Source of the DNA: a virus | Virus record (IMG/VR): IMGVR_UViG_3300010398_001198 | Location: 32,001 to 96,000 of that record | Length of the DNA stretch: 64,000 nt | Strand: one strand, 5' to 3' | Shown here: piece after piece, positions 1-64,000 of the stretch | How the letters are laid out: every line of letters begins with the position of its first letter | How positions within the stretch are numbered: position 1 is the first letter of the stretch | The notes under the pieces: generated by a model | Database searches by the model: none | Told to the model about the DNA's origin: nothing | Seen by the model: the letters and a program-made list of their open reading frames with translations, nothing else | Made by a program: the position numbers and the translations under genes

Positions 1-35
1 TCGGATATCGCTTATACCTCGAAGGACGGCCTCTG

Positions 36-2807
36 ATGCCTCTGCCAGCGAATCAAGTCCATCCATCCATGCAAACAGCGGCAGAGCCGTTCTTTCCAAA
101 CGGAACACTTCACGCTGGGGTGTACACATTGGTCTTCCGCGTGCGCCGCATCCGCGATGGACGCTTATTGCGCGAACACCGCCTCATCAACATGCCCGTC
201 CGGATCACCGTCTCCACCGAGGTGCGCACAGCGGTGTACTATACGAAACAAGGGCCAGTCGCGGATACGCCACTCGGTGGAGGCGTTGGCATGACGTATT
301 TTGCGATCACGGGCCATACCGGTATTGCGGGGGTACGGAACAATGGCCGTACCCTGGCGGCGACGGTCGGTCTAGAGTCGCCCGCGCTCCAGGGCCCACC
401 GCTGCCACCGGGGAGTAGTCTCATTGACGGCGCGGCGGCCATTAAAGACCTGCAGGACATGATCTTCAGTTACTTTTTTCCGCAGGGCTCCCCACCCCTG
501 CCGGGCGTCACGCATGCGCAGGACCTCCAGCTTGAATTTCTCAACCTGACCGCCCCGACCTCGGCCCAGGACCGCACCGGGCGTGTCGGCTGGATTATTC
601 ATCCGCACCGCAACCTCGTCGATATCCAGCAAGAGGCTCCCAAACCGTTTCTCTATACCTACACGCTGCAGTTTCCCGCCCTCGGCTCGACCAACAAGCA
701 GATCCCGGATCGCTTTGTACGCGAGTACACCGATCCGACGAGTGGGCTCGGGCCGGTGCAGCGCCACCTGGCCGATGCCCTCGCTCCCATTCCCGCCACC
801 GCTGCCCTGGGCGGCCTGCGTCTGCCCACAACCCCGGCTGCCCTGACGACCTTCCTGGCGCAGCCTACGGCGTTCTTGGTCGCGGCCACCGCCGAGGTGC
901 AACGGCTCAATACGATCCGGGCAACGGCCCTGAAGATGCTGGACGAGCAGACCGTCAAGGCGATGCGGCCCTTCCTGGCCGGCGTCCAGGGCCTGAGCAC
1001 GGCGGTGCATGACTTTGTAGGCGGGATTGCCGCGACGATCCGCTTTCCCCTCTACGCCAAGCAACAGGTCGGGGCGGCCTTTGGCACCGCCCTCGATCTG
1101 CCGAGTTACTCCGTCGCCACGCTGAAAAAGGCTGCCCAGGACCTCACGCATCTCTTCGATATCGCCTCGGAGGCGCGGGCGGTCAGTGGACTCAACGCGG
1201 GCGAGACGCTGAGCAGTGGTGTCAATGACCTGCTCACGCTACGCCTGAATGACGAGCCCCCGGTCACCCTGGCCCTCGGGACGCTGACGAGCGGCCCCGC
1301 CATCGCCGCCGCGATCCAGGACCAGATCCGTGCGCTGGCGCCGACCGTCCCAGGCAACGCCAGCGCCTACCGCGACTTCACCGCGACCTTTGCGGATGGC
1401 CAGTACCGGCTGGTGTCGGGGACCCAGCATAGTGATGCGGCCCACGTTGCCGTGGTGGTGAGTCCGGATCCCGACCTGACCCCCGGCGATGCCAGCGGAG
1501 TGCTCGGTCTGGGCCTCGCCCACGGCGGCCAGGAACAGGCCGGCAGTGCCGCCGCCAATGACGCGATCGCCCTATTGCGGGGGGTGGAAGACGCCTGTAC
1601 GCATCTGCTGGCGTTCCCGGACTATTTTGCCGACCAGTTGGACGCCCAGGATGCGCGCCTGGCGGCCCTGCTCCCCCCAGGCTCCAGTCGTCCGCAGATC
1701 AGCGGCGACCAGCACATGCAGGAGACCATCATTACGCCGGGCGACAGCCTGCAAGGCATCGCGGCCCGGGTGGGCGTCGACTGGCAGAGCCTGGCGCTGG
1801 TGAACCGCCTCACCTATCCCTATCTCCTCGAGGAGCCGACCACCCTCCTGCGCGGACGCGTCAGTAGCGCGACGCACTGGAGCCTCAGTGATACGAGCCA
1901 GACGTGGCCGGTGAATGCCTACGAGGGACAACGTGTCGATATTGTGGGGGGGATTGGGGCGGGCCAAAGTCGGCGCATTCTCCAGAACACGGCCACGGCG
2001 CTGGTGGTCGATCCGGCCTGGGAGGTGGTACCGGAAGATATCTCGCATTATGCCATTCGCAGTGCGGAGAATCCGGTGGTGCTGACCGGGACCGTGAGCA
2101 GCGCCACGGCCCGCACCGTGACCAATGGGGCGCTCGCCCTCGTGCCGGATAGTCAGCGCGGCCTGACGCTGGTCCTCACCAGTGGGGCGACCGCAGGGGA
2201 GCGGCGGCGCATTATGGCGCATGACCAGACGACCTACACACTGGACCACGACTGGGACGTGATCCCGCCCGGCGGCACGCTCTACCTGCTCTTGGGACCA
2301 GGCCAGGCCACCCGTCGCCAACTGGTCGTGGGTGACCGCCTGAAAGTGCCGCAGCCCAGCGCCCAGGCCGTGCTGCCCCTGCGCAGTCGTCTGGCCGATG
2401 TGAGCGCCATCACCGGACGCCAGGTCAGCCTCGAAGAGCAACTCTTTGGGCGGGATCTGCTCCTCCAGGACGGGGCGCTGGTCTATGATCCGGCACGGGG
2501 GGATGCGGTGAGCATCGCGGGGCTGGACAACTTACGCGCAGCGCTCATCCACTATGTGAACCTCCCCATCGGGGAACTGGAATACCAGCCCGGCATCGGC
2601 TCATACCTTCAGGAAGAGTTAGGCTTGGTCGCGACTCTGCCCTTGGAAATTCAGGTCCTGAGTTCGCTGGAACGGACGATCCGGCAAGATCCTCGGATCG
2701 CGGCGATGGCCGGCGCTCGCATGCACACGCAGGGTGGTGTCACGCAGATTGCCTTTGGGGCCACGGCGATTACGGGGGCTTCGATAGAACGCGTGGTGGT
2801 GCGCTAA
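36..2807 (+). CDS. Baseplate fusion protein: tail-tube-initiator-like N-domain + LysM + C-terminal gp25/gpW-like wedge domain
   Basis: 923-aa ORF. LysM-like TIITPGDSLQGIAARVGVDWQSLALVNRL...LVVGDRLKVP; C-terminal GRDLLL...GLDNLRAALIHYVNLPIGELEYQPGIGS...TIRQDPRI is typical of gp25/DUF2634. Stop overlaps the baseplate J start (TAATG). Confidence 0.75.
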   Translation: MPLPANQVHPSMQTAAEPFFPNGTLHAGVYTLVFRVRRIRDGRLLREHRLINMPVRITVSTEVRTAVYYTKQGPVADTPLGGGVGMTYFAITGHTGIAGVRNNGRTLAATVGLESPALQGPPLPPGSSLIDGAAAIKDLQDMIFSYFFPQGSPPLPGVTHAQDLQLEFLNLTAPTSAQDRTGRVGWIIHPHRNLVDIQQEAPKPFLYTYTLQFPALGSTNKQIPDRFVREYTDPTSGLGPVQRHLADALAPIPATAALGGLRLPTTPAALTTFLAQPTAFLVAATAEVQRLNTIRATALKMLDEQTVKAMRPFLAGVQGLSTAVHDFVGGIAATIRFPLYAKQQVGAAFGTALDLPSYSVATLKKAAQDLTHLFDIASEARAVSGLNAGETLSSGVNDLLTLRLNDEPPVTLALGTLTSGPAIAAAIQDQIRALAPTVPGNASAYRDFTATFADGQYRLVSGTQHSDAAHVAVVVSPDPDLTPGDASGVLGLGLAHGGQEQAGSAAANDAIALLRGVEDACTHLLAFPDYFADQLDAQDARLAALLPPGSSRPQISGDQHMQETIITPGDSLQGIAARVGVDWQSLALVNRLTYPYLLEEPTTLLRGRVSSATHWSLSDTSQTWPVNAYEGQRVDIVGGIGAGQSRRILQNTATALVVDPAWEVVPEDISHYAIRSAENPVVLTGTVSSATARTVTNGALALVPDSQRGLTLVLTSGATAGERRRIMAHDQTTYTLDHDWDVIPPGGTLYLLLGPGQATRRQLVVGDRLKVPQPSAQAVLPLRSRLADVSAITGRQVSLEEQLFGRDLLLQDGALVYDPARGDAVSIAGLDNLRAALIHYVNLPIGELEYQPGIGSYLQEELGLVATLPLEIQVLSSLERTIRQDPRIAAMAGARMHTQGGVTQIAFGATAITGASIERVVVR

Positions 2808-4315
2808 TGCCCTTAACTATCCTTCCGAAGGACCACATATTATCGAATGAAGTCAGCTATGTGCTCGCGGGCAATATCGTCAATGACATTAACAACATCT
2901 CCGTCTTGCGCCAGTTCCTGGAAGCGGATGCGGCGAGCCTGGCTGATCTCTACTACGCCCTTTATACGACGGTGCAAGGATGGTTCATCAATGCTGCTGA
3001 AGGGATTGATCTCGATATCCGCGGGCGGGATATGGGCCTGGCGCGGGATGTCGGTCAGGCCGCCTCGGACCTGGTGACCTATACGCCCCTTGCGACCTGG
3101 GTGGATGACATCCCATTGCCTGCCCCACTTGTGGTGCAGGCCACCCTCGCCGATGGCACCCAGGTCCTCTATCGCTCCCTGGGGGATCTCGTCCTCACGC
3201 CCTCGGGACGCAGCATCAGTGGCCAGGCCCCGGCCACCAGCCTGACCGGGGGGACCAATGACCATCTCACCCTCAACCTGGATAGTGATGGCGCGCAAAC
3301 CATCTTCCTGGGCACGCAGACCACCGCGACCGGCATTGCGGCCGCGATCCAGGCCGCCGTCCGCGCCTTGACGGCGGTGTATCCTAGCAACCAGCAGGCC
3401 TACACCGGCTTTCGCTGCGATTATGGCGTGACTACGGCGGGCGCCTACACCCTGAGGTCAGGCAGTGCGGGCTCATCGACAGCCGTCGTGGTCACGGTGG
3501 CGGCGAGTCTCGACGCCTCGCATGTCCTCAAACTCGGCCTTACCCAAGGGGGGATCGAGACAGTGGGGCAGGACGAGCTCGCCGTCCCTGTGGTCTGTGA
3601 TCAGATTGGGGTCATTGGCAATGTGGGCGCCGGCCAGATCAACACGCAGGTAAGTGCCGTTACGGGTATTGACCATATCGCCAATCCCCTCATGGTTGCG
3701 AATGGCCGCGAACCGGCGAGTGATGACGCCTACCGGCAGGATCTGCGCTCGTATCTCCTGGCGCTGGGCCGCGGGACCCAGGATAGTGTCGAGCGGGCCG
3801 TGGCGCATACCGTCAGCGCCGATGGGCAGATGCACGTCATGTCCAGCCAGGTGGTCTATGGCGCAGGGACGATCCAGGCCTATATCTGCGATGGCCGCAG
3901 TCTCACGGTGGGCGCGCAAACGGATGTGATTCAGGACGTGCAGGATGAGTTGGACGGACTCGGGCAGGAAGTCGGCGGCTGGGTGCCGAGCGGCAACGCG
4001 GCGGGCGTGGTTTCCGCCAATATTCTCACCGTCAACGTCAATGTGACCGTCACGGTCGGCCCTACGCCGGACCTGGTCAGAGCCCAAGCGGCCATCGCCA
4101 CCGTAATCTACCAGACGCTCTACCAGTGGGGTGTGGGCCAGAGTCTGTCCTATGCCCAACTGACTACCAGAATTGATGCGGCGGTGGCGGAAGTGTTTGA
4201 TGTGGTGTTTACGCTGCCCGTGGCATGGACGACCGCGCCGCCGCTCGCCATCGGCGGGGCCATCGGGCAAAAAGTGATGCCGGGGGCCATCGCCGTGCAG
4301 GTCGTGCGGGCGTAA
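2807..4315 (+). CDS. Baseplate J/gp6-like wedge protein with an inserted domain
   Basis: AEGIDLDIRGRDMGLAR...A; GNVGAGQIN...GIDHIANP...NGREPASDDAYRQ...RGTQDSVERAV motifs; position after the gp25-like domain. Confidence 0.9.
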   Translation: MPLTILPKDHILSNEVSYVLAGNIVNDINNISVLRQFLEADAASLADLYYALYTTVQGWFINAAEGIDLDIRGRDMGLARDVGQAASDLVTYTPLATWVDDIPLPAPLVVQATLADGTQVLYRSLGDLVLTPSGRSISGQAPATSLTGGTNDHLTLNLDSDGAQTIFLGTQTTATGIAAAIQAAVRALTAVYPSNQQAYTGFRCDYGVTTAGAYTLRSGSAGSSTAVVVTVAASLDASHVLKLGLTQGGIETVGQDELAVPVVCDQIGVIGNVGAGQINTQVSAVTGIDHIANPLMVANGREPASDDAYRQDLRSYLLALGRGTQDSVERAVAHTVSADGQMHVMSSQVVYGAGTIQAYICDGRSLTVGAQTDVIQDVQDELDGLGQEVGGWVPSGNAAGVVSANILTVNVNVTVTVGPTPDLVRAQAAIATVIYQTLYQWGVGQSLSYAQLTTRIDAAVAEVFDVVFTLPVAWTTAPPLAIGGAIGQKVMPGAIAVQVVRA

Positions 4316-4336
4316 CCGCCGGGGAAGGAAAGACCC

Positions 4337-4486
4337 ATGGGACTGATCCTTGCCGTTGTGCTCATCGTGTTGCTGTTCGGGGGGCTCCCAGCCTGGAACT
4401 ACCACTCATTTGGCTATTACCCCTCGGGCGTCATAGCGATTGTGCTGGTGATGCTGGTCCTGCTCATGCTCATGGGACGGCTCTAG
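4337..4486 (+). CDS. DUF3309-like small two-TM membrane protein (not in ORF track)
   Basis: MGLILAVVLIVLLFGGLPAWNYHSFGYYPSGVIAIVLVMLVLLMLMGRL (49 aa); RBS GAAGGA upstream; matches the DUF3309 pattern hydrophobic-LPxW..GY.PSG-hydrophobic-GRL. Confidence 0.75.
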   Translation: MGLILAVVLIVLLFGGLPAWNYHSFGYYPSGVIAIVLVMLVLLMLMGRL

Positions 4487-4487
4487 T

Positions 4488-6734
4488 ATGGCCGACACCC
4501 TTGCCATCTCGACCGGCGATATTCTCTCCCGGATGCTCAGGAGGCTTCCGCCGAGTCTCTGGGACACCGATCCGAGCGCCGACACGCTCCAGCGCGATCT
4601 CTTTGCCGCCATCGCGTCCCAAACTGCCGTGTGGTTGGAACAACGCGACATTGCCCGCACCATGACCTTGATGTTACAGGCCGAAGGCATTGATCTTGAC
4701 GTTTTACTTCAAGATTACGGCTTAAAAAGATATTTGCAGCTCCCGGACCCCTATGCCCGCCAGGTCGGGATGCACATCTTGTGGACCCCGCAGGGCACGG
4801 GGTATAGCGTCGCCCGGCTGGCCGATCTCCTCTTGTACAACCAGCCGCATGTCACCATGCGTACGGGCCGCAACGAGCAGCACGTCTTTGTGGCGTCGGC
4901 GCAGTCCGTCACGACTCCCTACGGCTACTGGGGCCTGGTGAGCGACGAGGGCCTGTGGTACGCCGTCACCGTGGACGGAGAAGTCCCGGTGTGCAGCCTG
5001 GCACCGCCCTGTGGGGTGGATCTCTCTCCAGGCCCGCACACGCTCAGGTGGTTCACGGTCCTCGACGAGAATGCGGCGCCCTGGTACGTCACCGTTGCCG
5101 CTGATACCCTCACCGTCTCCCAGACGCCGCCGCAGGGCTACGGCACGGCGGACCCCTTCTATGTGCTGGATGGTCACGGCAACCGCTGGGGGCTCAGTGT
5201 GGACAGCCGCAGTGAAGCCCTGGTGACGACCGTGTCTCCCGGCCTGACGACCTTTGGCTACTGGCGCGTGCGCGACCGGGCCGGCACCGTGTACGACCTG
5301 TGGATCGAGGGCGAAGTCCCCACCATCGCCACCGCACCACCCGGCGGGAGTACCGACCAGACACCGGGCGGCTCGCCCCTCGACTGGCTGAGTGTGGCCG
5401 ATGAGACCGGCACCTCGTGGTTTCTGACCCTCCAGGACGACACCCTCTTCCCACAGCGGACGTCCCCAGGCGGCACCGGCACGACCGCCGATCCCCAATT
5501 CCTTGATGCTGGCAGCCGCCTCTGGAGCCTCAGCGTGGACAGTCGCGCCGAAGCCGTGGTGAGTACGCTGCTGCGCGCGGTGACCTCGGATTACCTCGTG
5601 CTCGATCCTGGCCATGCGTATCAGGCCCTGCGGCTTGTGGACAGCAGCGGCGTGCCCTGGTGGCTCTCGATCAGTGGCGGGGCGCAGCGGCTCACCGCGA
5701 CGCAACCAGTGGGCGCCGCCGACGTGACACCGTCGGGTGGTCCCTATCGCTGGCTGCGCGTGTACGACCTGGCCGCGATGCTGTGGTACGCGTACCCGAA
5801 TACCAGTGGCACGCTCGTGGTTTCGACCACCAATCCTGGGGGTCTGGGGACGGCGCAACCGCAAACCCTAGGGGATAGCGCGGGTGTCCTCTGGCACTAC
5901 GGCGTGAGTGGCGGGGCGTTTGCCGTGAGCAGCACGCCCCCCGTCGATTATGGGGGCATGGCGACGGCGGTCTGTCTCAATGATCCGACGGGTGCCCGCT
6001 GGTTCTGGCGCGTGCACGAGGGCGCCTTGCAATGGTCAGCACAACTTTGGCCCGATACCATGGATCAAAGTCCGTGGGGCGAGCTCGGCTGGCTGCAACT
6101 CCTCAATGATGTCAGTGCGACGGTGTATGTCTCGCCTGGCGTGGCCGGCATGCCGCTGGTGACGCTCGCCCCGCCAGCCAACTCCCCCTGGGGCTGGAGT
6201 CAGCCCGTCACGCTGCGCGATGTGGAGGGGACCGCCTGGCACCTGACAGTCAGCACGCGCCCCCAGACCGTGGAGTACTGGCGGCTGCACGATGCCACCG
6301 GAACCGTGGTCTATCTCTCCATCGATGCGGAGGTACCGCTCCTGGCCGCGACGCCACCGGGCGGGGGCACGGACCAGACGCCGGGCGGGCAACCCCTCGA
6401 CTGGCTCACGATCTATGATGAAGGCGGTGGGGTCTGGTATAGCGCGGTGGAGGGGGATACGCTGACCATGACGCACACGCTGCCCCCAGGGACGGGGACG
6501 CAGGTGCCCGTGAGCCTCTGGGGCACAACAGGCATTTTCTGGCAGATCCAGGGTAGTAGCCTGACGGAGGCACTCGTCACCGTCGCCCTGCCCAGTCCCA
6601 ATGTGGTCGGCGTCGTCCAGGATGCCGCTCCAACACTGCCACTGCCGATACCGACGCTGCCACTGCGCGATGCCGTGGATGCGATTAGCCACATTCAAGC
6701 CGCTGGCTCGCTCGTGACGGTGCGGGTCAGTTAG
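4488..6734 (+). CDS. Baseplate wedge gpI/gp7-like protein with a large internal repeat region
   Basis: N-terminal AEGIDLDVLLQDYGLKR...DPYAR and C-terminal IQAAGSLVTV flank about five Trp/Gly/Pro-rich ~105-aa repeats; follows baseplate J. Confidence 0.7.
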   Translation: MADTLAISTGDILSRMLRRLPPSLWDTDPSADTLQRDLFAAIASQTAVWLEQRDIARTMTLMLQAEGIDLDVLLQDYGLKRYLQLPDPYARQVGMHILWTPQGTGYSVARLADLLLYNQPHVTMRTGRNEQHVFVASAQSVTTPYGYWGLVSDEGLWYAVTVDGEVPVCSLAPPCGVDLSPGPHTLRWFTVLDENAAPWYVTVAADTLTVSQTPPQGYGTADPFYVLDGHGNRWGLSVDSRSEALVTTVSPGLTTFGYWRVRDRAGTVYDLWIEGEVPTIATAPPGGSTDQTPGGSPLDWLSVADETGTSWFLTLQDDTLFPQRTSPGGTGTTADPQFLDAGSRLWSLSVDSRAEAVVSTLLRAVTSDYLVLDPGHAYQALRLVDSSGVPWWLSISGGAQRLTATQPVGAADVTPSGGPYRWLRVYDLAAMLWYAYPNTSGTLVVSTTNPGGLGTAQPQTLGDSAGVLWHYGVSGGAFAVSSTPPVDYGGMATAVCLNDPTGARWFWRVHEGALQWSAQLWPDTMDQSPWGELGWLQLLNDVSATVYVSPGVAGMPLVTLAPPANSPWGWSQPVTLRDVEGTAWHLTVSTRPQTVEYWRLHDATGTVVYLSIDAEVPLLAATPPGGGTDQTPGGQPLDWLTIYDEGGGVWYSAVEGDTLTMTHTLPPGTGTQVPVSLWGTTGIFWQIQGSSLTEALVTVALPSPNVVGVVQDAAPTLPLPIPTLPLRDAVDAISHIQAAGSLVTVRVS

Positions 6735-6743
6735 GAGGATAGA

Positions 6744-7796
6744 ATGCCGCACATGCTCGCGCAGCAACATCAGGGCATTTACGACTGTATCCGGGCCGGC
6801 ACGGCCCGGACACATACCACGATCAGTGCAGCGCTCACGGCGATTGGCAGTACCCCAACGATGCTGGTGCTGACCTTTGCCGGGGATGGTATCTGGAGTA
6901 TCGGCGCCAACCTGACGATTCCCACGACCATTACCCTGATGATCCCGCCGGGGGTGACGGTGAACGTGGCGGCGGGGATCACGCTGACCATCAATGGCGC
7001 GTTCCTGAGCTACAATACCGGCTGGAAAACCGGGACCGGCACCGTGGCCCAGACCCTGATTACCTCCCATCTCTCCAGCGGGGTGACGGCCAATACGTTT
7101 CTCGCCCAGCCGGGCGCCGCGACCGGGATAGGGGTGGTCGTGGAGAATGGTCCCGCCTCGACGGCGGCCCGCGTGCGCCTCTTCACCGATCAAGGCGGTG
7201 GACAGTCGGGCCTCCAGATCAGCACCAATGATGCGGCGGCCAATATCCAGGGCTGGCAGATCATCGTGGGGGGCGGCGGCTCGCTCGCCTTTGCCCGGCC
7301 AGGTGGGAATTCGATGATGCTCCTCAGCAATACCGGCTTAGGCATTGGCCTGGGGCAAGTCCCCGGCGGCTTGCTGCAACTGCTCAGCGATAGCGCCTAC
7401 AAGCCCGGGGCTGGGGGGCTCTGGAGTATTCCCTCCTCGCGGGCGCTCAAAGACATCACCGGGGACTATACGGAAGGTCTGGTCCTGCTGCGGCGCTTGC
7501 CCCAGGCGGTCCGCTTTCGCTATAACGGGAAGGGCGGCACCGAGGTGGATGGCCCTGCGGACGTGGGCTTTGTGGCGGAGGACCTCCAGGCCGTCGCGCC
7601 GCAACTGGTACGCGAGGTGGTCAATCCGCACGCCGAGGAGGAACCGGACCTGCCCACCATGCTGGCCACCAATCTGGGCGAGATCCTCTACGTGCTCATC
7701 AACGCCGTGCTCGAACTCGACCGCCGTGGGGGTGGGACTGCCGAAGAGGCCCAGGCTGCACCAGTGCCGCCGCAGCGGCGCCGGAGGACCGCCTGA
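6744..7796 (+). CDS. Tail fibre/spike with C-terminal intramolecular chaperone (peptidase S74)
   Basis: SSRALKDIT...VRFRYNG...GFVAEDLQAVAPQLV...LINAVLEL matches the S74 pattern; strong RBS AGGAGG. Confidence 0.8.
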   Translation: MPHMLAQQHQGIYDCIRAGTARTHTTISAALTAIGSTPTMLVLTFAGDGIWSIGANLTIPTTITLMIPPGVTVNVAAGITLTINGAFLSYNTGWKTGTGTVAQTLITSHLSSGVTANTFLAQPGAATGIGVVVENGPASTAARVRLFTDQGGGQSGLQISTNDAAANIQGWQIIVGGGGSLAFARPGGNSMMLLSNTGLGIGLGQVPGGLLQLLSDSAYKPGAGGLWSIPSSRALKDITGDYTEGLVLLRRLPQAVRFRYNGKGGTEVDGPADVGFVAEDLQAVAPQLVREVVNPHAEEEPDLPTMLATNLGEILYVLINAVLELDRRGGGTAEEAQAAPVPPQRRRRTA

Positions 7797-8053
7797 TGCC
7801 GCAGATCCTCTTGCCGCTGGAAATCAGCCTGCGCATGACCATCGCCATCCTGGAGCGCGACCTGGCGCAGACCCAGGCACGCTTGCTCCAGGTGACCGCC
7901 GAGCACCAGCATCAGGCCAATGTTGCGGCCCTGCTCGCCCAGGCCGGGGTGGCGCTGCCTGTGCCGCTGAGTGCCTGCACGTTTGATGCCGAGCAGGGCG
8001 TCCTGCGCTTTGAGGCAGAGGAGCCGGAGCTCCCGGCCCTCCCAGAGGCCTGA
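7796..8053 (+). CDS. Small coiled-coil protein, possible fibre assembly chaperone
   Basis: 85 aa, coupled to the fibre stop codon (TGATG). Confidence 0.55.
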   Translation: MPQILLPLEISLRMTIAILERDLAQTQARLLQVTAEHQHQANVAALLAQAGVALPVPLSACTFDAEQGVLRFEAEEPELPALPEA

Positions 8054-8075
8054 GGCATAAAACATCAGCAGCTTA

Positions 8076-8105
8076 TTGACACCCTCACAGTCTCTCCTAT
8101 ATCAT
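8076..8105 (+). promoter_or_regulatory. Sigma70-type promoter
   Basis: TTGACA (8076-8081), N18, TATCAT (8100-8105). Confidence 0.6.
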
Positions 8106-8112
8106 AGGAGAT

Positions 8113-8158
8113 GCGTGTGGAAGTCGGCCGTAAGGCTCGGCATCCACACGCTTTTTTT
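8113..8158 (+). terminator. Intrinsic terminator-like hairpin directly after the promoter (sRNA or attenuator)
   Basis: GCGTGTGGA...TCCACACGC 9-bp stem with inner GCC-GTAA-GGC, followed by T7. Confidence 0.7.
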
Positions 8159-8310
8159 CTGTGTGAGTCTTGCTCACCTGTCGGTCGACTTCTGGACGCA
8201 CGTTGCAATCAGCGCATGGTCCCATGACGGCCCGCGCTGGTTGACTTCCACGCGCCCCCCTTCCGGTTGCGTAGGCTGGAAGGGGGATATACCCGCCTGG
8301 AGGACAGCAC

Positions 8311-8685
8311 GTGCTGCGTTTCTTCCTCTCTGCACTCCTCCTTGGTCTGCTTCCCACGCTGGTGGATGCCCAGTGTCCGGACCTCACCACGCCGCAAAGC
8401 CCCTTTGCCAAAGAGCCGCTGCTGGTCTCCTCGACCCCGGTGGCCCTGACCGCCTCGATCTATAAGCCGGCGGGCATCATTCCCACCATGGCGGTGGTGA
8501 GTGTGGAGGGCGGCGCCATTCGCTATGAGGTCGTCGGAGCGCCGACGGCCACGACCGGTCACCCGATTGCTGGGACGCCCCCGCAAACCTTTCCCATCTG
8601 TGGCCTGGACTCGATTGCCGCCTTTCAAGCCGTGCGCCAGAGCCAGGACGCGCAACTCTTCATTACCTACTACCGTGCGAAATAG
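8311..8685 (+). CDS. Secreted hypothetical protein (signal peptide)
   Basis: GTG start after GGAGG; MLRFFLSALLLGLLPTLVDA|QC. Confidence 0.75.
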   Translation: MLRFFLSALLLGLLPTLVDAQCPDLTTPQSPFAKEPLLVSSTPVALTASIYKPAGIIPTMAVVSVEGGAIRYEVVGAPTATTGHPIAGTPPQTFPICGLDSIAAFQAVRQSQDAQLFITYYRAK

Positions 8686-8695
8686 GAGCCGTCGC

Positions 8696-11600
8696 ATGCC
8701 GCGCCGCCTCATCTGGCTGTTGAGTCTGCTGCTCGTGCTCCAGCCCGTGGGCCTCGTCGCGCAGGTTCTGCCTCCGCTTGCGCCGGCAGGGGGCGGCAGT
8801 ACCCCGACCTTTCCCGGCTCCCTGTGTACCGATATGGTGGCCATCGGCCAGGACACCGCCGGGCTGATGGTGTGTTCTCCTGTCTTGCCACCCATGGCGC
8901 CAGGGCTGGTGCCGAGTGGAGGGGATGTCAGCGCCAGCGGCCAGGTCCTCCAGACGCACCTGAGTAGCCCCTTGCCTGTCCCCCAGGGCGGGATGGGGCT
9001 CACCACCGGCACATCCGGCGGCATGCCCTACTTCAGTAGTGCCACCACACTGGCCTCGACGCCGACCTTTGCCCTCAATGCGCCCATCCTGGGCGGGGGT
9101 GCAGGCCAATCGCCCGTGCCGGGCACGCTCTCGGGGACGACCCGCGAACTCGCCAGTGTCACCGGTGCACATGTTCCCAACCGCCAGCTGACCTTTGACG
9201 CCAACGGCAACGTGATTGCCAGCCCCTATGACGTCATAGGCGGGGTCCAGGTCCTCAGCGTGTTCGGACGCATCGGGGCGGTCACGGCGCAAAGTGGTGA
9301 CTACACGGCGGCGCAAGTGACACATGCGGCCTCCCTCACCGCCGCCAATGTGTTTACGGATCCTGGGGGCCAGACCATGCCCCTGCTGGCCCTGACCGGC
9401 TCCAGTAGCGGTACGCTCTATGTACGGGCGCCGGCCGCGGCAGGCGTCTCCCTGGTGGTGCTCCCGGCGGGGGTGAGTGATTTCTCGTCGACCGGCGGCC
9501 CGAGTCAGGTCGTGCAGCAGACCACCACGGCAGGGGCGTTCACGGTGAGTCGCCTGAGCCTGGCTGATCTCGCCGATGGGGGGAATGCCTGCACCAGTGC
9601 CAGCCTGTGCCCAGGCTATCAAGCCGCGCTGGGGTTTCCGCCGGAAAACGTCAGCAACAAAACCTCGGACCCGGCGCTCGGGGGCAGTGATTTCCTCTAT
9701 CCCACCCAGGCCGCGGTCAAAGGCTACGTGGATGCCGGGCTGGCGGGGAAGCAAGCCCTCCTGGGCTTTGCGCCGGAAGACCGCGCCAACAAAGCCTCCA
9801 GCGCCGTGCTGGGGACGAGTGACACCCTGTATCCGACCCAGAATGCCGTCAAGGCCTATGTCGATACGGGCCTGGCCGGCAAGCAGGCGAGCCTGGGCTT
9901 CACGCCGGAAAACGTCACCAACAAAGCCACCGCGACCGCCTTAGGGACCAGCAACACGCTCTATCCCACGCAGAACGCGGTCAAGGTCTACGTCGATACT
10001 GGGCTGTCGAGCAAGCAAGACACTCTGGGCTTTACGCCGGAAACCACTGCCAACAAGGCCACCGGGACCACCCTGGGGACGAGTGATACCTTTTACCCCT
10101 CCCAAAATGCCGTCAAGGTCTACGTGGATGCGGCCATTGCGACGGTCCAGGGCAGTATTACCTGGGGGCCGGGCCTCACCTTCAGCGGTGGCGTGGCCAG
10201 TGTCGCCTCGACGGAAACGGGCTTTCTGACGGGCGCCAGCAGTGCCCTCGCGTGCGGGGCCTCGGCGCAGGGCAAGATGCAGGTCCTCGACACTGGCGCG
10301 CTCCAGTACTGCGATGGGGCCACGACGGCCCTGCTCCACAGTGGCTTCCTCACGCAGAGTGGTCTCACCTGGAATGTCACCCCGAGTGCCTGTACGGGCG
10401 ATACCAATGGCGGCAAGCTGACCATTGTGGGCACGGAAATCCGCTGCGCCTCGGACATCGGCGGCACGGGCGGGGCGGGGGGCGTCACCAGCGTGTTCGG
10501 GCGCACCGGCGCGGTGGTGGCCACCGCCGGAGATTATCTGGTCAGCCAGATTACCAACGCTGTCGATGTCACGGCGGCCAACGTCTTTCCGCACGCCAGC
10601 GGCCAGTCGATGCGGCAACTGCTCCTGCCTGGGGCGACCTCGGGAACGCTGACGGTCAAAGCGGCGGCGGTGGCCGGCAGCAGTACGTTGACCTTGCCGG
10701 CGGGGGCGACGGATTTCAGCAGTACAGGCGGTGCGGGGCAAGTGGTGCGCCAGAACGCGGCGGGGGGCGCGCTCACGGTCGCGGCCCTGGCCTTTAGCGA
10801 CCTCACGGGGACCGGCGCGGTGTGTACCACCGCCGGCGTCTGCACGGGCTACCAGGCGACCATCACGTGGGGTGCCGGGCTCAGCGTCACGGGCGCGACC
10901 GCCAGTGTGGCCTCGACCGAAGCAGGCTTCCTCACCACGGGCAGCACGGACCTCACTGCGGGGGCCGGACAAGCCGGGAAGATGCAGGTGATCGCCGATG
11001 GGCGCCTGCAATACACCGATGGCGCCGCGACTCCGCTCCTGCGCCAGGGCTATCTCCTCACCCCCCTGGGCGGCCCGGGCGTGCTCCAGGCGAGTACGGG
11101 GGGCACGAGTCTGGCGGCCTTTGCGGGGAGTGCCTGTAACGATCCTGCGGCGTTTATGACCGGCCTGACGCCCACCGGCGATGCCATCTGCGGCCTCCCT
11201 GCAGCGCTGGTCTTCAGCAGTCGAGCCCTGCTGGCGACGGCGAGCGCGACCTTTCCCAGTGCCGTCAATCTCGGTGCCCTGGCCGGCGGCATCGTCAAAA
11301 CCACCGTCAGCGGGGGTCTGGCGAGCGTGAGTACCGTGATCGCGCCGACGAGCGCCCTGGTGGGGGTGGACGATCCGCAGATCCTCACCCAGAAAGGGGT
11401 GGCGCCGCGTGCCGCCCCATTTGCCGGCGTCTCCCCCGTGGTTGGGAATCTGAGTACCACGGATCTCCTCGTCGTGAGCGGGCTCACCGGGTCCACGCTG
11501 ATCGGCAATCCGCAAGGCGCCACCAGTGCCGGCGGGCTGGTGCGACTCCAGGTGACCTCCGCCACGCCACAACCCCTGACCTGGGATACCCTGTGGAGTA

Positions 11601-12829
11601 GCGAGGGAGGCTCCCCCCTGCCCACGACCACGACCGGCGGCAGCACCTATGACATGTTCTGGTTCCAGTACAACGCCACCTCCGGCAAGCTCGATCTCGT
11701 CTACAACTCGCAACTCATGCAGTGGACCCTCCCCACGGGTGTCACGCCGGGGACCTATACCTGTCCGGGCTCCGTGACGATTGATAGCCGGGGCCGGGTG
11801 ACGGCCATCGCCAACGGCACATGCGGCGGGGGCACGGGAGGCACCCCAGCGGGAGGTGTCGGCGATGTCCAGATCAACGGCGGCGGGGTCCTGGCCGCTG
11901 ATCCCGGCGATTTCGCCTATGACGTGGGCACGAAAACGTTGATCGCCCCGCACCTCCTTGGCTCGCGTCGGCGGACCTATGCCACCTTCCGCGATCTCCA
12001 GGGCCAGGCCACGTATGTGCTCGCCCCGGCCATGCAGAGTAAGGTGCACGTGCAGTCCCTGCCGGATGAGGACGGGGAATACTGCGTTAAGGGGGGGAGC
12101 TGCTTTGCCAGCGGCGGGGTCACGGTCTCCGGTACCCCGACGGCTGGACAAACGGCGGAATTTACCGCGGCGAGCGTGATCCAGGGCGTGAGTACCACGG
12201 GCAGTGGCAGCTATGTCAAGGCCGGGAGCCCGACCCTGACGACCCCCACCATTGCGGCCCTAGCGAATCTCACCAGCAATGGGGTGCTCACGACGAGTGG
12301 GGGCACGGGCACGCTCGTGGTGGATACGGGGGGCACAACCGGCACGGGGGCCTGGGTGAAGGGGACGAATCCGACTCTGACCGGGCCGACGATTGCCGCG
12401 CTGGCGAACCTGACGACCAATGGCATTCTCACCACGACGGGGGGGACGGGTACGCTCGTGGTCGATACGACCACCCGCACCGTCGAGACCGGCGTGCAGT
12501 CCCTCACGTCGAGTACCACCTATACCTGTGTGCGTAATGGCCCGAGTACCCAACCAGTCATGAATGAATGCACCATGACCTACACCGGGGCTGCCGGGGC
12601 CACGGTGACCATCGGCACCTCGGGGACACTCCAGGACGGCGATCGCTTTCTGGTGCGTCTGCGCTGCACGGTGGGGGCGCAGACCATCGCCTACGGCGCC
12701 AATATTATCAATAGCCTGCAAATCATTGGGCCGACGAGCTGCCCGCTCGACGGTGCCCGCGAAATTGTCATAGGACTTCTCTATTCTGCGGCACTCGCCA
12801 AGGCCCAGGTCATTGGGAGTACGAACTAA
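8696..12829 (+). CDS. Long tail-fibre/adhesin-like repeat protein with signal peptide
   Basis: Start MPRRLIWLLSLLLVLQPVGLVA|QV at 8696 (RBS AGGAG); SVFGRTGAV repeats, 4x GFTPEN..NK...LYPTQNAVK.YVD repeats, fibre-tip-like C-terminal domains. Confidence 0.8.
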   Translation: MPRRLIWLLSLLLVLQPVGLVAQVLPPLAPAGGGSTPTFPGSLCTDMVAIGQDTAGLMVCSPVLPPMAPGLVPSGGDVSASGQVLQTHLSSPLPVPQGGMGLTTGTSGGMPYFSSATTLASTPTFALNAPILGGGAGQSPVPGTLSGTTRELASVTGAHVPNRQLTFDANGNVIASPYDVIGGVQVLSVFGRIGAVTAQSGDYTAAQVTHAASLTAANVFTDPGGQTMPLLALTGSSSGTLYVRAPAAAGVSLVVLPAGVSDFSSTGGPSQVVQQTTTAGAFTVSRLSLADLADGGNACTSASLCPGYQAALGFPPENVSNKTSDPALGGSDFLYPTQAAVKGYVDAGLAGKQALLGFAPEDRANKASSAVLGTSDTLYPTQNAVKAYVDTGLAGKQASLGFTPENVTNKATATALGTSNTLYPTQNAVKVYVDTGLSSKQDTLGFTPETTANKATGTTLGTSDTFYPSQNAVKVYVDAAIATVQGSITWGPGLTFSGGVASVASTETGFLTGASSALACGASAQGKMQVLDTGALQYCDGATTALLHSGFLTQSGLTWNVTPSACTGDTNGGKLTIVGTEIRCASDIGGTGGAGGVTSVFGRTGAVVATAGDYLVSQITNAVDVTAANVFPHASGQSMRQLLLPGATSGTLTVKAAAVAGSSTLTLPAGATDFSSTGGAGQVVRQNAAGGALTVAALAFSDLTGTGAVCTTAGVCTGYQATITWGAGLSVTGATASVASTEAGFLTTGSTDLTAGAGQAGKMQVIADGRLQYTDGAATPLLRQGYLLTPLGGPGVLQASTGGTSLAAFAGSACNDPAAFMTGLTPTGDAICGLPAALVFSSRALLATASATFPSAVNLGALAGGIVKTTVSGGLASVSTVIAPTSALVGVDDPQILTQKGVAPRAAPFAGVSPVVGNLSTTDLLVVSGLTGSTLIGNPQGATSAGGLVRLQVTSATPQPLTWDTLWSSEGGSPLPTTTTGGSTYDMFWFQYNATSGKLDLVYNSQLMQWTLPTGVTPGTYTCPGSVTIDSRGRVTAIANGTCGGGTGGTPAGGVGDVQINGGGVLAADPGDFAYDVGTKTLIAPHLLGSRRRTYATFRDLQGQATYVLAPAMQSKVHVQSLPDEDGEYCVKGGSCFASGGVTVSGTPTAGQTAEFTAASVIQGVSTTGSGSYVKAGSPTLTTPTIAALANLTSNGVLTTSGGTGTLVVDTGGTTGTGAWVKGTNPTLTGPTIAALANLTTNGILTTTGGTGTLVVDTTTRTVETGVQSLTSSTTYTCVRNGPSTQPVMNECTMTYTGAAGATVTIGTSGTLQDGDRFLVRLRCTVGAQTIAYGANIINSLQIIGPTSCPLDGAREIVIGLLYSAALAKAQVIGSTN
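9625..10140 (+). repeat. Four tandem ~38-codon repeats inside the fibre gene
   Basis: LGFPPENVSNK..YPTQAAVKGYVD / LGFAPEDRANK..YPTQNAVKAYVD / LGFTPENVTNK.. / LGFTPETTANK..YPSQNAVKVYVD. Confidence 0.9.
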
Positions 12830-13422
12830 TGTCTCTCATTGTTCTCTTCCTCCTGCTGCTGCCAGGCCTCGTCGCGGCACAAGGCTTGACTGATGTCCAG
12901 TACACCCTCTTGCATGACGACATCACGATTACGCATGCGAGCGAGTTCCAAGCCTCGGTCGCTGCCGCCGATTATCAACCGATAGCCGATGCGTACAATC
13001 TCCTGGCCACTGGCCCCTTCTGGGTATGGAGGACAAGTTTAACCCCGAAGGAGATCTATGAGGCGACGGCGGACGGCGGCGGCACCTGGTCGTGGAGCAC
13101 CTATAAGGCGCAGACCCAGCAGGAACGCGACGCATGGCGCGATATGATGGCCCCCAACTTGCTCAATCCCAGTCTCAAACAGACGCGAGATGGCTGGCTC
13201 GCCATCTTCGGGGGACAAGGGGCTAGTCAGGTCCAGGTCAATTATCTCCTTGCCCTGTCCAGGCGCCAGGCCCGGCGGGGGGAAGCCCTGCTGGCCACGA
13301 CCACGAGCGGGAATGGCTCAACAGCGACCCCTGCCACCTTGACGTATGAGGGTCTGATCACCTGGATTGACGTCAACCACGCGGTCAGCGGCGCGCCGCT
13401 TCCTGGAGGGCCACGTCCATGA
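12829..13422 (+). CDS. Secreted hypothetical protein (signal peptide)
   Basis: MSLIVLFLLLLPGLVAA|QG; translationally coupled on both sides. Confidence 0.8.
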   Translation: MSLIVLFLLLLPGLVAAQGLTDVQYTLLHDDITITHASEFQASVAAADYQPIADAYNLLATGPFWVWRTSLTPKEIYEATADGGGTWSWSTYKAQTQQERDAWRDMMAPNLLNPSLKQTRDGWLAIFGGQGASQVQVNYLLALSRRQARRGEALLATTTSGNGSTATPATLTYEGLITWIDVNHAVSGAPLPGGPRP

Positions 13423-14000
13423 TCAGGCGGCTTGTCATCCTGCTGCTCTGTGCGCTGCTCCTGTGGACCTCGGGTGTCGGGGCCGCCACGTCCTTGCAGT
13501 ACACCCTGCCGGGGACCGGGATTACCTTTGGCGACTCCGGGCAGAATGTCCTGATGGTGTTTAGCAACAAAGCCACGGGCACCGGCACCGTCAGCGCCCA
13601 GTATGACAAGAATGCGTTGGCGACGGCCACCGGGGCCATGCCCTCCCTGTGGGCACTCCATTGTCAGATCTCGTTCACCGGCACCAATGTCGTCGGAGCC
13701 ACGGCGGAATTGTACATTGCCCATGCGGACGCCGCCGGCACCACTCAGGATGGCGCGGTTGGGCAGAGTAGTACCACCATCACCAGCGATCAGCGCCGCG
13801 TGCTGACGCCCGTGGGCGTGCTCTCGACGTACCAAACGGCCACCAATACGACCATGTACGCGAGTTTCCGCAACATTTATATTCCCGGCAGATACTTCAG
13901 TTTGGCCTGGTGGAATGCCACTGGGCTCACCAGTGAAACGAGCACGACCAAGCATAAGTGCACGATGTACCCCATGCCCATTCAAGGCCAAGGAACCTAG
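13419..14000 (+). CDS. Secreted beta-rich hypothetical protein (signal peptide)
   Basis: MIRRLVILLLCALLLWTSGVGA|AT; ATGA overlap with the previous gene. Confidence 0.8.
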   Translation: MIRRLVILLLCALLLWTSGVGAATSLQYTLPGTGITFGDSGQNVLMVFSNKATGTGTVSAQYDKNALATATGAMPSLWALHCQISFTGTNVVGATAELYIAHADAAGTTQDGAVGQSSTTITSDQRRVLTPVGVLSTYQTATNTTMYASFRNIYIPGRYFSLAWWNATGLTSETSTTKHKCTMYPMPIQGQGT

Positions 14001-14004
14001 CCCT

Positions 14005-14898
14005 ATGCGCCAGCTTCTGAAGCTCCTCCTCTTCCTCTGTGCTCTGCTCCTCGTGGCGGTCTGTGTGCTGGCACAGCAGAACCCCCAGGTCGTCCTGAGT
14101 GATCCGCTCCTGCGCGGGGCGGTGTCCTGGTGGCGTCCGCTCCTCGGCTTCACGGGGGGGGATCGCCTCTTTGACCTCTTGCCGGCCCAAAACCACCTCA
14201 CCCTCACCAACATGAGCCTGGGAAGCACGTCCGGCTGGAGTCCCACGACGCGGCCCGGGGGCGTGGCGCAGATCAACTGCGACGGGACGGATGACTATCT
14301 CAGCATCCCCAACAACAGCTCGTTCAATCTGAGCGCGGGGTCCCTGGTCGTGTGGGCCATGCGGACCAGCACGGCGGCGGAGATGATCATTGTCTCCATG
14401 AGTGATGGGGGCCTGTGCTGTAACAATTTGCTCGCGCTCGAGTGGAAAAACAATACTAGTGACACCCTACGGATCTTGATCACCAGCGGCGGGGTCGATC
14501 AACTCGTGGTCTCGACCACCTCGACCACGATTGCGCCGGCCAACGTCTGGCATCACCTCGCCTTCACCGTGGACAGCAGCGGCAATGCCCTCTATGTCGA
14601 TGGCGTGCAGGCCGCGATGACGTATGGGACGGGCACCGCAAGCACCACGGCGTTTTTCTCGACCATCTATAGTGCGGCCACCACGTTTGATGTCTGCCGC
14701 ATGAATACCACGGATGCCCCCGCCTATCTGACCGGCGCGATTGCCCAGCTCACGCTCTACAACCGGGCACTCACGGCGGGGGAGGTGATGGCCCACTATC
14801 AGCGCTCCCAGGGCCTGCCGCCCATGGGGCTGCGGGCGGATGAGCTCGTGGCCAGTACCACGTTTCCCACTGGGACCTTGTTGCCTTTTTTCCCCTAA
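14005..14898 (+). CDS. Secreted LamG/concanavalin-A-like lectin domain protein
   Basis: MRQLLKLLLFLCALLLVAVCVLA|QQ; FDGTDDY-like CDGTDDYL, WHHLAFT, LYVDG, LYNRALTAGEV motifs. Confidence 0.85.
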   Translation: MRQLLKLLLFLCALLLVAVCVLAQQNPQVVLSDPLLRGAVSWWRPLLGFTGGDRLFDLLPAQNHLTLTNMSLGSTSGWSPTTRPGGVAQINCDGTDDYLSIPNNSSFNLSAGSLVVWAMRTSTAAEMIIVSMSDGGLCCNNLLALEWKNNTSDTLRILITSGGVDQLVVSTTSTTIAPANVWHHLAFTVDSSGNALYVDGVQAAMTYGTGTASTTAFFSTIYSAATTFDVCRMNTTDAPAYLTGAIAQLTLYNRALTAGEVMAHYQRSQGLPPMGLRADELVASTTFPTGTLLPFFP

Positions 14899-14909
14899 GG
14901 AGATCGCTC

Positions 14910-16406
14910 ATGCGACGACTACCTCTCCTCCTCACTCCCCTGCTCCTCTGGTGTGCCCTCGCCTCGGCGCAGGGGCCACAATCGGTCCCCGGCGTCAACT
15001 CACTCCCTAACGATACTAGTACAGGTACTATTATCAACCGCTTGGCCAAAATCGTTCCGGGTGGCGCTGGGGGCCAGGGCAAGCTCATTCTACCTGCGCC
15101 CACGGATACGCAGATCAAGCTCTATGTGGTCATCGCGGGGGCGGGCACCACCGGGAATGCCCTCTATGTCGAAATCGGCGATGCGGCCTGCGAGATGGAT
15201 AACGCCGTGACGAGCAAGGCCGGCACCTATATCGTCCACGGCACCACGCCAGATGGCGCGGGCAAATACGGTCGCTGCCATCAGGTGGACACCAACCCCT
15301 CCCCTGGGATGGTCATGGGGTCACTGCTCACGGACAATACCGTAGTCGGCGGTCTCGCCCGTATCAGCGCCCAGAACCAGGCGTTTATTCCCGGCTCTGG
15401 GACTGGCACAGGTTCAGTGACGAGCGTCGATGTGACGATGGCGCCGGAGTTCACCAAGACCGGTGGCCCGATCACGGCGGCAGGCACCATCGCCTTCACC
15501 AAAGCGACCCAAACCGCGAACCTGGTCTATGCGGGTCCGGCCTCTGGCGGGGCCACTGCGCCCACCTTTCGTGCCCTGGTGGTGGCCGACCTCCCGGCAG
15601 GCACCGCCTCTGGCAGTTGCGGCGGGGATCTGGGCAGCACGTTTCCGAACTGTACCGTCCTCAAGGCGAGTAGCACGTTTGCCCTGGCGGGGGAGAATGC
15701 CCCGACCGCCCTGGTAGCCGATGTCAATGATTATGTCCTCCCCAGCACCTTTGCAGCCCTCCTCAACGGTGGTGCTGCTGACCGCAACATTACCGGCTTT
15801 GCGGCCCCAGCCCAGGGTGGCGATACCAAGGCGATCTGCAATGTCGGCACGACCAATGCCTTAGTCTTGAAGAACCAGAGTACCGGCTCGGCGGCGGCCA
15901 ATCGCATCCTGGCCACGGATGACGTGACCCTGCCGCCCGATCTGTGCACGCTGCTCCGATACACGACCACCGCGCCCGCTCGCTGGCGACCCCTGGTGAA
16001 CAAACTGCCGGATTATCTCTCTGCGCGCCCGTTCTCCATGCAAATTGGTGATCCGGACCCGACCAGCCCCACGTTGATCGCGGGCAACGATAGTCCTGGA
16101 GGCTGGACGAATCTCTACCGGCGCCAGGTCCAGATTCTGGCCATCGCGTGTATGGGCGATGCGGGGGCCACGACGATTAACCCGATCCTGCGCGGCGGTA
16201 CGGCCACAAGTCTCCTGACGACGCCGTGTACGTGCGGTAACGCGGTTTTTGCCGGGTGCTCCCTGAACGGCCTGCCCCTCGTCAACCCGGCCACTGCCGC
16301 AGGGGCTACGTGTACTACTACACCTTGTAGTATCGACCTGAACATTAACACGGTCGATAACGTCACGCGCCAGGTGACGATTAATGTGGACGCCATTATT
16401 AAATAA
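14910..16406 (+). CDS. Secreted fibre-like protein (signal peptide)
   Basis: MRRLPLLLTPLLLWCALASA|QG; GTGSVTSVD and ANLVYAGPASGGATAPTFRALVVADLP fibre-shaft motifs. Confidence 0.75.
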   Translation: MRRLPLLLTPLLLWCALASAQGPQSVPGVNSLPNDTSTGTIINRLAKIVPGGAGGQGKLILPAPTDTQIKLYVVIAGAGTTGNALYVEIGDAACEMDNAVTSKAGTYIVHGTTPDGAGKYGRCHQVDTNPSPGMVMGSLLTDNTVVGGLARISAQNQAFIPGSGTGTGSVTSVDVTMAPEFTKTGGPITAAGTIAFTKATQTANLVYAGPASGGATAPTFRALVVADLPAGTASGSCGGDLGSTFPNCTVLKASSTFALAGENAPTALVADVNDYVLPSTFAALLNGGAADRNITGFAAPAQGGDTKAICNVGTTNALVLKNQSTGSAAANRILATDDVTLPPDLCTLLRYTTTAPARWRPLVNKLPDYLSARPFSMQIGDPDPTSPTLIAGNDSPGGWTNLYRRQVQILAIACMGDAGATTINPILRGGTATSLLTTPCTCGNAVFAGCSLNGLPLVNPATAAGATCTTTPCSIDLNINTVDNVTRQVTINVDAIIK

Positions 16407-16428
16407 GGGAACAAAAAAGAGGTGCATT

Positions 16429-18429
16429 ATGTGGTCTCTCCTCCTCCTGCTCGCGCTCCTGCTCCTGCCATTTCCTAGTACTGCTAAGACTATATGGGTG
16501 GCCACGTCGGGCGGCAACGATGGGAATTCCTGTACGGCGGCCCAGACCAACACCACGCCCAAAGCCACCATCACGGCGGGCATCGGCTGCCTCGTGGGCG
16601 GCGACACGCTCATTGTGAAAAGCGGCACGTATGCCGAGGCGATCAAAGACACGATCCCGGCAGGCAGTGCGGGGGCGCCCACGACTGTCAAAAGCGAGGT
16701 GCAATACGGCGCCGTGATCAAGCCCAGTTGCTCGGGCTCTGGCCCGCCCTCGGGGTGTGACGTGGTGCTCTATGGCCAGTGTACCATCGTGGCCATTGAA
16801 AAGAGCCACATTGTGTTTGATGGCTTTACCGTAGACGCGGCCAATGCCAATACCGACTGCCGCATCATGATCGACATGGGGGGCTACCATCCCTCGACCG
16901 ACATCGTGGTCCAGAACAACGATGTCGTAGGCCATTGCCCGGATAAAAACTCTGGCTCCAACTGCCTCGGCATGAGTACACACACCGACACGAGTAACGT
17001 CACCGTACGGGGCAATAAAGTCCATGACATTGGGTGGGGCGCACTGCAAAACTGTAACAGCGGTCCCCCCCCCTGTAACAATTTCAACGCCTACTGCACC
17101 TACCTCACCTTTCATGACTCGATCATCGAAAACAACGAGTTCTACAATTGCAGCGGCTATGCCGTTCAGATGTGGTCGTCGGGCTCGCCCACCGATCCCA
17201 CGGGGCCAGACCGCAGTATCATCCGGGGCAATTATGCCCATGATGTCGGCCTCTCCTGTTTCCTCGTGGCGTCGGGGGATGGCCAGCAGGTCTACAACAA
17301 CATCGCGGTCAACTGTGGCAAGTTTTTTGACAGCAGCACCGGCAATACGGTGACCATTCACAGTAGTGCCCGGGGCCTCAACCTCGGCAATTCTGGGCTC
17401 AGCACGACCAACCTCAAGGCGCACTACAATACCGTGGTCGGGAGCACGGGCTATTGTGTCTCCTCCGGGATTGATGCCGGGGGCATTGTCCGCGACACGA
17501 TCTGCTACCAGAACGGGACGAACGGCATCAACACGGTGAGTGGCGTGGCGCCCGTCGCGGATCATAACCTGTTTGGCACCAATCCGCTGTTTACCAACCT
17601 CGGGGATACCCCCTATCAGTTGAGCACCGGCAGTCCCGCCCTCGATACCGGCATCTGTGTGAGCGGGATTGCGAGCGACAAACTCGGTGCGGTCCGCCCC
17701 CAACCCACCGGCGGATCGTGTGATATTGGCGCCTACGAAGGCACCGGAGGGACCGCCCCCACCCCCCCTAGTCTGCTCGCCTGGTGGAAGCTCAATGACG
17801 GCACCGGCACCAGCGCGAGCGATAGCACCGGCAACGGGCACACCGCCACCTGGACGACCGGCCTCACCTGGCAGCCAGGGAAGGTCGGCAGCAAAAGTCT
17901 GGGCTGTGATGGCGTGAATGCCACGACGGTCACCGGCGGGCTCCCGACCACCGCGCCGTACAGCTATGTGTTCTGGATTCAAGGCACGACCACGCCGCCG
18001 ACCTCGGGCAATAATCAGATTGTCGTCCACAATGGCGACACCTCGGATTCCTTTGGCTTTGCCTGGGGCTCGCCGACGACCGGTTTTGACCAGGCAGCGT
18101 ACACGCAAGACGCCAGTGGGAATTACATCGCCGTGCGCCTCACCACGCCCTTACAGGCAGGCCAGTGGTATCACGTCGGCGTGACGTTCGACAACACCAC
18201 CCTGCGCATCTACCTGAATGGCGTCCAGCAAAGCACCGCCGCCGTGACGACCATGAAGGGCGCGACCGGGGACTTCCACTTCTGCGGCACCCCGGCGGGC
18301 ACCAGCACGTATTTCGCCGGCCAGCTCGACGAGGTGAAGGTCTGGAACTACGCCCTCACGGCGGCGCAGGTGCTCCAGGAGTACCGCAGCACCGTGGCGA
18401 GTGTGCGGCACCGCAGTGTGCACCCCTGA
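16429..18429 (+). CDS. Secreted right-handed parallel beta-helix (pectin-lyase-like) + LamG protein
   Basis: MWSLLLLLALLLLPFPSTA|KTIWVATSGGNDGN; repeated ..I.NN...N beta-helix strands; SPALDTG...CDIGAYE; C-terminal LamG (WYHVGVTFD, IYLNG, LDEVKVWNYALT). Confidence 0.85.
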   Translation: MWSLLLLLALLLLPFPSTAKTIWVATSGGNDGNSCTAAQTNTTPKATITAGIGCLVGGDTLIVKSGTYAEAIKDTIPAGSAGAPTTVKSEVQYGAVIKPSCSGSGPPSGCDVVLYGQCTIVAIEKSHIVFDGFTVDAANANTDCRIMIDMGGYHPSTDIVVQNNDVVGHCPDKNSGSNCLGMSTHTDTSNVTVRGNKVHDIGWGALQNCNSGPPPCNNFNAYCTYLTFHDSIIENNEFYNCSGYAVQMWSSGSPTDPTGPDRSIIRGNYAHDVGLSCFLVASGDGQQVYNNIAVNCGKFFDSSTGNTVTIHSSARGLNLGNSGLSTTNLKAHYNTVVGSTGYCVSSGIDAGGIVRDTICYQNGTNGINTVSGVAPVADHNLFGTNPLFTNLGDTPYQLSTGSPALDTGICVSGIASDKLGAVRPQPTGGSCDIGAYEGTGGTAPTPPSLLAWWKLNDGTGTSASDSTGNGHTATWTTGLTWQPGKVGSKSLGCDGVNATTVTGGLPTTAPYSYVFWIQGTTTPPTSGNNQIVVHNGDTSDSFGFAWGSPTTGFDQAAYTQDASGNYIAVRLTTPLQAGQWYHVGVTFDNTTLRIYLNGVQQSTAAVTTMKGATGDFHFCGTPAGTSTYFAGQLDEVKVWNYALTAAQVLQEYRSTVASVRHRSVHP

Positions 18430-18581
18430 TGTGGGACACTTTTCGCCATATGGCCGTTTTTGCCTTCTCCTGGCGTCATAGAGACACGCAAGGCTTTGGG
18501 AGGGAGTAGGAGACCCTCTCCCCCCGTTCGTGGCACCACGGCGATATGCTCCACGTCATTTGCCCATTTCTGCATCCCCCC

Positions 18582-19676
18582 TCAACTGCCATTCGTGACA
18601 CCTCCGCCCTCCTGTGCTTCTTCCCGCTGCCACAAATCCGGCTGGTTGCGGATCTCCCCGGTCGTGGGATCGACATCCGTAACGGGGCCAGGCTGCCCGC
18701 CGCCCTGGCGCTCGCCATAGAGCTCCTCTTGGGCCTGCTGTGCCGAGCGCGCGAGCACGGCCTTGAGGTCCGCCGCGACGGTCGTGCTACTCCAGTCCAG
18801 GCCCGCCCGGGTGGCAATCTCGACCACCTGCCCCGCCTGGATGAGGCGGTCCAGTGGGAGGGCAGGGACGTCATTGACCCGTAGCGGTTCCCCAAAGACC
18901 GCCAGCAGCGCCCGTGCCTGCGTCGTCGCCCGCATGCCACGGAGCCACTGTTGCAGAGGGGCGAGCACCACCTGACGCTCCTCGTCGGGCCGCTCCTCGG
19001 TCTCGCCCGGATCGCCCACCTCGGCAAAGATTTCGGAGACCCCGGGCAGCGCTTTCACCGCCGAGGACTTGGCGCGTTTGAAGGCGATCTGCAGCACCGT
19101 CGATTCGACATCCGCGAGGTCGTCATTGTCGAGGCGGTAGCGCGTATACGCCTGGCGTCCTTGGGGCGTAAAGGTGCGGGATTTGAGCGTGCTCTTGTCC
19201 ACGCCCGCCGGCACCTGATTGGCGTTCACCCAGCGATAGGCGTACTTGCTTTCGCGGGTCGAGCAGGAGCCAAAGCCGACCACCCGCCGCCCGCCAAAAT
19301 AGCGCAGGGGCAGCATGATGCGGACCTGGTAATGGCCGTCCTCACGGCATTCCTCGAGGTGCGGGGCGTCAAAGTCGGCTTCATAGACCGCCAGCAGATT
19401 ATGGATTCCATCCTGATTCAGGGCGGGCTTCTGGCCTTTGGCGAGCATGGCCGTGATCTCGGTCTTGCTCTGGATACGGTGATACCCGCCACTCTCGAAG
19501 CTGTACATATGCCGGCTGGGGTCCATCTGTTCCTCCACATACTGGACGAGGAGCCGGCGAAATTCCCCCATCCAGGTCATGCGTTGCTGAATGTCGGCAA
19601 TACTGGGCAGGCGGGGCGAGACGGTCAGATCGAGCGTGCCTTCGGTGGGCACGGGCACAAGCGTATTCGTCGCCAT
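18582..19676 (-). CDS. Putative phage single-strand annealing/recombination protein (Rad52/Erf-like fold)
   Basis: KPALNQDG...GSCSTRESKY...TVLQIAFKRAKSSAV...SEIF pattern with an acidic, disordered tail; family assignment is tentative. Confidence 0.5.
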   Translation of the reverse strand: MATNTLVPVPTEGTLDLTVSPRLPSIADIQQRMTWMGEFRRLLVQYVEEQMDPSRHMYSFESGGYHRIQSKTEITAMLAKGQKPALNQDGIHNLLAVYEADFDAPHLEECREDGHYQVRIMLPLRYFGGRRVVGFGSCSTRESKYAYRWVNANQVPAGVDKSTLKSRTFTPQGRQAYTRYRLDNDDLADVESTVLQIAFKRAKSSAVKALPGVSEIFAEVGDPGETEERPDEERQVVLAPLQQWLRGMRATTQARALLAVFGEPLRVNDVPALPLDRLIQAGQVVEIATRAGLDWSSTTVAADLKAVLARSAQQAQEELYGERQGGGQPGPVTDVDPTTGEIRNQPDLWQREEAQEGGGVTNGS

Positions 19677-19683
19677 GGGCTCT

Positions 19684-19800
19684 CCTTCGGAGAGAGGGTT
19701 AAGGGTGAAGATTTAAGGGTTACGGGTCCGAGACTGCTATGCATGTGCACCATCTTCGGCACTTTCCCCCACTTAAAACTTCACCCTTACAACGTAAAAC
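19684..19800 (-). promoter_or_regulatory. Heptad-array element, copy A
   Basis: Minus strand: GTTTTAC GTTGTAA GGGTGAA GTTTTAA, 46-nt core (GGGGGAAAG..GAAGATGGTGCACATGCATAGCAGTCTCGGA), CCCGTAA CCCTTAA ATCTTCA CCCTTAA, then GAAGGAG-ATG. Confidence 0.85.
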
Positions 19801-19808
19801 TGCCTGTG

Positions 19809-20075
19809 TTACACTGTTGCTTCTTCCAGCACATCTCGTTCCTGCGACAGCGCTGCCGGGAGGGTGGTAGCTCCGGCAGCGTCTGTCCGTGGTGCGTCAA
19901 GGCACATATGCTTCGTCCCCAGCACGGGACTGCGTGGGGGCCGCTGCGTCTGGTAGTGCCATTTCCCTGACACCGGGTGCTTGCGCCAGACCCGCAGCAG
20001 CACCAGCATGCCACAGTGCGGACAGGGGCCAAACGTGGGCTGGGGGGACGTGTAGCCGGCGAGAAAGGTGGGCAT
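19809..20075 (-). CDS. Small hypothetical protein with CxxC
   Basis: MPTFLAG...CPHCG; in the minus-strand operon. Confidence 0.5.
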   Translation of the reverse strand: MPTFLAGYTSPQPTFGPCPHCGMLVLLRVWRKHPVSGKWHYQTQRPPRSPVLGTKHMCLDAPRTDAAGATTLPAALSQERDVLEEATV

Positions 20076-20077
20076 GG

Positions 20078-20605
20078 TTAGTCTTCTGCCTCCAGAACCA
20101 ATGATAACTGGCACGGCTGCTGGGCATAGCGCTGCCAGGCACGCTGCACCGCCCCAGAGCCAGGGAACAGATCAACGAACTCATCCCCCGCCTGCATATT
20201 CAGCACGGCAAAGAGCCAGGAACAAAAGGCGAACGGTTTCACGCCAGCCAATCCCCGCTGGAGCGTAATATTTGCCGCAACCCAATCACGCACGGTGGGC
20301 TGGTGGCGTGTACGCGGACGGCCGCCCCAGACGAGGACAGGTTCCCACGTATAGGCTGGGTTCACGTGCGGCTTGAATATGGCAAAGGGTTTGACCCAGG
20401 ACATCACGCGCACCTCAGGAGGACACAGCGGTAGCAATATGCGCAGCGAGGGCGAGGAACAGGAGAGTGCCCAGCCGTCAAATGCCCCTTGGGTCAACTC
20501 GGCTAGGAGCACGCCATGATCGACTTCCGCACAGCGCGGATCAGCCTGGTAATGCCGCCGGGCTTGCCCTAGATACGGGGGATCGGCATAGGCAAAGCGC
20601 ATCAC
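20078..20605 (-). CDS. Small DNA amino-methyltransferase (N6A/N4C)
   Basis: ADPPY catalytic motif near the N-terminus and DLFPGSG SAM-binding motif near the C-terminus. Confidence 0.85.
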   Translation of the reverse strand: MMRFAYADPPYLGQARRHYQADPRCAEVDHGVLLAELTQGAFDGWALSCSSPSLRILLPLCPPEVRVMSWVKPFAIFKPHVNPAYTWEPVLVWGGRPRTRHQPTVRDWVAANITLQRGLAGVKPFAFCSWLFAVLNMQAGDEFVDLFPGSGAVQRAWQRYAQQPCQLSLVLEAED

Positions 20606-20779
20606 TCAGCATTCCTCCCGCGGGCGCTGCGCGTCCCACTGCTCTAACGTCTCCCGCCACAGCCGGACCTCAGCCGCATAGAGGCCGATCAGCCGCGACA
20701 CCCGGCGGGTTTCCCAAGCGAGCCAGCAGACGGCGCCCGCAATGATGATCAGTCCGAGCAGGGTGAGCATGGCTAGCAT
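20606..20779 (-). CDS. Small membrane protein
   Basis: MLAMLTLLGLIIIAGAVCWLAW; RBS GGAGGAGG. Confidence 0.55.
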   Translation of the reverse strand: MLAMLTLLGLIIIAGAVCWLAWETRRVSRLIGLYAAEVRLWRETLEQWDAQRPREEC

Positions 20780-21315
20780 CCCTCCTCCACGGCGCACGTC
20801 CAGCGCAGATGCCATCCTCCGGTGGCGCGTGGGATGGTGGCGGTGATCAGGGGGCAGATGGTTGTTTCCCAAGTGTCCCGGTGCAACCAGCTTGCAGCAT
20901 TCACGTCATAGAGGAGGGCCTTGCCCATCGGGGAGGTGGCGACACCGACCCAGTGGGTGTAGCGATAGGCGGCGCCGATAGGGACACGCGGCTCCAGCCA
21001 CGGGCCTTCCCATTGTACGAAGGCGAGGCCATAGCGCGGCCACTGTGTCCCGGTTTTGGTCGCGGGCCGTCGCGCCAGGCTGAGGGCCGTCCACATCGTC
21101 GAGGGATTCACCCAGGGGCGCTGGGGAAAGTCGGGAAAGAGCCGGCGCACGCGGGCCACGGGGACGCCGAGGACCGCCGCCAGGGCACACGGGCCACAAC
21201 TGGCCTTCCAGGCGAGATGCGCTTCTTCCACATCCGGGGGACAGTACAAGACGGTGCTCTCCGGAAAGACGCCAGGGGTCCAGGGATCATGCGGAAACAA
21301 CAGCAATTGCTGCAT
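20773..21315 (-). CDS. Papain-like (C39-like) cysteine peptidase domain protein
   Basis: SCGPCALAA ... THWVGV ... LYDVN, a Cys-His-Asp arrangement. Confidence 0.55.
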   Translation of the reverse strand: MQQLLLFPHDPWTPGVFPESTVLYCPPDVEEAHLAWKASCGPCALAAVLGVPVARVRRLFPDFPQRPWVNPSTMWTALSLARRPATKTGTQWPRYGLAFVQWEGPWLEPRVPIGAAYRYTHWVGVATSPMGKALLYDVNAASWLHRDTWETTICPLITATIPRATGGWHLRWTCAVEEGC

Positions 21316-21519
21316 CTAGTCGTCCTTCTCTCGCCGCAACCGATCAATCACCTCGCCCAGCACGTCATGCTCCCACGATAGCGCCGGGGCCTTGAGCCAC
21401 AGGGTCTCTTCCAGGTGCTCTGCCAGCTCGGCATCGGTCAGCGTCTCCAGCCAGGCGGCGGTCGCATAGGAGGCCGTGAGGCGCATCGTGAAGTCTTCCA
21501 GGCTGTACTGCACGATCAT
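21316..21519 (-). CDS. Hypothetical protein
   Basis: MIVQYSLEDF...; coupled operon gene. Confidence 0.5.
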   Translation of the reverse strand: MIVQYSLEDFTMRLTASYATAAWLETLTDAELAEHLEETLWLKAPALSWEHDVLGEVIDRLRREKDD

Positions 21520-21764
21520 GGGGCGTCCTCCTCCCGCACAGCCACGGCAAGAGGGACGAGGCGGAGTCCATAGAGGTCCCCCCCACGGACGATCCGGAGA
21601 CGCCGGCCCTGATCCTGCATCAGCTTCACGGCTTTCCGACTTTGGGGACATTGGCGACTCAGCGATGACCGGGCGTAGATGGTCCATATCTCACCATCAG
21701 GCGTCTGCACCTGCATGCCTATGTCGAGCTCATACAGGGCTTTGATCTTGCGATAGGTTGCCAT
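21516..21764 (-). CDS. Hypothetical protein
   Basis: 82 aa, coupled operon gene. Confidence 0.55.
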   Translation of the reverse strand: MATYRKIKALYELDIGMQVQTPDGEIWTIYARSSLSRQCPQSRKAVKLMQDQGRRLRIVRGGDLYGLRLVPLAVAVREEDAP

Positions 21765-21983
21765 CTAGGCCTCCTCCCCCATGCGGTCCACCCACACCTG
21801 CCGATAGCTTTTCAGCTCGCGCCAGCTCGTCTGCCCCCACGGCTGGGCCTCCCAGGCGATCCCGGACCGATGCCGGCGCATGCGCTGCAGCCGCCCCGTC
21901 ACCCACTGGCCCTGGTCGTGATAGATACCGAGCACGGGGGTGCCGGCCCGGATCAGGCGGTTGAAATCACGGACATCGCTCAT
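21765..21983 (-). CDS. Hypothetical protein
   Basis: 72 aa, coupled operon gene. Confidence 0.55.
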   Translation of the reverse strand: MSDVRDFNRLIRAGTPVLGIYHDQGQWVTGRLQRMRRHRSGIAWEAQPWGQTSWRELKSYRQVWVDRMGEEA

Positions 21984-22223
21984 CTAGGCTACCTCCTGGC
22001 GGTACTCTCTGACATAATCCATCAAGTGTGCCGGCAGCGGCACATGGTAAAACGTCTCCCGCAGCGCGGCCTGCTCGGTGGCGTACTCCCACTCGGCCAG
22101 GGTGATGCGGTCCTGGAGCAGCCGCCAGTAGCGCCCCTCCTGCTGCGGGGGGAGGGTGTCGCGCAGCAGGGTGGCGAGCTCGGTGAGGGCCGCGGTAAAG
22201 CGCGGGTGGTCGGTGTCGGTCAT
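21984..22223 (-). CDS. Helicase loader/inhibitor (G39P-like), short paralog
   Basis: Aligns end to end with the N-terminus of the upstream gene (PRF..L.ELA...YW.L....L.EWEYA..QA..RETF..VPLPA.LM). Confidence 0.6.
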   Translation of the reverse strand: MTDTDHPRFTAALTELATLLRDTLPPQQEGRYWRLLQDRITLAEWEYATEQAALRETFYHVPLPAHLMDYVREYRQEVA

Positions 22224-22789
22224 GCGCCCTCCTCCTTCCCGCCAATGAGCTTGCGCAGCGGGGTCAGTCCCCGTGGGCGGCGTCCCTCTGGGGCAAAGTC
22301 TTCCGTCAGGGGCAACCAGCGCCGTGGATCAGGCGGATTGATGTGGCCCAAGGCCACCTGCACATCCCGTGGCTGTTTCCTGATCCACTCCCGGTACTCC
22401 TCCTGCTTCTGGCGGTCCTCCTCCTCTTGCTGCGCCTGGGCCTCTTGCCACTCCGGGGAGGCCCGCAGCGCCTTGAGGGCCGCGTCTGCCTCCGCCTGCC
22501 GGGTCTGCTCCTGCGCCCGTTCAACGAGACGGGCTTCCCGCTCCTGGCGCTGGCGCAGTTCCTGGACAAAGTGCATGAGGACGGCGGGCAATGGGACCTT
22601 GTGAAAGGTCTCACGCCACATCGCTTGCGCCGCCGCGTATTCCCACTCGGGCAGACTCACCTCGTTGCGAAAGAGCGCCCAGTAGAGCCGCTGGCGCTCC
22701 TTCTCCAACTGGTCGCTGAAAAAGACGGCCAGCTCATTGAGGACCTCGAAGAAGCGGGGGGCGTCGTCCTGCGTCATCGGGTTGTTCAT
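22220..22789 (-). CDS. Helicase loader/inhibitor (G39P-like) with coiled-coil tail
   Basis: Immediately after the replication initiator; helical N-domain duplicated in the next gene. Confidence 0.55.
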   Translation of the reverse strand: MNNPMTQDDAPRFFEVLNELAVFFSDQLEKERQRLYWALFRNEVSLPEWEYAAAQAMWRETFHKVPLPAVLMHFVQELRQRQEREARLVERAQEQTRQAEADAALKALRASPEWQEAQAQQEEEDRQKQEEYREWIRKQPRDVQVALGHINPPDPRRWLPLTEDFAPEGRRPRGLTPLRKLIGGKEEGA

Positions 22790-23798
22790 GCAGCACCTCC
22801 TGTAACACTTCTGCCCCATTGCGCATGGAGCGATACGATTTCAGCGTGAGTCCATGCCGCGCCGCCGCCTCCTCGTCACTCTCGCGTTGCGAGCGGGCAC
22901 CTCCAGAGCCACGTTCCCGTGCCTTTTCTTCCTCTTCCAGCACCATCTGACACCAGCGATCCTGCCAGTCTAAGGGCTGGCTCTTGTACGTGATCACCTT
23001 AAACCGCTTGGTCAACAGTTCGAGATCGACATGGGGTGCGTCTCGTGCAGCTTGTGCCAGTCTCTCAGGCGTGGGTGCAAAGTCCTTCGGTGGCTTGTAG
23101 CGTCCTGCCGTGCCAGTAACCTGGGCTGCTATTGTCTCGTACGCGGGCGGGGGCGTATCCCCCTCCCCAAGATCTCTGGAAGTAATCTCTGAAGTAATCT
23201 CTGGTATTGTTGAGGTATTTTTACCTGACGATGAGGTATTTTTACCTGACGATGAGGTAAAAGTGCTATCACGATCAGGTATTTTTACCTCATCGGAAAT
23301 ATCAATAGCTTGTGAGGAATTTGAGTCTATATAGTCCTCGTCTTTTTCATTTTCAGGATCAGGCACTTTTACCTCATCAGCTCTTGCAAGGAGTTGCGCA
23401 GTTACCGCCTCGGGATGAAACAGAAAGTAGCGTGTATGATCGAAGCGGTAGCGTGTCGTAGGATTCTTGTGAACCGTCACAAATCCTTTCTCGATGAGCA
23501 GATCGAGGGCAACGCGAATCGTTTTGCGTCCATAGAGCCCGAGGAGTCCTTCTTCGATGGCGCTTTCATTCTGGAATTGCAATAGGGAGGTGTCCTGCTT
23601 GCCTTCTTCACCATGGAGGCGAGCGATTCGATTCGCGTGCATGGCTTGCTCACGATTCGCCAGTTTGTGGTTGTGCCAGTGCCCGAAAAAGGAGAGAAGC
23701 GCGGCGGCACAATGGTTGCCATCGCAGAGCACCAACTGTGACCTCCTGATGAGAATGAGGGGCTCTTTCTCGGGATAAGAAATACATGATGCTCTCAT
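22734..23798 (-). CDS. Phage replication initiator (lambda O/replisome organizer-like)
   Basis: N-terminal wHTH-like region (AAALLSFF...GRKTIRVALDLLIEKGFV), internal low-complexity KNTSSS/ITSEITS segment that coincides with DNA iterons, C-terminal DWQDRW motif. Confidence 0.75.
   Translation of the reverse strand: MRASCISYPEKEPLILIRRSQLVLCDGNHCAAALLSFFGHWHNHKLANREQAMHANRIARLHGEEGKQDTSLLQFQNESAIEEGLLGLYGRKTIRVALDLLIEKGFVTVHKNPTTRYRFDHTRYFLFHPEAVTAQLLARADEVKVPDPENEKDEDYIDSNSSQAIDISDEVKIPDRDSTFTSSSGKNTSSSGKNTSTIPEITSEITSRDLGEGDTPPPAYETIAAQVTGTAGRYKPPKDFAPTPERLAQAARDAPHVDLELLTKRFKVITYKSQPLDWQDRWCQMVLEEEEKARERGSGGARSQRESDEEAAARHGLTLKSYRSMRNGAEVLQEVLHEQPDDAGRRPPLLRGPQ
23211..23380. repeat. Iterons (probable replication origin) inside the initiator gene
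   Basis: TGAGGTATTTTTACCTGACGA x2 (23211, 23232), variants at 23253, 23276 and 23359; core AGGTA-TTTT-TACCT is palindromic. Confidence 0.8.
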
Positions 23799-23862
23799 GG
23801 CTACACCCTCATTCTCAGTGTGACGGATGTCACATCTTCTTTACGACAAAGAGCAATACCTC

Positions 23863-24540
23863 TTAGTGGGTGTGTTGACACTCTCTGCCCATGGCTCGAT
23901 AGGCAGCCTCTTGTGCCGCCTGCTTCATGCGATCAATATCAAAGGAGTACGCAAATCCATGTTCTGTGGTCCATTCCAGCTTGAAGAAATCCACCTGCTC
24001 CAGCCTATAGAGACAGCCAAGAATTGTTGGTGTTTCTTCAACGGTATATGCCCGTAAGATTGCAAAGGATATCCAGCCATAACAGCGCAATGGCTCAATG
24101 GTCCAGGCATTTGCATGCTCGAACAGCGCTAATGCTGTAAAGGCTAGAGATGGCGTGTCCATGCGAGGGAGCGCATGAATACTTAGGATATGCAGCCAGG
24201 TTAAGGACACAGGGCATGTATAGACAAAGCCACCATCATCTGGTGCTGTTCTCTCCTCTTGGGCTTCTGGTAATTGGTGCGTATGTTTCTCGCCCCAAAA
24301 TCGCCAATCTCCCTTACTTACGAGATATGCTCGAAACTCCTCGACCCCCTTCGTATTCTTCCGGCTATTACACGAGTTGCACGCAGGTACGAGGTTGGCT
24401 AACTCATCGCCACCCCCGTTGTTGCGTGCGTCTTGATGCTCAATCGTGAAGTCGTCAAAGGGATTCATCTGCTTGCCACAGTACCAACAGTGTCCATTGG
24501 TCTTCGCCCAGACCTGCGGGCGATATTGCTTGTAACTCAT
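23863..24540 (-). CDS. HNH endonuclease with an extra C-terminal domain
   Basis: CWYCG...TIEHQDARNNGGGDELANLVPACNSCNSRK; probable start MSYKQY at 24540; AT-rich. Confidence 0.85.
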   Translation of the reverse strand: MSYKQYRPQVWAKTNGHCWYCGKQMNPFDDFTIEHQDARNNGGGDELANLVPACNSCNSRKNTKGVEEFRAYLVSKGDWRFWGEKHTHQLPEAQEERTAPDDGGFVYTCPVSLTWLHILSIHALPRMDTPSLAFTALALFEHANAWTIEPLRCYGWISFAILRAYTVEETPTILGCLYRLEQVDFFKLEWTTEHGFAYSFDIDRMKQAAQEAAYRAMGRECQHTH

Positions 24541-24678
24541 GCTCTGCCCTCTCTGCGTGCAAAACTGCCTACGATTGAGTAGGCTTATGTGACATTGCAA
24601 GACGTTCAATGAGAATAAGCAATGTCTAAATGCATGAGAGGATTGTAGCATTTTCAAATGTAACCTGCAACAAATCTC

Positions 24679-24707
24679 TTGCAATAAAGCATATCTTCCG
24701 GCATACT
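24679..24707 (+). promoter_or_regulatory. Sigma70-type promoter in an AT-rich divergent region
   Basis: TTGCAA-N17-CATACT upstream of the XRE gene. Confidence 0.55.
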
Positions 24708-24729
24708 CTCTTCTAGGAGGCCATGCATT

Positions 24730-24975
24730 ATGACGTTGGGTGAACGCATACGAGCCCGTCGAAAACGTCTCGGATTGAGTCAGGGCAAGCTGGCGCGTCG
24801 GGCAGACATTGATCAGGGGCAACTCTCCCGCATTGAGTCGGGTGAGACGACCAATCCTGGCATTCAGCCCTTGACCGCGATTGCGCGTGCCCTCGACTGT
24901 TCGCTGGACTACCTTGTGGACCGCTATGATGAGGACCATGTTGACCCCTCATGTGCGATGGCTGCCTCTACCTAA
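24730..24975 (+). CDS. XRE-family HTH regulator (Cro-like)
   Basis: MTLGERIRARRKRLGLSQGKLARRADIDQGQLSRIESG...LDCSLDYLV; RBS AGGAGG. Confidence 0.9.
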   Translation: MTLGERIRARRKRLGLSQGKLARRADIDQGQLSRIESGETTNPGIQPLTAIARALDCSLDYLVDRYDEDHVDPSCAMAAST

Positions 24976-24988
24976 CCCTGGACCCCCC

Positions 24989-25677
24989 ATGCGCACCCTG
25001 CTCCTCGCCACCGTCCTCCTCCTCGCCCTCCTGGTACTGCTGCTGCGCCTCCAGGAGTTGCACTGGGGCGATGTGGTCGAGGCGCTGTGGCTGCTCGTGC
25101 GGCGCTGGCGCTAACCCTGGAGGTGCCTATGCCCCCTATGCCTCGTCTCCGCATTCCCCGTCCCCGGCAGTGGCGGCGCTGTTTCGCCTGTCATCGCACG
25201 TTTCGTATTCCGACGCCGTTGCGCATGCTCTGCCCGGTCTGTTGCTGGCGACAGAAGCTCTATGATGAGGTCCGCCATGCCTGAGACCCTCGTACCAGCT
25301 GTCCGCGTCTGTCCCCACTGCCAGCAGCCCCTCGTCTGTCGCCTGGCCGATGAAGGTGCCGGGGTCTGTATCGGGGCGGTGCAGGGGTACTACACCGATG
25401 CTGGTATCCTGCTCCACCTGTGCGCGACCCATGCGGGGCTGTGGGACACGCATACGCCCACCCTTCCCTTGGGAGAGCACCGATGACCAATATGTTCGTC
25501 CGCTTCCCTCGTGATGGCGTCTGGCAGAGCGTGGAGATCGACACCCTCACCGATGCCGAACTCGTGACCTTTTTTTGCCAGCAGGACCCCGACACGGTTC
25601 GAAGGTGGGCCATCGACCTGGCCATCTGGATTCGGGACCATGTGCAGGTGATCCCTGATGAGCCTGCTGATGCCTGA
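24989..25677 (+). CDS. Four small coupled hypothetical genes (24989-25114, 25129-25284, 25277-25486, 25483-25677)
   Basis: Overlapping start/stop codons; one membrane peptide and two CxxC-containing peptides. Confidence 0.5.
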
Positions 25678-25688
25678 GGAGACTCCCT

Positions 25689-26066
25689 ATGGCCCATCGT
25701 CTGCCTCCCCTTTATCCGCCGACTTGGAAAGAGTTCTCGCGCTACATTCGTTATGGGCGGGCGAAGGGGCAATGTGAGTGCCCAGGTGGTCCCGGCTACT
25801 GTGGCTTGCACTGCACCCATCCTGGCCCCCGGCGCTGTGTCGAACGCGACCAACAACCCGCGATCTGGGCCAATGGCGTTGTCGTGCTGACCGTCGCGCA
25901 CTGTTGCCAGTGTGAGCCCTTGTGTGTGATTCCAGAACATTGTATTGCGTGCTGCAATAGATGTCATTTGAGAATTGATATGCTCTTGCATCAACATCAT
26001 GCTGCTGAAACAAGACGTCTTTCTAAAGAAATGCTTGGTCAAATCCCTTTGCGTTTTATGACATAA
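25689..26066 (+). CDS. HNH-like Zn-binding phage protein with a replaced 3' end
   Basis: CEC...VLTVAH...CCNRCHL; the last ~45 codons are AT-rich. Confidence 0.75.
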   Translation: MAHRLPPLYPPTWKEFSRYIRYGRAKGQCECPGGPGYCGLHCTHPGPRRCVERDQQPAIWANGVVVLTVAHCCQCEPLCVIPEHCIACCNRCHLRIDMLLHQHHAAETRRLSKEMLGQIPLRFMT

Positions 26067-26101
26067 TCTGTTAGAATATGGCATCAATAGAGGAGAGATA
26101 G

Positions 26102-26764
26102 ATGCCATATCCATGTGTCCATTGCGGAAGAATGAAGGCTCGTACAAGCAAGAGTAGATGTTCAGCGTGCAATGAATACAAGCGGCGCACTGGGCAGGAG
26201 CGGCCTTTTGGGCTGGAAACGGGCTGGAAAGCTGCGGCCCGGCATGCTGAAGAAACCCCTGGATGGAAAGGGGATGACGCTCATCCCAATACCAAACGTG
26301 CTCGGGCTCGTCGCCGCTATCCCCTTGGTCCATGTGTTGTTTGTGGCGCACCAGGCGTTGACCGCCATCACAAGGATGAGGATACCGGGAATAATGCCCC
26401 AGAGAATATCGCCATTCTCTGCCGTCTCTGTCATATGAAGATCGATGGTCGCTTGGAGGCAATTCATCAGATAGATCGTCATCGACCGAAGAAACTTTGT
26501 CTAAATTGTGGACGTCCTTCCAAGCCCCTGCGAAAGGGGCGTTGCCATGCCTGCCATGAATATTTGACGCGCCGAGGGAGAGAGCGTCCCTATCATGGCG
26601 ATGGTCGCCACGAAAAAACGCAGCCTCTCCATGAAGCCCCGTGCGTGCGTTGTGGGCGTCGTGCTGACATTGTGGGCGCTCCAGTCCGTGGCTATTGTAA
26701 GAGCTGCTATCGCTATATCTGGGAGCAGGAGCGTGAGATTTCATCCGTGCCTCTACCTTCGTAA
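26102..26764 (+). CDS. Free-standing HNH homing endonuclease with Zn-finger repeats
   Basis: CVVCG..VDRHHKDEDTGNNAPENIAILCRLCH; several CxxC pairs; own RBS and AT-rich leader. Confidence 0.85.
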   Translation: MPYPCVHCGRMKARTSKSRCSACNEYKRRTGQERPFGLETGWKAAARHAEETPGWKGDDAHPNTKRARARRRYPLGPCVVCGAPGVDRHHKDEDTGNNAPENIAILCRLCHMKIDGRLEAIHQIDRHRPKKLCLNCGRPSKPLRKGRCHACHEYLTRRGRERPYHGDGRHEKTQPLHEAPCVRCGRRADIVGAPVRGYCKSCYRYIWEQEREISSVPLPS

Positions 26765-26906
26765 TAGGTGCCATTTACTCACCGATTTGCCCTTGCATCT
26801 GCGCCATGCGGCGGAGTCGCGTCGGCTCCTGAAAGAGCACCTCGGCCAGATGCCCCTGTTTGCCGACCTGAACAGCCCCTTTGCCCGGAGAGTGCGCCAT
26901 GGCTGA
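26760..26906 (+). pseudogene. Displaced original 3' end of the 25689 gene
   Basis: NRCHLLTDLPLHLRHAAESRRLLKEHLGQMPL matches NRCHLRIDMLLHQHHAAETRRLSKEMLGQIPL at 22 of 32 residues. Confidence 0.85.
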
Positions 26907-26981
26907 CGGCGACGATCTCCCTGATAGTGAGTACGAATCTATCTATGGTCGCGAGGCCCTCCTGGACCGCCCCAACGGCCA

Positions 26982-27236
26982 CTAAGCTACCCGCCACTGG
27001 TGCTGCTGTGCCGCCATCCGCGCTTGCGGCGAGCCCCGCGCCTCGTCCGCCTTGCGCACGTCGGCCCAAAACGCCGGGGTGGCGAGTGGGATGCCGAGCT
27101 TGATATGCCCGGCCAGATTCTCGGAGCGCCCGCATGTGCACGACCAGGTGATGGATCTATCGGCAAAACCCTCCTGGGGCAGCGTCAGGAGGACGTACTG
27201 CGTCACGCGCCACGTACAGATATGGGGCTGGGGCAT
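26982..27236 (-). CDS. Hypothetical protein
   Basis: MPQPHICTWR...CTCG; RBS GGAGAGGAG. Confidence 0.5.
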   Translation of the reverse strand: MPQPHICTWRVTQYVLLTLPQEGFADRSITWSCTCGRSENLAGHIKLGIPLATPAFWADVRKADEARGSPQARMAAQQHQWRVA

Positions 27237-27246
27237 GGCTCCTCTC

Positions 27247-27504
27247 CTAACGTCTGCGTAGCTTCCCATGGCACCCGACACACAACGTCACCAGGGCACG
27301 CATCGGCGCTTCCCACGGACCACCAGGGACATACCACTTATGATGCACTTGCAACTCCTTCTCCTTTGCCCCACACTCCTGACACGTCCACCGATCCCGC
27401 TGCATGACCTCCAGCCGCCGCTTTTGCCACCGCGGGTCACGCAGGAGTTGCTGGTAGCGCGTCGGGCGCGGGCGCTTCGGACGGCGCAGGGCGGTGCGGC
27501 TCAT
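27247..27504 (-). CDS. Small HNH endonuclease
   Basis: DPRWQKRRLEVMQRDRWTCQECG...LQVHH...LVTLCVGCH. Confidence 0.85.
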   Translation of the reverse strand: MSRTALRRPKRPRPTRYQQLLRDPRWQKRRLEVMQRDRWTCQECGAKEKELQVHHKWYVPGGPWEAPMRALVTLCVGCHGKLRRR

Positions 27505-27560
27505 AGCGCCTCTCCTTCTCCACTCCCAATAGGCTGGGATGCCCTATGAAAACAGGGGCT

Positions 27561-27599
27561 GAATTAGGGGGGGGTGGTGGCCCCACCCCCCCTTAATTC
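27561..27599. terminator. Strong inverted repeat (terminator or leader hairpin)
   Basis: GAATTAGGGGGGGGTGG / CCACCCCCCCTTAATTC, 17-bp arms with one mismatch. Confidence 0.55.
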
Positions 27600-27622
27600 C
27601 TTACGGACCTTTCTGCCCCTTC

Positions 27623-28663
27623 CTAGAGAATTTGTGGGAACTTTTGTCCCACTCTGCCATGCCAGACCAACTTCCCGGCATCGCGGAGTTTGATGCCAGG
27701 TTCTGTCACCGCGAGGTTCCAGGCATTAATAATCATCGGCGCCTTGGCTTCATCGCGCAGGATGTACCGCACCCGCCGTGGGCCTTTTGGCTGGAGAATA
27801 CGATTCCGTAAGATCAGAATCGGATCTCCTGGCTCTAAGTTTTCTCCTGTGGCCAGACTCCAAAAAAAGTGATCTGCTCGCCCTTTGCGCTGTTGGGAAT
27901 CTGCCCCATCCCACGCTGGTGAAACCTCCCGAGGTCTGCCTCGCCTGGGCGGCTTGGGGTCTGCCGGCAGTGGCCCGACGCGACAGAGGTAATGGAGGGC
28001 AGTTGTCAGCCCGGGCGCTGCCAATCCCTGACATTTTTTCCCAAAGGGGATCGACTGCAGAATAGACGCATGCTGCGGCAATGTATCCGTGAGTTCATTA
28101 TCGGTGATATCAGGATGGGCATTCATCATTTGTCCGGTTTCATAGCGATAGACCCAGCGCAAGGCGGCAGCGATATTCGTGGCGTTCTTGACACCCTGAA
28201 TCCCCAGAATATCTCCGGCGGTGCGCTTGGCCCCCTGGCCCATCGTCTTAAACCGCTCGAAGTCAATGCCGTGGACAACGAGGGTCCAGATCGTCTGTTG
28301 TAAATCAATCACGGCCTGAAGCCGGTGCTGGCCTTCGACAAGCCGTCCCTCATGGTCGAAAATGATCGTTTCTCCGTTAATTTGCCACCGACTTTTCTCA
28401 ATGGCCCGTTTGAGCCGTCGCAGTTGGGATAACCGTATACTGCGATTGGTGTTTTTCCGCTGTAAGAGGGTCATGGCCACTTCTGGGGTGATCTCCGCCA
28501 AATAAACGCTGATACCCAGGAGACTTAGCGGCAATGTGCGGATCGTACAGGAGAAAAGTGCCGCATCGAGCGTGATTATGTCCTCAGCATGGAGCACACT
28601 TAGTGGCGGGCTCTCATGGGTGAAGAGGTTGCGTTCCTGCTTCTGAGACGCTTCGCTCTGCAT
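27623..28663 (-). CDS. ParB/Srx-like (DGQHR-type) domain protein
   Basis: EITPEVAMTLL..NTNRSIR...W..NGETI.FD..G.LVEGQHRLQAV. Confidence 0.75.
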   Translation of the reverse strand: MQSEASQKQERNLFTHESPPLSVLHAEDIITLDAALFSCTIRTLPLSLLGISVYLAEITPEVAMTLLQRKNTNRSIRLSQLRRLKRAIEKSRWQINGETIIFDHEGRLVEGQHRLQAVIDLQQTIWTLVVHGIDFERFKTMGQGAKRTAGDILGIQGVKNATNIAAALRWVYRYETGQMMNAHPDITDNELTDTLPQHASILQSIPFGKKCQGLAAPGLTTALHYLCRVGPLPADPKPPRRGRPREVSPAWDGADSQQRKGRADHFFWSLATGENLEPGDPILILRNRILQPKGPRRVRYILRDEAKAPMIINAWNLAVTEPGIKLRDAGKLVWHGRVGQKFPQIL

Positions 28664-28717
28664 GGGAGAAGCTCCTTTCGTGATCCCGGATGGTGCTTAC
28701 ATCACCATCCGGGGGGC

Positions 28718-28930
28718 TTACTGGTCATTCCCTTCCCAGGGATTGACCGCATCGGGGAAGACTTCGCAGCCCACCCCAAAATAGACCGCCTCATAGCTGA
28801 ACTCGTCGATGGCATCGAGGAGGTCATACACGAGACTTTTAAAGATGCGCGCCTGTCGCGTCTCGCGGGTCTCGCCATACGTGTTATAGAGAGCAGAGGG
28901 TGGAGGCCGTGGCTGCTGTGATTTCCTCAT
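28718..28930 (-). CDS. Hypothetical protein
   Basis: 70 aa, coupled to the HAD gene. Confidence 0.5.
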   Translation of the reverse strand: MRKSQQPRPPPSALYNTYGETRETRQARIFKSLVYDLLDAIDEFSYEAVYFGVGCEVFPDAVNPWEGNDQ

Positions 28931-29415
28931 GCGCGTCCTCCTGCCCCCTCTGGTGGTCGCTCATGGGGCGGCGCGCTGTTCCGCGTCCAGGGTCGAAACG
29001 CCCGCAATGCCTCCACGTCCACCTCGTTCCAGTTGCCGCGAAACGTGATCGCCCGGTCATCAATGGTCAGGAATGCCGGGGGCTTGTGTTCGGGAAACGT
29101 CAACGCCCAGCGCTCCGTGCCGTCCGGGCTCTCAGCAAACACCGCGTCCACCGTATCCAGACAGCCGTCCGCCATGACGTACCCGGCCATCTTCCCCCAT
29201 TCCAGAGCCCAGCGCTGCATAGCCCGCCGTCCGATCAGTGCCCCGGAGCGCGAGGAGTGCACCGCCAGGGTGAAGTGCGGATGGGCCTCCTCCAGAAAGC
29301 GCCAGAGGCCGTCTGTGGGGGGATCAGGGCAGACGTCGATGCCCTGCCAGCCACTGGCATAGGAATGGATCACGCCGTCATAGTCTAAAATGAGCACGGG
29401 CCGATGGGCTGGCAT
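28927..29415 (-). CDS. HAD-superfamily phosphatase/nucleotidase
   Basis: VLILDYDGVIHSY (DxD motif) ... KPPAFLTIDDRA. Confidence 0.8.
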   Translation of the reverse strand: MPAHRPVLILDYDGVIHSYASGWQGIDVCPDPPTDGLWRFLEEAHPHFTLAVHSSRSGALIGRRAMQRWALEWGKMAGYVMADGCLDTVDAVFAESPDGTERWALTFPEHKPPAFLTIDDRAITFRGNWNEVDVEALRAFRPWTRNSAPPHERPPEGAGGRA

Positions 29416-29418
29416 AGC

Positions 29419-29751
29419 TCACACCCCCTGCTCTTCCAGCGGCTCTGGGCTGCCCTCTGGCCACGCCTCCAGACGATAGGTGCCGCGATCTGCACAGCCT
29501 GTCCCCGCTGCTGCATGTGGTGCAGTGACGAGGGGCTCCTGGGGCTCCTCACGTGCCGCCTCGTCCCAGGCATCCATCGCTAGATCGAGGGCCTCCCGCA
29601 GGACCGTCAGCACGCGTGGCTGCTCGTCCAGACGCAGGGCTTGCATCCGGGCATAGAGCGTTGCCGAGATGGGGAGATCGAGCCGGTGCCTGGCGTCACC
29701 CGGTCCTACGGCCAGGCGGCGCTGTTCGCGGAAGTAATACTGATAGATCAT
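29419..29751 (-). CDS. Hypothetical protein
   Basis: 110 aa with RBS AGGAG. Confidence 0.55.
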   Translation of the reverse strand: MIYQYYFREQRRLAVGPGDARHRLDLPISATLYARMQALRLDEQPRVLTVLREALDLAMDAWDEAAREEPQEPLVTAPHAAAGTGCADRGTYRLEAWPEGSPEPLEEQGV

Positions 29752-29761
29752 GGGATTGCTC

Positions 29762-29923
29762 CTATCTCAGCCCAAGAATGATTACCCAGAACAACAACAC
29801 CCACCCGAGGAAGGCCAGCCCGCTGCCCACGGCGACCAGCACGAGGAACAGCCGCCGGTCACGGGTGCACGTCGCATGCTCGCGCGGATACCAGCGGTCG
29901 TCATCGTTGTGGGCTTCGACCAT
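29762..29923 (-). CDS. Small single-TM protein (not in ORF track)
   Basis: MVEAHNDDDRWYPREHATCTRDRRLFLVLVAVGSGLAFLGWVLLFWVIILGLR; RBS AGGAGG right after heptad element D. Confidence 0.65.
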   Translation of the reverse strand: MVEAHNDDDRWYPREHATCTRDRRLFLVLVAVGSGLAFLGWVLLFWVIILGLR

Positions 29924-29947
29924 GGCGACCTCCTGTGGAGGAGAGGG

Positions 29948-30020
29948 TTAAGGTTTAAGGGGGGAAATGGCCACATGCTCTTCCTCTCTTGCTTAAAACT
30001 TAAATCTTAAAACTTAAATC
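29948..30020 (-). promoter_or_regulatory. Heptad-array element, copy D (short core)
   Basis: Minus strand: GATTTAA GTTTTAA GATTTAA GTTTTAA, 31 nt, CCCTTAA ACCTTAA, then RBS-ATG. Confidence 0.8.
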
Positions 30021-30559
30021 TCCCCTGTCGTGTCGGGGAACATATCAGGACGATCGATATACCAGCAGAGCGCCGTCGCCGCGGCGAGCCAGCCCTGATA
30101 GGTGCCGACGTAATGGCCCGCGTGTGCCAGCAAGGCGTGCATGGCCCGTTGGTTGGCATCGGCACGACGACCCTGGGCTTTGAGCTCTAACCACATGCCG
30201 TGGTAGCCCCGGCGAGCCAGCGGCCAATGCAAATCTGGACACCCTGGACGCACGCCCATCGCCTTCAGGCGACCCGCGCCGGCCTTGCTCCGGTATTTGC
30301 CGTTCGGGATGTGGTAGAGGAGCCGGAGCAGAGGCACCTCACGCACCGCCACCTCATCGACCCAGCGCAGGAGGGCGATCTGCTCCTCTTCTTCCCACTG
30401 CCGCCGCCTGCGCATCGTGTGCCACTTGGTGGCTGGGAGATCGAGGCTCGGCACGGGCATCGCAGGAGCAGTGGGCGGTGTAGGGCGGGCGGCTCTGCCG
30501 TTAGTAATGACATAGCCCCGGGCCGTGAGCAGGTCTTCCATCGTCGTGATCAGGGCCAT
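30014..30559 (-). CDS. VRR-NUC domain nuclease
   Basis: EEEQIALLRW...HIPNG...LKAMGVRPGCPDL...WLELKA..Q. Confidence 0.9.
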   Translation of the reverse strand: MALITTMEDLLTARGYVITNGRAARPTPPTAPAMPVPSLDLPATKWHTMRRRRQWEEEEQIALLRWVDEVAVREVPLLRLLYHIPNGKYRSKAGAGRLKAMGVRPGCPDLHWPLARRGYHGMWLELKAQGRRADANQRAMHALLAHAGHYVGTYQGWLAAATALCWYIDRPDMFPDTTGEI

Positions 30560-30762
30560 ACGCCGTCCTCCTCTAGAGCCTCATTGGCCAGCCATTGGCG
30601 CAGGGCCTGCCGCTCCATCGCGGTCAGCACCAGCATGAGAAAGGCCACATGCGTCTCCGTTTCCATGGCGTCCCAGGCTCGCTGGAGCGTCTGCTTGGGC
30701 GTGGGGTGCTGCCGGGGCCTGACGCGGGCGGCCCGGCGCGGACGGGGCAGCGGCGCGGTCAT
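30550..30762 (-). CDS. Hypothetical protein
   Basis: MTAPLPRPRR...; coupled to its neighbours. Confidence 0.5.
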   Translation of the reverse strand: MTAPLPRPRRAARVRPRQHPTPKQTLQRAWDAMETETHVAFLMLVLTAMERQALRQWLANEALEEDGVWP

Positions 30763-31043
30763 GGCGTCTTCTCCCCTGGTGAGCGCCGTCTGACCCGCAG
30801 GGCGCGTGTCCAGCGATGACAACAGCACAGACAGCGACGCGGCTCAGGCACGCCGTCAAAGTGCACCAAATCAAAGGGGTGGACCTGCAGGGCCTGCGCC
30901 CAGCGCTCCAGCTCGGCCAGCGTCACCCCTTGTTCCTGGCGCTCGATGCGCTCCAGGCGCCGCTGACTGGTCTCTAACGTCGCGGCCAGCGCCTCACGCG
31001 ACTGCTGCCGGCGCACGCACTCGTCAAACAACAACATCTCCAT
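30759..31043 (-). CDS. XRE HTH regulator (Cro-like)
   Basis: SREALAATLETSQRRLERIERQEQGVTLAELERWAQALQV. Confidence 0.8.
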   Translation of the reverse strand: MEMLLFDECVRRQQSREALAATLETSQRRLERIERQEQGVTLAELERWAQALQVHPFDLVHFDGVPEPRRCLCCCHRWTRALRVRRRSPGEKTP

Positions 31044-31105
31044 AGGCTCGTTCCTGAGAGGGGGGCATGTACGTTGAAAAAGCGCTATAATTGCGAATAG
31101 GTGGT

Positions 31106-31133
31106 ATTATAAAGCGATTAGAGGACAGCGCAA
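31106..31133 (-). promoter_or_regulatory. Sigma70-type promoter for the cro-like leftward operon
   Basis: TTGCGC-N16-TATAAT on the minus strand; repeated AGCGC motifs nearby. Confidence 0.6.
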
Positions 31134-31251
31134 GCGCAAAAAAATAGCACTATGCGCCTAGGGGTTTTTCCACAAAGCCAGACACTTCGCCTATTGTTTT
31201 TTTCGCTACAGTCCACTATTCTGTGCCAGATTCTGGTACGATAGATAAGCA

Positions 31252-31347
31252 GTTTTAAGCGTTAAGTTTTAAGTTTTAAGGGGGAGGAGATAGTGTAGGA
31301 TGGTGCGCATCTGCACCAGTCTCCGACCCTTAACCCTTAACCCTTAA
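31252..31347 (+). promoter_or_regulatory. Heptad-array element, copy B
   Basis: GTTTTAA GCGTTAA GTTTTAA GTTTTAA, 47-nt core (GGGGGAGG..AGGATGGTGCGCATCTGCACCAGTCTCCGA), CCCTTAA x3. Confidence 0.9.
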
Positions 31348-31377
31348 ATCTACGTGGTAGAAGGAGATCAGGAAGAC

Positions 31378-31860
31378 ATGGGACGCAGCCCGAAAATGCC
31401 GCTCGGTTCCTCGGAAGCGTTTGTGCTCCGGGCGTTGGAAGTCCGGGCCGCCGCTGCCACCCGCCTGCGGGTGGCGAAGGAGATCTCTGGGATCATGGAT
31501 AGGGACCTGGGACACCAGGCGGGGCTGCAACAGCGGCATACCAGTTCGATCCTGGCCGGGGAGAAGTGGCCCTCGTTGCGGGCGCTCCTCTACCTGGCGT
31601 TCAGCCTGGAGGTGCCCCTGTCGCAGCTCCTCGTTCCATCGCCCAGCAGCGTCGAGGAGGACGATCTTGCTGCGCATCTCCAGGCCATCCCCGACCTGCG
31701 CGCGCTCGTCTCTCGCGTGGCCCGGTGGCCCGCCGCGGACGTGGCCGCGCTGCGCCAACTTGCCACCCTCCTGGAGCACCGCCGCACCGTGCTGCCGGGT
31801 TTTGTCGCGATGCTGGAAGCGACCGCCGTGCTTGCCCCGCCGGCACCCTCTCCCGTCTAA
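31378..31860 (+). CDS. XRE HTH repressor (cI-like, no peptidase domain)
   Basis: LGHQAGLQQRHTSSILAGEKWPSLRALLYLAFSLEVPLSQLL; divergent from the cro-like gene. Confidence 0.75.
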   Translation: MGRSPKMPLGSSEAFVLRALEVRAAAATRLRVAKEISGIMDRDLGHQAGLQQRHTSSILAGEKWPSLRALLYLAFSLEVPLSQLLVPSPSSVEEDDLAAHLQAIPDLRALVSRVARWPAADVAALRQLATLLEHRRTVLPGFVAMLEATAVLAPPAPSPV

Positions 31861-31996
31861 CCCGGTACCAAATTCTTCCTTGTGTTTTCCTGATGGATGG
31901 GATAGGGTTTTCCCCTATGCCTATCTAAGGGAATGACCTGAGTTGCCCACACCAGGCAGTTGGGGCCGCTGGCTCCGAGCCAGGAGGAGTGGTCCT

Positions 31997-32191
31997 ATGG
32001 CCGATGGGTGTTTGCGTCCTGATCTGGTTCTGGCCGATGTCCACCTGACGCGCCGTCCCCTGCCCCCCATCGCCCGTGATGAACTCCATGTCCTCCTCGA
32101 CGTGTTGCCGGACAGCATGATGATGGCCCTGCATGCCACGCTGCGGGCCTTGCTCCAGCCGCCCAGGTATCCTGATCCCCCGGCCACCTGA
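31997..32191 (+). CDS. Hypothetical protein
   Basis: MADGCLRPDL...; RBS GGAGGAG. Confidence 0.45.
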   Translation: MADGCLRPDLVLADVHLTRRPLPPIARDELHVLLDVLPDSMMMALHATLRALLQPPRYPDPPAT

Positions 32192-32316
32192 CCGTGCCTG
32201 CGGGCTCCCGTGTCGGAGCAGCACCTGTACCATGTCCGTCCAGGTATTACGCGCACCGATATTCCTGGTGCCCACTATTAGTTTTGCTGATAGGGGCTAT
32301 TGCTTTTACTGATACG

Positions 32317-33420
32317 TCACCGCCGTAATCCTGGGCGTCTGCGCTCGCGGGGTTCGGGTTCTTTCGGTTTCTCTGGTGCCGGCGCGGGTGTCACGGGCCG
32401 CAAGAGTGCCCCCCGCGCTTGCCCCTGATACGTCCCGACCACCAGGATCGCCCCATCATTGCTGATCCCCACACTCCGCTGGAACGTCCAGCCGTCCGCC
32501 CCCGTGGTGAGTGGTAACAGCGGCACGGCCTGCCCCTGCTCACACCTGATCGCCTGGGTGATATTGCCGGTGGCGGCAAAGCGCCCACTCTGCCCGACCG
32601 CCTCATCCGCATCGTTCAAGGCCCCCAGGCTGGTGAATTGATCCCCGGTGACGGGCTCACAGAGGATCACGGTCCCGTCGTACGCGCGCACAAAGCCACG
32701 ACTCCCGCTGAGCGCCAGCACTTCACCTGCCACACTCCCAGCCGTGTTGATGGCGAAGCCGAGACTGCCCCGACTGGGGGTGGTGACGGGATGGACGTCC
32801 GTCTCCCCGCCACTGAGCGGCCAGACGACGGCATGGGTGTCCCCGCCTGGCGTGGCGTCCCAGCCGACGATGGTGCCCGCCTCGTTGATGCCGAGGCCAA
32901 AGCTCGGCCCCTGCGCCAGGAGCGGGAGGATGGTCCAGCCGCTGCCGTCCGAGCGCAGGGCCACAATCTGGGTGACGTCGGGATTATCGCCAAAGCCCGC
33001 AAAGAGCCCCTGCGTGTTCACCCCACTGGCGGCGGAAAAGAGGATGTCGCCATCCGTCGTGCCCAGGTCTTGAAACGCCCCATCCTCATTGAGGCCAAAC
33101 GCGTGCGTGCGGGTGCCGAACGGTCCCAGGTGAAACTGCCCCGCCACGAGCTGCCCCGCCGTGCCCTGGCCGAACGCGGTGGTAACCTCGGCCGGGAGCG
33201 TGAGGATGGTCTGCACGCCATCCTCGGTGAGGAGGATCAGGGCCGTATGGGGGGTCGGCTGCTGCACCTCGACCTGCACCAGAGCGCGGTGTTGGGCACG
33301 GTCGAGGGCCACGGGGGTGACGCCAGGATCGAGGGCGAGCAAGGTATACTGCGCGGGGAAGGCGTGGGCGCCGCTGACGAGCCCACACAGAAGCAGACTG
33401 ATAAGGAGCACTGGTCGCAT
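32317..33420 (-). CDS. Secreted HAF-repeat beta-propeller protein
   Basis: Signal peptide MRPVLLISLLLCGLVSGAHA; THAF..., A.GIN..G.IVG, THAVVW repeats. Confidence 0.8.
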   Translation of the reverse strand: MRPVLLISLLLCGLVSGAHAFPAQYTLLALDPGVTPVALDRAQHRALVQVEVQQPTPHTALILLTEDGVQTILTLPAEVTTAFGQGTAGQLVAGQFHLGPFGTRTHAFGLNEDGAFQDLGTTDGDILFSAASGVNTQGLFAGFGDNPDVTQIVALRSDGSGWTILPLLAQGPSFGLGINEAGTIVGWDATPGGDTHAVVWPLSGGETDVHPVTTPSRGSLGFAINTAGSVAGEVLALSGSRGFVRAYDGTVILCEPVTGDQFTSLGALNDADEAVGQSGRFAATGNITQAIRCEQGQAVPLLPLTTGADGWTFQRSVGISNDGAILVVGTYQGQARGALLRPVTPAPAPEKPKEPEPRERRRPGLRR

Positions 33421-33690
33421 GCGAATCCCTCCAGGGCCATCTAGGGCCCACCCACGTTTCCGTTGCGATTCCTGGACGTGCGTCTCGTAAGCAGGCCTCA
33501 CGGGCCACATAGGGCCCCACCGGGAGGCGGCGACGTCTGGGGAGAGTGTACGGGCTTTTGCAAGGGGCTGCGAGGGGCGAGTGCCAGGGGCTGGCCGTCG
33601 GGCTTCGAGGGCTACCGCGACCAGCCCGGCATCACGAGGCAGGGCCTCTTGATCGGCACAGTGTAGCACAGATGCCGGCGCGTGGACCAC

Positions 33691-33960
33691 TCAGGGGGCG
33701 CGCCCATAGACGAGTTCGTGCAGGCTGATCTCCAAGGCTTCGGCAATCGCCACGATGGTGGCGAGGGTGAGGCGGGGATGGCGGCCGGATTCGACCACCG
33801 CAATCGTATGCTGGGAGAGTTCGGCGACTTCGGCCAGGCGCGTCTGGGTCCACCCCTTTTCCACACGCCGCCCCGCCACCCGGCGACCTATCGGCCCTAA
33901 GTTCAGTGGGCGCACCCCAATCCCTTTGGTGAGAGACACTGCTCCTATAAGTATCAACAT
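33691..33960 (-). CDS. XRE HTH regulator divergent from the tra operon (start uncertain)
   Basis: RRVEKGWTQTRLAEVAELSQHTIAVVESG...TIVAIAEALEISLHELV. Confidence 0.85.
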   Translation of the reverse strand: MLILIGAVSLTKGIGVRPLNLGPIGRRVAGRRVEKGWTQTRLAEVAELSQHTIAVVESGRHPRLTLATIVAIAEALEISLHELVYGRAP

Positions 33961-34033
33961 AGTATCCCTTGCACGTCAAGCGATTCTGCATCCTTGATGG
34001 CGTGACGAACCTCCCCAATGCACGCCCGGTCAC

Positions 34034-34072
34034 AAAAAAAAGATTGTACATGATGCCCCGTTGCTCTACAAT
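34034..34072 (+). promoter_or_regulatory. Sigma70-type promoter of the tra operon with an upstream A-tract
   Basis: A8, then TTGTAC (34044-34049)-N17-TACAAT (34067-34072). Confidence 0.7.
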
Positions 34073-34126
34073 GAATGATTATGGTACTCTAATGAGCGAA
34101 CGATACTAACCAAGAGGAGATGCAGC

Positions 34127-34597
34127 ATGAACCGTTGGTGGACTGGCGTGGCGGTTGCCTGCCTCATCGTCGGCGTGGGCCTGGCGCCCATGGCCTGGGC
34201 GAATACGGTGGCGACCACCGGCCAGGCGGTCCAGATTGGTGGGATTGATGATGCGGCTGCGACCGGGTGGAGTTATATGACGGGCATGCCCCTGAAACTC
34301 CTGTCGGGAGGTGCCATTGCGACCGGACTGCTCCGTCTCGCGGGGGGCTATCCCGGCCAGGCCGTCCTGGCGGGGGGGGCTGGAGTCGGTGGCGCGTTTC
34401 TCTCGCGCACCGTGGACAGTGCCTACACCGCTGCGGCAGCGGCGACCGGGCTCCTGCAGGGGTTGCCAAGTGCCCTGCAGGCGTTTCTCGACGGGTTTAC
34501 GGGCGTGCGTCTGGTGCATGACCCGGTGTTCTGGCTGGCGCTGGCCCTCGTGTTGTTGTGCCTCCATGGCCTGCGGCAGCATCGTCTGGGCCTCTAA
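34127..34597 (+). CDS. Putative conjugative pilin (TraA/VirB2-like)
   Basis: Signal peptide plus Gly/Ala-rich hydrophobic segments; first gene of the operon, upstream of traL. Confidence 0.55.
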   Translation: MNRWWTGVAVACLIVGVGLAPMAWANTVATTGQAVQIGGIDDAAATGWSYMTGMPLKLLSGGAIATGLLRLAGGYPGQAVLAGGAGVGGAFLSRTVDSAYTAAAAATGLLQGLPSALQAFLDGFTGVRLVHDPVFWLALALVLLCLHGLRQHRLGL

Positions 34598-34745
34598 CCG
34601 TGTGCTGGCCCTCTGGTGGACGCAGGGGGCCAGCGAAAGGGCGTCATGGTGCTCTATGGTGAACTCACGTTGGTAGCGCTGGTGCTCGGTGGGCTCTGGC
34701 TGGCGAGCCTGCGCCACCGGCAGCGCGACCCGAGGAAAGACACGC

Positions 34746-35021
34746 ATGTGGAAACGCTGTCCTCAAGTGCTCGATGAACCCATTACCGTCTACGGCGTGG
34801 ACCTGGATGATGTGCGCAATGTCGGCATGGTCTCGGTGGGCCTCCTGATGCTCCTGCCCCCGACGATCTGGTTGCTCGGCACGCTCGTGGGCGGGTATGC
34901 CAATTACCGAGGCAAGCGTGGCAAGCCTCCGGGCGCGGTGCTGCACTGGCTGCATGAGATGCAACTGCTCCCGCTCCCGGGTCTGTTGCCACCGCGTCCG
35001 ATGACCTATAGCCCGTGGTAA
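34746..35021 (+). CDS. traL: TraL (VirB3-like)
   Basis: PQVLDEPITVYG.DLDD...TM...KRGKPPGAVLHWLH. Confidence 0.75.
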   Translation: MWKRCPQVLDEPITVYGVDLDDVRNVGMVSVGLLMLLPPTIWLLGTLVGGYANYRGKRGKPPGAVLHWLHEMQLLPLPGLLPPRPMTYSPW

Positions 35022-35023
35022 GC

Positions 35024-35611
35024 ATGATGCCCTCCTGGATGGACAAATACATCACGACCGAGACTATGCAGACCGGCTTGCTGACGGCGCTCGTCTTGAG
35101 CTTACTCCTCGCCCTTGGGGGCTGGACCGTGGTCGCCTGGCAGATCCTGCGTGGCCCGCTCGCCTACCTCGTGCCCCCAGGTGGCCCGGGCCTCGTGCGC
35201 CCCGGGGTCCTCGACGATGGGACGGCGCTCGATCTCGCTGAGCGGGTGCTCAAGGCGCGCTTTACCTTTACGCCGGCCTCCTATAAGGCCGAGCAAGAGG
35301 CGGTCAAACGCTGTCTGGGTGGCGGGGCCGCCGCGGCCCTCACCGCGACCATGGAGCAGGAGCACAAACTAGTCAAGCAGTATGAGGTGTTGAGTCAACT
35401 CCATGTCGAGCACGCGGAGATTCGGGCCCGGAAACACGGCAAGGTCCTCGTGCATCTCGAGGGCGTGCGCACCCTCACGATCAAGGCCCTCACGTACCGC
35501 GAAGAGTCGATCCATTCGGACATGGTGCTCACGCCGTTCTTTGGCACCGGCGAATGCCGGAGCATCCTCATTGAGCAATGGCTGACGACCCCAGACTTGA
35601 AGACAGACTAG
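35024..35611 (+). CDS. TraE-like inner membrane protein
   Basis: Single N-terminal TM plus periplasmic domain; position between traL and traK. Confidence 0.6.
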   Translation: MMPSWMDKYITTETMQTGLLTALVLSLLLALGGWTVVAWQILRGPLAYLVPPGGPGLVRPGVLDDGTALDLAERVLKARFTFTPASYKAEQEAVKRCLGGGAAAALTATMEQEHKLVKQYEVLSQLHVEHAEIRARKHGKVLVHLEGVRTLTIKALTYREESIHSDMVLTPFFGTGECRSILIEQWLTTPDLKTD

Positions 35612-35618
35612 GAGGGCT

Positions 35619-36335
35619 ATGAGGACGCTTCTATTGGTGACGCTCCTACTCCTGCCGACCCTCAGTGGGGCCGCCCGGCTCGTGGCCGTCGATCAACCGG
35701 TCAGCGTGCGGCTCGAAGTCGCCCAGCCGACGGCCCTGGTCTTTCCGGAGCCCGTGACCTCGCTGACCACAGGGCTCACCAAGGAGCGCATCAGCGCGGA
35801 CTTTGACGGCCCCTACGTCTTTGTCATGGCGAAGGATGCCGAGGTGAGTGGGCGGCTCTTTGTGGTCGGGGCCAGTGGGAAACTGTATCCCCCCGTCACG
35901 TTCAAGGTGACAACGCCCGCCGATGATACCGTGACGCTCACCACCGCCCCGCAGAGCGGGCGGGGTCCGCTCCCCGCATTTGGGGTGCCCTCCTTGCTCC
36001 GGGCGCTGCGGCTTCAGAGCCCTGTGCCCGGCCAGGAGATTGTCGAGGCCCCCGCCCCGACGCTGCCTGATAGTCGGGTCATCCTGGTACACACCAGCGC
36101 CGTGCAGGTGCAGGGAACCATTGGCGCCATCTATCTCGTGCGCAATACCCAGGCCACGGCCCTGCCGCTCGATCTCCGGATCGGGCGTCTCGAGCCAGCG
36201 CTGCCGGACACGCTCGATCTGGGCACGTGGGTCTGGCCGCCCCGGCTGACGATTCGGATGGTCGCGGCAGACACGGAACTGCTTGCGCCGGGCGCGGCTA
36301 CGCGCATCTATGTCGTGCTGGAAAGGAGACCGTAA
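35619..36335 (+). CDS. TraK-like (VirB9-like) core complex protein
   Basis: Signal peptide; PTALVFPEPV; C-terminal ELLAPGAATRIYVV; position. Confidence 0.65.
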   Translation: MRTLLLVTLLLLPTLSGAARLVAVDQPVSVRLEVAQPTALVFPEPVTSLTTGLTKERISADFDGPYVFVMAKDAEVSGRLFVVGASGKLYPPVTFKVTTPADDTVTLTTAPQSGRGPLPAFGVPSLLRALRLQSPVPGQEIVEAPAPTLPDSRVILVHTSAVQVQGTIGAIYLVRNTQATALPLDLRIGRLEPALPDTLDLGTWVWPPRLTIRMVAADTELLAPGAATRIYVVLERRP

Positions 36336-37535
36336 GTGGCGCTCAATTGGCAGGTGGCGCTGCGCACGCAACTGCGCACCCATGTCCTCCGCACCGTCGT
36401 CCTTGGTGGCGTAACGGTGGGCATCCTCTGGTGGGGGCTGTCGCCGCCGTCCCGTGTCACCCCGCCCGCCGTGGCGAAAGTCCAGCCGCTGCCAAGTGCC
36501 GGGGTGCAGCGGGCACCGATGGCGGAGGGCTTCCTGACCCTCCAGAACGATCTGCGCGAGCTCAAAGGATCGGTGGCGGAGGAGAAACAGACGAACCGGG
36601 CCTTGCGCGAGGAACTGCGGACGGCGGCGCAAGACCGGAAGGTCGCGGATGAGGCACACAAGCAGGAACTGCTGCAACTGACCCGGCAGATGCAGGAAAC
36701 GGAGCGCAAGATGGCGGCCGCCGCCGCGACCAAGCCGGCGCCAGCACTCCCAGCACCACGGCCCCAGCCTGCACCTCTTGTCACGCTCGCCAAGCCTGCG
36801 GTCGAGGATCTCAAGATCACGATCCTGCGCTCCAAAGAGGGGGCGAGCTTTCCCACGAAGACCGCCCGTCCCGCGCGGACTGACGCCCCCTATCTGCCCG
36901 CCGGCTCGCTTGCGGGTGCCCGGCTGATCACCGGCGCCATGGCCTCGACGCGGGAGGCTGGTGCCATTCCCGTCTTGCTGGCGCTCACGACGCCGTTTGT
37001 GCCGCCGTGGCAACTCCAAGGGCCTGGGGCCAATCCGCTCCCCACCGCCATGCCGATCCAGGGCTGCTTTGTGCTGGGACGCGCCGTCGGGGACCTGGCC
37101 AACTCGCGCACGATCATCAAAGGCGAACTCCTCTCCTGCGTCTTACCGGATGGCACCGCGTTTGAGGCGCCGCTCAAAGCGTATGTGATTGGGCTCGATC
37201 ATTCCTATGGCCTGGTCTGTGAGGTGACCAAACATGAAAGCGCCGCGATCCTCAAGGCGTTTCTGACCGGGCTCCTGCAAGAAGCCTCGGCGGCCTTTGG
37301 GGTGGCACGCAGCAAGCTCGTGGTGACCTCCGGCAGTGGCCCGCAGCCCTTTTCAGGCGCCCAGACCTCGCTGCAAAAGATCAGCGATTTTTACTTGCAA
37401 CAGGCCCAGTTCCTGTTGCCGACGTGTTGGGTGCAGGCCAATACCCCGGCGCGCCTTGTCGTCGAAGAAGGCGTGCCCCTGGAAGGCGTACCGACCCAGC
37501 ATGTGTACTTTGCACGTCGTTTAGGCATGCCGTAG
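36336..37535 (+). CDS. traB: TraB (VirB10/TrbI-like)
   Basis: TM, coiled coil, Pro-rich linker, YLPAGS..A.LITG...GCFVLG.A.GDL...R..I....LSCV. Confidence 0.9.
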   Translation: MALNWQVALRTQLRTHVLRTVVLGGVTVGILWWGLSPPSRVTPPAVAKVQPLPSAGVQRAPMAEGFLTLQNDLRELKGSVAEEKQTNRALREELRTAAQDRKVADEAHKQELLQLTRQMQETERKMAAAAATKPAPALPAPRPQPAPLVTLAKPAVEDLKITILRSKEGASFPTKTARPARTDAPYLPAGSLAGARLITGAMASTREAGAIPVLLALTTPFVPPWQLQGPGANPLPTAMPIQGCFVLGRAVGDLANSRTIIKGELLSCVLPDGTAFEAPLKAYVIGLDHSYGLVCEVTKHESAAILKAFLTGLLQEASAAFGVARSKLVVTSGSGPQPFSGAQTSLQKISDFYLQQAQFLLPTCWVQANTPARLVVEEGVPLEGVPTQHVYFARRLGMP

Positions 37536-37544
37536 AAGGAGAGC

Positions 37545-38072
37545 GTGATGCCACCTGATGAGTATTGTTGGCAGTACATGAGTGCCCTGCTGGGCGTGCT
37601 GGTGCTGCTCCTCATCGCCTGCCTCTTTGGCGCCTGTACTGCGGCGCAGCAAGGTCCGCCGATTCCTGACGTTCTGCCCCTCACGGCACCGGAGCCCGTG
37701 CCCGCCCCGGCTCTGCCTCTACCTCTGCCTGCCGCTGTCCCTGGCCCGGCTGTTGCGCCGCAGCAGTTCCGGGCCTGGGTCCCGCCGCAGACGACGGCAG
37801 CCGGTGACCGCATCGAGGGCCATTGGGCCGTGATTTCCCTGACCCCGCCTCCCGCAGAGACCTTGGAGCCTGCCAAGACGATCCCGCGTACGCCGCGCCA
37901 GGTCATCCCGGCGAAGGTGAGCACGGCACCGATTGCCCGGCCACAACCGGCGGATATGCCCACCCCCGTCCTGCCGGGACAGGCGCCACTGTTTGGCACG
38001 CCGCCGATGCTGGCCGTGCCCAGTGCTCCCACGCTGGCACCGCCCGTCCTGCTGCCTGGAGGGACGCCGTAA
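37545..38072 (+). CDS. traV: TraV-like lipoprotein
   Basis: Lipobox-like LFGAC; FRAWVPPQTTAAGDRIEGHW motif; Pro-rich. Confidence 0.7.
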   Translation: MMPPDEYCWQYMSALLGVLVLLLIACLFGACTAAQQGPPIPDVLPLTAPEPVPAPALPLPLPAAVPGPAVAPQQFRAWVPPQTTAAGDRIEGHWAVISLTPPPAETLEPAKTIPRTPRQVIPAKVSTAPIARPQPADMPTPVLPGQAPLFGTPPMLAVPSAPTLAPPVLLPGGTP

Positions 38073-40630
38073 TGGCACCGCCGTCGTTTGCCACCCTGTT
38101 GCCCCACTCGGTCCTTCTGGATCACGAGCAAGGGATTGTCCTGCTCATGACCTCGCCCAGTCGCTGGCAGGCCCCGCGGCTGGCCCTGGGGTGTGCGTGG
38201 GCCGTCGAGCCGCGCAATATCGAAGTGCTCGATGAGAGCGTCTGCACAGACATTGCGCGCATGCACGAAAGTCTCCTCAAGAGCTTGCCGCAGGGAGCTG
38301 CCCTGCAAACGATCATGACCATTCTGCCTGCCACGGAGGCGCCGGCCTGGACGGCCTTGCGGCCAACGACGACCGATGCTCCCGCGCAGGCTTTGCTGCT
38401 CCAGGAGCAACAGATGGCCCTGGCGGACGGGTTGCCGCACCGCGACGGCACCACATTGGGGCGGTTGCGCACGGTGCAGACCCTGGTGACCGTGCGTGTC
38501 CCCCTGCAGGGACTCCTACCCACGGTGACGCGCCTGGTGCGGAGTGTGCTCGCCTTGCCGCAGCACCATCGGCGTTCCTTAGGGCAGCGCCTGGCTGCGG
38601 AGTTGGAGGAGACGTTGGCGCATCTCGGGTCCTTGCGGCACGGCATTACGGAAACGTTGCGCAGCGTCGGGCATCGCGTCGAGGCGCTCGACGGGACAGC
38701 GCTGGGGCAGGCCCTGGCGCGTGCACTCGATCCCTCTGCATCCGGTGTGCCGGCGATTGACGCGACCAGTCCCCTCGGGGAGCAGGTCCTGCAACGGCCC
38801 CTCACCCAAGTCCCCGGTGGCTTTGGCTATGTCGATGCCACTGGCACGCTGACCGAGGTGGCGCAGATGCTCTCCCTGCATCATGCCCCGCCGCAGACCT
38901 ATCCGGGCATCCTGTGTGCGCCCCGGGCGCCCGCCAGTACGAAACCGTTGGCCCTCTGGCAGGCCTGGGCGGGGCCGCTGACGCTGGTGGTCAATGTGGC
39001 CGCCGTCGATAGCCAGGCCGAGAAAAGCCGCTTGCAATGGAAGGCCCGCCTGGCAAGCTGGCACGGCAAAGAGCAGGAGAGCGACAGCAGCGATGCGGAG
39101 AACGTGACCCTGAAAAAAGAACTCCAGACGCTCTTGCAGACGCTCTTTGTGACCGGTGGGCAGATCTATTGGGGCCGCGTGCATGTGGTGCTCTGGGGCG
39201 AGCCACGCGCCGTCAAGCGTGGCCTCGACGAGGTCCAACGGTTGGGGCGGAGCCTGGACCTGGAATTTGCCCCGGAGCCTGGCGCCCTGGGGTCCACCCT
39301 CTGGTTGCAGACGCTGCCCCTCGGCTTTGACCCGGCCTATCCCGCAGAGAAGATCCTGCAACGTGCCCGGCGTATTCCGGGGGACATTCTCTCGGACCTG
39401 CTGACCCTCTACGGCGGCTGTCGCGGCACGGCCACGCCCGGGCTGCTCTATCTCAATCAGCGCGGCGAGACCGCCACCTGGCACCCCTTTGACTCGGCGA
39501 CGAACCCGCACCTCATTATTACCGGGACGTCCGGCGCGGGCAAAACCTTTACCGTGGCGCACCTGGTCAATCAGTTAATGCCCCTCGGGGCGACGATGGT
39601 CCTTGTGGATCCGCTCACCAATTACCGGCAGCTCTGTGAGCTCTGGCAGGGGGACTATGTGGCCTTGGGCTTTGAGCGCCCGCCCTGCATCAATCCCTTT
39701 GCGGGGCCGCTCGACAGCCAGCATGTCTCCTTTCTCACGGCCATCCTGGCGCAGATGGCCGGGGGCGGCGGCGATCGGCTGACCTGGGAAGAGTTTAATG
39801 TGCTGGGGAACGCCGTGGGCTATTTTGCGCAGCACTGGGACACGCAGCGCGGCGAGCCCACGCTGGGCGTGTTTCATCAGGAAGTGTTGCAGGAGGGGAT
39901 CTTTGAAGAGAAAGATCGGCGCTCGCGCATGCTGGGGCGCCAACTGGCCCGCAAGCTCGGGCTCTTTGTCGGCAACGGCCCCTATGTCCCCTTTCTCAAT
40001 GGTCCCAACACGTTTCGCGTTCGCCCAGGCTTGACGCTCCTGGAGTTGAATCAATTGGAGAAAGCGAAGGACCTGCAAGCCATTCTGTTCTTTGCGCAGG
40101 TGCACTTTTACACGACCTTTTTCCGCGACCCGCAGCACTTCTATACCCCCAAATACATCCTGTTTGACGAGGTGTGGGCGTTTGACAAGTTTCCGCAAAC
40201 GGCGGATGAGGTCGATAAGATCGTCCGCACCTACCGCAACTTTCATACCTGTGCCGGCTTTCTCTCGCAGGATGTCAAAACATGGGATACCCCGATGGGG
40301 CAGGTGATTCGGTCGATTGCCGGGCTGCGGCTCTTTCTCCAGCAAGCCGGGGGCGAGCTCCCGAAACTCAAGGACCTCTTTGACTTGACCGACGCCGAGA
40401 TGCAGGTCTTTCGGCAGGTGAAACGGCATGCTGACTGGTCGAGTGGCTACCTCCAGGTGGACGGCGGCCACGGCGGCGTCCTCCGCCTGATTCCGGATCT
40501 GTATACCAAACTCCTCATGGCGCAAGACAGTGCGCTGGCCCAGCGGCGCCGGGCACTCCTCGCGGAGACCGGTGGCGATCTGGCCCGCACGATGCGCACC
40601 TTGCTCCAGGAGGCGCGGGCGCATGCGTGA
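38072..40630 (+). CDS. traC: TraC/VirB4 ATPase
   Basis: Walker A GTSGAGKT, Walker B ILFDEVW, RTYRN..CAGFLSQ; start at 38072 coupled to traV. Confidence 0.92.
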   Translation: MAPPSFATLLPHSVLLDHEQGIVLLMTSPSRWQAPRLALGCAWAVEPRNIEVLDESVCTDIARMHESLLKSLPQGAALQTIMTILPATEAPAWTALRPTTTDAPAQALLLQEQQMALADGLPHRDGTTLGRLRTVQTLVTVRVPLQGLLPTVTRLVRSVLALPQHHRRSLGQRLAAELEETLAHLGSLRHGITETLRSVGHRVEALDGTALGQALARALDPSASGVPAIDATSPLGEQVLQRPLTQVPGGFGYVDATGTLTEVAQMLSLHHAPPQTYPGILCAPRAPASTKPLALWQAWAGPLTLVVNVAAVDSQAEKSRLQWKARLASWHGKEQESDSSDAENVTLKKELQTLLQTLFVTGGQIYWGRVHVVLWGEPRAVKRGLDEVQRLGRSLDLEFAPEPGALGSTLWLQTLPLGFDPAYPAEKILQRARRIPGDILSDLLTLYGGCRGTATPGLLYLNQRGETATWHPFDSATNPHLIITGTSGAGKTFTVAHLVNQLMPLGATMVLVDPLTNYRQLCELWQGDYVALGFERPPCINPFAGPLDSQHVSFLTAILAQMAGGGGDRLTWEEFNVLGNAVGYFAQHWDTQRGEPTLGVFHQEVLQEGIFEEKDRRSRMLGRQLARKLGLFVGNGPYVPFLNGPNTFRVRPGLTLLELNQLEKAKDLQAILFFAQVHFYTTFFRDPQHFYTPKYILFDEVWAFDKFPQTADEVDKIVRTYRNFHTCAGFLSQDVKTWDTPMGQVIRSIAGLRLFLQQAGGELPKLKDLFDLTDAEMQVFRQVKRHADWSSGYLQVDGGHGGVLRLIPDLYTKLLMAQDSALAQRRRALLAETGGDLARTMRTLLQEARAHA

Positions 40631-41093
40631 TCCCAAGCCCGTGCTCCTCCTGCTGTGCCTGCAAGGGTTGGGCCTCATGCTCCTCGCCGGCTGGTGGGCA
40701 ATGCAGCCGGCAGACGAGCGGGTCGGGCGCCTCGTCACCCTGGCGGTGCAGGAACAGGCACCGCTGCCGCCGCCACGGGATCTCCTGGGGCAAGCCCAGT
40801 GGCTGCGCCTGCATCGGCAGCAAACGGGGCAGGGCCTGCTCGGGCTCCTCGCCGTGGGCTTCGTCATCGGGATCGGGGAAGGGCTGGCGACCCGCGCAAC
40901 GGACCGCCTGGCGGGCTTTCGGCTTCAGCGCTGGACGTGTGGCGTGGTGGGCGTGGCGCTGGTGCCGGGACTGGTGGCGGCCTATCTCGTCCTGCCCTGG
41001 CCCCTGCCACTGCGGCTGGTGGGCGGCGCGGGCTGTGGTCTGCTGGCCGTCATGGGCTGGTGTCTGTGTGCAGGGAAACCGTATATTGCCTAA
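40623..41093 (+). CDS. Conjugation-associated membrane protein (DUF4400-like)
   Basis: Four hydrophobic segments; VIGIGEGL..R pattern. Confidence 0.55.
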   Translation: MRDPKPVLLLLCLQGLGLMLLAGWWAMQPADERVGRLVTLAVQEQAPLPPPRDLLGQAQWLRLHRQQTGQGLLGLLAVGFVIGIGEGLATRATDRLAGFRLQRWTCGVVGVALVPGLVAAYLVLPWPLPLRLVGGAGCGLLAVMGWCLCAGKPYIA

Positions 41094-41097
41094 ATGA

Positions 41098-41126
41098 TTG
41101 AATTTACTATGAATTATGGGTATAAT
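41098..41126 (+). promoter_or_regulatory. Strong internal sigma70 promoter ahead of the HNH gene
   Basis: TTGAAT-N17-TATAAT. Confidence 0.75.
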
Positions 41127-41207
41127 AAGGCAAGAAATGCAACGCCTTGCGACGATGTGTGGTGCATCGCCACAAGGCTCCACCCTTATATCTGGTTAGG
41201 AGATATC

Positions 41208-42389
41208 ATGGGTAGTATCCAAATCATTGCCTCTCGTTGTGCCCTCTGTCAAGACGATCCACGCTCCTTTCGTTCATATGCTTCTGTCATTGATATCAGT
41301 GGACAGACCTTTCATCGGCTGACGGTCGAGCATTTTGTCGGTATCGGACGTGCGCGACTAGCCTTCTGGTGTTGCCGGTGCGCCTGTGGTCAGGGGGCTA
41401 TTGTGAGCGGCAACGCGCTGCGCCATGATTCCACGAAATCCTGTGGTTGCCTTGTCCATGAGACGGTCAATGCCGGGCAGTTTCAGCCGACGCATGGGAT
41501 GACCAACACACCACTCTTTCGGACGTGGTGCAACATGCTGACCCGCTGTCTGAATGCCCATTCTCCTGATTATGAGCGCTACGGCGCTCGCGGTATCACC
41601 GTGTGCCCTCAGTGGCAGGCCTCGTTTGAAACGTTTCTGGCAGATGTCGGAGAGCGTCCAGCAGGGATGACCCTGGATCGTATTGACGTCAATCGTCCCT
41701 ATGAGCCGGGCAATGTGCTCTGGAGTTCTCCACGGGAGCAAAGCAATAACAAACGGAACAATCATTTCTTGACCTTTCAAGGACGATGCCTTTCGTTGGC
41801 GCAATGGGCGATAGAGCGTGACATTCCCTATGCAGCCTTATGTAGTCGCGTGAGGGCGGGCTGGGCTGTCGAGAAAATCTTGACGACACCTGTTCGGATA
41901 CGCCAACGCTCGCTTCCCTCTGCCGAGTCAGCACAACCAAGAAAGGGCTGGGGCAAATACAGCCATGGCATGAGTAAGACGCGCCTGCATCGGATTTGGC
42001 GGGGGATTCTCAATCGGTGTCTCAATACGCGCACGCCAGCCTTTCCCGACTATGGCGGGAGAGGCATCATGATCTGTGAGCGGTGGCGGCAATCCTTTCT
42101 GGCTTTTTATGAGGACGTGGGCGATGCGCCAGATGGCATGAGCTTGGAGCGTCTTGATAACGCTGGCCATTATGAGCCTGGCAATGTGCGGTGGGCTTCC
42201 CCGTTAGAACAAGCCAACAACAAACGGAACACGCGCCTGCTTCGCTATGCGGGAAAAGCACAATCTGTCGCTGCGTGGGCGCGTGAACAAGGATTACCAC
42301 TGGCGACTGTTTGGGGCCGCTTGCGATTGGGGTGGTCTGTCGCGGATACCTTATCAATCCCTGCCAAACGACAGCAAGGAGTGCTCTGA
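41208..42389 (+). CDS. Double-domain HNH homing endonuclease
   Basis: CRCACG...TKSCGC; two copies of HGM..T.L..W..M..RC.N.....Y..YG.RGI..C..W..SF..F..DVG..P.GM.L.R.D....YEPGNV.W....EQ.NNKRN. Confidence 0.9.
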   Translation: MGSIQIIASRCALCQDDPRSFRSYASVIDISGQTFHRLTVEHFVGIGRARLAFWCCRCACGQGAIVSGNALRHDSTKSCGCLVHETVNAGQFQPTHGMTNTPLFRTWCNMLTRCLNAHSPDYERYGARGITVCPQWQASFETFLADVGERPAGMTLDRIDVNRPYEPGNVLWSSPREQSNNKRNNHFLTFQGRCLSLAQWAIERDIPYAALCSRVRAGWAVEKILTTPVRIRQRSLPSAESAQPRKGWGKYSHGMSKTRLHRIWRGILNRCLNTRTPAFPDYGGRGIMICERWRQSFLAFYEDVGDAPDGMSLERLDNAGHYEPGNVRWASPLEQANNKRNTRLLRYAGKAQSVAAWAREQGLPLATVWGRLRLGWSVADTLSIPAKRQQGVL

Positions 42390-43660
42390 TGATTACAGCT
42401 CTTGTGCGACGTCTCCTTTTCCCGAGCATATTTTGTATGCTCCTCCCGTCTCTGGTCTCTGCTGATCTATGGGATGATGCTCGAAAGGCGACAAGAGCAG
42501 ATATCGCTTTTCAAGATGCCGCAGGAAATACCATCCGAGGGACCGTGAATTTCCAGAGCGGTCAAAGCCAAGCCAATGTCACATTATTTCGGGGCAATGC
42601 GCAAGTGGGTGGTCCCTGTGGCAGCTTCAATCTCGGCGCTTCCCTGAAAGACGCGTTTGAGACCATCCCCGATCTTCTCCAAACAGCAGGCGAGGCAGTC
42701 TTACAGGAATTGCCACTATTAGTATTATGTTATTCTGCACCTAGCGTCTGTGATATTTTCAAGCATTACTCCTCGCTCATCTCGGCGCTGGTGCAGGCGC
42801 GCTATGCCTCCTGCCAGCAGATCCAGACGGCGATGAGTTACGGTGGCATGCGGTTGCGGGGGGGCGCGGTCAGTCAGTGCTTGGAGGAACAGGCGAACAC
42901 GGGCGCGACCCTCAACCAGGCGATGGCGACCTGCAACGGGCGCGTCGATGCGCTGCGCCGGCCTGATGGGACCACTGGCATTGAAGCGAATCTCATCAAA
43001 GACACCCTGGCTGCAGCCGGCGCCAGTACGGAATCCCAGACCCTGGCCCATAGCCTCCTGGGGGAAGTGACGTTGCGCGCCGGCGGCAACCAGCTCACGG
43101 CGCAGTCCGAACGGCCTCAGGCCGCGCTCCTGGCCCAGTATGCGGAACGGCGGGTGGCGGCCGAGCAGCGCTTGCGGGATGCGGTGCAAGAGTACCGCGA
43201 CACCGGCACGCTCTCGCCGGCCACGCAGCAGGGGCTCTCCGTGCCTGGCCAACCGCTGCCACGCGTCGTCCTGGATGCCCTGGTGACGCTGGACAGTGAT
43301 CCGGTGCGTCGGGATGTGTACGTGGGCAAGCTGGCGACTGGGGTCGCCCTGACGCAACTCGTCTGGGACTGCCACCAGCTCAGTGATGAACTCCAGGCGG
43401 CGATTCAGGCCAACAACCATCTCACGGATGAGGCGCGGCGACTGCTCGAAGCCAAGCATACCGCGCTGCGGCAGAACCTGGCGGAAGTTTTGCAGAAGGT
43501 CGAAGTGATGGAAAAACAATATCAGCCGGCGATTGACACCCTCCTGCGGGAGTACACCGCCGTGCAGCAACAGGCCACCAGTGTGGGGTTGCGGGCACCC
43601 GCCGTGACGGTGCCGAGTATGCCCTACCGGACCCAGACACCCATGGGCTACGGACGCTAG
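42389..43660 (+). CDS. TraH/PFL_4711-like conjugal transfer protein
   Basis: Signal peptide; GPCGSFNLGASLK motif; helical/coiled-coil C-terminus; upstream of the traG-like gene. Confidence 0.6.
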   Translation: MITALVRRLLFPSIFCMLLPSLVSADLWDDARKATRADIAFQDAAGNTIRGTVNFQSGQSQANVTLFRGNAQVGGPCGSFNLGASLKDAFETIPDLLQTAGEAVLQELPLLVLCYSAPSVCDIFKHYSSLISALVQARYASCQQIQTAMSYGGMRLRGGAVSQCLEEQANTGATLNQAMATCNGRVDALRRPDGTTGIEANLIKDTLAAAGASTESQTLAHSLLGEVTLRAGGNQLTAQSERPQAALLAQYAERRVAAEQRLRDAVQEYRDTGTLSPATQQGLSVPGQPLPRVVLDALVTLDSDPVRRDVYVGKLATGVALTQLVWDCHQLSDELQAAIQANNHLTDEARRLLEAKHTALRQNLAEVLQKVEVMEKQYQPAIDTLLREYTAVQQQATSVGLRAPAVTVPSMPYRTQTPMGYGR

Positions 43661-43713
43661 GAGGGGTTATCGACTTCCTCTTTCTCTCATTACCCGAAGC
43701 CCTCTACGGCTAC

Positions 43714-45147
43714 ATGGGATTATCAATCCAGGCCCTCATCCGGGGCTCCGCCTTGCGCCAGCTGCCCCGCGTGATTGTGCTGGGCTGGTCTCTGGCCCTC
43801 CTCGCACGCGTCATGTTTCGTGGGGGCAGTCTGCGCCCGCTGGTGACCTACTTTGTCAGCAGCCTCCTCATCGGGATCCTCTTCTGGCCCGAAGCGGTCA
43901 TCTTTGGCCGGCGCACCGCCTTTGTCACGGATGCGACCCGCGTGACCTCCTATGTGGCCAGTCAGGACCCCGGCGCCGAGGTGGTGACCGCGGCGGATAC
44001 GCAGCAGGTGCCGCCCTTCCTGCAACCGCCGAGTCTGATTGCGCCGGGCTTTGGCATCCTCCTGCGCGCCTGGACGAACTTCTCGCTGGCCATCGCCCGT
44101 GCCATCAACAGCGAGACGCATCAACCCTTCCACAGTCTCCTGCCCATGCAGTGGCTGCTCGGGGTGTCGCTCACGACGGACATCACCAACGGCATTGCCG
44201 ACTGGGTGCACAACTGCTACCTGCCGGTGCAGACGATGACGTTGGAAGCGCAGCAGGGGCGGACGGTGGATGACCTGCTCCCCTGGGGCGACACGCCCTT
44301 ACGCCAGGGCTTAGCGACCCGCAGTGTCATTCCCGGCGCGCAGACGGGCATCACCTTCATGCAGAGCACGGCGGCCAGTCGTGAGGTGGCCTGTGATGTC
44401 TACCTCGACGCGCTCGAAAGTGACACACAAGCGTGGCTGTTCCAACTGCGGACGCCGCGCAATACGCCGCTGCTCCAGGTCTTTCAAGAGGACCTCGGCA
44501 TGGAGCCCCAGACACAGGCGCGCTTTATCCTGTACCGGGAAATGCTGCGGGCCTCGCAGGGAGGTGGCGTGCCGGCGCCGAGCCTGACCGGGACGTATGC
44601 CGCGCTGCGCGGCCTCGCGGTGGGCGGGCAAGCCGTGAGCGGGGCTGCGACGGGCTGGCTCTCCGGCATTGGGGCGCTGATTGGCACAGCCACAGGCACG
44701 GTGCGCGGGCTTGGCACCGAGTTCCAGGCGGTCATGAGTGGGCTGTCCTGGCTTATCCGGGCGGCGATTCTCCTGGTGTGGTTTGCGCCCTATGTGGTGG
44801 GGATCGTCACCATGGTGCACATCGCGCTCTTCCCCATCGTGCTCCTCTGGGTCTTCCTCAGCCCCGGCTCGCAACTCGTCATCCTGGCGCAGTACTTTGT
44901 CGCGCTGCTCTTTACCTCGTCGATTCCCCTCTGGTGGGCACTCGTGGACCAGGTGACGAAACTGGCGGCCAGCGCGGTGCCCAGTGCGGGCAGTGGGTAT
45001 GATGCCGCCATCCTGGGCTTCCTGACCTCTGGGCTGTGGGTAGCGACCCTGACGGCTGTGGGTATTCTGCTCATCCCGGTCATCACGTGGAGCATCTATT
45101 TTAAGACGTTTCGCTATATCAATGGACTGGCGCGTGTCGGCGCCTAG
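43714..45147 (+). CDS. TraG-N/VirB6-like polytopic membrane protein
   Basis: Several TM segments; VHNCYLP...CDVY motifs. The only good RBS (GGAGG at 43660) suggests the start may be ~15 codons earlier at a non-ATG codon. Confidence 0.65.
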   Translation: MGLSIQALIRGSALRQLPRVIVLGWSLALLARVMFRGGSLRPLVTYFVSSLLIGILFWPEAVIFGRRTAFVTDATRVTSYVASQDPGAEVVTAADTQQVPPFLQPPSLIAPGFGILLRAWTNFSLAIARAINSETHQPFHSLLPMQWLLGVSLTTDITNGIADWVHNCYLPVQTMTLEAQQGRTVDDLLPWGDTPLRQGLATRSVIPGAQTGITFMQSTAASREVACDVYLDALESDTQAWLFQLRTPRNTPLLQVFQEDLGMEPQTQARFILYREMLRASQGGGVPAPSLTGTYAALRGLAVGGQAVSGAATGWLSGIGALIGTATGTVRGLGTEFQAVMSGLSWLIRAAILLVWFAPYVVGIVTMVHIALFPIVLLWVFLSPGSQLVILAQYFVALLFTSSIPLWWALVDQVTKLAASAVPSAGSGYDAAILGFLTSGLWVATLTAVGILLIPVITWSIYFKTFRYINGLARVGA

Positions 45148-45155
45148 GACAGGGA

Positions 45156-45276
45156 GTTTTAAGTTGGAAGTTTTAAGTTTTAAGGGGGAAAGGTTCAGAA
45201 GATGGTACGCGACTACATCAGTCTCCGACCGTAACCCTTCAAACTTCACCCTTAACCCTCTTCTCCGAAGGAGAAG
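45156..45276 (+). promoter_or_regulatory. Heptad-array element, copy C
   Basis: GTTTTAA GTTGGAA GTTTTAA GTTTTAA, 44-nt core (GGGGGAAAG..GAAGATGGTACGCGACTACATCAGTCTCCG), ACCGTAA CCCTTCA AACTTCA CCCTTAA, CCCTCTTCTCCGAAGGAGA-GCCCATG; closely matches copy A. Confidence 0.9.
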
Positions 45277-45279
45277 CCC

Positions 45280-45642
45280 ATGTCTGCTCCACTGCTCGTG
45301 ATCAGTCGGCCCATCTACTACCCCCGCCATACCCTGGAGCCCTTGCCGGGGACACCCTGGCTGCGGCCGGCCTCGCTCCTGCGTCGGGCGCTCCCCCTGC
45401 TGCTCAGTGCGGTGGCGCTCCTTGGGGTGACGGCGGCGGCGAAACAGGCCCCGGCGCTGCTGGCCGTTACGGTCATTGTCGGCATCGTGGGCGTGGTGAT
45501 CATTGGTGGAGGCCTGGCGACGATCAACCAGGTGCAGGTGTGTCCACACTGTCTGGGCGGCATGGGCCTCGGGGCCAGCCGCTGTGGGCAGTGTGGGTTC
45601 CGCGCGTCAGCGAACCCCACACGAAGGAAGGTTGATGAGTAA
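45280..45642 (+). CDS. Membrane protein with a C-terminal zinc ribbon
   Basis: Two TM segments, CPHC...CGQCG. Confidence 0.7.
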   Translation: MSAPLLVISRPIYYPRHTLEPLPGTPWLRPASLLRRALPLLLSAVALLGVTAAAKQAPALLAVTVIVGIVGVVIIGGGLATINQVQVCPHCLGGMGLGASRCGQCGFRASANPTRRKVDE

Positions 45643-45865
45643 ACGGCTCTCGATCCATGAGGATGTCTACGACCGTCTGACGCAGCTCGCAGCCCGCTAT
45701 AACTGTTCGGTCACGCGACTGCTCGTCGAACTGGCGGACCTCGGGGAACTCCTGAGCGAGGCCAGTCGCCTGGAATTTCACCTGCCCGAGCAGACCGGGG
45801 GCACCATGCGGGTCTGGCTCCCCGGCACCGGACTCCTCTGGCCGCATCTCGAGCCCCTGCCATGA
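45635..45865 (+). CDS. Ribbon-helix-helix (CopG/Arc-like) DNA-binding protein
   Basis: MSKRLSIHEDVYDRLTQLAARYNCSVTRLLVEL. Confidence 0.65.
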   Translation: MSKRLSIHEDVYDRLTQLAARYNCSVTRLLVELADLGELLSEASRLEFHLPEQTGGTMRVWLPGTGLLWPHLEPLP

Positions 45866-47121
45866 GAATGCTGCTGGTAGGGCTGCTGCTCAGCCTCGCG
45901 ATGCGGGTGCAGGCCGGGGAGGTGACGCTGGCCTTTGAGTATGAGCTCGACTTGCAATCCTCGGTCTCGTTTACCTTGCATGTGGTGGGCGCCCATGGGG
46001 GGCAGGCTGCCGCCCAGGATCTGCCGGTGGCGCTGTTGCCTCGGTGTCCGACGACGGCCACGTTTACCCCGCTCGTCGAGACCGTCTGTGTGCAGCTCTG
46101 CCTGGAGCCGGATGACTATAGTCTCACGGCGCAGGCGCATCGGGGCGTCGAAGCGAGCCCGTTCTCCAACATCCTGGACGTGGACCTGCGCGTGACCACG
46201 CCCTGTACCCTGCCGCTGCCTCCACCCCCGCCGGACAAGAAGCGCCATGCCTTTCCCATTCCGCCGCCCCCTCTTCCCATCCCCGTCGCGACGGATACGG
46301 TACTGGCCGATCTCCCCAATCCAGGATGCGTGACGTGGAAGATCACGGGTGCCTGCTTCTGCAATCCGTTCACCCCCTGCGTGTCGGTCTCCTATTATGA
46401 GCCGGCCTATCTCGTCGAGGTGGTGAAGCAGCCCGGCACCACGCTGCTCACACTGGGGCAACCGCTGCTCGCGGCGGCGCTGAAGGCCGCCGGACTCAGT
46501 CTGTGGGGTGGGGGTGGCGCAGCCAATGCGACCGGCGACGGGCAGACGAATAAACATTATGCCGAGGCGCACGTGTGGCAATTTCCGCAGCTCCTCGGCG
46601 GCCCCTGCACGGGCTGTGCGCCGAGTGGGACGTTCACGCTGCACTACGCCAGCGAGCTCGATCTGCCCACCTGGCGCACCGCCACGGCGGCTCCCACGCC
46701 GCTCGACCTGGTGCAGCAGATTGGTGTCTGGGCGCGGCTCTATCCGCGTGGCGGCACGGTCATCCATTCCAGCGAAGTCATCGCCAGTGCGGTCACGGCG
46801 ATCCGGGCCATGGACATTACCCGGCAGCCCATTGGCACCCCGCCCAACGTCGATGTCCATCGCATTCTGCAACCGATCCCGGACGATCATACCTGTGCCC
46901 AGATGGCGCTGCCCAAGCGTCTGCCCTGCATGACGCCGGGCACACCTCCGCCCCTGTGGGAAACCGGGACGACCTCGAAACAGGGAAACTATTTACTGGT
47001 CTTTTGGCGTCAACGTACGTGCTGCGTCGAACCTGCACGCGCCACCTGCGGCATCACCGTGCCGGGTGTGGGTGGCCAAGGAGCCAATCTATGTCTGTTA
47101 CCACCCTTGCCTACGCCGTAG
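45862..47121 (+). CDS. traU: TraU/PFL_4710-like protein with an N-terminal FN3-like domain
   Basis: CVTWKITGAC...VSYYEP..LVEVV...HYASELD..WR...GVWARLYPRGG...SAVTAIRA; Cys-rich. Confidence 0.85.
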   Translation: MRMLLVGLLLSLAMRVQAGEVTLAFEYELDLQSSVSFTLHVVGAHGGQAAAQDLPVALLPRCPTTATFTPLVETVCVQLCLEPDDYSLTAQAHRGVEASPFSNILDVDLRVTTPCTLPLPPPPPDKKRHAFPIPPPPLPIPVATDTVLADLPNPGCVTWKITGACFCNPFTPCVSVSYYEPAYLVEVVKQPGTTLLTLGQPLLAAALKAAGLSLWGGGGAANATGDGQTNKHYAEAHVWQFPQLLGGPCTGCAPSGTFTLHYASELDLPTWRTATAAPTPLDLVQQIGVWARLYPRGGTVIHSSEVIASAVTAIRAMDITRQPIGTPPNVDVHRILQPIPDDHTCAQMALPKRLPCMTPGTPPPLWETGTTSKQGNYLLVFWRQRTCCVEPARATCGITVPGVGGQGANLCLLPPLPTP

Positions 47122-47441
47122 GGTTCAGTCTGCTGCTGTGGGGCATCCCCAGCCAGGCCCAGGATGTCCGCTTTCACGACTGCGGACCGGCCATGCTGTT
47201 TCTGGGGGACTGTGCGCCGCCGCCTGACAGCAGTGCACCGCCTGTCCCGGTGGCACCACCCTCGCCGCTCTTTACTCCAGAGACGGTGGCGCGGGATACC
47301 CCGCCCGTCATGCTCGACTTGCTCAATGAGCCCACGCCGGACCGTGCCCGTGCCTTTCTGGCTTGGCAACAGACACGCCTTGCCCGTATCAAGGAGGTGA
47401 CCGCGCTGCTCCAACGTCTGGCAAAGGAGCGGCAACCATGA
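47091..47441 (+). CDS. Secreted protein resembling the TraF N-terminal helical region
   Basis: Signal peptide; LLNEPTPDRARAFLAWQQ. Confidence 0.5.
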   Translation: MSVTTLAYAVGFSLLLWGIPSQAQDVRFHDCGPAMLFLGDCAPPPDSSAPPVPVAPPSPLFTPETVARDTPPVMLDLLNEPTPDRARAFLAWQQTRLARIKEVTALLQRLAKERQP

Positions 47442-47794
47442 AGGAGACCATCCTGTTACCCGTCCGTCCGCAGGGCCGTGGCACCTCGACGCAGACGCGC
47501 TGGGCACGCTGGCAGGACTCCGCCACCAATCAGCGCTTCTTGTCGCTGAAGGCTCGCGAGCAAGGGTACACCGTGGTCTATGTGCCCCGGCAGTGTGAAG
47601 AGGTGTTCCTCGAGTTCGTCGGGCTGATGACGGTCTACAGCCATCTCGCCCCGCGGCGGGCCTGTCCCGAGGATGTCACGCTGGCCTGGCAGCGCTGGTG
47701 TACGCTGCTGCGCCGCCTGACGGCCTATTTTACCCGACGGCGTGCCGGTCAGTCTGGCACCTGTCCCCTTATGGAGGAGGAATCACATGCGTAA
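47438..47794 (+). CDS. Hypothetical protein
   Basis: ATGA-coupled operon gene. Confidence 0.55.
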   Translation: MKETILLPVRPQGRGTSTQTRWARWQDSATNQRFLSLKAREQGYTVVYVPRQCEEVFLEFVGLMTVYSHLAPRRACPEDVTLAWQRWCTLLRRLTAYFTRRRAGQSGTCPLMEEESHA

Positions 47795-48113
47795 AGCGCT
47801 CTGGTGGGGGCTGCTGTGTGGCATGCTCTGGCTGGCGAGTGTCGGTGGGGCGGCCTGGCTGCTGCACCGTTTTGCCCTCGCGCCACGTCCTGGGGATTTT
47901 GAACGGATCGCCATGTTTCGGATGGGTCTGGATGCCGCCATGGTGGAAGTGGAGTGTCTGGGGTTACGACCCCCCTACCGTGCGTGGCATAAGGATCAGG
48001 ACTATGTCAACCTGTTATTTTTTGCGCAACCGGCGAGTTGTGACACGCTCCAGCATGTGCTGGATATCGCGCATCAACCCTTCTCCCTGCGGGCCCCGGA
48101 ACGGAGATTCTAA
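47787..48113 (+). CDS. Membrane-anchored hypothetical protein
   Basis: MRKALWWGLLCGMLW...; RBS GGAGGAGG. Confidence 0.65.
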   Translation: MRKALWWGLLCGMLWLASVGGAAWLLHRFALAPRPGDFERIAMFRMGLDAAMVEVECLGLRPPYRAWHKDQDYVNLLFFAQPASCDTLQHVLDIAHQPFSLRAPERRF

Positions 48114-48116
48114 GCG

Positions 48117-49967
48117 ATGCCTCTCAGTGCGAAATTCCCTGCCCTTGAGACCACGTTGACTGCGCTCGCGGGTGGGCTGTGTCTGGCGAGTGGCTTCGGG
48201 CCTCCAGTCCTCCTGCCTGCTGCAGTCCAGCCCCTGGCGCTGGCGGCAGCGGGGGCCTGGGGTCTGCGGCGCACGCTCGCCCTCGATCACGCCCTCGCCC
48301 GCTGGTGGCGCTGGCATCATGGCCCCTCATGGCGCGTCACCGTCGATGTCCTGTCCCACGTCGAGGGCTGCCTCCTCGGCAAAGCCTTTCGGCTGGAAGC
48401 CCGCCACACGCAACTCCTTGAGGATATTCTGCGCACCGATGGCGCCCTGCCGCTCGACCGTGGCCCCCGCGGGGGCTATCCCCTGCTGCATGCCGTCGGG
48501 GAGGCAGAGGAAGTAGACCAGGTGCTCTCCGATGCCGAACTGGGGCGCCACACGCTGATCACGGGCACGCCAGGGAGTGGCAAAACCCGCGCCCTCGCCA
48601 TGATTGCCTCGTCGCTCATGCAACGGCCGGGAGCGGTGGTCATGATCGATCCCAAAGGCGACCGCGAGCTCATGCTGCACTGTGCGGCGGAAGCCAAGCG
48701 CCACGGCAAACCCTGGGCCGTGCTTACCCCGGCCTTTCCGCAGCTCTCGGCCACCATGAACGTCCTGGATACCTGTCGTACCCCCGCCGAAGTGGCCATG
48801 CGCGTGCATGCCCTGATGCCGAGTGCCGGCGGCCGCAGCAATGAGCCGTTCTTTGAACAGTATGCCCTGGCGTTGATCGAACGCATTGCCGATATCCAGC
48901 AACGCTTGGGGCAGCAGCATGGGCATCCGGTCGGGAATCCCTGGACGCTTGCGGACCTCTATCGCCCTGCAGTGCTCCGGCTGGATCTGCTCATGCTCGT
49001 TGATACCTATCTCGAGGCCATCGGTATCCCCAACACCCCGTTCAAGGGACGGAAGGGGAGCCGCTTCGACCATCGCTTTGCCCATTACCGGGCCACAGGA
49101 TTGCGGGACATGACGATCGATGCGCTCCTGGATGACCTGGAGAAACCGCGGGACCATTTCACCAAAGTAACGGCGACCCTGATTCCTACCTTTAGGGGCG
49201 TGGTGGGGGAACCGCTGGAACGCCTGCTCTCCACGGTGCCGGCCGACCTCACCTGGACGCGCATCGCGGAGGACGGGATGGTGGTGTATGTGGCGCTGGC
49301 TTCGATGCTGTTAGGGGATGATGCCAACCGCATTGGCCGCGTCATCCTGCAAGACCTCATCGGCTTTCTCGGCCAACGGTATGCGTACGCAGATGCGGCA
49401 CAGGCTTCGCCCATTACCGTGCTCGTGGACGAGCTCTATGAGGTGCTCTATCCGCAGTTTACGACCGCCCTGGCCATGTCCCGTGGCGCCCGGTGTCGGT
49501 GGATTCTGGCGCAGCAGTCCCTCGCCCATACGGCGGCGAAACTTGGACGCGATACCGCCCGCGTGCTGCTCGATAACTGTACGACGCGCCTCTATTTCCA
49601 ACTCGCCGACAAGGAGACTGCCGAAGATGTCTCGGAGAGCTTGGGGACCTGTACGATTGACGTGCCGGCGCGGCGGCCTGACGTGACCAATGCCTACGGC
49701 GGGAGTGGCGGATTGGCCGGTGCGGCCCGCAAGGGCTTCAAGGCAGAACGGGTGCCACTCATCCGGCCCGAGTGGCTCTATGCGCTCCCCATTGGGGAGT
49801 ATGTGGGCCGGATTCAAGGGGTGCCCGTCAAAGGGCGCATCCCGTTGCTCACCCTGCCGGATGAGGCAGCACGGACCCAGTTGGGCTTGCACGATCCCTG
49901 GCAGGCCCTCAACCCGGCAGCCCCACGGCTGCTGCCAATGCCAACGACAGAGGAGATCGCACCATGA
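48117..49967 (+). CDS. traD: Type IV coupling protein TraD/VirD4
   Basis: N-terminal TMs, RHTLITGTPGSGKT, MIDPKGD, VLVDE..E, SRGA....LAQQS. Confidence 0.92.
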   Translation: MPLSAKFPALETTLTALAGGLCLASGFGPPVLLPAAVQPLALAAAGAWGLRRTLALDHALARWWRWHHGPSWRVTVDVLSHVEGCLLGKAFRLEARHTQLLEDILRTDGALPLDRGPRGGYPLLHAVGEAEEVDQVLSDAELGRHTLITGTPGSGKTRALAMIASSLMQRPGAVVMIDPKGDRELMLHCAAEAKRHGKPWAVLTPAFPQLSATMNVLDTCRTPAEVAMRVHALMPSAGGRSNEPFFEQYALALIERIADIQQRLGQQHGHPVGNPWTLADLYRPAVLRLDLLMLVDTYLEAIGIPNTPFKGRKGSRFDHRFAHYRATGLRDMTIDALLDDLEKPRDHFTKVTATLIPTFRGVVGEPLERLLSTVPADLTWTRIAEDGMVVYVALASMLLGDDANRIGRVILQDLIGFLGQRYAYADAAQASPITVLVDELYEVLYPQFTTALAMSRGARCRWILAQQSLAHTAAKLGRDTARVLLDNCTTRLYFQLADKETAEDVSESLGTCTIDVPARRPDVTNAYGGSGGLAGAARKGFKAERVPLIRPEWLYALPIGEYVGRIQGVPVKGRIPLLTLPDEAARTQLGLHDPWQALNPAAPRLLPMPTTEEIAP

Positions 49968-50344
49968 GACGACTACTCATCCTGGGCCTGAGTGTGGCCC
50001 TCACGGGCTGTGTCGCCACAGGCACGAAAGTCAGCCAGGACCGGCTGACCCACTTTGCCGAAGGGCAGACGCTCTGTACCGACATGGTGGCCGAGCTCGG
50101 GCCACCGACGCAGGAGACCCTGCGCAGTGACAAGACCCGCCAACTCACCTATAGCTACAGTCAGATGCAGGTGAATCCCCTGTCCTTTATCCCGGTGGCC
50201 GGCGCGTTTATCCGGAGCGGGAGCCAGGAGAACACGGCGGTGCTGATCGAATGTGATGCGCGGGGGGTGCTGGTCACCTACGAGTTGCAGCAGGGGCAGA
50301 GCACGACCGGGACCGGGTTCGTGAGTGGGGGGCGGCAAAAGTAG
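49964..50344 (+). CDS. SmpA/OmlA-like lipoprotein (possible entry exclusion)
   Basis: Lipobox LTGC; ELGPP..T...YSY. Confidence 0.7.
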   Translation: MRRLLILGLSVALTGCVATGTKVSQDRLTHFAEGQTLCTDMVAELGPPTQETLRSDKTRQLTYSYSQMQVNPLSFIPVAGAFIRSGSQENTAVLIECDARGVLVTYELQQGQSTTGTGFVSGGRQK

Positions 50345-50463
50345 CCGCCCGCTGGGTAGTGACGGCGGAGCGAGCGGACGCGGCTTTCGCCCTTGCCTCA
50401 CAGGGGGTTCGAGGGCGGGTGTCGCGGCCTGGCGCAAGTGACAGACCGGAAGCGAGGTGGGGA

Positions 50464-51375
50464 ATGCCGACCTTAGAGGGGCAGTTGGATGCGCTCACGC
50501 GGCGCAACCGGGATGGCTCGCACAAGACGCAGGGGGATCGGCGGCGTATGTTGCATTTGTTTGCGCGGCAACTGCATGAGTTAGGGTATCGGCAGTTGCG
50601 GGCGCAGGATCTGAAGGGGCGGCATCGGAACAAGTTGCTGGCATTGTGGGAGACGCAAGGGATTACGGCGAAGGTGCGAGCGAATCGCATGGCGGTGCTG
50701 AACTGGTGGTATGAGAAGATTGGGAAGCCGGAGCTGATGGCGCGGCGCAATGCGGCGTATGGGATCGCACGGCCAGAGCCGGTCGTCGTCTCGCGGGCGA
50801 AGGTGCTCAGTGCGGCGCAGCTCCTGCAGGTCGAGGATGCGTATGTGCAGATGAGTTTACGGCTGATCCAGGCCTTTGGGCTGCGGCGCAAGGAGAGTCT
50901 GATGCTGTGTCCCCATGCGGCAGATGGGGGCGCAGTCCTGCATATCATGTTCAATTGGGCGAAGAATGGGCGGGCGCGGCAGATACCGATCGTGCAGCCG
51001 GGCCAGCGAGAGGTCTTAGAGGTGGCCAAGGCGCTGGTCCGAGAGCCGGCCGCATCACTCGTGCCGGTGGACCGGACCTTCATCGAGCAAGAGAAGCGGT
51101 TTGATGCATGGGTACACAAGATTGGATTGGGCGGTGCGCATGGGTTGCGGCATGCCTGGGCACAGGCGCGCTATGGGGTCCTCAGTGGGATGGCCTGTCC
51201 CTTGCTGGGGGGACCGTTGTGGTCCGCGATGACCCGTGACGAGCGCCAGCAGGATCGCCAGGCGCGGCAGGAGTTGACACGGGAATTGGGGCATGAGCGC
51301 GTGAGTCAAGTGGCCACCTATATCGGCACGAATCGGCCTGTACGTCCTCGCAGCGTCTCACCATCAAGTGATTAG
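50464..51375 (+). CDS. Tyrosine recombinase (Integrase_1/Phage_int_SAM_2 type)
   Basis: GSHKTQ..R..L; catalytic set FGLRRKE, WAKNGR, HGLRH, LGHER, TYIG all intact. Confidence 0.9.
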   Translation: MPTLEGQLDALTRRNRDGSHKTQGDRRRMLHLFARQLHELGYRQLRAQDLKGRHRNKLLALWETQGITAKVRANRMAVLNWWYEKIGKPELMARRNAAYGIARPEPVVVSRAKVLSAAQLLQVEDAYVQMSLRLIQAFGLRRKESLMLCPHAADGGAVLHIMFNWAKNGRARQIPIVQPGQREVLEVAKALVREPAASLVPVDRTFIEQEKRFDAWVHKIGLGGAHGLRHAWAQARYGVLSGMACPLLGGPLWSAMTRDERQQDRQARQELTRELGHERVSQVATYIGTNRPVRPRSVSPSSD

Positions 51376-51511
51376 AGTCAGTGGGGCATGCATCTGGGTT
51401 CCTCCAGGGCATGGGAGTATCTCCGGACTCCCCCCATGAGACGCGATGCTGTCACCGTAGTAAGCAGCACCAGACGACCGAATCTATAGAAACAGCACAG
51501 TCAAAGAGCGG

Positions 51512-51543
51512 CCTGAGACGAGGTGCTGTTCACCCGTCTCAGG
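51512..51543. repeat. Perfect 9-bp inverted repeat in the non-coding gap
   Basis: CCTGAGACG-N14-CGTCTCAGG. Confidence 0.7.
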
Positions 51544-52145
51544 GTCCATCGGGACTTAGGGTGTCAGCGCAGGGCCGGCACCGTAGAGCTGGGACAGGAG
51601 CGCCTTGAACTGCGGCCAGGAGCCGAGTCCAGGCGGCGGAGGTGCAGGAGGCACCGCCATGGGGGGAGCGGCTGTGGGCGACGGCGAGCGGCGGGGGCTC
51701 CAGGACCGCGGAGCGAGACGCCAGCCAGCGGGCCGGACACAGCGAGAATGGGGCTCACCATAGAACACGGGCGATGTCTCGAACATACGCAACCTCCTTG
51801 GGCTGGTGCGCGGGCGGCAGACGACTGGCTGTGTGGTCATTGCGAGCCGCGCCTGGCGGGTGCATAACCCAACCAGACGCAGCACAGGCAAGACGACCTG
51901 AGCCACGCAACGTCGTATCGCAGCGCATCAGCAGGGAAAAGGGCTGTGACGGGGGTAGAGAGGGTGTCACAGCAGGAGCCCAACGGTGTGGGCAGGCGTA
52001 CCAGGAGTGGTACGGAGGACCGGCCCAAAGAGCCGGGGTGCTAGGCGCATGCCTAACAGATACGCACAGTGTAGCCTGGGCAGGCGAGGGAACGCAAGCA
52101 AAATGTTCCCCCTGGAGACCGGCACGAGGGGGCCGCAGCGGGCGC

Positions 52146-53174
52146 TTACTTGCCGACGATGGCCTGATGGCTCTCTTCCGCGATCTTGATGAGCGCCACG
52201 CGCAAGGCGGCCTCATAGTCCCCGCCGGCGAGCCGCGTCTGTTGATAGGTCAGCAGGAACATGGCGAGGTGGTCGCGATAGCGGTCGGGCAGGTAGGGCA
52301 GGACGGTGCCCTGTTGCAGGGCGGTGACGGCCTGCCGAATGTCCGGTTCTGGAGCAAGGGGGGCATCTGCCTGGACGGGCCAGAGCAGCGTCAGGAGGCA
52401 GAGCCCGGTGAGGACAGGACGTAGAGCGGCGAATCGTACGAGAGTCGTGATCATAGGTGCTTTCCTTGCATGGTGGAAGAGAAGGCCCCGCTAGGGGGCC
52501 TCGTGCAGCGCCTCACGGTCGGCCTGGCGCTGCGTCAGCACGCGGTGCAGGTCGTCCACCGTGGTGGAGGGCATGACCCAGAGCACCTCAGCGGCAACGT
52601 GCAGCTCGATACTGCGGCGGACGGCCTTGGCCACGCGGACGGCCTCGGCGAAGACGGCCTCGAGGGGCGCGTCGGGGTGGGCCTTCAGGAGCAGAAAGGT
52701 CGGGTGCGTCATGGGGTCTCCTTCTTTGGTCGCTGTCTTTGCCATATCCACCCTCCGTGCTCAGACTCAGGTTCGATGGTCGTGACGAGGGCGAGCGCAT
52801 CCTCAAAGAGACGGTCAAAGAACGCCCTGGGTTGTCCCGACGCCCCTGGATAGAGGGCAACATAGCGTTTGGCAATGTCGAGCAATGCCTCAGCGGCCTG
52901 GGCGAGCCGTGCGTCACGGTTGTCTGGGGTCATCGTCGGTCTCCTTTCTGCCCGTGCGGGCGGGCGTGGTCTTGCGCCAGAGCGTCCGCCAGGGCGTCAG
53001 CATGGCATCCGAGGGCAGCAGCGTCACGGTGCCATCGTCGTGTTCCTCGACCAGGTACTCATCATAGCCCTTGCCATAGTCGCGGCGATGGCGCTCGTAG
53101 GGAATGGGGGCGTAGCCGTCGAGATGGCGGCGGGGCCAGCGTCCGTAGGGACTGTTGGGGATCGTGAGGCTCAT
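52146..53174 (-). CDS. Four small coupled hypothetical genes (52146-52454, 52491-52751, 52709-52933, 52914-53174)
   Basis: RBS-preceded, overlapping ORFs on the minus strand. Confidence 0.55.
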
Positions 53175-53186
53175 CGGTTCTCCTTG

Positions 53187-53708
53187 CTAGCTGTTGGCAC
53201 GGAGATACAGCGCAAGACCATCATGCCGGCTGGGGTCGAGCGCCAGAATCTCATCGTAGACATCAATGACCTCACGGGCAAACTGCCGCGCGGCCGTGCG
53301 CAGGCTGGCGATCCCGGAGTGACTACAGAATAGGGCCACGTCGCCGCGGATCTGTCCGGCAAACTCCTCGGCCGTGCCAAAGAGATAGCTGACGTGCGGC
53401 GGCTTCTGGGCCAGCAGGACGGTGAGAAACGCCGTGGCCCAGATGGGGTTGGCCTCGATGCAGTAGACGCGGCGCGCATACTGCCCCAGGTGGAGAGCCA
53501 GGAGCCCCAGGCCTCCACCGATCTCCACCACGGTCTTGCCCTCCACCCGTGGGGCGAGATGGGCCGCGACGAGGGCGGCCGTCTCATCATCGGTGATGGT
53601 CAGGATACCGGCGGACGTGACCTGGTGGCGCTGGGCATAGGCGCGCAGCAGGTCTGAGCCCTCAAACGTGGCATAGAGGGTGTCAAGTAACTGGGCATTC
53701 ATAGGCAT
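53187..53708 (-). CDS. Class I SAM-dependent methyltransferase
   Basis: TVVEIGGGLGLL...VYCIEANP. Confidence 0.75.
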   Translation of the reverse strand: MPMNAQLLDTLYATFEGSDLLRAYAQRHQVTSAGILTITDDETAALVAAHLAPRVEGKTVVEIGGGLGLLALHLGQYARRVYCIEANPIWATAFLTVLLAQKPPHVSYLFGTAEEFAGQIRGDVALFCSHSGIASLRTAARQFAREVIDVYDEILALDPSRHDGLALYLRANS

Positions 53709-53721
53709 TCCTCCTTTCATG

Positions 53722-53976
53722 CTAGACGCGCCACAGCGGCGCCCGCAGCAGCCCATCGGCGTCCAGCCCCCGGGCCTCCTGCGTGCGGTCGAGGGCTGCG
53801 GCGGTGTCGATGGTCAGTTGCCCATTATTAAAGCCGAGCACAGGATATTGGTGCTCGGCTTTGTAGGCATCGTCCGGGGGCATCGCCAGGATGCCGACGA
53901 CCATGATGAGGCGCCGGCCCTCTTTCTCGCCCACATCACGGGTAAACACTTGGCCGGTAATATACGGGGTCATCAA
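53722..53976 (-). CDS. Hypothetical protein
   Basis: 84 aa between the methyltransferase and the resolvase. Confidence 0.55.
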   Translation of the reverse strand: MMTPYITGQVFTRDVGEKEGRRLIMVVGILAMPPDDAYKAEHQYPVLGFNNGQLTIDTAAALDRTQEARGLDADGLLRAPLWRV

Positions 53977-53985
53977 GGCTCCTTG

Positions 53986-54561
53986 CTACGGCCTGGGCGG
54001 TTCTGCCGCCAGCGCCTTATAGATCGTCCTTCGCGAACACCCCAGCGTCTGGGCAATCGCCGTGATCTTCTCTCCCCCGCGTCGGAGCGCCTGCGCCTGC
54101 CGTTGTTTGTCCGGCGACAGCACCGGACGCCGTCCGCCCTTATGCCCCCGTGCCCGCGCCGCTTCAAGCCCGGCAATGACGCGCTCGCGGATCATCTCCC
54201 GTTCGAACTCGGCAAAGGCACCAAGCAGATCGAAGAACAGTTTGCCTGCCGTGCTCTGGAGGTCGAGGGCGGCGCCCAGGCCGTCCAGGATGTGCAGCCC
54301 AATCGCCTCAGTGCGGAAGTGGGCGGCGAGCTCTTGCAGATGGAGCAGGGACCGGGCCAGGCGGTCCAGCTTCCAGACGACGAGCGTATCGCCGCTGCGC
54401 AGCACCTGCAAACACTGCGCCAGCCCCGGACGTGCGGTGCGGGCACCGGAGGCTTTGTCGCCGTAGAGGTAGCGTTCGGGGACGCCAGCGGCCAGCAGGG
54501 CATCCCGTTGGAGGTCATACTTCTGGTCACGCGTCGAGACCCGCCAATAGCCGATAAGCAT
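53986..54561 (-). CDS. Serine resolvase/invertase with C-terminal HTH
   Basis: IGYWRVSTRDQ..DLQRDAL...DKASG..RPGL...GDTLVVWKLDRLARS...FEREMIRER...GGRRP...IAQTLGCSRRTIY. Confidence 0.95.
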   Translation of the reverse strand: MLIGYWRVSTRDQKYDLQRDALLAAGVPERYLYGDKASGARTARPGLAQCLQVLRSGDTLVVWKLDRLARSLLHLQELAAHFRTEAIGLHILDGLGAALDLQSTAGKLFFDLLGAFAEFEREMIRERVIAGLEAARARGHKGGRRPVLSPDKQRQAQALRRGGEKITAIAQTLGCSRRTIYKALAAEPPRP

Positions 54562-54668
54562 ACGATATGCCTCGCCTGCCAGCCTGTGGTATGCTAGCAG
54601 GTGCTCGTGTTGAATCCTGTGTGGTGCGAGCGAGCAACGCTCCCACGCTGCTCGCTCATCCTCATCCT

Positions 54669-54866
54669 CTAGTGTTCGTGCCGTCCTTGGTCGTGATGCT
54701 CCTCGATCTTGTCTAACAGGCCGGGATGCTCCCGCTCAAAGGCCCGGCGCTCCGCCGCATCCTTCTCCTGCTGGGCACAGCGGCAATGTGTGGCACACTG
54801 TTCGCAATCGACACAGACGGGTTCCGCATTACACCGAGGGCATTCTTGCCAGAGTTGTCCACGCAT
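54669..54866 (-). CDS. Small Cys-rich (Zn-finger-like) protein
   Basis: CPRC...CVDCEQCATHCRC. Confidence 0.5.
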   Translation of the reverse strand: MRGQLWQECPRCNAEPVCVDCEQCATHCRCAQQEKDAAERRAFEREHPGLLDKIEEHHDQGRHEH

Positions 54867-54984
54867 AGGGTGCCTTTCCGTGGTTTGAGTTCCTCTCCCA
54901 ATACGCACATATTGCTGCACACATTTGCCTGCCATCCAGGGGTTGTTCCTCCTTTCCCGTCCCCGTGGTCCTCAAACAGGTGTT

Positions 54985-55497
54985 TCATCCCATCCCCTCG
55001 AGTCGCCCCGCCTTGAGGTCCTCCCGCAAGGCCATCCAGAGCTTGCCGAGCAGGTTCTGGCCATCATGGTTCGGTCCCCATCCCCAGGTCGCGTCTCGCC
55101 AGGAGTCCTCGACGATCTCGCGGTCCCCCGTCTCCAGCAGCTTCCGCCGCACGTACTCATGCTGTCGGAGCTTGGCGATCAGGATGGCCCGCATCACGGC
55201 CATCCGTCGCTCGTGCCAGGTCGAGGCGACGAGTCCTGCATGGTCCTGCGCCACGCGAAACGCCGCATGCGCCGAGCGGGCGACCCGGATCTGGCATTGC
55301 AGATCACAGGACGCACAATAGATATGGCAGGCATCATCCACGCCAGGATGGCGGAATTTTTCATAGTGATAGACATGCTCACTGGTATCAAAATCCAGCC
55401 CCCGCCAGTGCAGCCGAAAGGGCGCGAAGTTGGACAAACAGTAGAACTCGTCGGGGTAGAAATACACCCGGCTCTCGGTATCCAGTCGATAGGGCAT
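54985..55497 (-). CDS. NADAR (YbiA/DUF1768) family ADP-ribosyl/N-glycosidase
   Basis: FY..EFYCLSNF...F.TSEH.Y...KF...W...R..VM...L.AKL.QH....LL.TG.R.IVE.S..D..WG.G...G.N.LG..WM..RE. Confidence 0.92.
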   Translation of the reverse strand: MPYRLDTESRVYFYPDEFYCLSNFAPFRLHWRGLDFDTSEHVYHYEKFRHPGVDDACHIYCASCDLQCQIRVARSAHAAFRVAQDHAGLVASTWHERRMAVMRAILIAKLRQHEYVRRKLLETGDREIVEDSWRDATWGWGPNHDGQNLLGKLWMALREDLKAGRLEGMG

Positions 55498-55527
55498 AAG
55501 TCTCCTTTCCTTCTCTGTCAGTCTGTG

Positions 55528-55982
55528 CTAGAGGGCCGCACAGCCGTCCTCGTGCCGCTGGGCCAACTCCTGCACGCGCCGCATCTCGCGGGGCCGGACC
55601 CAGGCTTCCAGGGCCGCCATCAGCTCCAGCGCCCCCTGCACCGTCAGGGTTGTGGTGGGTTGCTGCTCCGCAATGGTCAGGCGCAGCCGCTCCCCCACCG
55701 ATCTCTACAGGGTCCATCCTCGCCTGCTTTCTAGGGGGCCGCGTAGGCAGCCCCGGGTGCGCCTACCACGTCTCCGGACGCGAGGGGAGGGCCGTGGTCG
55801 GATAGGTGATCACGCCGGCATCCAAGAGATGCTGCGTGTAGGCAGCTCCCGCAGCCCGCAGCTGCGCCAGCGCCTCCGCAAACCGCACCCCCGGTGCGGG
55901 CGGGGCCGTCCTGGATCTCGTAGTAGTGTGCGGCAAGCTGCCGGGCAACCGCACACCGCGCCTCGGCTGTGCAACAGGACAT
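55528..55982 (-). pseudogene. Two small genes, each with an apparent +1 frameshift in a G5 run
   Basis: Removing one G at 55888-55892 gives ...ARTGVRFAEALAQLRAAG...; removing one at 55692-55696 gives MDPVEIGGERLRLTIAEQ.... Confidence 0.45.
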
Positions 55983-56023
55983 AGCGTCTCTCCTTCTCGG
56001 GGGCCGCTCGGCAGCCCCGGTTC

Positions 56024-56212
56024 TTAGCTCCCCCAGGTCAGGAGCCAGCTTCCTGGGACATGGTGGGGGTCATCTGCCGCGGCACAGGCCGGGCAGAGCG
56101 CCCCCGTCGCCGCCTGGGGGTCGTCCACGAGATACTGGTCGTCCACAACGGCATCGTCGGTGTGCCTATCGCACCGATCACAGGTCATCGGTCCTATCGC
56201 TCTCAGTTCCAT
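56024..56212 (-). CDS. Small Zn-finger-like protein
   Basis: CDRC...CPAC; RBS AAGGAG. Confidence 0.55.
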   Translation of the reverse strand: MELRAIGPMTCDRCDRHTDDAVVDDQYLVDDPQAATGALCPACAAADDPHHVPGSWLLTWGS

Positions 56213-56286
56213 CGTCGTCTCCTTCTGGGGCCTCAGAGGCCCCTCTGGGGATCATACGTGTGCCGCCGACACCATGTCAGCAGCGC

Positions 56287-56688
56287 TCAGGCACGCTCCA
56301 GCACAAACCGCAGGTCCTCTGCGCTGACACGGGACCAGCCGTCGGTGGCACGATACCCACGCTCCTGGAGGACATAGCCGACGGCAAAGCGCGGGGGCTC
56401 CTGCCGCTCATTGATGCGGATCACCTGCCAATCCGAGCCATCCTCCCAGGCGGCCAGAGCCGCCTGGGGGTCTGTGGTTTCGTACGGCGGACCAAGAGGC
56501 TTGCCATACGTCACATCCTCAATGCATACGAGGTCATATTTCCCGCGAAAGGTTGCCCCACAGGTGCGGCACTCAAACTCCAGATGCGTATAGCACCAGG
56601 GGTGGTCATCCTCCAGGGTTGCCTCACACCGGTGGCTCTGACAGATGGGACAGATGGGGCACAAGATCGTCGGATGGGGTCTTGCCAT
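56287..56688 (-). CDS. Hypothetical CxxC protein flanked by a 51-bp diverged direct repeat
   Basis: MARPHPTILCPICPIC...ECRTCG. Confidence 0.6.
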   Translation of the reverse strand: MARPHPTILCPICPICQSHRCEATLEDDHPWCYTHLEFECRTCGATFRGKYDLVCIEDVTYGKPLGPPYETTDPQAALAAWEDGSDWQVIRINERQEPPRFAVGYVLQERGYRATDGWSRVSAEDLRFVLERA

Positions 56689-56713
56689 ACTGTGGCTCCT
56701 TCCTCTGGGCAGC

Positions 56714-56962
56714 CTACGCCACCCCCTGTGTGTCCACATTGTGCCGCCGACACCACGTCAGCAGCATCGCTTCGTAGGCCCACGCGCCCGAGCGCCGGCC
56801 ATGGTGCCAGCCGCCGCACGCGGTACACTCGTACACCTCCAACGTCAGGGGAATCCCCCCAGGCCAGCCCGCGTCAAGCGCCGCCTGCGCCTCGGCCTCA
56901 GTCTGGTACTGAGCCTTGCGGCCACAACTCACGCGGTGGCGGGGTCGGGAGGGCGTCTGCAT
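56714..56962 (-). CDS. Small Zn-ribbon protein
   Basis: CGRKAQY.TEAEA...VYECTACGGWH. Confidence 0.65.
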   Translation of the reverse strand: MQTPSRPRHRVSCGRKAQYQTEAEAQAALDAGWPGGIPLTLEVYECTACGGWHHGRRSGAWAYEAMLLTWCRRHNVDTQGVA

Positions 56963-56976
56963 CGTCGTGCCCTCCC

Positions 56977-57828
56977 TTATTCGATCTCTTCCACCGTGAG
57001 CATGTCGATGTTCAAGGCCCTTCGCAAGGCCCGTCCCGTCGCCCGCGTGGCCGCGATGCGAATGAAGTGTTGTTTCATGGGGGCTGCCTGGACATTGGCC
57101 GGCGTCGCATCCCCGATATCCGTAAAGCTCCGGCCATCGCCGAACCGCGCAACGCATTGGCACACGGCGACCTCTGGCGTCACTGTGACAATCGTAGTCG
57201 CCAGGTCGACCAGACCGCGCTCATGGGCCAACGCCACGAGACCGTTCACGTACACGTAGTACTTCCCCTGAATAAGCCGCACATACTGCTTGGGTACGTC
57301 GGCGAGCCGGAGCGGCGACGGGTCAGCGGCGGTCTCCTCTTCGGGAGGGCCGTCCTGCGCCGATGGTATCTCCGCGACGGGGGGGGCAGAGACCTCTACC
57401 CCCTGCTCCAGTCGCTCCAATTCCGCTGACAGATCCTTCGGGGGCATCTGCAACTGCTCCGGCGTGAGATGGGAGGCCCGGTGCGCCAGGACCACGGCAA
57501 TCCGGTGCTTGCACAACCCGAGAGGCGCCTGGTGCTGCTGAAAATCCTCACACTCACAGGTTTTCCCTTGAACTTGGTAGCACCCGCTGCCGGTCTCGGA
57601 TGCCACCTCATAGACGCCATCACCCTTGTAGACCACTTTGCTGCGATCGAGGGCGAGTGCCGTGGCCGGTGAGATGCGTGAGGTCAGCGCCTTGTCCGTA
57701 CTGCGGAGGGAGGCCACCGCCGAGGAAAGGCGCACAGCCTTCTTCCAGAGTGCGTCATCAAACGCGACGGTCCCCTGGCCTTCACGGGGAGCTTGGGTCG
57801 TGCCATTCGTCTGTGTTACACTTGCCAT
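56977..57828 (-). CDS. SWIM zinc finger fused to a Rad52/Sak-like annealing domain
   Basis: CECEDF...LCKHRIAV (SWIM); IQGKYYV...GL..LAH...IGDATP.NV....HFIRIAATRA.GRALR.ALNI...EE. Confidence 0.7.
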   Translation of the reverse strand: MASVTQTNGTTQAPREGQGTVAFDDALWKKAVRLSSAVASLRSTDKALTSRISPATALALDRSKVVYKGDGVYEVASETGSGCYQVQGKTCECEDFQQHQAPLGLCKHRIAVVLAHRASHLTPEQLQMPPKDLSAELERLEQGVEVSAPPVAEIPSAQDGPPEEETAADPSPLRLADVPKQYVRLIQGKYYVYVNGLVALAHERGLVDLATTIVTVTPEVAVCQCVARFGDGRSFTDIGDATPANVQAAPMKQHFIRIAATRATGRALRRALNIDMLTVEEIE

Positions 57829-57906
57829 TGCATGACTCCTTCTCGGTCAGTTGGATAATGCATCACCCCCCTGTCAGGGTGACGTCCTAACAGGGGGGCT
57901 CTCTAT

Positions 57907-60445
57907 TTAGGCTCTGCCGTCTGCCCCGCAGACAGCGCAATACTGCTGCTCGTTCCACGCGTGGACGTGCGCCGCCATGGCCCGTACCTCCTCTTGGGCT
58001 TGGCGCAAGACGCTGCTGACGGTATCGAGTTCCGTCAGCGTCCCCTCATACGCCGTGGGGCCACCGTCGCCGTGGAGCGTCGTCATCTCCTGGATGGCCG
58101 CGGTTTCGCGGGCCAGTTGGACGGCCAGGTGACTGCCGCGTAGCGAGGCGATCTCCAGCCACTGGAGGGCCGTGAGTTCGCCCTGGCGAAAGACGCGATA
58201 GCCGTTGTGATCGGTGATCTGTACTCGTATCTGCATCGTCTGTCTCCTCTATGCTATCGTTGTAATCGTATACCCCTGGTCGCGGAGTATCCGCAGCCAC
58301 GCCTCGGGCACCGTCCCCACCACGCGCAGGACCTGCCCCTCCTCGACCCACCGCAGCACCGTCTCGGTCGCGGTCCGCTGCATCGTGATGATCTTCATAC
58401 GCCACCGTCCCGGCGCCCCAGCGCCAGCAGCACGCGCCGCTGTTGCTCCGGGTTGCCGTCGAGTCCAAACGTCTGCCAGGTCCACACCCGCCCGGCTTCG
58501 CCGTAGCGCACAATCGCCTCCGCCACATGCTGGGCGCGTTGCACCGCGGTGCGGATGCGCTGAGGCCCGTAGGCTTTTCTGCCGAACTTCATGCTATACT
58601 TCCTTTCGTTGGTGATGCTTTGCGAGTCATCCGACACACGGTCCGCAGATAGGCCTCACCCTCCTGCGGACCACCTTCTCCATGTTAGTCCTCGTTCTCG
58701 TCCTCTGCGTCCTCCTTCCGTTGCCGTGGGCGCAGCAAGAGCCGCGCCGCGTTCAGTTTCGTGATCCATCCCTGCACCACCTGCCCCGTCGCGACGCCCA
58801 GGCCCCCGGCATACAGCGCCTCGTGCATCGAGGCGACCACGTCGGTGAGCAGCGTCCAGGGGTCCGACGGCACCGTGGGGGACCGACTGAGACAGCAGGC
58901 TGGGCACTCGTCCCAGCCGAGCTGGTGGTACACGTCGCACATATCACAGGGCTCGTCCGCCATCCGCATCTTCTCTGGGCGGCGCGTGGCCGCCTTAGGC
59001 TTTCTTGATCGTCAGAATCTCGACGAGGGGCTCGCCGTCCGAGCCCCAGCCGACAATGCGCCCCGTTCCGAGGTACAGCGGGCGCTCCGCAATCCCATAC
59101 CACCAGCCGGTATACTGCGTGTCCCCGTCCACGATCTCATACACCGACACCCCCGCCTCGCCGGTCTGCTCGCGGTGGTTGCGGCTGCATCCCCCTGCCG
59201 GCGGGGCACCATGCCGGGCAAAGCGAATCACCTCGCCCAGCCGCGCCATCCGACAGGCATGGCACGGATCGCTACAGGGGACGTCGTCTCCCCGGCCCCA
59301 CGGGGCATACACGCTCGTGTGGCCACAGGCATGGCGGTAATATTGGGCCATCGTTCGTCTCCTCTGGGATGGCTTACGCCGCCACCCGCGGTCGTGTGTT
59401 ACTCGCCGCCATTGAGATAATGCACCCGCGCCGCGGCCGCGTCGGGGGAGTCATGATCACTGTCCGCATGCCACTGGCCCTGCGGATCGTAAAAGCCCAC
59501 CGTCCACAGCCGGGGCTCGCTTTTGACGTACACCCAACAGATGCTCATCCTCGTCTCCCTCCCCCTAATGGGTACGTTGAATCAAGTCGGTGATCCGTTC
59601 GAGTGCCTTGATCACCAGGACCACCTCCAGGCCCACGCCCAACGTCATCAGGCCCAGCGTGAGCCCGACGACGGCCAACAGCACGCGATCCGCCATAGGT
59701 TCTCCTCGTGCCCCCGCCTCACCCTGTCTGGCATTGCTAGCCGTGTGCCGGGTGCATGCCTGAGAGTGGGCGGGGTGGTGTGTGCTAGGACCGCAAATAG
59801 GCGAGGTCCTTCTCATACTTCAGGTGATGGGCTTCCTGTTCGGTCAGCCCCAGAAACTCCCCGGGTTCAAAGTGAATCTCATCGGGATAGAAGCTGAACA
59901 ACTCCTTCTCAGTGCCATCCTCCAGGGTAATGTGCACCACCGGCAGCGGCATGAAGCTACTGGCCGGGTTGGTCGTGATACGAGCGCCAACGATTTTCAT
60001 GCGTCTTCCTTCTTTGTCAGTGTGCCTTGGGCCGGAATTGCACCGGCTCGCGTGGATTGTGGGTGCCTCCCTCTGCTGGGACCATCTTGGCCGTCTCCCT
60101 GCCGTACTGTTACGGTGCGCACCGCGTACGGGGCTACCCTCTCGAAGGGCTGCTTGTCGCTTACGGGTCACGGGGGTGGGTTGCAGGTCCAGGCGCCACC
60201 ACGCTGGCGAATCCATGCGTGTCACTGTCCACGCCGCCAGGGCACGAGTCTTAGGATTGTGTCTTGGCCTTCAAACGTCCAACCATAACCCGAACGCCAA
60301 AGCGCTGGCCGCAGCCGCCACACGCGGCGCGGCGCTGGTTCTGGTGAAAGATAATCCTGCCACCACAGACGCACGTATAGATGACCTGAAAGCCATCACC
60401 AAGGTGCACCTGAACATGCCCGGTGTGGGCCGTTGTCGTTGCCAT
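57907..60445 (-). CDS. Array of about nine small hypothetical genes (e.g. 57907-58236, 58395-58637, 58685-58969, 58995-59351, 59785-60000, 60251-60445)
   Basis: Short RBS-preceded ORFs with GC3-rich codons, all on the minus strand. Confidence 0.5.
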
Positions 60446-60642
60446 TGGTATTTCGCCCCTTGCTTTGGGGTTGACCCTCTCAGACTGGAGAGGGCTCATC
60501 AGTGCTCCAGCATTAGGAGCAGATACCAGACTCTCTTGAGCTGTCCCGCCTCGGCTCTGCGTGTCTGGCAAGTCCCCTTGTCAGCCCGCACCGTCCAAGG
60601 GTTGGCGGCGCCACCTGCGTGTGCAGTCGCTATATGCCTACT

Positions 60643-60671
60643 ATTATAAGCCTCTCTTGTATACTTTTCAA
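60643..60671 (-). promoter_or_regulatory. Strong leftward sigma70 promoter
   Basis: TTGAAA-N17-TATAAT on the minus strand. Confidence 0.75.
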
Positions 60672-60679
60672 TATAAAAA

Positions 60680-60695
60680 TACACTATTTAGTGTA
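60680..60695. promoter_or_regulatory. Palindromic operator between divergent promoters
   Basis: TACACTA-TT-TAGTGTA. Confidence 0.65.
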
Positions 60696-60708
60696 AAATA
60701 CTCGCATA

Positions 60709-60737
60709 TTGCAGAAAATTCCTTGATTGGCTATACT
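60709..60737 (+). promoter_or_regulatory. Rightward sigma70 promoter of the XRE gene
   Basis: TTGCAG-N17-TATACT. Confidence 0.7.
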
Positions 60738-60757
60738 TGCGAGAGAAAGGGGGGACT

Positions 60758-61003
60758 ATGATCCATTGTGGACAGCGCTTGCTGCTCGCACGGCGGACCC
60801 GCAAGCTCACGCAGACGGCCCTTGCCAAGCAGGTGGGGCTCAATCTCAATACGATTTCGCGGGCTGAGCGGAGCCCAGTGGCGACGCTGAGCGGTTACTA
60901 TATTGCCCGGCTGGCGCAGACGCTCGATGTGAGCGCCGACTACCTCTTAGGGCTCGACGAGGCGGCCACGCCACAGCTCGCGGCCAGTGTTGCCAGAGAG
61001 TGA
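60758..61003 (+). CDS. XRE HTH repressor
   Basis: GQRLLLARRTRKLTQTALAKQVGLNLNTISRAER...LAQTLDVSADYLLG. Confidence 0.9.
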   Translation: MIHCGQRLLLARRTRKLTQTALAKQVGLNLNTISRAERSPVATLSGYYIARLAQTLDVSADYLLGLDEAATPQLAASVARE

Positions 61004-61120
61004 CGGCAACCGCTTTGCGGCCCCTCGCTCGCCGTGGGACCAGGCCGCTCGCCTTCAGCGCGGAGCGGCCCCTCGTGACCTCCGTCCGTAGATTGAACCT
61101 AGGATGAACCCAGGATGGAC

Positions 61121-61483
61121 CTAGAGCAGGGCCAGTTGGGTATTGACCTGGTAACTGCGCGGCACGTACTCCTGCCGTGTCGCTTCATCCCAGACTGCCC
61201 ACGTATAGAACCACCGGCCACCTTCCCGCTGCGACACCGTATGATATGTGGCGTTGCCGTGGCCATGGCGCGAGGGCGTGGTGCCCACCGGATAGCCCAC
61301 GAGGTGGTAATGCACCGGGCCTGGTGGTGGCGGGTGCTCCTGCCCCATGTAGTTCAGCCGGTCAGTATACGCAGAACACGTACACGGCCCCAGGACGCGG
61401 GTCACGCGCAGGCCCTCGGGGTAGCAGGGATCGGGGCCGTAGTGGGCCGTGCGGACGTCGAGAATATCGCCTTCGCGCAGCAT
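61121..61483 (-). CDS. Hypothetical protein
   Basis: MLREGDILDV...; RBS AAGGAG. Confidence 0.5.
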   Translation of the reverse strand: MLREGDILDVRTAHYGPDPCYPEGLRVTRVLGPCTCSAYTDRLNYMGQEHPPPPGPVHYHLVGYPVGTTPSRHGHGNATYHTVSQREGGRWFYTWAVWDEATRQEYVPRSYQVNTQLALL

Positions 61484-61496
61484 CAGGATCTCCTTC

Positions 61497-61688
61497 TTAC
61501 GCAGGGTGACAGTCGCGGGTAAGCCGGCCAAAGGCGCAACACACCTTACAGAGCACCTGCTGCCCATTGATGACGTAGACTTCCTGCCAACACCCGGGCC
61601 GACAGCCCCAAAACTCCTGGGCCAGGACCGGTCCCAGGCCGAGGGTGAGGGTGAGGGCGAGGGCGATCACGAGGCGTTTCCAGAACAT
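61497..61688 (-). CDS. Secreted six-cysteine peptide
   Basis: MFWKRLVIALALTLTLGLGPVLA|QEFWGCRPGCWQEVYVINGQQVLCKVCCAFGRLTRDCHPA; RBS AAGGAG. Confidence 0.7.
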   Translation of the reverse strand: MFWKRLVIALALTLTLGLGPVLAQEFWGCRPGCWQEVYVINGQQVLCKVCCAFGRLTRDCHPA

Positions 61689-61701
61689 ACGGGGTCTCCT
61701 T

Positions 61702-61935
61702 TCAGCGCGTGTGGGCGTCGTCGGTTGGGACCTGCATGCCGTCGCGGGCCATCTCCCGCAGCAGCAGTTGTATGTCGCGGGCGAGCCGCCGCGCATGCTT
61801 GGGACAGAGGGCGAGCAGCAGGCCTTGGGGGCCAAGGACCTCGACGTGGTGGCCCCAAGACGCACAGGCGCCAGCGGGATAATCAGCCCCGCAGCGCACG
61901 ACGTTGGTAGAGCGATGGACGATGATGGCAGACAT
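61702..61935 (-). CDS. Hypothetical protein
   Basis: 77 aa; RBS AAGGAG. Confidence 0.5.
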   Translation of the reverse strand: MSAIIVHRSTNVVRCGADYPAGACASWGHHVEVLGPQGLLLALCPKHARRLARDIQLLLREMARDGMQVPTDDAHTR

Positions 61936-61947
61936 ACGGGGCTCCTT

Positions 61948-62745
61948 TCAGCGGGTGTGGGGGCCTTTGGCGAAATTGTCATTGCGCCGCTGCCGCAAAC
62001 AATATGCGCATTGCGTATATCCTGGAGGAACATGAGCTGTCAGCGTACACCTGGTGCCCATGGTCATCACCTCGTGCGTACGAGCTGTGACCCGCAAGGT
62101 CACGGTGCCACAATGGGTCATCCAGCCGTAGCGCCACTGATAATGCGGGTATCCGCTCGGTGCCTGCGCAACATCCTGGCCCTCGTCAATCACATAGCTA
62201 CGGAAACTATGGACCATGGTCGAGGGCAAGACGTTGGCATAGACTGATGGTGGATCGACGAGAGCGATCTTGTCTTTCGGGTCAACGCGGACGAGGCGCT
62301 GCCGCAGCAAGAAGTCGAGGGCATAGTGCTTCTGCATCCATATCCCTATGGGTGCTCCTAAGACCAGGAAGCACGGCATAGGGGGCTGCGGACGAGTCGG
62401 TATCGGCAGCGCTTGGGGAGCAGGCGTCTCGGTGGGGACGGCCACAAGCATCTCCGCAAACTGCGGCGTTGCCTCTCGCACGAGGGCGGTGAGCCGCACC
62501 GTATCCATCGGCACTGCGAACCATTCTCCACGAATACGATGGGCCGCCAGTAACGCATGGACCCGTTTTTCAATCTGGCGCAGATAGGCAGGCACATAGA
62601 CGCTTGCCAGGATACCTAAGCGCGAGGGATATCCTGTCTGTAAGGCTTGCAAGCGTTCCTCGACTGTCGTTGACGTGCTGCCAATTTTCACCGCTGTTTC
62701 GCCCTGCACGCCAATGGCATAAATGAAACCACCTTGGATCATCAT
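61948..62745 (-). CDS. T5orf172/GIY-YIG-like domain protein
   Basis: FIYAI....VKIGST....ERL..LQTG.P..L....EK.VH..L...RIRGEWF. Confidence 0.85.
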   Translation of the reverse strand: MMIQGGFIYAIGVQGETAVKIGSTSTTVEERLQALQTGYPSRLGILASVYVPAYLRQIEKRVHALLAAHRIRGEWFAVPMDTVRLTALVREATPQFAEMLVAVPTETPAPQALPIPTRPQPPMPCFLVLGAPIGIWMQKHYALDFLLRQRLVRVDPKDKIALVDPPSVYANVLPSTMVHSFRSYVIDEGQDVAQAPSGYPHYQWRYGWMTHCGTVTLRVTARTHEVMTMGTRCTLTAHVPPGYTQCAYCLRQRRNDNFAKGPHTR

Positions 62746-62775
62746 GTCTCCCTTCGCTTCCCCGGGTCAGAGGGC

Positions 62776-62978
62776 AAGTGTCTAAAGTGTCTAAGAGACT
62801 CTAGGGGCTTATTAGACACTTGAGATTTGCATTATCAATAGGTTAGATACTTTTAGATAGTTGTGCGGGACAATTCCCATATGTGCACCCGAATATATAG
62901 GACAGACGTGCGCGTCTTTCGCATGCGCGCATAAGGCAATTAACCGTGGAAACTGTCTAACTCTGTCTAAGTGTCTAA
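62776..62978. repeat. Convergent TGTCTAA repeat arrays (candidate primase-dependent origin)
   Basis: GTGTCTAA x2 (62776-62794), inverted TTAGACAC/TTAGATA (62812-62860), TGTCTAA x3 (62953-62978). Confidence 0.7.
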
Positions 62979-63008
62979 CCAACTCTCTATGGTTTATCAT
63001 GAACTCTC

Positions 63009-64000
63009 TTAGATACTGGTGTCTTTGAGTGCTACGCCCAGGCGCCACACGTAGTTACTGACGTGCTTGGCATAGCCCCGCTCATCGAGGCGTTTGCCCA
63101 TGGCGGTTAAGGTCATGGCGTATTCTCCGGTGGTGGCACACCAGGATTTATAGGCGTCATACAGTTCGCCGGCCTTGACCCGCGCTTCGTCCAGCCGGAT
63201 GCAGCATTCCTCGAGAAAGCGGCCCAGGCTGTCCATGTCGCTGCGGTACTCGGCGGTGGCCTGGTGCACCACGTCCGGTACTCCTAAGCCGGTCTGGCGC
63301 CACGCGAGACATCCGCGGACCGCCCAGGCCAGGATGCCCGGCAATTCTGCTTGGAGCTTGGCGGGCAGATCTTTGTCTTGCTCATGGTCGGGGATCGTCA
63401 CCGTAAACGGAATCCGGTGCAGCCTGCGCCAGATCGCATGGTCGGCTCCGCGAATGGTTGGTAAATGATTGCACGCCACCATGAGCTTAAAGGTCGGCTT
63501 GAACTCGAAAAACTCCTGATGCAAAAACCGGGCGGTTACCATGTCTTGCCCGGTCAGGCGCTTGAGCAGCTCCTCATCCAGCCGCTTGCCCTCACCAATT
63601 TCGACCGCGGTCACGAGGCGAGCCCCACGCAGCCGGGCGATATCGTTGGGAATGGTATCCTGCCGTTCCTTCGCGAGCAGCGAGGCAGAGGGCGTCGTCA
63701 GGGCATAGCCACCAAAGAGCGCCCGCAGCGTTTCCAGATAGGTGCTCTTGCCATTGGCCCCACTGCCATGCAGGACACACATGCACTGTTCGCTGGTGTC
63801 GCCCGTCAGGGCATAGCCGACAAAGCGCTGCTGAAATTCGATGAGCGTCTGGGCCTGCTGATCCGCCTGGTTGCGATTGTCCATCTCCCCAGCGCCCATG
63901 GTATCGGGATCGATCGGGCCTTGCGATCCTCCCATAATCCGCCAGAGGAAGTGTTCCCACGTGGGGCAGGTGGCGAGGGGATCATAGACAATCTCCAGGC
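63009..64000 (-). CDS. P4-family/D5-like primase-helicase, SF3 helicase part (5'-truncated by the window)
   Basis: YDPLATCPTWEHFL..., LHGSGANGKST, LTGQD.VTARFLHQEFFEF.P.FKL...CNH.P, AIWRR...IPF; the frame is open to the window edge. Confidence 0.93.
   Translation of the reverse strand, partial: LEIVYDPLATCPTWEHFLWRIMGGSQGPIDPDTMGAGEMDNRNQADQQAQTLIEFQQRFVGYALTGDTSEQCMCVLHGSGANGKSTYLETLRALFGGYALTTPSASLLAKERQDTIPNDIARLRGARLVTAVEIGEGKRLDEELLKRLTGQDMVTARFLHQEFFEFKPTFKLMVACNHLPTIRGADHAIWRRLHRIPFTVTIPDHEQDKDLPAKLQAELPGILAWAVRGCLAWRQTGLGVPDVVHQATAEYRSDMDSLGRFLEECCIRLDEARVKAGELYDAYKSWCATTGEYAMTLTAMGKRLDERGYAKHVSNYVWRLGVALKDTSI

Follow-up and report, generated by a model that had tools for sequence, protein, structure and literature searches.

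A predicted contractile-tailed soil phage with a divergent conjugation-type gene module

Gene transfer by phages and gene transfer by conjugative elements are regarded as distinct processes, which differ in costs, host ranges and size limits. Phage-plasmids such as P1, N15 and SSU5 combine tailed-phage genes and plasmid-type functions in one replicon. So far, conjugation genes have been reported in six E. coli phage-plasmids, which are suspected to be co-integrates or artefacts (PMC10123127), and p1002-1 is a fusion of plasmids (bioRxiv 10.1101/2025.03.14.643293). Phage DNA is also movable by conjugation in the phage-ICE tandems of Streptococcus (PMC13651849) and in the "conjugative prophage" Phi1207.3 (PMC4260502): There the elements have accreted side by side, or ICE machinery moves the phage. 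According to a 2025 review, phages which pass their DNA directly from cell to cell, in addition to releasing particles, have not been seen. The SXT/R391 ICEs and IncA/C (MPF-F) and the PFGI-1/ICEclc-type ICEs (MPF-G) share the gene order TraL-E-K-B-V-C ... TraU ... TraD. Tyrosine-recombinase-like relaxases are established: TcpM of pCW3, MpsA of SGI1 and MobK of pIGRK (PMC8152469, PMC6414798). MpsA works with an SXT/IncC-type T4SS.

We have analyzed a stretch of 64,000 nt (the window), which is the central part of a 122,663 nt IMG/VR virus contig from soil (IMGVR_UViG_3300010398_001198, positions 32,001 to 96,000), called G000 below. As in the phage-plasmids, tailed-phage genes and plasmid-type functions are found in one replicon. 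Unlike the conjugative E. coli phage-plasmids, which are recent fusions of known plasmids, G000 has a divergent module that is present in three phage backbones; and unlike the Streptococcus cases, the machinery lies inside the phage genome. We give a probability of about 60% to the following reading: G000 is a single contractile-tailed phage with a portable conjugation module, whose tyrosine recombinase serves as the relaxase in the manner of MOB_M, and it spreads by mating as well as by virions.

Phage genes around the tra cluster

The window begins, on the + strand, with a LysM/baseplate protein (3–2807, Pfam LysM and phrog_975 baseplate protein), whose gene starts upstream of the window, and a Baseplate_J protein (2807–4315, Pfam Baseplate_J). 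A tail-fibre or receptor-binding operon on the same strand (4488–18429) includes an endosialidase chaperone domain, 132 nt tandem repeats, a LamG lectin and fibre C-termini. Its genes code for an endosialidase-chaperone fibre (6744–7796), a Laminin_G_3 protein (13915–14898) and a fibre (16384–18429), among others; homologues of the operon are found at 123–132 kb in another phage, G001. On the − strand, the other side of the window contains a serine resolvase/invertase (53986–54561, Pfam Resolvase 3e-39) and a D5-type primase-helicase (63009–64000, continuing to contig position 96679; D5_N, DUF5906 and Pox_D5). An earlier note on this DNA, made from the letters alone, had named baseplate and fibre genes, which Pfam and PHROG matches bear out across 3–18429, and phage replication genes, to which the primase-helicase corresponds. 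The immunity genes it named are a weaker case: only XRE-type HTH genes are found, for example at 33691–33960 on the − strand.

Both ends of the contig consist of phage packaging and head genes. The large terminase, which contains an intein, was recognized by a profile search (Terminase_6C); the head genes are a protease, a scaffold protein and a major capsid protein (phrog_1005, 5e-67), and a tail sheath is also present (phrog_279, 1e-35). Large terminase, major capsid protein, tail sheath and baseplate are the features expected of a contractile-tailed phage, and judging from these genes G000 is such a phage (Caudoviricetes), with a genome of roughly 125 kb and at least 122.7 kb. The rest of the contig supplies the terminase and capsid genes that the window lacks. 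The portal gene is absent from the contig: In the relatives G003 and L154 it sits between the terminase and protease genes, which is the point where G000 breaks. The ends of this linear contig, whose CheckV completeness is 77%, would be expected to join across the missing gene. A scan of about 80 proteins revealed no host housekeeping gene and no IS, in agreement with the earlier note. A tRNA scan and an Rfam scan of the window detected nothing, and megablast of positions 1–25000 against PLSDB and INPHARED gave no match.

The phage and tra halves might be separate elements: a recent cointegrate, an assembly chimera, or an ICE or plasmid beside or inside a prophage. The suspect E. coli phage-plasmids (PMC10123127) and the fused p1002-1 would fit such an origin, and so would a linear, 77% complete contig and the probable absence of the tra module from one close structural relative. 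We consider it very improbable nevertheless, because phage genes flank the tra cluster on both sides and form both contig ends. Moreover, the part of the window from 16 to 36 kb is bridged by Logan contigs, assembled per run for several soil samples: A 27 kb contig spans 16059–36000 and a 36.8 kb contig runs from 28794 onwards. All these data are metagenomic and the runs, which may be the source samples, are not fully independent; depth in these assemblies is flat across the junction (12.6–18), so the junction is not a misassembly. The tra part is not bracketed by att-like direct repeats and GC content is similar in both halves. The same module is also found inside two other phages, one of them closed by terminal repeats, and a repeat specific to G000 occurs in its head, tail, tra and replication regions. 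The flanking phage genes, the bridged junction, the two other phages, this repeat and a homing-endonuclease-like gene in the tra cluster uphold the earlier view that phage and tra genes form one element and are not a chance juxtaposition.

This lineage-specific repeat is a TTAAG heptad element. The contig has nine copies of it, of which four lie in the window. A palindromic copy (19693–19793, − strand, fold z −3.0) lies upstream of gene 18582–19676 (−); another is found at 29921–30024 (−); a third (31244–31347, +, fold z −3.9) lies upstream of gene 31354–31860. The fourth copy (45148–45261, +, fold z −0.25) is degenerate and lies inside the tra cluster. The whole 122.7 kb contain 75 TTAAG/CTTAA motifs, an average of about 0.07 per 120 bp, compared with 4–8 in each copy. 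The copies at 31.2 and 45.1 kb are 83% and 76% identical over two 42 nt blocks. The element pointed out in the earlier note is therefore real. On the other hand, the co-regulation of phage and tra genes proposed there is not established: The tra operon has its own divergent promoter region and XRE gene, and its heptad copy is internal to the operon and the most degenerate of the nine.

An HNH homing endonuclease (23863–24939, −, Pfam HNH 3e-9) lies in a low-GC island at 22–28 kb, with GC 0.565–0.584. A duplicated homing-endonuclease-like ORF in the tra cluster (41094–42389, +), recognized by its translation and a GC dip, is absent from relatives; from its motifs, we take it to be of the AP2/HNH type. 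This ORF and the heptad repeat have spread into the tra cluster, which bears on its time of residence in the phage.

The phage had also been described as temperate, which the genes found do not establish. Those that might serve as integrase or repressor are an Integrase_1 recombinase, the serine resolvase and XRE HTH genes. Unlike phage-plasmids, the contig has no partition genes (ParB_N and AAA_31, for ParA/ParB, are absent), and it has no PF00589 integrase, so a stable resident state of the phage is a supposition. G001 and a further phage, G002, also lack another integrase; G001 has ParB_N and G002 has ParA.

The conjugation module

The tra cluster occupies 17 kb between the tail-fibre and the replication genes. 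The XRE-type HTH gene at 33691–33960 (−), identified by translation, is divergent from the tra operon; HTH_3/HTH_31 genes occupy its position in relatives. A promoter scan gave sigma-70-like matches on both strands at 33950–34072.

The operon lies on the + strand. From its position, the first gene (34127–34597), with a signal peptide and two hydrophobic Gly/Ala-rich segments, is a candidate pilin. It is followed by a TraL-like small membrane protein (34689–35021), placed by position and by an L155 counterpart with a weak PF07178 TraL match; a TraE-like protein (35015–35611), 28% identical (E 4e-17) to an L008 orthologue with a Pfam TraE match; and a TraK-like (VirB9-like) protein (35619–36335), with a weak TraK_C match (0.0058) and an L155 orthologue that matches TraK_C. 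TraB/VirB10 (TraB/TrbI, 36336–37535) is recognized by Pfam TrbI (2.3e-12) and NF010289 TraB. The TraV position, kept in all relatives, is occupied by a Pro-rich lipoprotein with the lipobox LFGAC (37545–38072). The TraC/VirB4 ATPase (37823–40630, true start probably near 38081) matches TIGR02746 (2.4e-48), and the GK of its Walker A motif and the DE of its Walker B motif are invariant in 17 homologues; invariant Walker motifs are shared by about 37 TraC homologues.

Further along we find a conserved Cys-rich periplasmic tra protein (42311–43660, weak TIGR03755) and a TraG_N/VirB6-like polytopic membrane protein (43714–45147), whose C-terminal half is hydrophobic and which is 53% identical to an L153 orthologue with a faint TraG_N match. 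TraU (45862–47121, Pfam TraU 1.4e-21) has a conserved Cys pattern. The type IV coupling protein (TraD/VirD4, 48117–49967; TrwB_AAD_bind, TraG-D_C, SXT_TraD 6.8e-71) has invariant Walker motifs and is kept in every tra copy. A small lipoprotein (49964–50344), conserved in G001 and G002, comes next.

TraL, TraE, TraK and TraG_N have been named by synteny and by homology to relatives' orthologues with Pfam matches; when the TraK-like, Cys-rich and TraG_N-like families were used for profile searches of PDB, the matches were at chance level only. TraW, TrbC, TraN, TraF and TraH had no Pfam/NCBIfam match in the cluster ORFs, of which 40627–41097 was scanned out of frame. The full T4SS described earlier is nearly right, apart from these five unrecognized components, and its intact appearance and Walker motifs are confirmed.

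The best NCBIfam matches are F-type TraC, SXT_TraD and PFL_47xx ICE families, and the gene order is that of the SXT, IncA/C and ICEclc systems. All tra scores are below the NCBIfam curated cut-offs, with significant E-values for TraC, TraB and TraU, so the T4SS is divergent. It differs from those systems in these scores, far below the family cut-offs, in a shorter set of about 15 genes, and in its phage-borne copies, which are embedded in a virion-encoding genome and lack TraI_2. In summary, gene content and order indicate a conjugation module of F/ICE type (MPF-F/G-like), divergent but intact in appearance. Low HMM scores, together with the degenerate repeat and the inserted homing-endonuclease-like ORF within the cluster, might be taken as signs of a decaying, non-functional remnant. 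This is hardly credible: All tra ORFs are open, catalytic residues are invariant over many loci at 44–56% identity, and the same gene order is found across eight tra loci.

Relatives of the module

The tra cluster and the adjacent tyrosine recombinase are also found in two IMG/VR phages, G001 and G002, whose structural genes are of siphovirus type and unrelated to those of G000. G001 (141,598 nt) has a 99 nt terminal repeat and is 100% complete according to CheckV; it contains TerL, portal, MCP, tape measure and J genes, and its TraC is 56% identical to that of G000. G002 (98,897 nt) has TerL, portal, scaffold, MCP, tape measure and J genes and a 44% identical TraC. Genomes with both modules thus exist in IMG/VR, one of them complete. 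A single G000 TraC query found no match there, the relatives being found with an alignment query; a TraU alignment query gave no phages beyond these two. From its homologous copies in at least two phages with unrelated siphovirus-type virion genes, the tra module is a portable cassette.

Further loci, L007, L008, L149 and L150, belong to JGI, ENA or NCBI metagenome contigs, seen only within ±10 kb. The chromosomal clusters of Entotheonella, with a 34% identical TraC and an Integrase_1 gene 24–40 kb from it, have no Terminase_6C, phrog_145/146 portal or TraI_2: They are probably plain ICE-like elements. No TraC from a 136 kb contig, whose MCP is 81% identical, is among the homologues listed, so the module may be accessory in the G000 lineage. 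Missing close TraC relatives are otherwise a weak sign of relatives without tra: A relative with an 84% identical MCP has other proteins only 52–70% identical.

The recombinase beside the coupling protein

The Integrase_1/Phage_int_SAM_2 tyrosine recombinase (50359–51375, +, Pfam), a candidate relaxase or integrase, lies beside the coupling protein gene in G000, G001, G002, L008 and L153, five loci in all. Its catalytic R, K, HxxRH, H and Y are invariant. Searches with PF07514, PF03432 and PF08751 found none of the canonical MOBH, MOBP/Q (apart from MobA_MobL-type MOBQ) and MOBF relaxases in the three phages. In L149 and L155, with a T4SS of the same family, a TraI_2 gene immediately precedes that of the coupling protein, in the manner of SXT-type ICEs, where this MOBH relaxase lies beside TraD. 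The phage-borne loci have no homologue of it, so they look like relaxase-loss variants.

Recombinase homologues, about 40% identical, are found on 171 plasmids. Two of these plasmids, the 4.9 kb pSIO1 and the 8 kb pA53P3, are typed as non-mobilizable and contain only a cassette with the recombinase, a small ORF and a coupling protein; on such minimal plasmids (4.9–8 kb) the recombinase is paired with unrelated coupling proteins. From its intact catalytic set and these cassettes, the recombinase is well suited as a candidate relaxase of the tyrosine-recombinase (MOB_M-like) type. It has the R-K-H-R-H pentad, the Tyr and the linkage to a coupling protein that characterize MOB_M, and it is likened to TcpM, MpsA and MobK by fold, full catalytic set and relaxase position. 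Unlike them, it is a Pfam Integrase_1/Phage_int_SAM_2 protein. A single-sequence PDB search gave chance-level matches only, and prediction of its complex with the cytoplasmic part of the coupling protein gave no verdict (score 0.00).

Conjugative transfer of G000 is plausible from these genes, although no oriT was identified: A non-coding stretch at 51376–52146 contains short repeats only. During residence of the phage DNA in a host cell, the tra module would build a mating channel; the recombinase would nick the DNA and pass it to the coupling protein; and the phage genome could reach a neighbouring cell without lysis, besides its normal spread by virions.

The recombinase could also be a lysogeny integrase. 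The T4SS might then be a true part of the phage which lost phage-DNA transfer with its MOBH relaxase, and was kept for protein delivery, pilus adhesion or aggregation, or DNA release, the recombinase being an integrase or resolvase. TraI_2 in L149 and L155 and its absence from the phage-borne copies would agree with this, as would the Integrase_1 gene retained by Entotheonella; the three phages have no other integrase and may need this one for lysogeny. We regard this explanation as unlikely, because every copy retains the coupling protein, whose ATPase motifs are intact, no effector-like cargo is evident, and the pairing with unrelated coupling proteins on minimal plasmids would serve no purpose for an integrase only.

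Returning to a phage that also spreads by mating, a wider proposal is possible, though we hold it tentatively: a family of true tailed phages, in which one backbone at least is of myovirus type and two are of siphovirus type, may share an F/ICE-like cassette, use an Integrase_1 recombinase as relaxase and spread by virions and mating. This would also explain the mobilization of many small plasmids considered non-mobilizable. If true, a conserved cassette in complete phages represents a third kind of element, capable of lytic dispersal or non-lethal cell-to-cell spread, and the virus and plasmid calls of tools such as geNomad become blurred. The pairing of recombinase and coupling protein suggests that small plasmids carry a large class of relaxases, most of them without annotation.

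Phage backbone and continuity of the contig

The window (bases 32001-96000) comes from a single contig of 122,663 nt, which is linear in the IMG/VR virus record, with a CheckV completeness of 77%. In the part outside the window we find genes for an XkdF-type protease and a scaffold protein, the major capsid protein (phrog_1005, 5e-67), virion proteins, a tail sheath (phrog_279, 1e-35), a lytic tail protein and a baseplate protein. At the far end are an N6/N4 methylase and the large terminase (TerL, contig 119120-122137, L004:15120-18137), the latter split by a LAGLIDADG intein. Within the window, about 14 kb of fibre and lectin genes come after those for LysM/baseplate and Baseplate_J. No portal gene is present on the 122,663-nt contig. 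A close relative (G003, major capsid protein 84% identical) has methylase, TerL, portal, HNH, protease and major capsid protein in this order, and a 136-kb ENA contig (ERZ25039494 contig_75921; 81%) shows the same arrangement. Because of this order, the portal belongs exactly in the stretch missing between the ends of our contig, which is nearly a whole phage genome, circularly permuted or circular, short of a few kilobases. Both ends correspond to phage genes, and no host-like genes are seen on the contig. TerL is uninterrupted in both relatives; a LAGLIDADG insert is also found in one TraC homologue (P0020).

The junction between phage and tra genes is present in separate Logan assemblies of individual soil runs. 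A 27-kb Logan contig spans window positions 16059-36000, and another of 36.8 kb begins at 28794 and reaches into the tra genes. Depth is even over the fibre, middle and tra regions (12.6, 14 or 18 in the Logan contigs), and these contigs break at the heptad repeats described below. Source samples may be among these runs; what is independent here is the assembly, and not the biology. We have not found att-like direct repeats bracketing the tra part. The earlier note had considered phage and tra genes as one element, and the results agree with this: the assemblies bridge the junction at flat depth, att-like repeats are absent from the flanks of the tra part, terminase and capsid genes are on the rest of the contig with the portal falling in the end gap, and the whole is a single phage genome. 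The temperate lifestyle which was also suggested remains a supposition.

Some other features of this genome may be mentioned. GC content ranges from 0.56 to 0.68 over the window, with dips at 22-28 kb and 40-44 kb. The first dip is an island bearing HNH endonuclease genes; several HNH genes are found in the genome, for example at window 23863-24939 and contig 255-905. Scans of the window for tRNA genes and Rfam families gave 0 matches. Three 132-nt tandem repeats (window 9614-10140), 71-73% identical to the reference copy, are part of a 1442-aa fibre-like gene. In the contig from run X3 the allele of the distal fibre gene (window 16661-17860) diverges strongly, with replaced segments and many substitutions, and the remainder is near-identical; the end of the fibre that likely binds the receptor shows microdiversity. 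Between the replication and packaging genes (contig 98650-109526, L003/L004) there is a 1678-aa SNF2-type helicase, whose N-terminal 800 aa have no assignment, and a MoxR AAA+/VWA pair.

The tra cluster and its presence in other phages

Four members of the cluster are recognized by HMM: TraB/TrbI (36336-37535), TraC (37823-40630; TIGR02746, 2.4e-48), TraU (45862-47121; 1.4e-21) and the coupling protein (48117-49967; SXT_TraD, 6.8e-71). These matches are significant, yet all are well under the NCBIfam curated cut-offs. The cluster represents a remote branch of the F/ICE-type systems. The remaining members have been assigned by synteny over eight related loci and by Pfam matches on orthologues: TraL-like and TraK-like proteins and a TraG_N-like polytopic protein by both, a Pro-rich lipoprotein in the TraV position by synteny, and a TraE-like protein by its likeness (28% identity, E 4e-17) to an orthologue bearing a TraE match. 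A pilin-like gene is the first of the operon. TraW, TrbC, TraN, TraF and TraH are not recognized in the cluster. Walker A and Walker B residues are invariant in 17 TraC and 6 coupling-protein sequences. An XRE HTH gene lies before the operon in divergent orientation, and promoter-like hexamers precede the operon on both strands; an HTH gene is found at the equivalent spot in the relatives. A low-GC ORF inside the operon (41094-42389) is duplicated and absent from the relatives. We take its product to be AP2/HNH-type homing-endonuclease-like, a motif recognized by eye, not by HMM.

About 37 TraC homologues have 45-56% identity, all of them metagenomic. Among their contigs are two IMG/VR viruses, both of which we have read whole, so genomes with both phage and tra modules are indeed found in that database. 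G001 (141,598 nt, 99-nt terminal repeat, CheckV 100% complete) codes for TerL, portal (phrog_146), capsid and tape-measure proteins and central fibre J; this set points to a long non-contractile-tail design, and no homologues of our capsid protein or sheath family are found in it. G002 (98,897 nt) has TerL, portal, scaffold, major capsid protein, tape measure and J. Both share with our phage the gene order from TraC to the coupling protein, followed by a lipoprotein and a recombinase. The module proteins are mostly 34-56% identical to ours, and a small 143-aa ORF in G001 is 31% identical. Going by gene content, one conjugation cassette is common to three different virion designs. More distant copies (34%) are found in Entotheonella chromosomes, where none of the phage markers we tried was found: They are probably ICE-like. 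All three T4SS-bearing phages keep a protein of 283 aa (window 56977-57828, minus strand; 32-37% identity) that bears a SWIM-like CxC...CxH zinc-finger motif.

Six E. coli phage-plasmids bearing conjugation genes have been described, with co-integrates or artefacts suspected (PMC10123127), and p1002-1 has been described as a fusion (bioRxiv 10.1101/2025.03.14.643293). In the present phage, the cassette is built into the genome, conserved and probably working, and we infer that the phage may conjugate.

A recombinase beside the coupling protein

No match to PF07514 (MOBH), PF03432 or PF08751 is found in the three phages. Two metagenomic loci from the same T4SS family, L149 (12592-13788) and L155 (a Tectimicrobiota MAG contig, 17887-19077), have a MOBH TraI_2 gene and a gene of about 205 aa immediately before the coupling protein; the three phages have no homologue of this TraI_2 protein. 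In the relaxase-less copies, those of the three phages and of loci L008 and L153, an Integrase_1/Phage_int_SAM_2 tyrosine recombinase (window 50359-51375, plus strand, in our phage) lies immediately after the coupling protein. This T4SS family has two forms, one with the MOBH TraI_2 and ~205-aa genes before the coupling protein, the other with the Integrase_1 gene after it. The R, K, H-x-x-R-H, H and Y residues of the recombinase are invariant.

Tyrosine-recombinase-like relaxases have been documented: TcpM, MpsA of SGI1, which works through the IncA/C F-type machine, and MobK, in which the catalytic tyrosine is required for nicking (PMC6414798, PMC8152469, bioRxiv 10.64898/2026.01.13.699239). 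They are placed together as MOB_M in the 2026 preprint, according to which standard tools miss them (bioRxiv 10.64898/2026.01.13.699239). By analogy with these proteins, and from its pairing with the coupling protein, the recombinase is likely to be the relaxase of the module. It may also be an integrase, instead of or besides this role, because no other integrase is found in the three phages.

Relatives of this candidate relaxase, about 40% identical, are found by tblastn on 171 PLSDB plasmids, mostly typed as non-mobilizable. Plasmid pSIO1 (NC_006860.1, 4.9 kb) has recombinase, an ORF of about 80 aa and coupling protein (1934-4819), and otherwise only one hypothetical gene. The same triad, plus RepM, is found in pA53P3 (NZ_MN657117.1, 8 kb; 5093-7772), and a 5.2-kb Acinetobacter plasmid (NZ_CP089049.1; 3610-4748) has RepM, a small ORF and the recombinase. 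This cassette is likely an overlooked mobilisation module of small "non-mobilizable" plasmids. The pSIO1 coupling protein has only a remote likeness to ours, so the pairing of recombinase and coupling protein arose with different partners.

Heptad repeats

In the heptad element, three or four TTAAG heptads are separated by 10-11 or 45-49 nt from three or four CTTAA heptads, and an RBS and a start codon follow. Its nine copies are spread over the head, tail, middle, tra and replication regions, each standing before a gene. All nine can form long hairpins made up of 5-bp helices and 2x2 internal loops, with fold z-scores down to -6.3. Some mutated heptads are mirrored on the opposite arm (TGAAG with CTTCA), and these matched changes hint at selection on pairing. 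The element had been read as a common control of both halves: It is present inside the tra cluster, but that copy is degenerate, with several mutated heptads and a z-score of -0.25, and a common regulation stays conjectural. None is found in the close relative G003, orthologous intergenic sites included; therefore the element spread recently within the lineage of our phage. Its distribution supports a long co-residence of the phage and tra halves.

TTAAG-type heptad arrays appear to be an intergenic element that is widespread, and unexplained, among phages. Similar arrays are found in more than 116 IMG/VR stretches from unrelated environmental phage contigs, often with several copies per contig (for example, L041:10120-10215, L101:110-180 and L088:7455-7520), some of them with the same palindromic two-arm layout.

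What the first reader, a model, noticed from the sequence alone, without database searches (positions are those of the whole stretch)
8311..18429. Seven consecutive phage-fibre-like genes that all carry Sec signal peptides
Seen: all seven ORFs start with a hydrophobic core and a small-residue cleavage site (VDA|Q, LVA|Q, VAA|Q, VGA|A, VLA|Q, ASA|Q, STA|K); five expose Gln at +1, and several are Cys-rich. The mature parts look like virion appendages (fibre-shaft repeats, fibre-tip-like domains, two LamG domains, a pectin-lyase beta-helix). The upstream baseplate and S74-fibre genes have no signal peptide. Known: tailed-phage structural proteins normally assemble in the cytoplasm. Inference: either virion appendages that are exported, disulfide-folded and added at or after lysis, or fibre genes repurposed as a cell-surface adhesin apparatus, possibly recognising mating partners for the adjacent T4SS.
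Basis: partly seen in the sequence, partly recalled or inferred. Interest (0 to 1): 0.82.

Follow-up and report, generated by a model that had tools for sequence, protein, structure and literature searches.

The report
Exported phage fibre gene block
A soil phage encodes, right after its normal tail genes, seven fibre-, lectin- and sugar-cutting-type proteins that all carry secretion signals and paired cysteines. Part of its host-recognition gear is therefore almost certainly made outside the cytoplasm, which the textbook picture of tailed-phage assembly does not include.

Summary
All seven genes (window 8311-18429) start at Shine-Dalgarno-supported codons with a classic Sec/signal-peptidase-I leader. 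All seven mature proteins have an even cysteine count (0, 2, 2, 4, 12, 20, 20). The leaders are conserved in relatives: all 32 g6 homologues have one, and about 22 g3 homologues do. Thirteen leaderless g3 relatives, and a 60%-identical paralogue on this contig, start where the predicted cut lies.

Genes g2-g7 form a mobile cassette. It recurs in order, always with leaders, in a related record (G001) and in two complete 54-kb P22-like podovirus genomes (G002, G006). The block has its own near-consensus promoter followed directly by a terminator hairpin.

g2 is a modular repeat fibre. g6 combines a capsid-cement/phi29 head-fibre-base fold with tailspike-type domains. g5 and g7 carry LamG. g3 is an all-helical protein with no fold match, not a fibre.

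Export and extracytoplasmic folding are well supported. Whether the proteins then join virions at lysis (my best guess, about 45%) or act free or on the cell surface is open. The scan has noted exported phage fibres on other DNA before. I found no paper describing such blocks.

The parts
6744..7796 (+). Context: canonical leaderless short tail fibre with a C-terminal S74 intramolecular chaperone (350 aa)
   Evidence: Pfam Peptidase_S74 E 1.7e-4, 22.3 bits. No signal-peptide-like N-terminus. 36% identical orthologue in G001.
7796..8053 (+). Context: 85-aa leaderless protein after the fibre gene, last gene of the tail operon
   Evidence: ORF with GGAG-type site. 57% identical orthologue in G001. 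No family match.
8076..8105 (+). Sigma70-like promoter TTGACA-18-TATCAT (11 of 12)
   Evidence: one of three 11/12 sites on both strands of the 122.6-kb contig. The same layout (TTGACA-18-TACAAT) lies before the g1 orthologue of G001.
8108..8158 (+). Promoter-proximal hairpin followed by T7 (intrinsic-terminator-like leader)
   Evidence: Fold -30.2 kcal/mol, z -5.7, 0 of 200 shuffles as stable. An equivalent hairpin plus T7 occurs in G001. No Rfam match.
8311..8685 (+). g1: 124-aa protein, leader MLRFFLSALLLGLLPTLVDA|Q, 2 conserved Cys. Found only in G000 and G001.
   Evidence: (62% identity in G001). No Pfam or PHROG match.
8696..12829 (+). g2: 1377-aa modular fibre with leader. It has an N-domain, a duplicated ~130-aa module, about four 44-aa shaft repeats, and a conserved C-terminal ~190 aa. 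It holds 20 Cys in 10 local pairs.
   Evidence: internal repeats; 1491 proteins share its N-region modules, and the N-domain always sits right after a ~20-33-aa leader.. C-terminus 67-69% identical in 4 other phages.
12829..13422 (+). g3: 197-aa all-helical protein with leader, start overlapping the g2 stop (TAATG). Candidate assembly or adaptor factor (inferred).
   Evidence: leader-bearing and leaderless subfamilies; 60% identical leaderless paralogue at contig 10345-10857; pLDDT 91.6; no fold match.
13419..14000 (+). g4: 193-aa beta-rich protein with leader, 2 conserved Cys
   Evidence: six homologues, all with leaders. No family match.
14005..14898 (+). g5: 297-aa LamG (concanavalin-like lectin) protein with leader, 4 Cys
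   Evidence: Pfam Laminin_G_3 E 7.6e-21. Leaderless paralogue at contig 11619-12494, 29% identity. Orthologues with leaders.
14910..16406 (+). g6: 498-aa three-domain protein with leader, 12 Cys. The N-domain is a jelly roll like capsid cement and phi29 head-fibre base. Then come a fibre motif, a tailspike/TSP4-N-like middle domain and a C-terminal jelly roll.
   Evidence: 32 of 32 homologues with a leader, a small|Q junction in nearly all, even Cys; the residue 166-232 motif is shared with 45 proteins carrying it, 40 without a signal-like start; pLDDT 82; fold matches, Z up to 11.5.
16429..18429 (+). g7: 666-aa right-handed beta-helix plus C-terminal LamG with leader, 20 Cys. Depolymerase or tailspike-like. 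2-3 paralogues in relatives.
   Evidence: Pfam Laminin_G_3 E 1e-23 and Beta_helix 23.1 bits, sub-threshold. Paralogues in G001 and G002, with Beta_helix 30.3 bits. The LamG part matches arabinanase chains 5hon/5ho0.

Best explanation
The block is a conserved, horizontally mobile phage cassette. It encodes an accessory host-recognition set: a long modular fibre (g2), a cement/TSP4-like protein (g6), a beta-helix-LamG depolymerase-like protein (g7), a LamG lectin (g5) and three small partners (g1, g3, g4).

Well supported: the proteins are made with Sec-type leaders, cut by signal peptidase I and oxidised to disulfide-bonded form in the periplasm.

Inferred from sequence only: the block is transcribed as its own unit from a strong promoter whose transcript meets a terminator at once, which suggests antitermination-dependent, lytic-cycle expression.

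Inferred and untested: the exported proteins pre-assemble outside the cytoplasm. They dock onto finished virions when holin holes and lysis mix the cytoplasm with the periplasm. g1 and the g2 N-domain would act as the tail-type-specific adaptors.
For: Export:
- SD-supported starts and textbook leaders.
- Leaders kept in every orthologue in G001, G002 and G006 and in four more metagenome loci, while the leader sequence itself diverges.
- 32 of 32 g6 homologues have leaders and even Cys counts.
- The g3 family splits into leader-bearing members and leaderless members that start at the junction.
- All seven mature proteins have even Cys counts, and cysteines are conserved or exchanged in pairs.

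Virion-type parts:
- The g6 N-domain matches capsid-cement and head-fibre-base proteins: HFTV1 Z 11.5, Sf11 10.8, phi29 gp8.5 9.8.
- The g6 middle domain matches tailspike and CBA120 TSP4 N-terminal domains, Z 7.6-9.5.
- The g6 fibre motif and the g2 modules are shared with many proteins that mostly lack a signal-like start.

Adaptor pattern: g1 and g2 residues 1-183 are shared only with G001, which has the same baseplate, 748-aa and S74 fibre genes. The g2 C-terminus and g3-g7 are also shared with P22-like podoviruses.

Investment: the block takes 12 kb of a complete 54-kb genome and sits where the tailspike gene lies in P22-like phages.

Regulation: the promoter-plus-terminator layout is conserved in G001.

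From general knowledge: decoration proteins and tail fibres can bind finished particles in vitro.
Against: - No tailed phage is known to add exported parts to its virions, and I have no proteomic data.
- The myovirus already has a complete leaderless baseplate J / 748-aa / S74-fibre / 85-aa set, so the block is not needed for a canonical tail.
- Its own promoter separates it from the tail operon.
- The genome also holds leaderless paralogues of g3 and g5 in the head-neck region. These could be the virion-bound versions.
- g3 is not fibre-like.
- Beta-helix plus LamG plus a leader is also the usual build of ordinary secreted bacterial glycan-degrading enzymes.
- The host and its envelope type are unknown. 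No trained signal-peptide predictor was run.
Confidence: 0.45

Rival explanations
1. The proteins are exported but never become part of the virion. They act in trans on the envelope or surroundings of the infected or lysogenic cell. Possible roles are secreted capsule/EPS depolymerases and lectins that clear the way for progeny, or surface-displayed fibres like Bdellovibrio MAT adhesins that change adhesion or block receptors.
For: - The block has its own promoter, apart from the tail operon.
- A canonical leaderless fibre set is present upstream.
- Leaderless paralogues of g3 and g5 lie elsewhere in the structural region.
- g7 has the build of secreted glycan-active enzymes, and its LamG matches an extracellular arabinanase.
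- Precedent: MAT fibres have a signal peptide followed at once by a conserved N-domain and are surface-localised (PMC10769870). The g2 family has the same layout.
- Porphyromonas phages encode signal-peptide proteins read as envelope modifiers (PMC10367356).
Against: - The cassette takes about a quarter of a complete 54-kb podovirus genome and sits at the tailspike position. That is large for an accessory function.
- g1 and the g2 N-terminus co-vary with tail type.
- g6 carries virion-docking-type folds.
- The promoter-proximal terminator argues against simple constitutive prophage expression.
- No C-terminal anchor or sorting signal is visible in the translations.
Confidence: 0.35
2. The block is an adhesin set that serves the neighbouring T4SS by recognising or stabilising mating partners.
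For: G000 carries an F-like T4SS 19 kb downstream: TraC, TraU and a coupling protein. The closest relative G001 carries a VirD4-type coupling protein.
Against: - G002 and G006 are complete (direct terminal repeats, CheckV 100%) 54-kb P22-like phage genomes. Both have the g2-g7 block but no coupling protein, and G002 has no TraC.
- The T4SS types of G000 and G001 differ, while the block is orthologous.
- In all records the block abuts tail or ejection-protein genes, not tra genes.
Confidence: 0.04
3. The hydrophobic N-termini are not cleaved Sec leaders. They could be uncleaved membrane anchors, Tat signals for pre-folded export, or products of wrong start calls.
For: No SignalP or TatP run was possible. 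g2, g4 and g6 have Arg-Arg in the n-region.
Against: - Starts are fixed by ribosome sites and by orthologues.
- Cores are 11-16 residues, short for a membrane span, very Leu-rich, and preceded by n-regions of only 2-4 residues. That is unlike Tat or SAR signals.
- Ala at -1 in all seven. A conserved small|Q junction across about 50 homologues.
- Leaderless relatives begin at the junction.
- No Cys at +1, so they are not lipoproteins.
- Paired cysteines fit folding after Sec export.
Confidence: 0.05

Closest known systems
Canonical tail fibres, tailspikes and branched multi-tailspike complexes of tailed phages (T4 gp9/gp10-type attachment domains, CBA120 TSP4, phi29 head fibre gp8.5, capsid cement proteins)
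   Same: Position at the end of the tail module. Modular repeat fibre (g2). The g6 domains match cement/gp8.5-base and TSP4-N/tailspike folds. Beta-helix plus lectin build of g7. Shared sequence motifs with many proteins of this kind that lack a signal-like start.
   Different: Every protein here has a cleavable-looking export leader and paired cysteines. Canonical fibres have neither and assemble in the cytoplasm. The block also has its own promoter and terminator leader.
Bdellovibrio bacteriovorus MAT (mosaic adhesive trimer) fibres (Caulton et al. 2024, PMC10769870)
   Same: Phage-fibre-like proteins with a signal peptide followed directly by a conserved N-terminal domain, then variable fibre and tip. 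The g2 family shows this layout.
   Different: MATs are chromosomal genes of a predatory bacterium, and the paper shows surface localisation. Here the genes sit in phage genomes as a multi-gene cassette. Homology of the N-domains was not tested.
Signal-peptide proteins of Porphyromonas gingivalis phages that obey the Bacteroidetes Q-rule (Matrishin et al. 2023, PMC10367356; Bochtler et al. 2018, PMC5837995)
   Same: Phage-encoded Sec/SPI substrates with Gln exposed at +1. That holds for 5 of 7 proteins here and for nearly all g6 and leader-bearing g3 homologues.
   Different: Those are a few genes of unknown function, read as envelope modifiers, with no fibre block named. Here the host is unknown, and other signal-peptide proteins of the same contig (TraU and others) do not show Gln at +1.
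Exported morons in tail-fibre regions, such as lambda lom, and receptor-blocking lipoproteins, such as T5 Llp (from my own knowledge)
   Same: Signal-peptide-bearing phage genes placed among or after tail-fibre genes, with their own promoter.
   Different: Those are single small genes without fibre architecture. Here a 10-kb, seven-gene conserved cassette is built from fibre, lectin and beta-helix modules.
Lambda PR'-tR' late promoter unit controlled by the Q antiterminator (from my own knowledge)
   Same: A near-consensus sigma70 promoter is followed within about 50 nt by a strong intrinsic terminator, ahead of late-type genes.
   Different: No Q-like gene or Q-binding element was identified. 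Here the unit drives only this block, not the whole late operon.

Membership tests
Sec / signal peptidase I (type I) signal peptide | Short basic n-region, hydrophobic h-region of about 7-15 residues, small uncharged residues at -3 and -1 | tested here: met
   All seven by direct reading and a home-made rule. Ala at -1 in all seven; V, L, A or S at -3.
Sec / signal peptidase I (type I) signal peptide | Positive call by a trained predictor (SignalP), and experimental cleavage or export | not testable with these tools
   No predictor or experiment was available. Indirect support: the leader is conserved in about 50 homologues, and leaderless relatives start at the junction.
Tat signal peptide | S/T-R-R-x-F-L-K motif, long n-region, weakly hydrophobic core | tested here: not met
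   R-R occurs in g2, g4 and g6. However, n-regions are 2-4 residues and cores are Leu-rich, with mean Kyte-Doolittle 2.2-3.8. No full motif. TatP was not run.
Lipoprotein (signal peptidase II) signal | Lipobox with Cys at +1 | tested here: not met
   The +1 residues are Q, Q, Q, A, Q, Q and K.
Virion tail fibre / tailspike (receptor-binding protein of a tailed phage) | Fibre or tailspike modules shared with known phage fibres | tested here: met
   g2 repeats and widely shared modules. g6 motif shared with proteins carrying T4_gp9_10_N, DUF5907 or DUF2793. g6 folds. Not met for g3.
Virion tail fibre / tailspike (receptor-binding protein of a tailed phage) | Made without an export signal and assembled in the cytoplasm | tested here: not met
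   All seven carry leaders.
Virion tail fibre / tailspike (receptor-binding protein of a tailed phage) | Physically present in purified virions | not testable with these tools
   No cultured relative. The closest isolated phages share only about 27% identity in the sheath.
Pfam Laminin_G_3 (PF13385) | Score above the gathering cut-off | tested here: met
   g5 75.3 bits and g7 84.6 bits against a cut-off of 27.6.
Pfam Beta_helix (PF13229) | Score above the gathering cut-off | tested here: inconclusive
   g7 scores 23.1 bits against a cut-off of 25.9. The G002 paralogue scores 30.3 bits.
Bdellovibrio MAT fibres | Signal peptide directly followed by a conserved N-terminal domain, then fibre and variable tip | tested here: met
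   In the g2 family the N-domain always starts at residue 21-34. Four retrieved members have leaders.
Bdellovibrio MAT fibres | Homologous N-domain; cellular gene; surface localisation | not tested
   No MAT N-domain sequence was on hand. The genes here are phage-borne. Localisation needs experiment.
Lysogenic-conversion moron | Own promoter and terminator, foreign composition, sporadic presence | tested here: inconclusive
   Own promoter: yes. GC 0.60-0.68 is like the rest of the contig. The block is conserved as an ordered cassette in at least 7 loci, which is unlike sporadic morons.
Q-type antiterminated late transcription unit | Strong sigma70 promoter with a promoter-proximal intrinsic terminator | tested here: met
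   Conserved in G001.
Q-type antiterminated late transcription unit | Q-like antiterminator gene and its binding or pause site | not tested
   I did not search for one.

The most novel reading that the evidence does not exclude
Tailed phages of several morphotypes (a ~125-kb contractile-tailed phage, P22-like podoviruses, siphovirus-like relatives) build a branched, disulfide-bonded host-recognition complex in the periplasm from Sec-exported parts. They dock it onto cytoplasm-made virions only at lysis. This would be an extracytoplasmic step in tailed-phage assembly carried on an exchangeable gene cassette.
Probability: 0.4. Interest if true: 0.85.

Novelty: new variant of a known kind. Interest (0 to 1): 0.66.

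Why it matters
Tailed-phage particles are taught to assemble wholly in the cytoplasm. A conserved, mobile cassette of exported, disulfide-bonded fibre, lectin and depolymerase-type proteins means one of two things. Either there is a post-export assembly step, or phages make a large class of secreted host-surface effectors from fibre parts. Both bear on how host range is predicted from phage genomes, since leader-bearing fibre genes are currently annotated as ordinary fibres or ignored. Both also bear on how receptor-binding proteins should be expressed (periplasmic, oxidising conditions). The system is directly testable once a relative is cultured or the proteins are expressed.

Tried and rejected
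Host identity:
- A genome-contig scan with the g3 alignment found no relative.
- The g3 family has no match in 50,697 GenBank phages. The sheath is at most 27% identical to any isolated phage.
- TraC is only 23-27% identical to any plasmid.
- No tRNA genes were found. The record flagged as a provirus (G004) shows no recognisable host flank.

Function leads:
- g2, g6 and g7 have no informative sequence match to solved structures, apart from the LamG part of g7.
- The ESM Atlas gave only sub-threshold viral leads for g6.
- g3 has no fold match: Foldseek PDB best E 1.2, VIA best Z 4.7, BFVD best E 1.3.
- g4 shows no profile similarity to the 153-167-aa protein of the leaderless cassette (hhalign probability 0.3%). 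Only g3 and g5 have demonstrable leaderless paralogues.
- The contig has no thioredoxin/DsbA-like or glutaminyl-cyclase gene.
- The leader region has no Rfam family.

Literature: three full-text searches found no paper describing tail-fibre blocks with signal peptides. The rumen-phage paper PMC5723332 only counts 1-2 signal peptides.

An AAA_10 search missed even G001's VirB4-like gene, so it is not used as evidence. Complex prediction was not used, because I had no well-founded pair to test.
Full report
CONTEXT. The window is bases 32001-96000 of a single 122,663-bp virus record, 63% GC, with a CheckV completeness estimate of 77%. The record is a real tailed phage:
- a major head protein (phrog_1005, E 5e-67) near its left end;
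- a large terminase at its right end;
- a tail sheath (Pfam Phage_sheath_1; about 27% identical to myovirus sheaths);
- an SLT-domain protein, a LysM baseplate protein and baseplate J;
- a 748-aa repeat protein, and a 350-aa fibre ending in an S74 chaperone domain.

Downstream of the finding lie F-like T4SS genes (TraC, TraU, a coupling protein) and an integrase.

Seven co-directional genes fill 8311-18429. For g2, g5 and g7 the longest ORF starts further upstream. In all seven, however, the start with a GGAG/GAGG/AGGA-type site 6-10 nt upstream is the one that puts the hydrophobic segment at the N-terminus. g3 and g4 overlap the preceding stop codons.

Each leader has 1-3 basic residues, a Leu-rich core of 11-16 residues and Ala at -1. 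Gln follows the predicted cut in five of the seven.

My own rule-based scan flags all six block genes that the gene caller retained. It flags 12 of 129 other ORFs on the contig, several of them expected periplasmic T4SS proteins. None of the baseplate, S74-fibre or 85-aa genes is flagged. At that background, seven in a row is about 5e-8 per position.

The mature proteins hold 2, 20, 0, 2, 4, 12 and 20 cysteines, which is always an even number. In g2 they form ten local pairs 6-25 residues apart. Of 31 upstream structural-region proteins, 16 have odd counts.

THE LEADERS ARE UNDER SELECTION.
- The g3 family (57 proteins) splits in two. About 22 aligned members have a variable hydrophobic leader ending in a conserved A|QGLTEAQY-type junction. 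Thirteen have no leader and start with Met at that junction.
- One leaderless member, 60% identical to g3, lies on this same contig at 10345-10857. A leaderless LamG paralogue of g5 lies beside it at 11619-12494.
- All 32 full-length g6 homologues have a leader: 30 by my rule and 2 by eye. Nearly all have a small|Q junction, and all have an even cysteine count.
- All six g4 homologues have leaders and two conserved cysteines.
- In g6 orthologues, cysteines are either conserved or exchanged two at a time.
- The N-domain of g2 is found in other proteins only directly after a 20-33-residue leader.
- By contrast, 40 of 45 proteins that share only the g6 fibre motif (residues 166-232) lack a signal-like start. 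These include proteins with T4_gp9_10_N, DUF5907 or DUF2793 domains.

So, relative to leaderless relatives, the leaders are an addition, and they are kept.

A MOBILE CASSETTE, NOT TIED TO THE T4SS.
- Record G001 (67 kb) shares the end of baseplate J, the 748-aa protein, the S74 fibre, the 85-aa protein and g1-g7, at 28-67% identity. It has three g7 paralogues, and all these genes have leaders.
- Records G002 and G006 are about 54 kb, have direct terminal repeats and are rated 100% complete by CheckV. G002 has a P22-like gene order: terminase, portal, scaffold, coat, Hc3 hub, ejection protein.
- G002 shares with my phage only the C-terminal part of g2 plus g3-g7. These lie in the same order, all with leaders, and directly follow the ejection-protein region. 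G006 carries a similar leader-bearing block; a g3-like gene was not seen in my ORF listing of that locus.
- Four more metagenome loci with a g6 homologue show the same all-leader neighbourhood.
- A siphovirus-like record, G004, has five leader-bearing genes, one of them a LamG, after its tail-tip genes.
- G001 has a VirD4-type coupling protein (E 8e-58). G002 and G006 have none, and G002 has no TraC match.

WHAT THE PROTEINS ARE.
- g2 is a modular fibre. It has an N-domain, a 130-residue module duplicated at 186-312 and 597-725 (53% identity), about four 44-residue shaft repeats, and a C-terminal ~190 residues that are 67-69% identical in four other phages. Its modules occur in 1491 database proteins.
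- g6 was modelled at pLDDT 82. It has an N-terminal jelly roll like capsid-cement proteins and the phi29 head-fibre base (Z 9.8-11.5). Its middle domain resembles tailspike and CBA120 TSP4 N-terminal domains (Z 7.6-9.5). It ends in a C-terminal jelly roll.
- g5 and g7 have LamG domains. g7 also has a beta-helix that is sub-threshold here but above threshold in a paralogue.
- g3 was modelled at pLDDT 91.6. It is all-helical and has no match in the PDB or BFVD, so it is not fibre-like. Its translational coupling to g2, and the recurring g3-x-LamG order in both the leader-bearing and the leaderless cassettes, suggest an assembly or adaptor role. That is inference.
- g1 and g4 are unassigned.

REGULATION. 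Right after the 85-aa gene there is a TTGACA-18-TATCAT promoter. It is one of only three 11/12 sites on the whole contig. A hairpin of -30.2 kcal/mol plus T7 follows at once, about 150 nt before g1. G001 has the same promoter-hairpin-T7 layout, although the surrounding sequence differs. From my own knowledge, this resembles the lambda PR'-tR' unit. It suggests that the block is a separate, antitermination-dependent unit rather than a constitutively expressed prophage moron. I did not look for the antiterminator.

HOW IT MOST LIKELY WORKS. Export by Sec, cleavage by signal peptidase I and disulfide formation outside the cytoplasm are well supported. What happens next is inferred.

Several points favour docking onto virions at lysis:
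- The parts are of virion type.
- g1 and the g2 N-terminus co-vary with tail type, while the g2 C-terminus and g3-g7 are exchangeable. That is the pattern of fibre adaptors.
- The cassette takes about a quarter of a complete podovirus genome, at the tailspike position.
- Cement-type and fibre proteins are known to bind finished particles in vitro (my own knowledge).

Several points argue against it:
- There is no precedent.
- The myovirus already has a complete leaderless fibre set.
- The block has its own promoter.
- Leaderless g3 and g5 paralogues exist elsewhere in the genome.
- g7 resembles ordinary secreted glycan-degrading enzymes.

I put about 45% on post-export docking and 35% on action in trans (secreted depolymerases or lectins, or MAT-like surface fibres). 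The T4SS link and non-export each get a few percent.

LITERATURE AND EARLIER NOTES. The closest published items are:
- Bdellovibrio MAT fibres, which have a signal peptide followed by a conserved N-domain and are surface-localised (PMC10769870);
- signal-peptide proteins of Porphyromonas phages that obey the Bacteroidetes Q-rule (PMC10367356 and PMC5837995).

Three searches found no description of leader-bearing fibre blocks in tailed phages. Earlier notes of this scan report similar blocks in at least seven other genomes. I took them as leads only.

LIMITS. No trained signal-peptide predictor was available. The host is unknown.

Noticed in passing
window 8076-8158: A near-consensus sigma70 promoter is followed at once by a strong hairpin plus T7, about 150 nt before g1. 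The same layout occurs in relative G001. It looks like a lambda PR'-tR'-type unit or a tiny RNA gene. No Rfam match.
   Followed up: partly
L001:10345-12969 (contig coordinates, left of the window): A leaderless paralogous cassette: a g3-like protein (170 aa, 60% identity), a CxxC-rich 253-aa protein, a LamG 291-aa protein and a 153-aa protein. The same cassette sits at varying places (after neck genes, or after the terminase) in siphovirus-like contigs L006, L007, L010-L012, L015 and L020. In some, the LamG protein is fused to a 1258-1338-aa body.
   Followed up: partly
L025:5288-6670 and L025:8960-11515 (record G001): The closest relative carries a VirD4-type coupling protein (E 5e-56) and a weak VirB4-like ORF. 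It has no match to the F-like TraC of this phage. So two related phages hold different T4SS types.
   Followed up: partly
G001 contig 37028-39889 (L026:17028-19889): An ORF starting MCGIAGW (asparagine-synthase-like by eye) and a glycosyltransferase-like ORF lie directly beside the leader-bearing block. This may hint at glycosylation or amidation of the exported proteins. Neither was scanned with HMMs.
   Followed up: no
L029:1-3924 (record G004): A siphovirus-like record has five consecutive leader-bearing genes, including a LamG, directly after its 1758-aa and 497-aa tail-tip genes. It also carries the leaderless g3-like cassette in its neck region.
   Followed up: partly
window 12829-13422 (g3): A confidently modelled (pLDDT 91.6) helical protein family of about 57 members with no fold match in the PDB or BFVD. 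It may be a new fold.
   Followed up: yes
window 8311-18429 and homologues: Gln follows the predicted cleavage site in 5 of 7 proteins, in nearly all g6 homologues and in most leader-bearing g3 homologues. This matches the Bacteroidetes Q-rule. Other signal-peptide proteins on the contig (for example TraU at 45862-47121) have other residues there. The meaning for host assignment is unclear.
   Followed up: partly
contig ends (L001:3994-4935 and L004:11360-14137): The major head gene lies at the left end and the large terminase at the right end of the record, and no portal gene was seen. The record looks like a circularly permuted, slightly incomplete genome that encloses the T4SS genes.
   Followed up: no
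window 23863-24939 (- strand): An HNH endonuclease ORF (Pfam HNH, E 3e-9) lies in the region between the fibre block and the T4SS genes.
   Followed up: no

Follow-up and report, generated by a model that had tools for sequence, protein, structure and literature searches.

The window, a stretch of 64,000 nucleotides that covers contig positions 32001-96000 of the 122.7-kb record of a soil phage with conjugation genes, contains four sites at which arrays of seven-nucleotide repeats precede phage genes and tra genes. A motif search over the whole record identified nine such heptad cassettes in all, four of them in the window, where a preliminary description of this DNA had correctly placed the only copies it listed. 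The pattern TTAAGNNTTAAG, allowing at most one mismatch, matches the window 15 times where 0.25 matches are expected, each time within one of these four sites; a three-heptad pattern gives six matches against none expected. The features are listed below in window coordinates, unless marked as contig coordinates (SD, Shine-Dalgarno).

18582-19676, minus strand: 364-aa gene downstream of element A
19680-19694, minus strand: SD-sequestering mini-hairpin of A, CTCTCC-GAA-GGAGAG (-7.4 kcal/mol), with the ATG of the 364-aa gene 3 nt on
19699-19797, minus strand: element A, long form, with a 47-nt core that is forward relative to the gene
29929-29941, minus strand: SD-sequestering mini-hairpin of B, CCTCC-ACA-GGAGG, with the ATG of a 53-aa ORF (29762-29923) 5 nt on
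29948-30017, minus strand: element B, with four TTAAG heptads, a 32-nt core and two CTTAA heptads
30759-31043, minus strand: divergent XRE/Cro-type HTH gene, 94 aa (HTH_3, E 6e-5), about 210 nt left of C
31255-31347, plus strand: element C, long form, with four direct heptads, a 48-nt core and three inverted heptads
45159-45255, plus strand: element D, long form, beginning 12 nt past the stop codon of a 477-aa gene
45260-45276, plus strand: SD-sequestering mini-hairpin of D, CTTCTCC-GAA-GGAGAAG (-8.3 kcal/mol), with the ATG at 45280 3 nt on
45280-45865, plus strand: 120-aa membrane/zinc-ribbon ORF, then a 76-aa ORF (45635-45865) with a possible RHH fold
45868-47121, plus strand: traU, next after the 76-aa ORF
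Contig 86-140: cassette outside the window (copy 86)
Contig 3330-3426: cassette outside the window (copy 3344)
Contig 6581-6643: cassette outside the window
Contig 16238-16335: cassette outside the window
Contig 98217-98313: cassette outside the window

Several gene names proposed from the sequence alone had to be revised. Pfam confirms TraU and the TraD-type coupling protein, and also TraC/VirB4, whereas the RHH label on the 76-aa ORF has no Pfam match; weak leads to an RHH fold come from structure comparison (TM 0.5-0.6) and a feature score of 0.89-0.91, and the ORF occupies what we take to be the tra-operon place of relaxosome RHH proteins of the TraY/NikA type. The 364-aa gene, previously named as an SSAP, matches no Pfam family and hits phrog_10048 (unknown function) alone. 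Likewise, the ORFs tested under the HAD and ParB labels lack a Pfam match, as does the supposedly cI-like 160-aa ORF (31378-31860), the ATG of which lies 30 nt from C. The XRE-type HTH gene at this locus is the divergent 94-aa ORF, and a further XRE HTH gene is located near copy 98217.

Each of the nine cassettes consists of three to five direct TTAAGnn heptads, a core of 10-11, 32 or 45-48 nt, and two to four inverted heptads. The unit runs from a TTAAGtt-heptad arm through a core GGGGGAA...CTCCGACC, or a 10-nt core remnant, to an inverted CTTAAcc-heptad arm. The consensus TTAAGnn is strongly conserved among 67 heptads (T65 T59 A67 A64 G67). Seven copies can be aligned end to end with 71% column identity and represent one homologous polar unit, which stands forward to its gene in four copies, reversed in two, and with the core alone reversed in one; similarity between the nine dispersed copies is 60-80%. 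The long core (45-48 nt, GGGGGAA..GATGGTGC..CAGTCTCCGACC) is common to A, C and D, but does not extend, as had been claimed, to B, whose shortened core runs opposite to the arms. The palindrome described in this core has a perfect form, GGTGC-N6-GCACC, in C alone, where it makes the apex. The tail CCCTCT(T)CTCCGAAGGAGA..CCCATG is real and common to A and D; it is the hairpin that pairs the SD sequence with an anti-SD.

Among the heptads of A, the left arm has four, partly degenerate (TTACG, GTAAG, TGAAG, TTAAG), and the right arm another four (GTAA., CTTAA, CTTCA, CTTAA). These degenerate heptads are shared by D, and A and D are therefore paralogous. Some arm variants are mirrored, namely TGAAG with CTTCA in A and D, and TCAAG with CTTGA in copy 98217; template switching in quasi-palindromes could produce them, and selection is not needed. 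Copies B and 98217 have inner segments flipped relative to their outer ends. No target-site duplication was found at the cassette ends.

All nine cassettes are non-coding and intergenic, filling the spacer between two genes as AT-rich islands in a genome of 63% GC; the 181-aa gene upstream of B has its stop codon in the first heptad. The genes downstream are phage and tra genes in the window and head and tail genes outside it, with four cassettes in the head/tail module. The arm on the gene side usually ends about 20-35 nt from the ATG (64 nt in copy 3344), and the SD hairpin lies between. Behind six copies (four with a perfect stem, plus 6581 and 3344), the ribosome-binding site is buried in a small hairpin. 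Perfect SD hairpins occur at four of the nine element genes versus 1 of 150 other genes (Fisher p 2e-5), and their stems vary by compensating changes (CTCTCC/GGAGAG, CTTCTCC/GGAGAAG, CCTCC/GGAGG, CACTCC/GGAGTG). The form CYCTCC-GAA-GGAGRG stands 3-5 nt ahead of the ATG in four copies. The orientation of the SD hairpin to the gene is constant even where the unit is flipped, and in copy 86 an SD-like hairpin persists as a relic, not followed by a start codon.

All nine copies fold into a long hairpin (A, -35.9 kcal/mol, z -3.0; C, z -4.1). However, the fold is equally strong on the sense and antisense strands, and RNAalifold detects almost no covariation within the arms; therefore the long palindrome could act as double-stranded DNA. 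A scan of B, C and D for a sigma-70-type -35/-10 consensus was negative, although the promoter type of the host itself may differ, and no U-tract follows the hairpins.

The one close relative compared, G001, is a 22%-complete fragment that encodes a major head protein, a scaffold and a g6678 product with 84, 90 and 85% identity to those of the phage. Its 27.8 kb contain no TTAAG heptad pair, and the cassette is missing at all three orthologous gene starts, with no substitute repeat at those junctions. Around the scaffold-gene site, conserved flanks enclose an element of about 97 nt in the phage versus 23 nt in G001, which represents a filled versus an empty site. At the g16359 homologue the spacer measures 13 nt in G001 versus 175 nt in the phage (element plus SD hairpin), and the place of the element at g6678 is taken in G001 by an additional small ORF. 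Gene-content breakpoints coincide with two of the three comparable copies, a 6-kb indel ending at 16238 and the extra ORF at 6581. TraU loci of about 50% identity have no period-7 array of any kind. As judged from sequence comparison, these data show that gene junctions of this phage lineage acquired the cassettes, or that the sister lineage lost them there, and that they are not inherited parts of operons. Since G001 lacks them before the same genes, the gene-start cassettes would be recent gains rather than a conserved phage-repressor operator.

The arm motif is not private to this phage; it is present in unrelated phages and on bacterial chromosomes, which approaches the situation of a motif common on a host chromosome. 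Start codons of many unrelated phages with high GC content, and of bacteria from several phyla, have CTTAAnn arrays next to them, in one orientation. Among solitary arrays of the other GC-rich phages, an ATG ORF begins within 20 nt (mode 8-11) in 72 of 89 cases in one direction versus 2 of 87 in the other; the corresponding numbers for bacterial loci are 18 of 56 versus 4 of 55. The starts behind the phage arrays are SD-less ATGs, and this phage shares no proteins with the other array-bearing phages. Neither core type occurs in 2.9 million IMG/VR contigs, which gives no hint of a larger mobile family, and our literature search found no paper with TTAAG-heptad strings.

The preliminary description had read the sites as one regulon under a dedicated cooperative operator or promoter. 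A single cis element does precede both phage and tra genes; however, dedication to an RHH, XRE or ParB protein is not supported. Against a dedicated phage operator or promoter stand G001 (head proteins 84-90% identical) and the TraU loci without arrays, the occurrence of the unit in either orientation to the gene, the lack of a sigma-70-type consensus in three copies, and the same arm arrays before starts in unrelated phages and bacteria.

A broader possibility, which we regard as unlikely, is an operator or 'stoperator' array, in which a phage or host protein polymerizes on double-stranded TTAAG heptads, one dimer per heptad, and silences or co-regulates the nine genes in the carried state. 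The omega repressor of pSM19035 and other inc18 plasmids binds contiguous 7-bp repeats, direct and inverted, with the consensus 5'-WATCACW-3', before several operons. The likeness drawn to this system stands formally, as in each case contiguous 7-bp repeats in both orientations precede several operons on a mobile element, but TTAAGnn is unrelated to WATCACW, the phage arms are split by a 45-nt core, and the arrays lie inside operons beside start codons and not at mapped promoters. A six-frame search of the whole record for Omega_Repress (PF07764) and RHH_1 (PF01402) found no profile match at E<=1. Direct and inverted heptads with five of seven positions near-invariant and two free have the look of a protein-read repeat, the nine gene-start sites span early, tra and late modules, and either orientation, as well as the absence of strand asymmetry in folding, suits binding to double-stranded DNA. 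Candidate proteins are the possible RHH-fold ORF in the operon behind D, although its place is presumably that of a relaxosome protein, and the XRE HTH genes near C and 98217. On the other hand, this explanation does not account for the junctions of G001, for several degenerate heptads retained in A and D, or for the SD hairpins, and a symmetric operator needs no strict orientation to the start such as the arrays show in phages that share no protein.

Repeats of the REPIN/REP and MITE type are short non-coding palindromes that form hairpins, lie between genes in both orientations and vary between relatives. The cassettes resemble them in their terminal inverted repeats, in copies dispersed in both orientations, and in presence or absence at delimited sites between relatives, and could be a selfish miniature palindrome with heptad arms as termini, moved by a host enzyme and tolerated only between genes, with no role in expression. 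The nine divergent copies, the clean filled/empty site at the scaffold gene, the relic hairpin of copy 86 and the flipped segments of B and 98217 fit such an origin. We nevertheless consider it decidedly unlikely, as the arms are tandem heptads tightly coupled to start codons, target-site duplications are missing, both core types are missing from the IMG/VR contigs, and no Y1/RAYT transposase (PF01797) matches in the record. The precise ends at functional SD/ATG contexts and the SD hairpin orientation kept in flipped units also look selected. The least probable of the readings considered here is a composite boundary cassette, in which the hairpin stops or attenuates upstream transcription, the AT-rich heptads serve as a promoter recognized by a phage factor or the polymerase of the host, and modules are shuffled when copies recombine. 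The precedent is PeSL (promoter-early stem-loop) of T4-type phages, repeated intergenic stem-loop motifs of 50-100 nt with a recognizable early promoter, found where close relatives differ by insertions, deletions and replacements (PMC2839356, PMC4122927). The cassettes share with PeSL the repeated stem-loop motif at gene boundaries and gene-content changes (here 16238 and 6581). Also in favor are the AT-rich islands exactly at gene boundaries and the geometry of leaderless transcripts in other GC-rich phages, where arrays end 8-11 nt before SD-less ATGs. However, PeSL are not heptad-built and have no SD-locking hairpin, and the cassettes show neither a promoter consensus (sigma-70 scan of B, C and D) nor a U-tract. 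Since an SD leader lies behind the array in this phage, its transcripts would not be leaderless, and a directional promoter would not tolerate the two units reversed to the gene.

The nearest described class is that of heptamer repeats before start codons. TAACTGA direct repeats are located upstream of starts in Beggiatoaceae, cyanobacteria and Bacteroidetes (MacGregor 2015, PMC4679880), TTTTGAA/TTCAAAA repeats occur in Nostoc (bioRxiv 10.1101/2022.06.06.494920), and Geobacter metallireducens has elements of four to five heptads (PMC2700814); a post-transcriptional role has been proposed for the class. Like its members, the phage cassettes have tandem 7-nt units in two to six copies that are intergenic, precede functionally unrelated genes and are patchy over phyla. 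Repeats of the class point towards the start codon and end within a few nt of it; the CTTAAnn arrays of other GC-rich phages end 6-16 nt ahead of an ATG in 72 of 89 cases, and in the present phage the distance from the gene-side arm to the ATG is 22-34 nt (64 nt in copy 3344), with the SD hairpin in that interval. Their units are TTAAGnn/CTTAAnn, so they are a relative of the class and not part of the TAACTGA sequence family, and they differ further in that the arrays form inverted pairs on both sides of a 45-nt conserved core, that the genome is a phage/conjugative one with a GC content of 63%, and that a classic SD, enclosed by a hairpin of its own, separates array and ATG. The cassettes would represent a new variant of this widespread class.

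Similar in layout only, with unrelated sequences, are the SAS of Cluster K mycobacteriophages, which carry an SD 3-7 nt before the ATG in a subset of genes, about half of them with imperfect inverted repeats (ESAS) upstream at a variable spacing (Pope et al. 2011, PMC3203893). Both systems have an SD motif close to the ATG (3-5 nt in the phage) and inverted arms, here round 10-48-nt cores. A role in translation was proposed for SAS/ESAS, and the authors saw little support for an RNA hairpin (PMC3203893), whereas the phage SD hairpins show compensating changes. Moreover, the gene families that carry SAS/ESAS are the same across Cluster K and include no structural genes, and ESAS arms are 17-bp units and not heptad arrays; the phage cassettes are missing at three of three starts in G001, and four are in the head/tail module.

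Our preferred reading, to which we assign a probability of roughly 0.4, is that the four sites belong to a nine-copy family of lineage-specific, spreading, palindromic gene-start cassettes of the heptamer-repeat class that act in cis, probably on RNA. The cassettes would be transcribed within operons, and the G-less CUUAAnn array beside the gene would be the same device as at SD-less starts in bacteria and in other GC-rich phages, and may aid ribosome loading or translation start there. The inverted arm would keep this array in the long hairpin while the second hairpin locks the SD, and therefore the cassette would set or gate the downstream cistron. RNase III-type processing or a factor reading the heptads are possible routes. 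Such gating is speculative, since a hairpin would mask an 'unstructured landing pad'. Spread may have proceeded by insertion or by recombination between copies. Against action on RNA stands the strong conservation of TTAAG itself, which suggests that the heptads are read sequence-specifically, and the reader could be a protein that binds DNA.

A bolder extension, which we consider quite improbable, is that CTTAAnn/TTAAGnn arrays are sites of one conserved cellular reader across phyla, e.g. a ribosome-associated or cold-shock/S1-type single-strand binder with a 7-nt footprint, for SD-independent start selection. If so, the cassettes would be portable self-locking 'expression gates', composed of an enhancer arm, an anti-enhancer arm and an SD lock, that move from one gene junction to another and favor the shuffling of modules, and would constitute a so far undescribed mobile device of translational control.

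The four heptad-array sites of the preliminary description, which had read them as an operator or promoter element, are present in the window with the layout given there: a direct arm of TTAAGnn heptads, a core, and an inverted arm of CTTAAnn heptads. The pattern TTAAGNNTTAAG, allowing at most one mismatch, gave 15 matches in the window against 0.25 expected, all of them inside the four sites; a three-heptad pattern gave six matches in the window against none expected. Analysis of the complete 122,663-bp record (IMG/VR virus, 63% GC, 77% complete by CheckV), of which the window is bases 32001-96000, enlarged the count from four to nine; a reversed-pattern control gave no match. These clusters hold 54 of the 75 TTAAG/CTTAA pentamers of the record. 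Avoidance of TTAAG outside the elements was considered and rejected, as the observed/expected ratio is 0.9 under a third-order Markov model; TTAA is low in general. An Rfam gathering scan of the window returned no match. The nine elements are as follows (L125 is the left part of the contig, with the same numbering; L127 positions plus 96000 give contig positions).

Window 19699-19797, minus strand: element A
Window 29948-30017, minus strand: element B
Window 31255-31347, plus strand: element C
Window 45159-45255, plus strand: element D
Contig 86-140 (L125): copy 86
Contig 3330-3426 (L125): copy 3344
Contig 6581-6643 (L125): copy 6581
Contig 16238-16335 (L125): copy 16238
Contig 98217-98313 (L127:2217-2313): copy 98217

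All nine copies are intergenic. An element usually starts 0-12 nt from the stop codon of the preceding gene, which in B falls within the first heptad. From its end to the start codon that follows, the distance is 22-34 nt, except in copy 3344 (64 nt). The head/tail module holds four copies. The scaffold gene (phrog_673) has copy 3344 upstream and the major head protein gene (phrog_1005, E 3e-56) downstream; copies 6581 and 16238 precede small ORFs of 147 and 133 aa without a family match, and copy 86 adjoins an HNH gene. HNH endonuclease genes with PHROG and Pfam matches are located at L125:255-905 (-) and window 23863-24939 (-).

The tra genes that had been proposed to share a regulon with phage genes are real and include TraC/VirB4, TrbI, TraU and a TraD-type coupling protein that is ~29% identical to gammaproteobacterial TraD. 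Several other gene labels were not borne out: the 364-aa "SSAP" and the 160-aa "cI-like" ORF have no Pfam match, and the ORFs checked downstream of B match neither HAD nor ParB. Element C is flanked by a divergent 94-aa XRE/Cro-type HTH gene at 30759-31043 (-) (Pfam HTH_3, 6e-5) and by the 160-aa ORF at 31378-31860 (+); the cI-like label fits the leftward gene, if anywhere. A weak -35/-10 candidate, TTGTTT-17-TATTCT at ~31195-31224, would put element C within a 5' UTR. A 562-aa protein has a single short phage match, and single-protein searches of IMG/VR found no close relatives of TraU or of the 364-aa and 1654-aa proteins.

The fixed positions of the 67 heptads are nearly invariant (T65, T59, A67, A64 and G67 of 67), and at the two free positions one arm mostly has TT, whereas the other mostly has GG when read on the opposite strand. 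The core measures 10-11 nt in copies 86 and 6581 (..GTTTCGGAC..), 32 nt in B and 45-48 nt in the remaining six. An alignment of the seven longer copies, each set in core orientation, shows homology from end to end with 71% column identity and defines a polar unit, TT-arm / GGGGGAA..GGTTCGGAGGATGGTGC..CTCCGACC / CC-arm. Four copies (A, C, D and 98217) carry this unit in the same direction as the downstream gene and two (3344 and 16238) in the opposite direction; in B the core alone is reversed. C and 98217 carry different combinations of outer ends and inner segments, and A and D, which share the same degenerate heptads, are evidently paralogues. The core previously described as common to A, B and C thus holds for the elements at 19699 and 31255, and also for that at 45159, but not for B at 29948; only C has its GGTGC-N6-GCACC palindrome in perfect form, at the apex of the fold. 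The idea that the core encodes a leader peptide (ATG GTG ...) was rejected, since 98217 lacks it and 16238, 3344 and B have it on the wrong strand.

Folding gives a long imperfect hairpin for each of the nine copies (-14.7 to -53.3 kcal/mol, z -0.25 to -7.4). Variant heptads in one arm have mirrored partners in the other, TGAAG facing CTTCA in A and D and TCAAG facing CTTGA in 98217. The sense and antisense strands fold equally well, RNAalifold found almost no covariation in the arms because the heptads are conserved, and template switching in quasi-palindromes can be another source of mirrored variants; therefore, the long palindrome alone cannot separate RNA from DNA.

For a role at the RNA level the better argument is a second structure, at the Shine-Dalgarno (SD) sequence. 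Half of it had been noticed as the tail CCCTCT..CCGAAGGAGA..CCC, which proves to be a mini-hairpin with the SD paired to an anti-SD. Its stems in four elements are:

Element A: CTCTCC-GAA-GGAGAG
Element D: CTTCTCC-GAA-GGAGAAG
Element B: CCTCC-ACA-GGAGG
Copy 16238: CACTCC-GAA-GGAGTG

These hairpins (-6.4 to -8.3 kcal/mol) end 3-5 nt before the ATG, and their stems vary by compensating changes. A perfect SD hairpin occurs at five of the 159 called genes, four of which are element genes (Fisher p 2.4e-5). The SD is buried in larger hairpins in copies 6581 and 3344, and in copy 86 the hairpin is a relic that no start codon follows. In 16238 the heptad unit is flipped, yet the SD hairpin still faces the gene in the usual way; the hairpin is therefore a separate, gene-side module.

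Another intergenic repeat, CCTGTCGG(C/AT)AGCGTGCGSC, is present in four copies:

Contig 98192 (L127:2192-2211), minus strand
Contig 104727 (L127:8727-8745), minus strand
Contig 105038 (L127:9038-9056), minus strand
Contig 108320 (L127:12320-12338), minus strand

A stop codon precedes three of the four, one copy adjoins heptad element 98217, and at 104727, 105038 and 108320 the motif is followed by a GC-rich hairpin and then an SD and start. The motif could serve the leftward operon at 98-110 kb as promoter or leader.

The closest relative found, IMGVR_UViG_3300010398_000034 (G001; 27.8 kb, in two parts, L362 and L363), shares the major head protein (84% identity), the scaffold protein (90%) and the product of g6678, the gene at contig position 6678 (85%), with 65-80% identity in nucleotides. 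Its 27.8 kb contain no TTAAG heptad pair and no substitute repeat at the corresponding junctions. At the scaffold gene the flanks are conserved around a ~97-nt element here versus 23 nt in G001; 14 of 19 positions of that spacer align with part of the 3344 core, which may be chance and carries no weight here. Before the homologue of g16359 G001 has a 13-nt spacer, with the SD overlapping the upstream stop codon, versus 175 nt here that hold the element and its SD hairpin and adjoin the right end of a 6-kb segment missing from G001. At g6678 the place of the element is taken in G001 by an additional 76-aa ORF. The missing segment (contig 10345-16184, L125) carries eight genes including a 551-aa ORF, with element 16238 as its right edge; in G001 the g9482 and g16359 homologues are adjacent. 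Matches to both ends of the record (L362:488-4389 to contig 116773-122131, and L362:10250 onwards to contig 1179 onwards) lie ~6 kb apart in G001; therefore, the ends of the "linear" record are neighbours (circular or circularly permuted), and copy 86 is close to their junction. In G001, L362:99-221 is a single palindrome with 58-nt arms of repeated CTCTAGAGGTAC units, preceded by ACCCAG hexamer repeats at the end of the contig; it may be a different repeat-armed hairpin element.

No TTAAG clusters were found in 43 soil-metagenome loci encoding TraU relatives (~26-63% identical, nearest ~45-60%), nor any period-7 array in ten scanned TraU loci, including those with kilobases upstream of traU. 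An IMG/VR scan with the long core (AGTTTTAAG-GGGGGA) and the short core gave only chance matches in AT-rich contigs. Thus, the elements are lineage-specific gains (or losses in sister lineages) and not inherited operators.

The arm motif itself is widespread. An exact IMG/VR scan for four TTAAG heptads found more than 116 stretches, and ~66 of the matches listed are in GC-rich contigs, where they are not chance because the arrays are AT-rich. Among the matches listed, these contigs share almost no protein with our record, and about one tenth of their arrays are of the hairpin type. Counting an ATG if it opens an ORF of at least 50 aa, 72 of the 89 distinct CTTAAnn arrays in the GC-rich contigs listed have an ATG within 20 nt downstream (mode 8-11) without an SD, versus 2 of 87 in the opposite direction; many of these loci are relatives of one another and so not independent, but several gene families are involved. 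GC-rich bacterial contigs with arrays belong to Verrucomicrobiota, Desulfobacterales, Competibacteraceae, other Gammaproteobacteria, Acidobacteriota and Bacteroidales, and their arrays lead to an ATG in 18 of 56 cases versus 4 of 55 in the opposite direction (p 0.0015), an effect weaker than in phages but real. In L077, L093, L101, L108, L118 and other GC-rich IMG/VR loci, which represent another phage group, runs of a ~9-nt unit (CACAGAGRA) often precede the arrays; locus L053 has three hairpin-type sites, one with ~18 consecutive heptads.

These results place the elements among the heptamer repeats that precede start codons, a class with earlier examples (MacGregor 2015, PMC4679880; Nostoc, bioRxiv 10.1101/2022.06.06.494920; Geobacter, PMC2700814). 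We found no paper on TTAAG-heptad strings in the literature; the closest phage precedents are the SAS/ESAS of Cluster K mycobacteriophages (PMC3203893) and the PeSL cassettes of T4-type phages.

We tentatively favor, with a probability of about 0.4, the reading that the elements are gene-start cassettes, specific to this lineage and spreading, whose action on the transcript is in cis: the inverted copy would hold a G-less CUUAAnn array, one of the widespread class, in a hairpin, and the SD lock would follow. The earlier proposal of a heptad-binding repressor uniting the genes in one regulon is borne out only in part and is unlikely. Its direct and inverted layout does formally resemble the omega operators, and the near-invariant TTAAG argues for a reader of sequence, beyond pairing, which could recognize double-stranded DNA. 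However, the heptad sequence is unrelated to that of omega, and the Omega_Repress and RHH_1 profiles have no match in six frames of the record. The 76-aa ORF at window 45635-45865 (+), directly upstream of traU, gives only weak RHH-fold leads (Arc/CopG/NikA-like). Its place is the one that relaxosome RHH proteins occupy in tra operons, and this location would suit a TraY/NikA-type relaxosome accessory protein better than a global repressor. Scans of B, C and D for sigma-70 promoters and intrinsic terminators found nothing in the elements, although the sigma-70 consensus may not be that of the host. Profiles of the Y1 transposase (RAYT) and the 23S-IVS protein likewise had no match in the record. 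A functionless MITE-like element appears rather improbable, and a terminator/promoter cassette like PeSL more improbable still.

For a decade, heptamer arrays before start codons have been known from a small number of bacterial groups, with no mechanism to explain them. The identical CTTAAnn array at SD-less starts in unrelated GC-rich phages and several bacterial phyla argues for a common reader. In annotation, comparative checks should come before any such array is taken for a private phage-repressor operator. The present record is an unusually clean test system, in which one 122-kb phage/conjugative element holds nine paralogous copies that differ in orientation, in length (short or long form) and in the presence of the SD-locking hairpin, and a close relative lacks them at the same genes.
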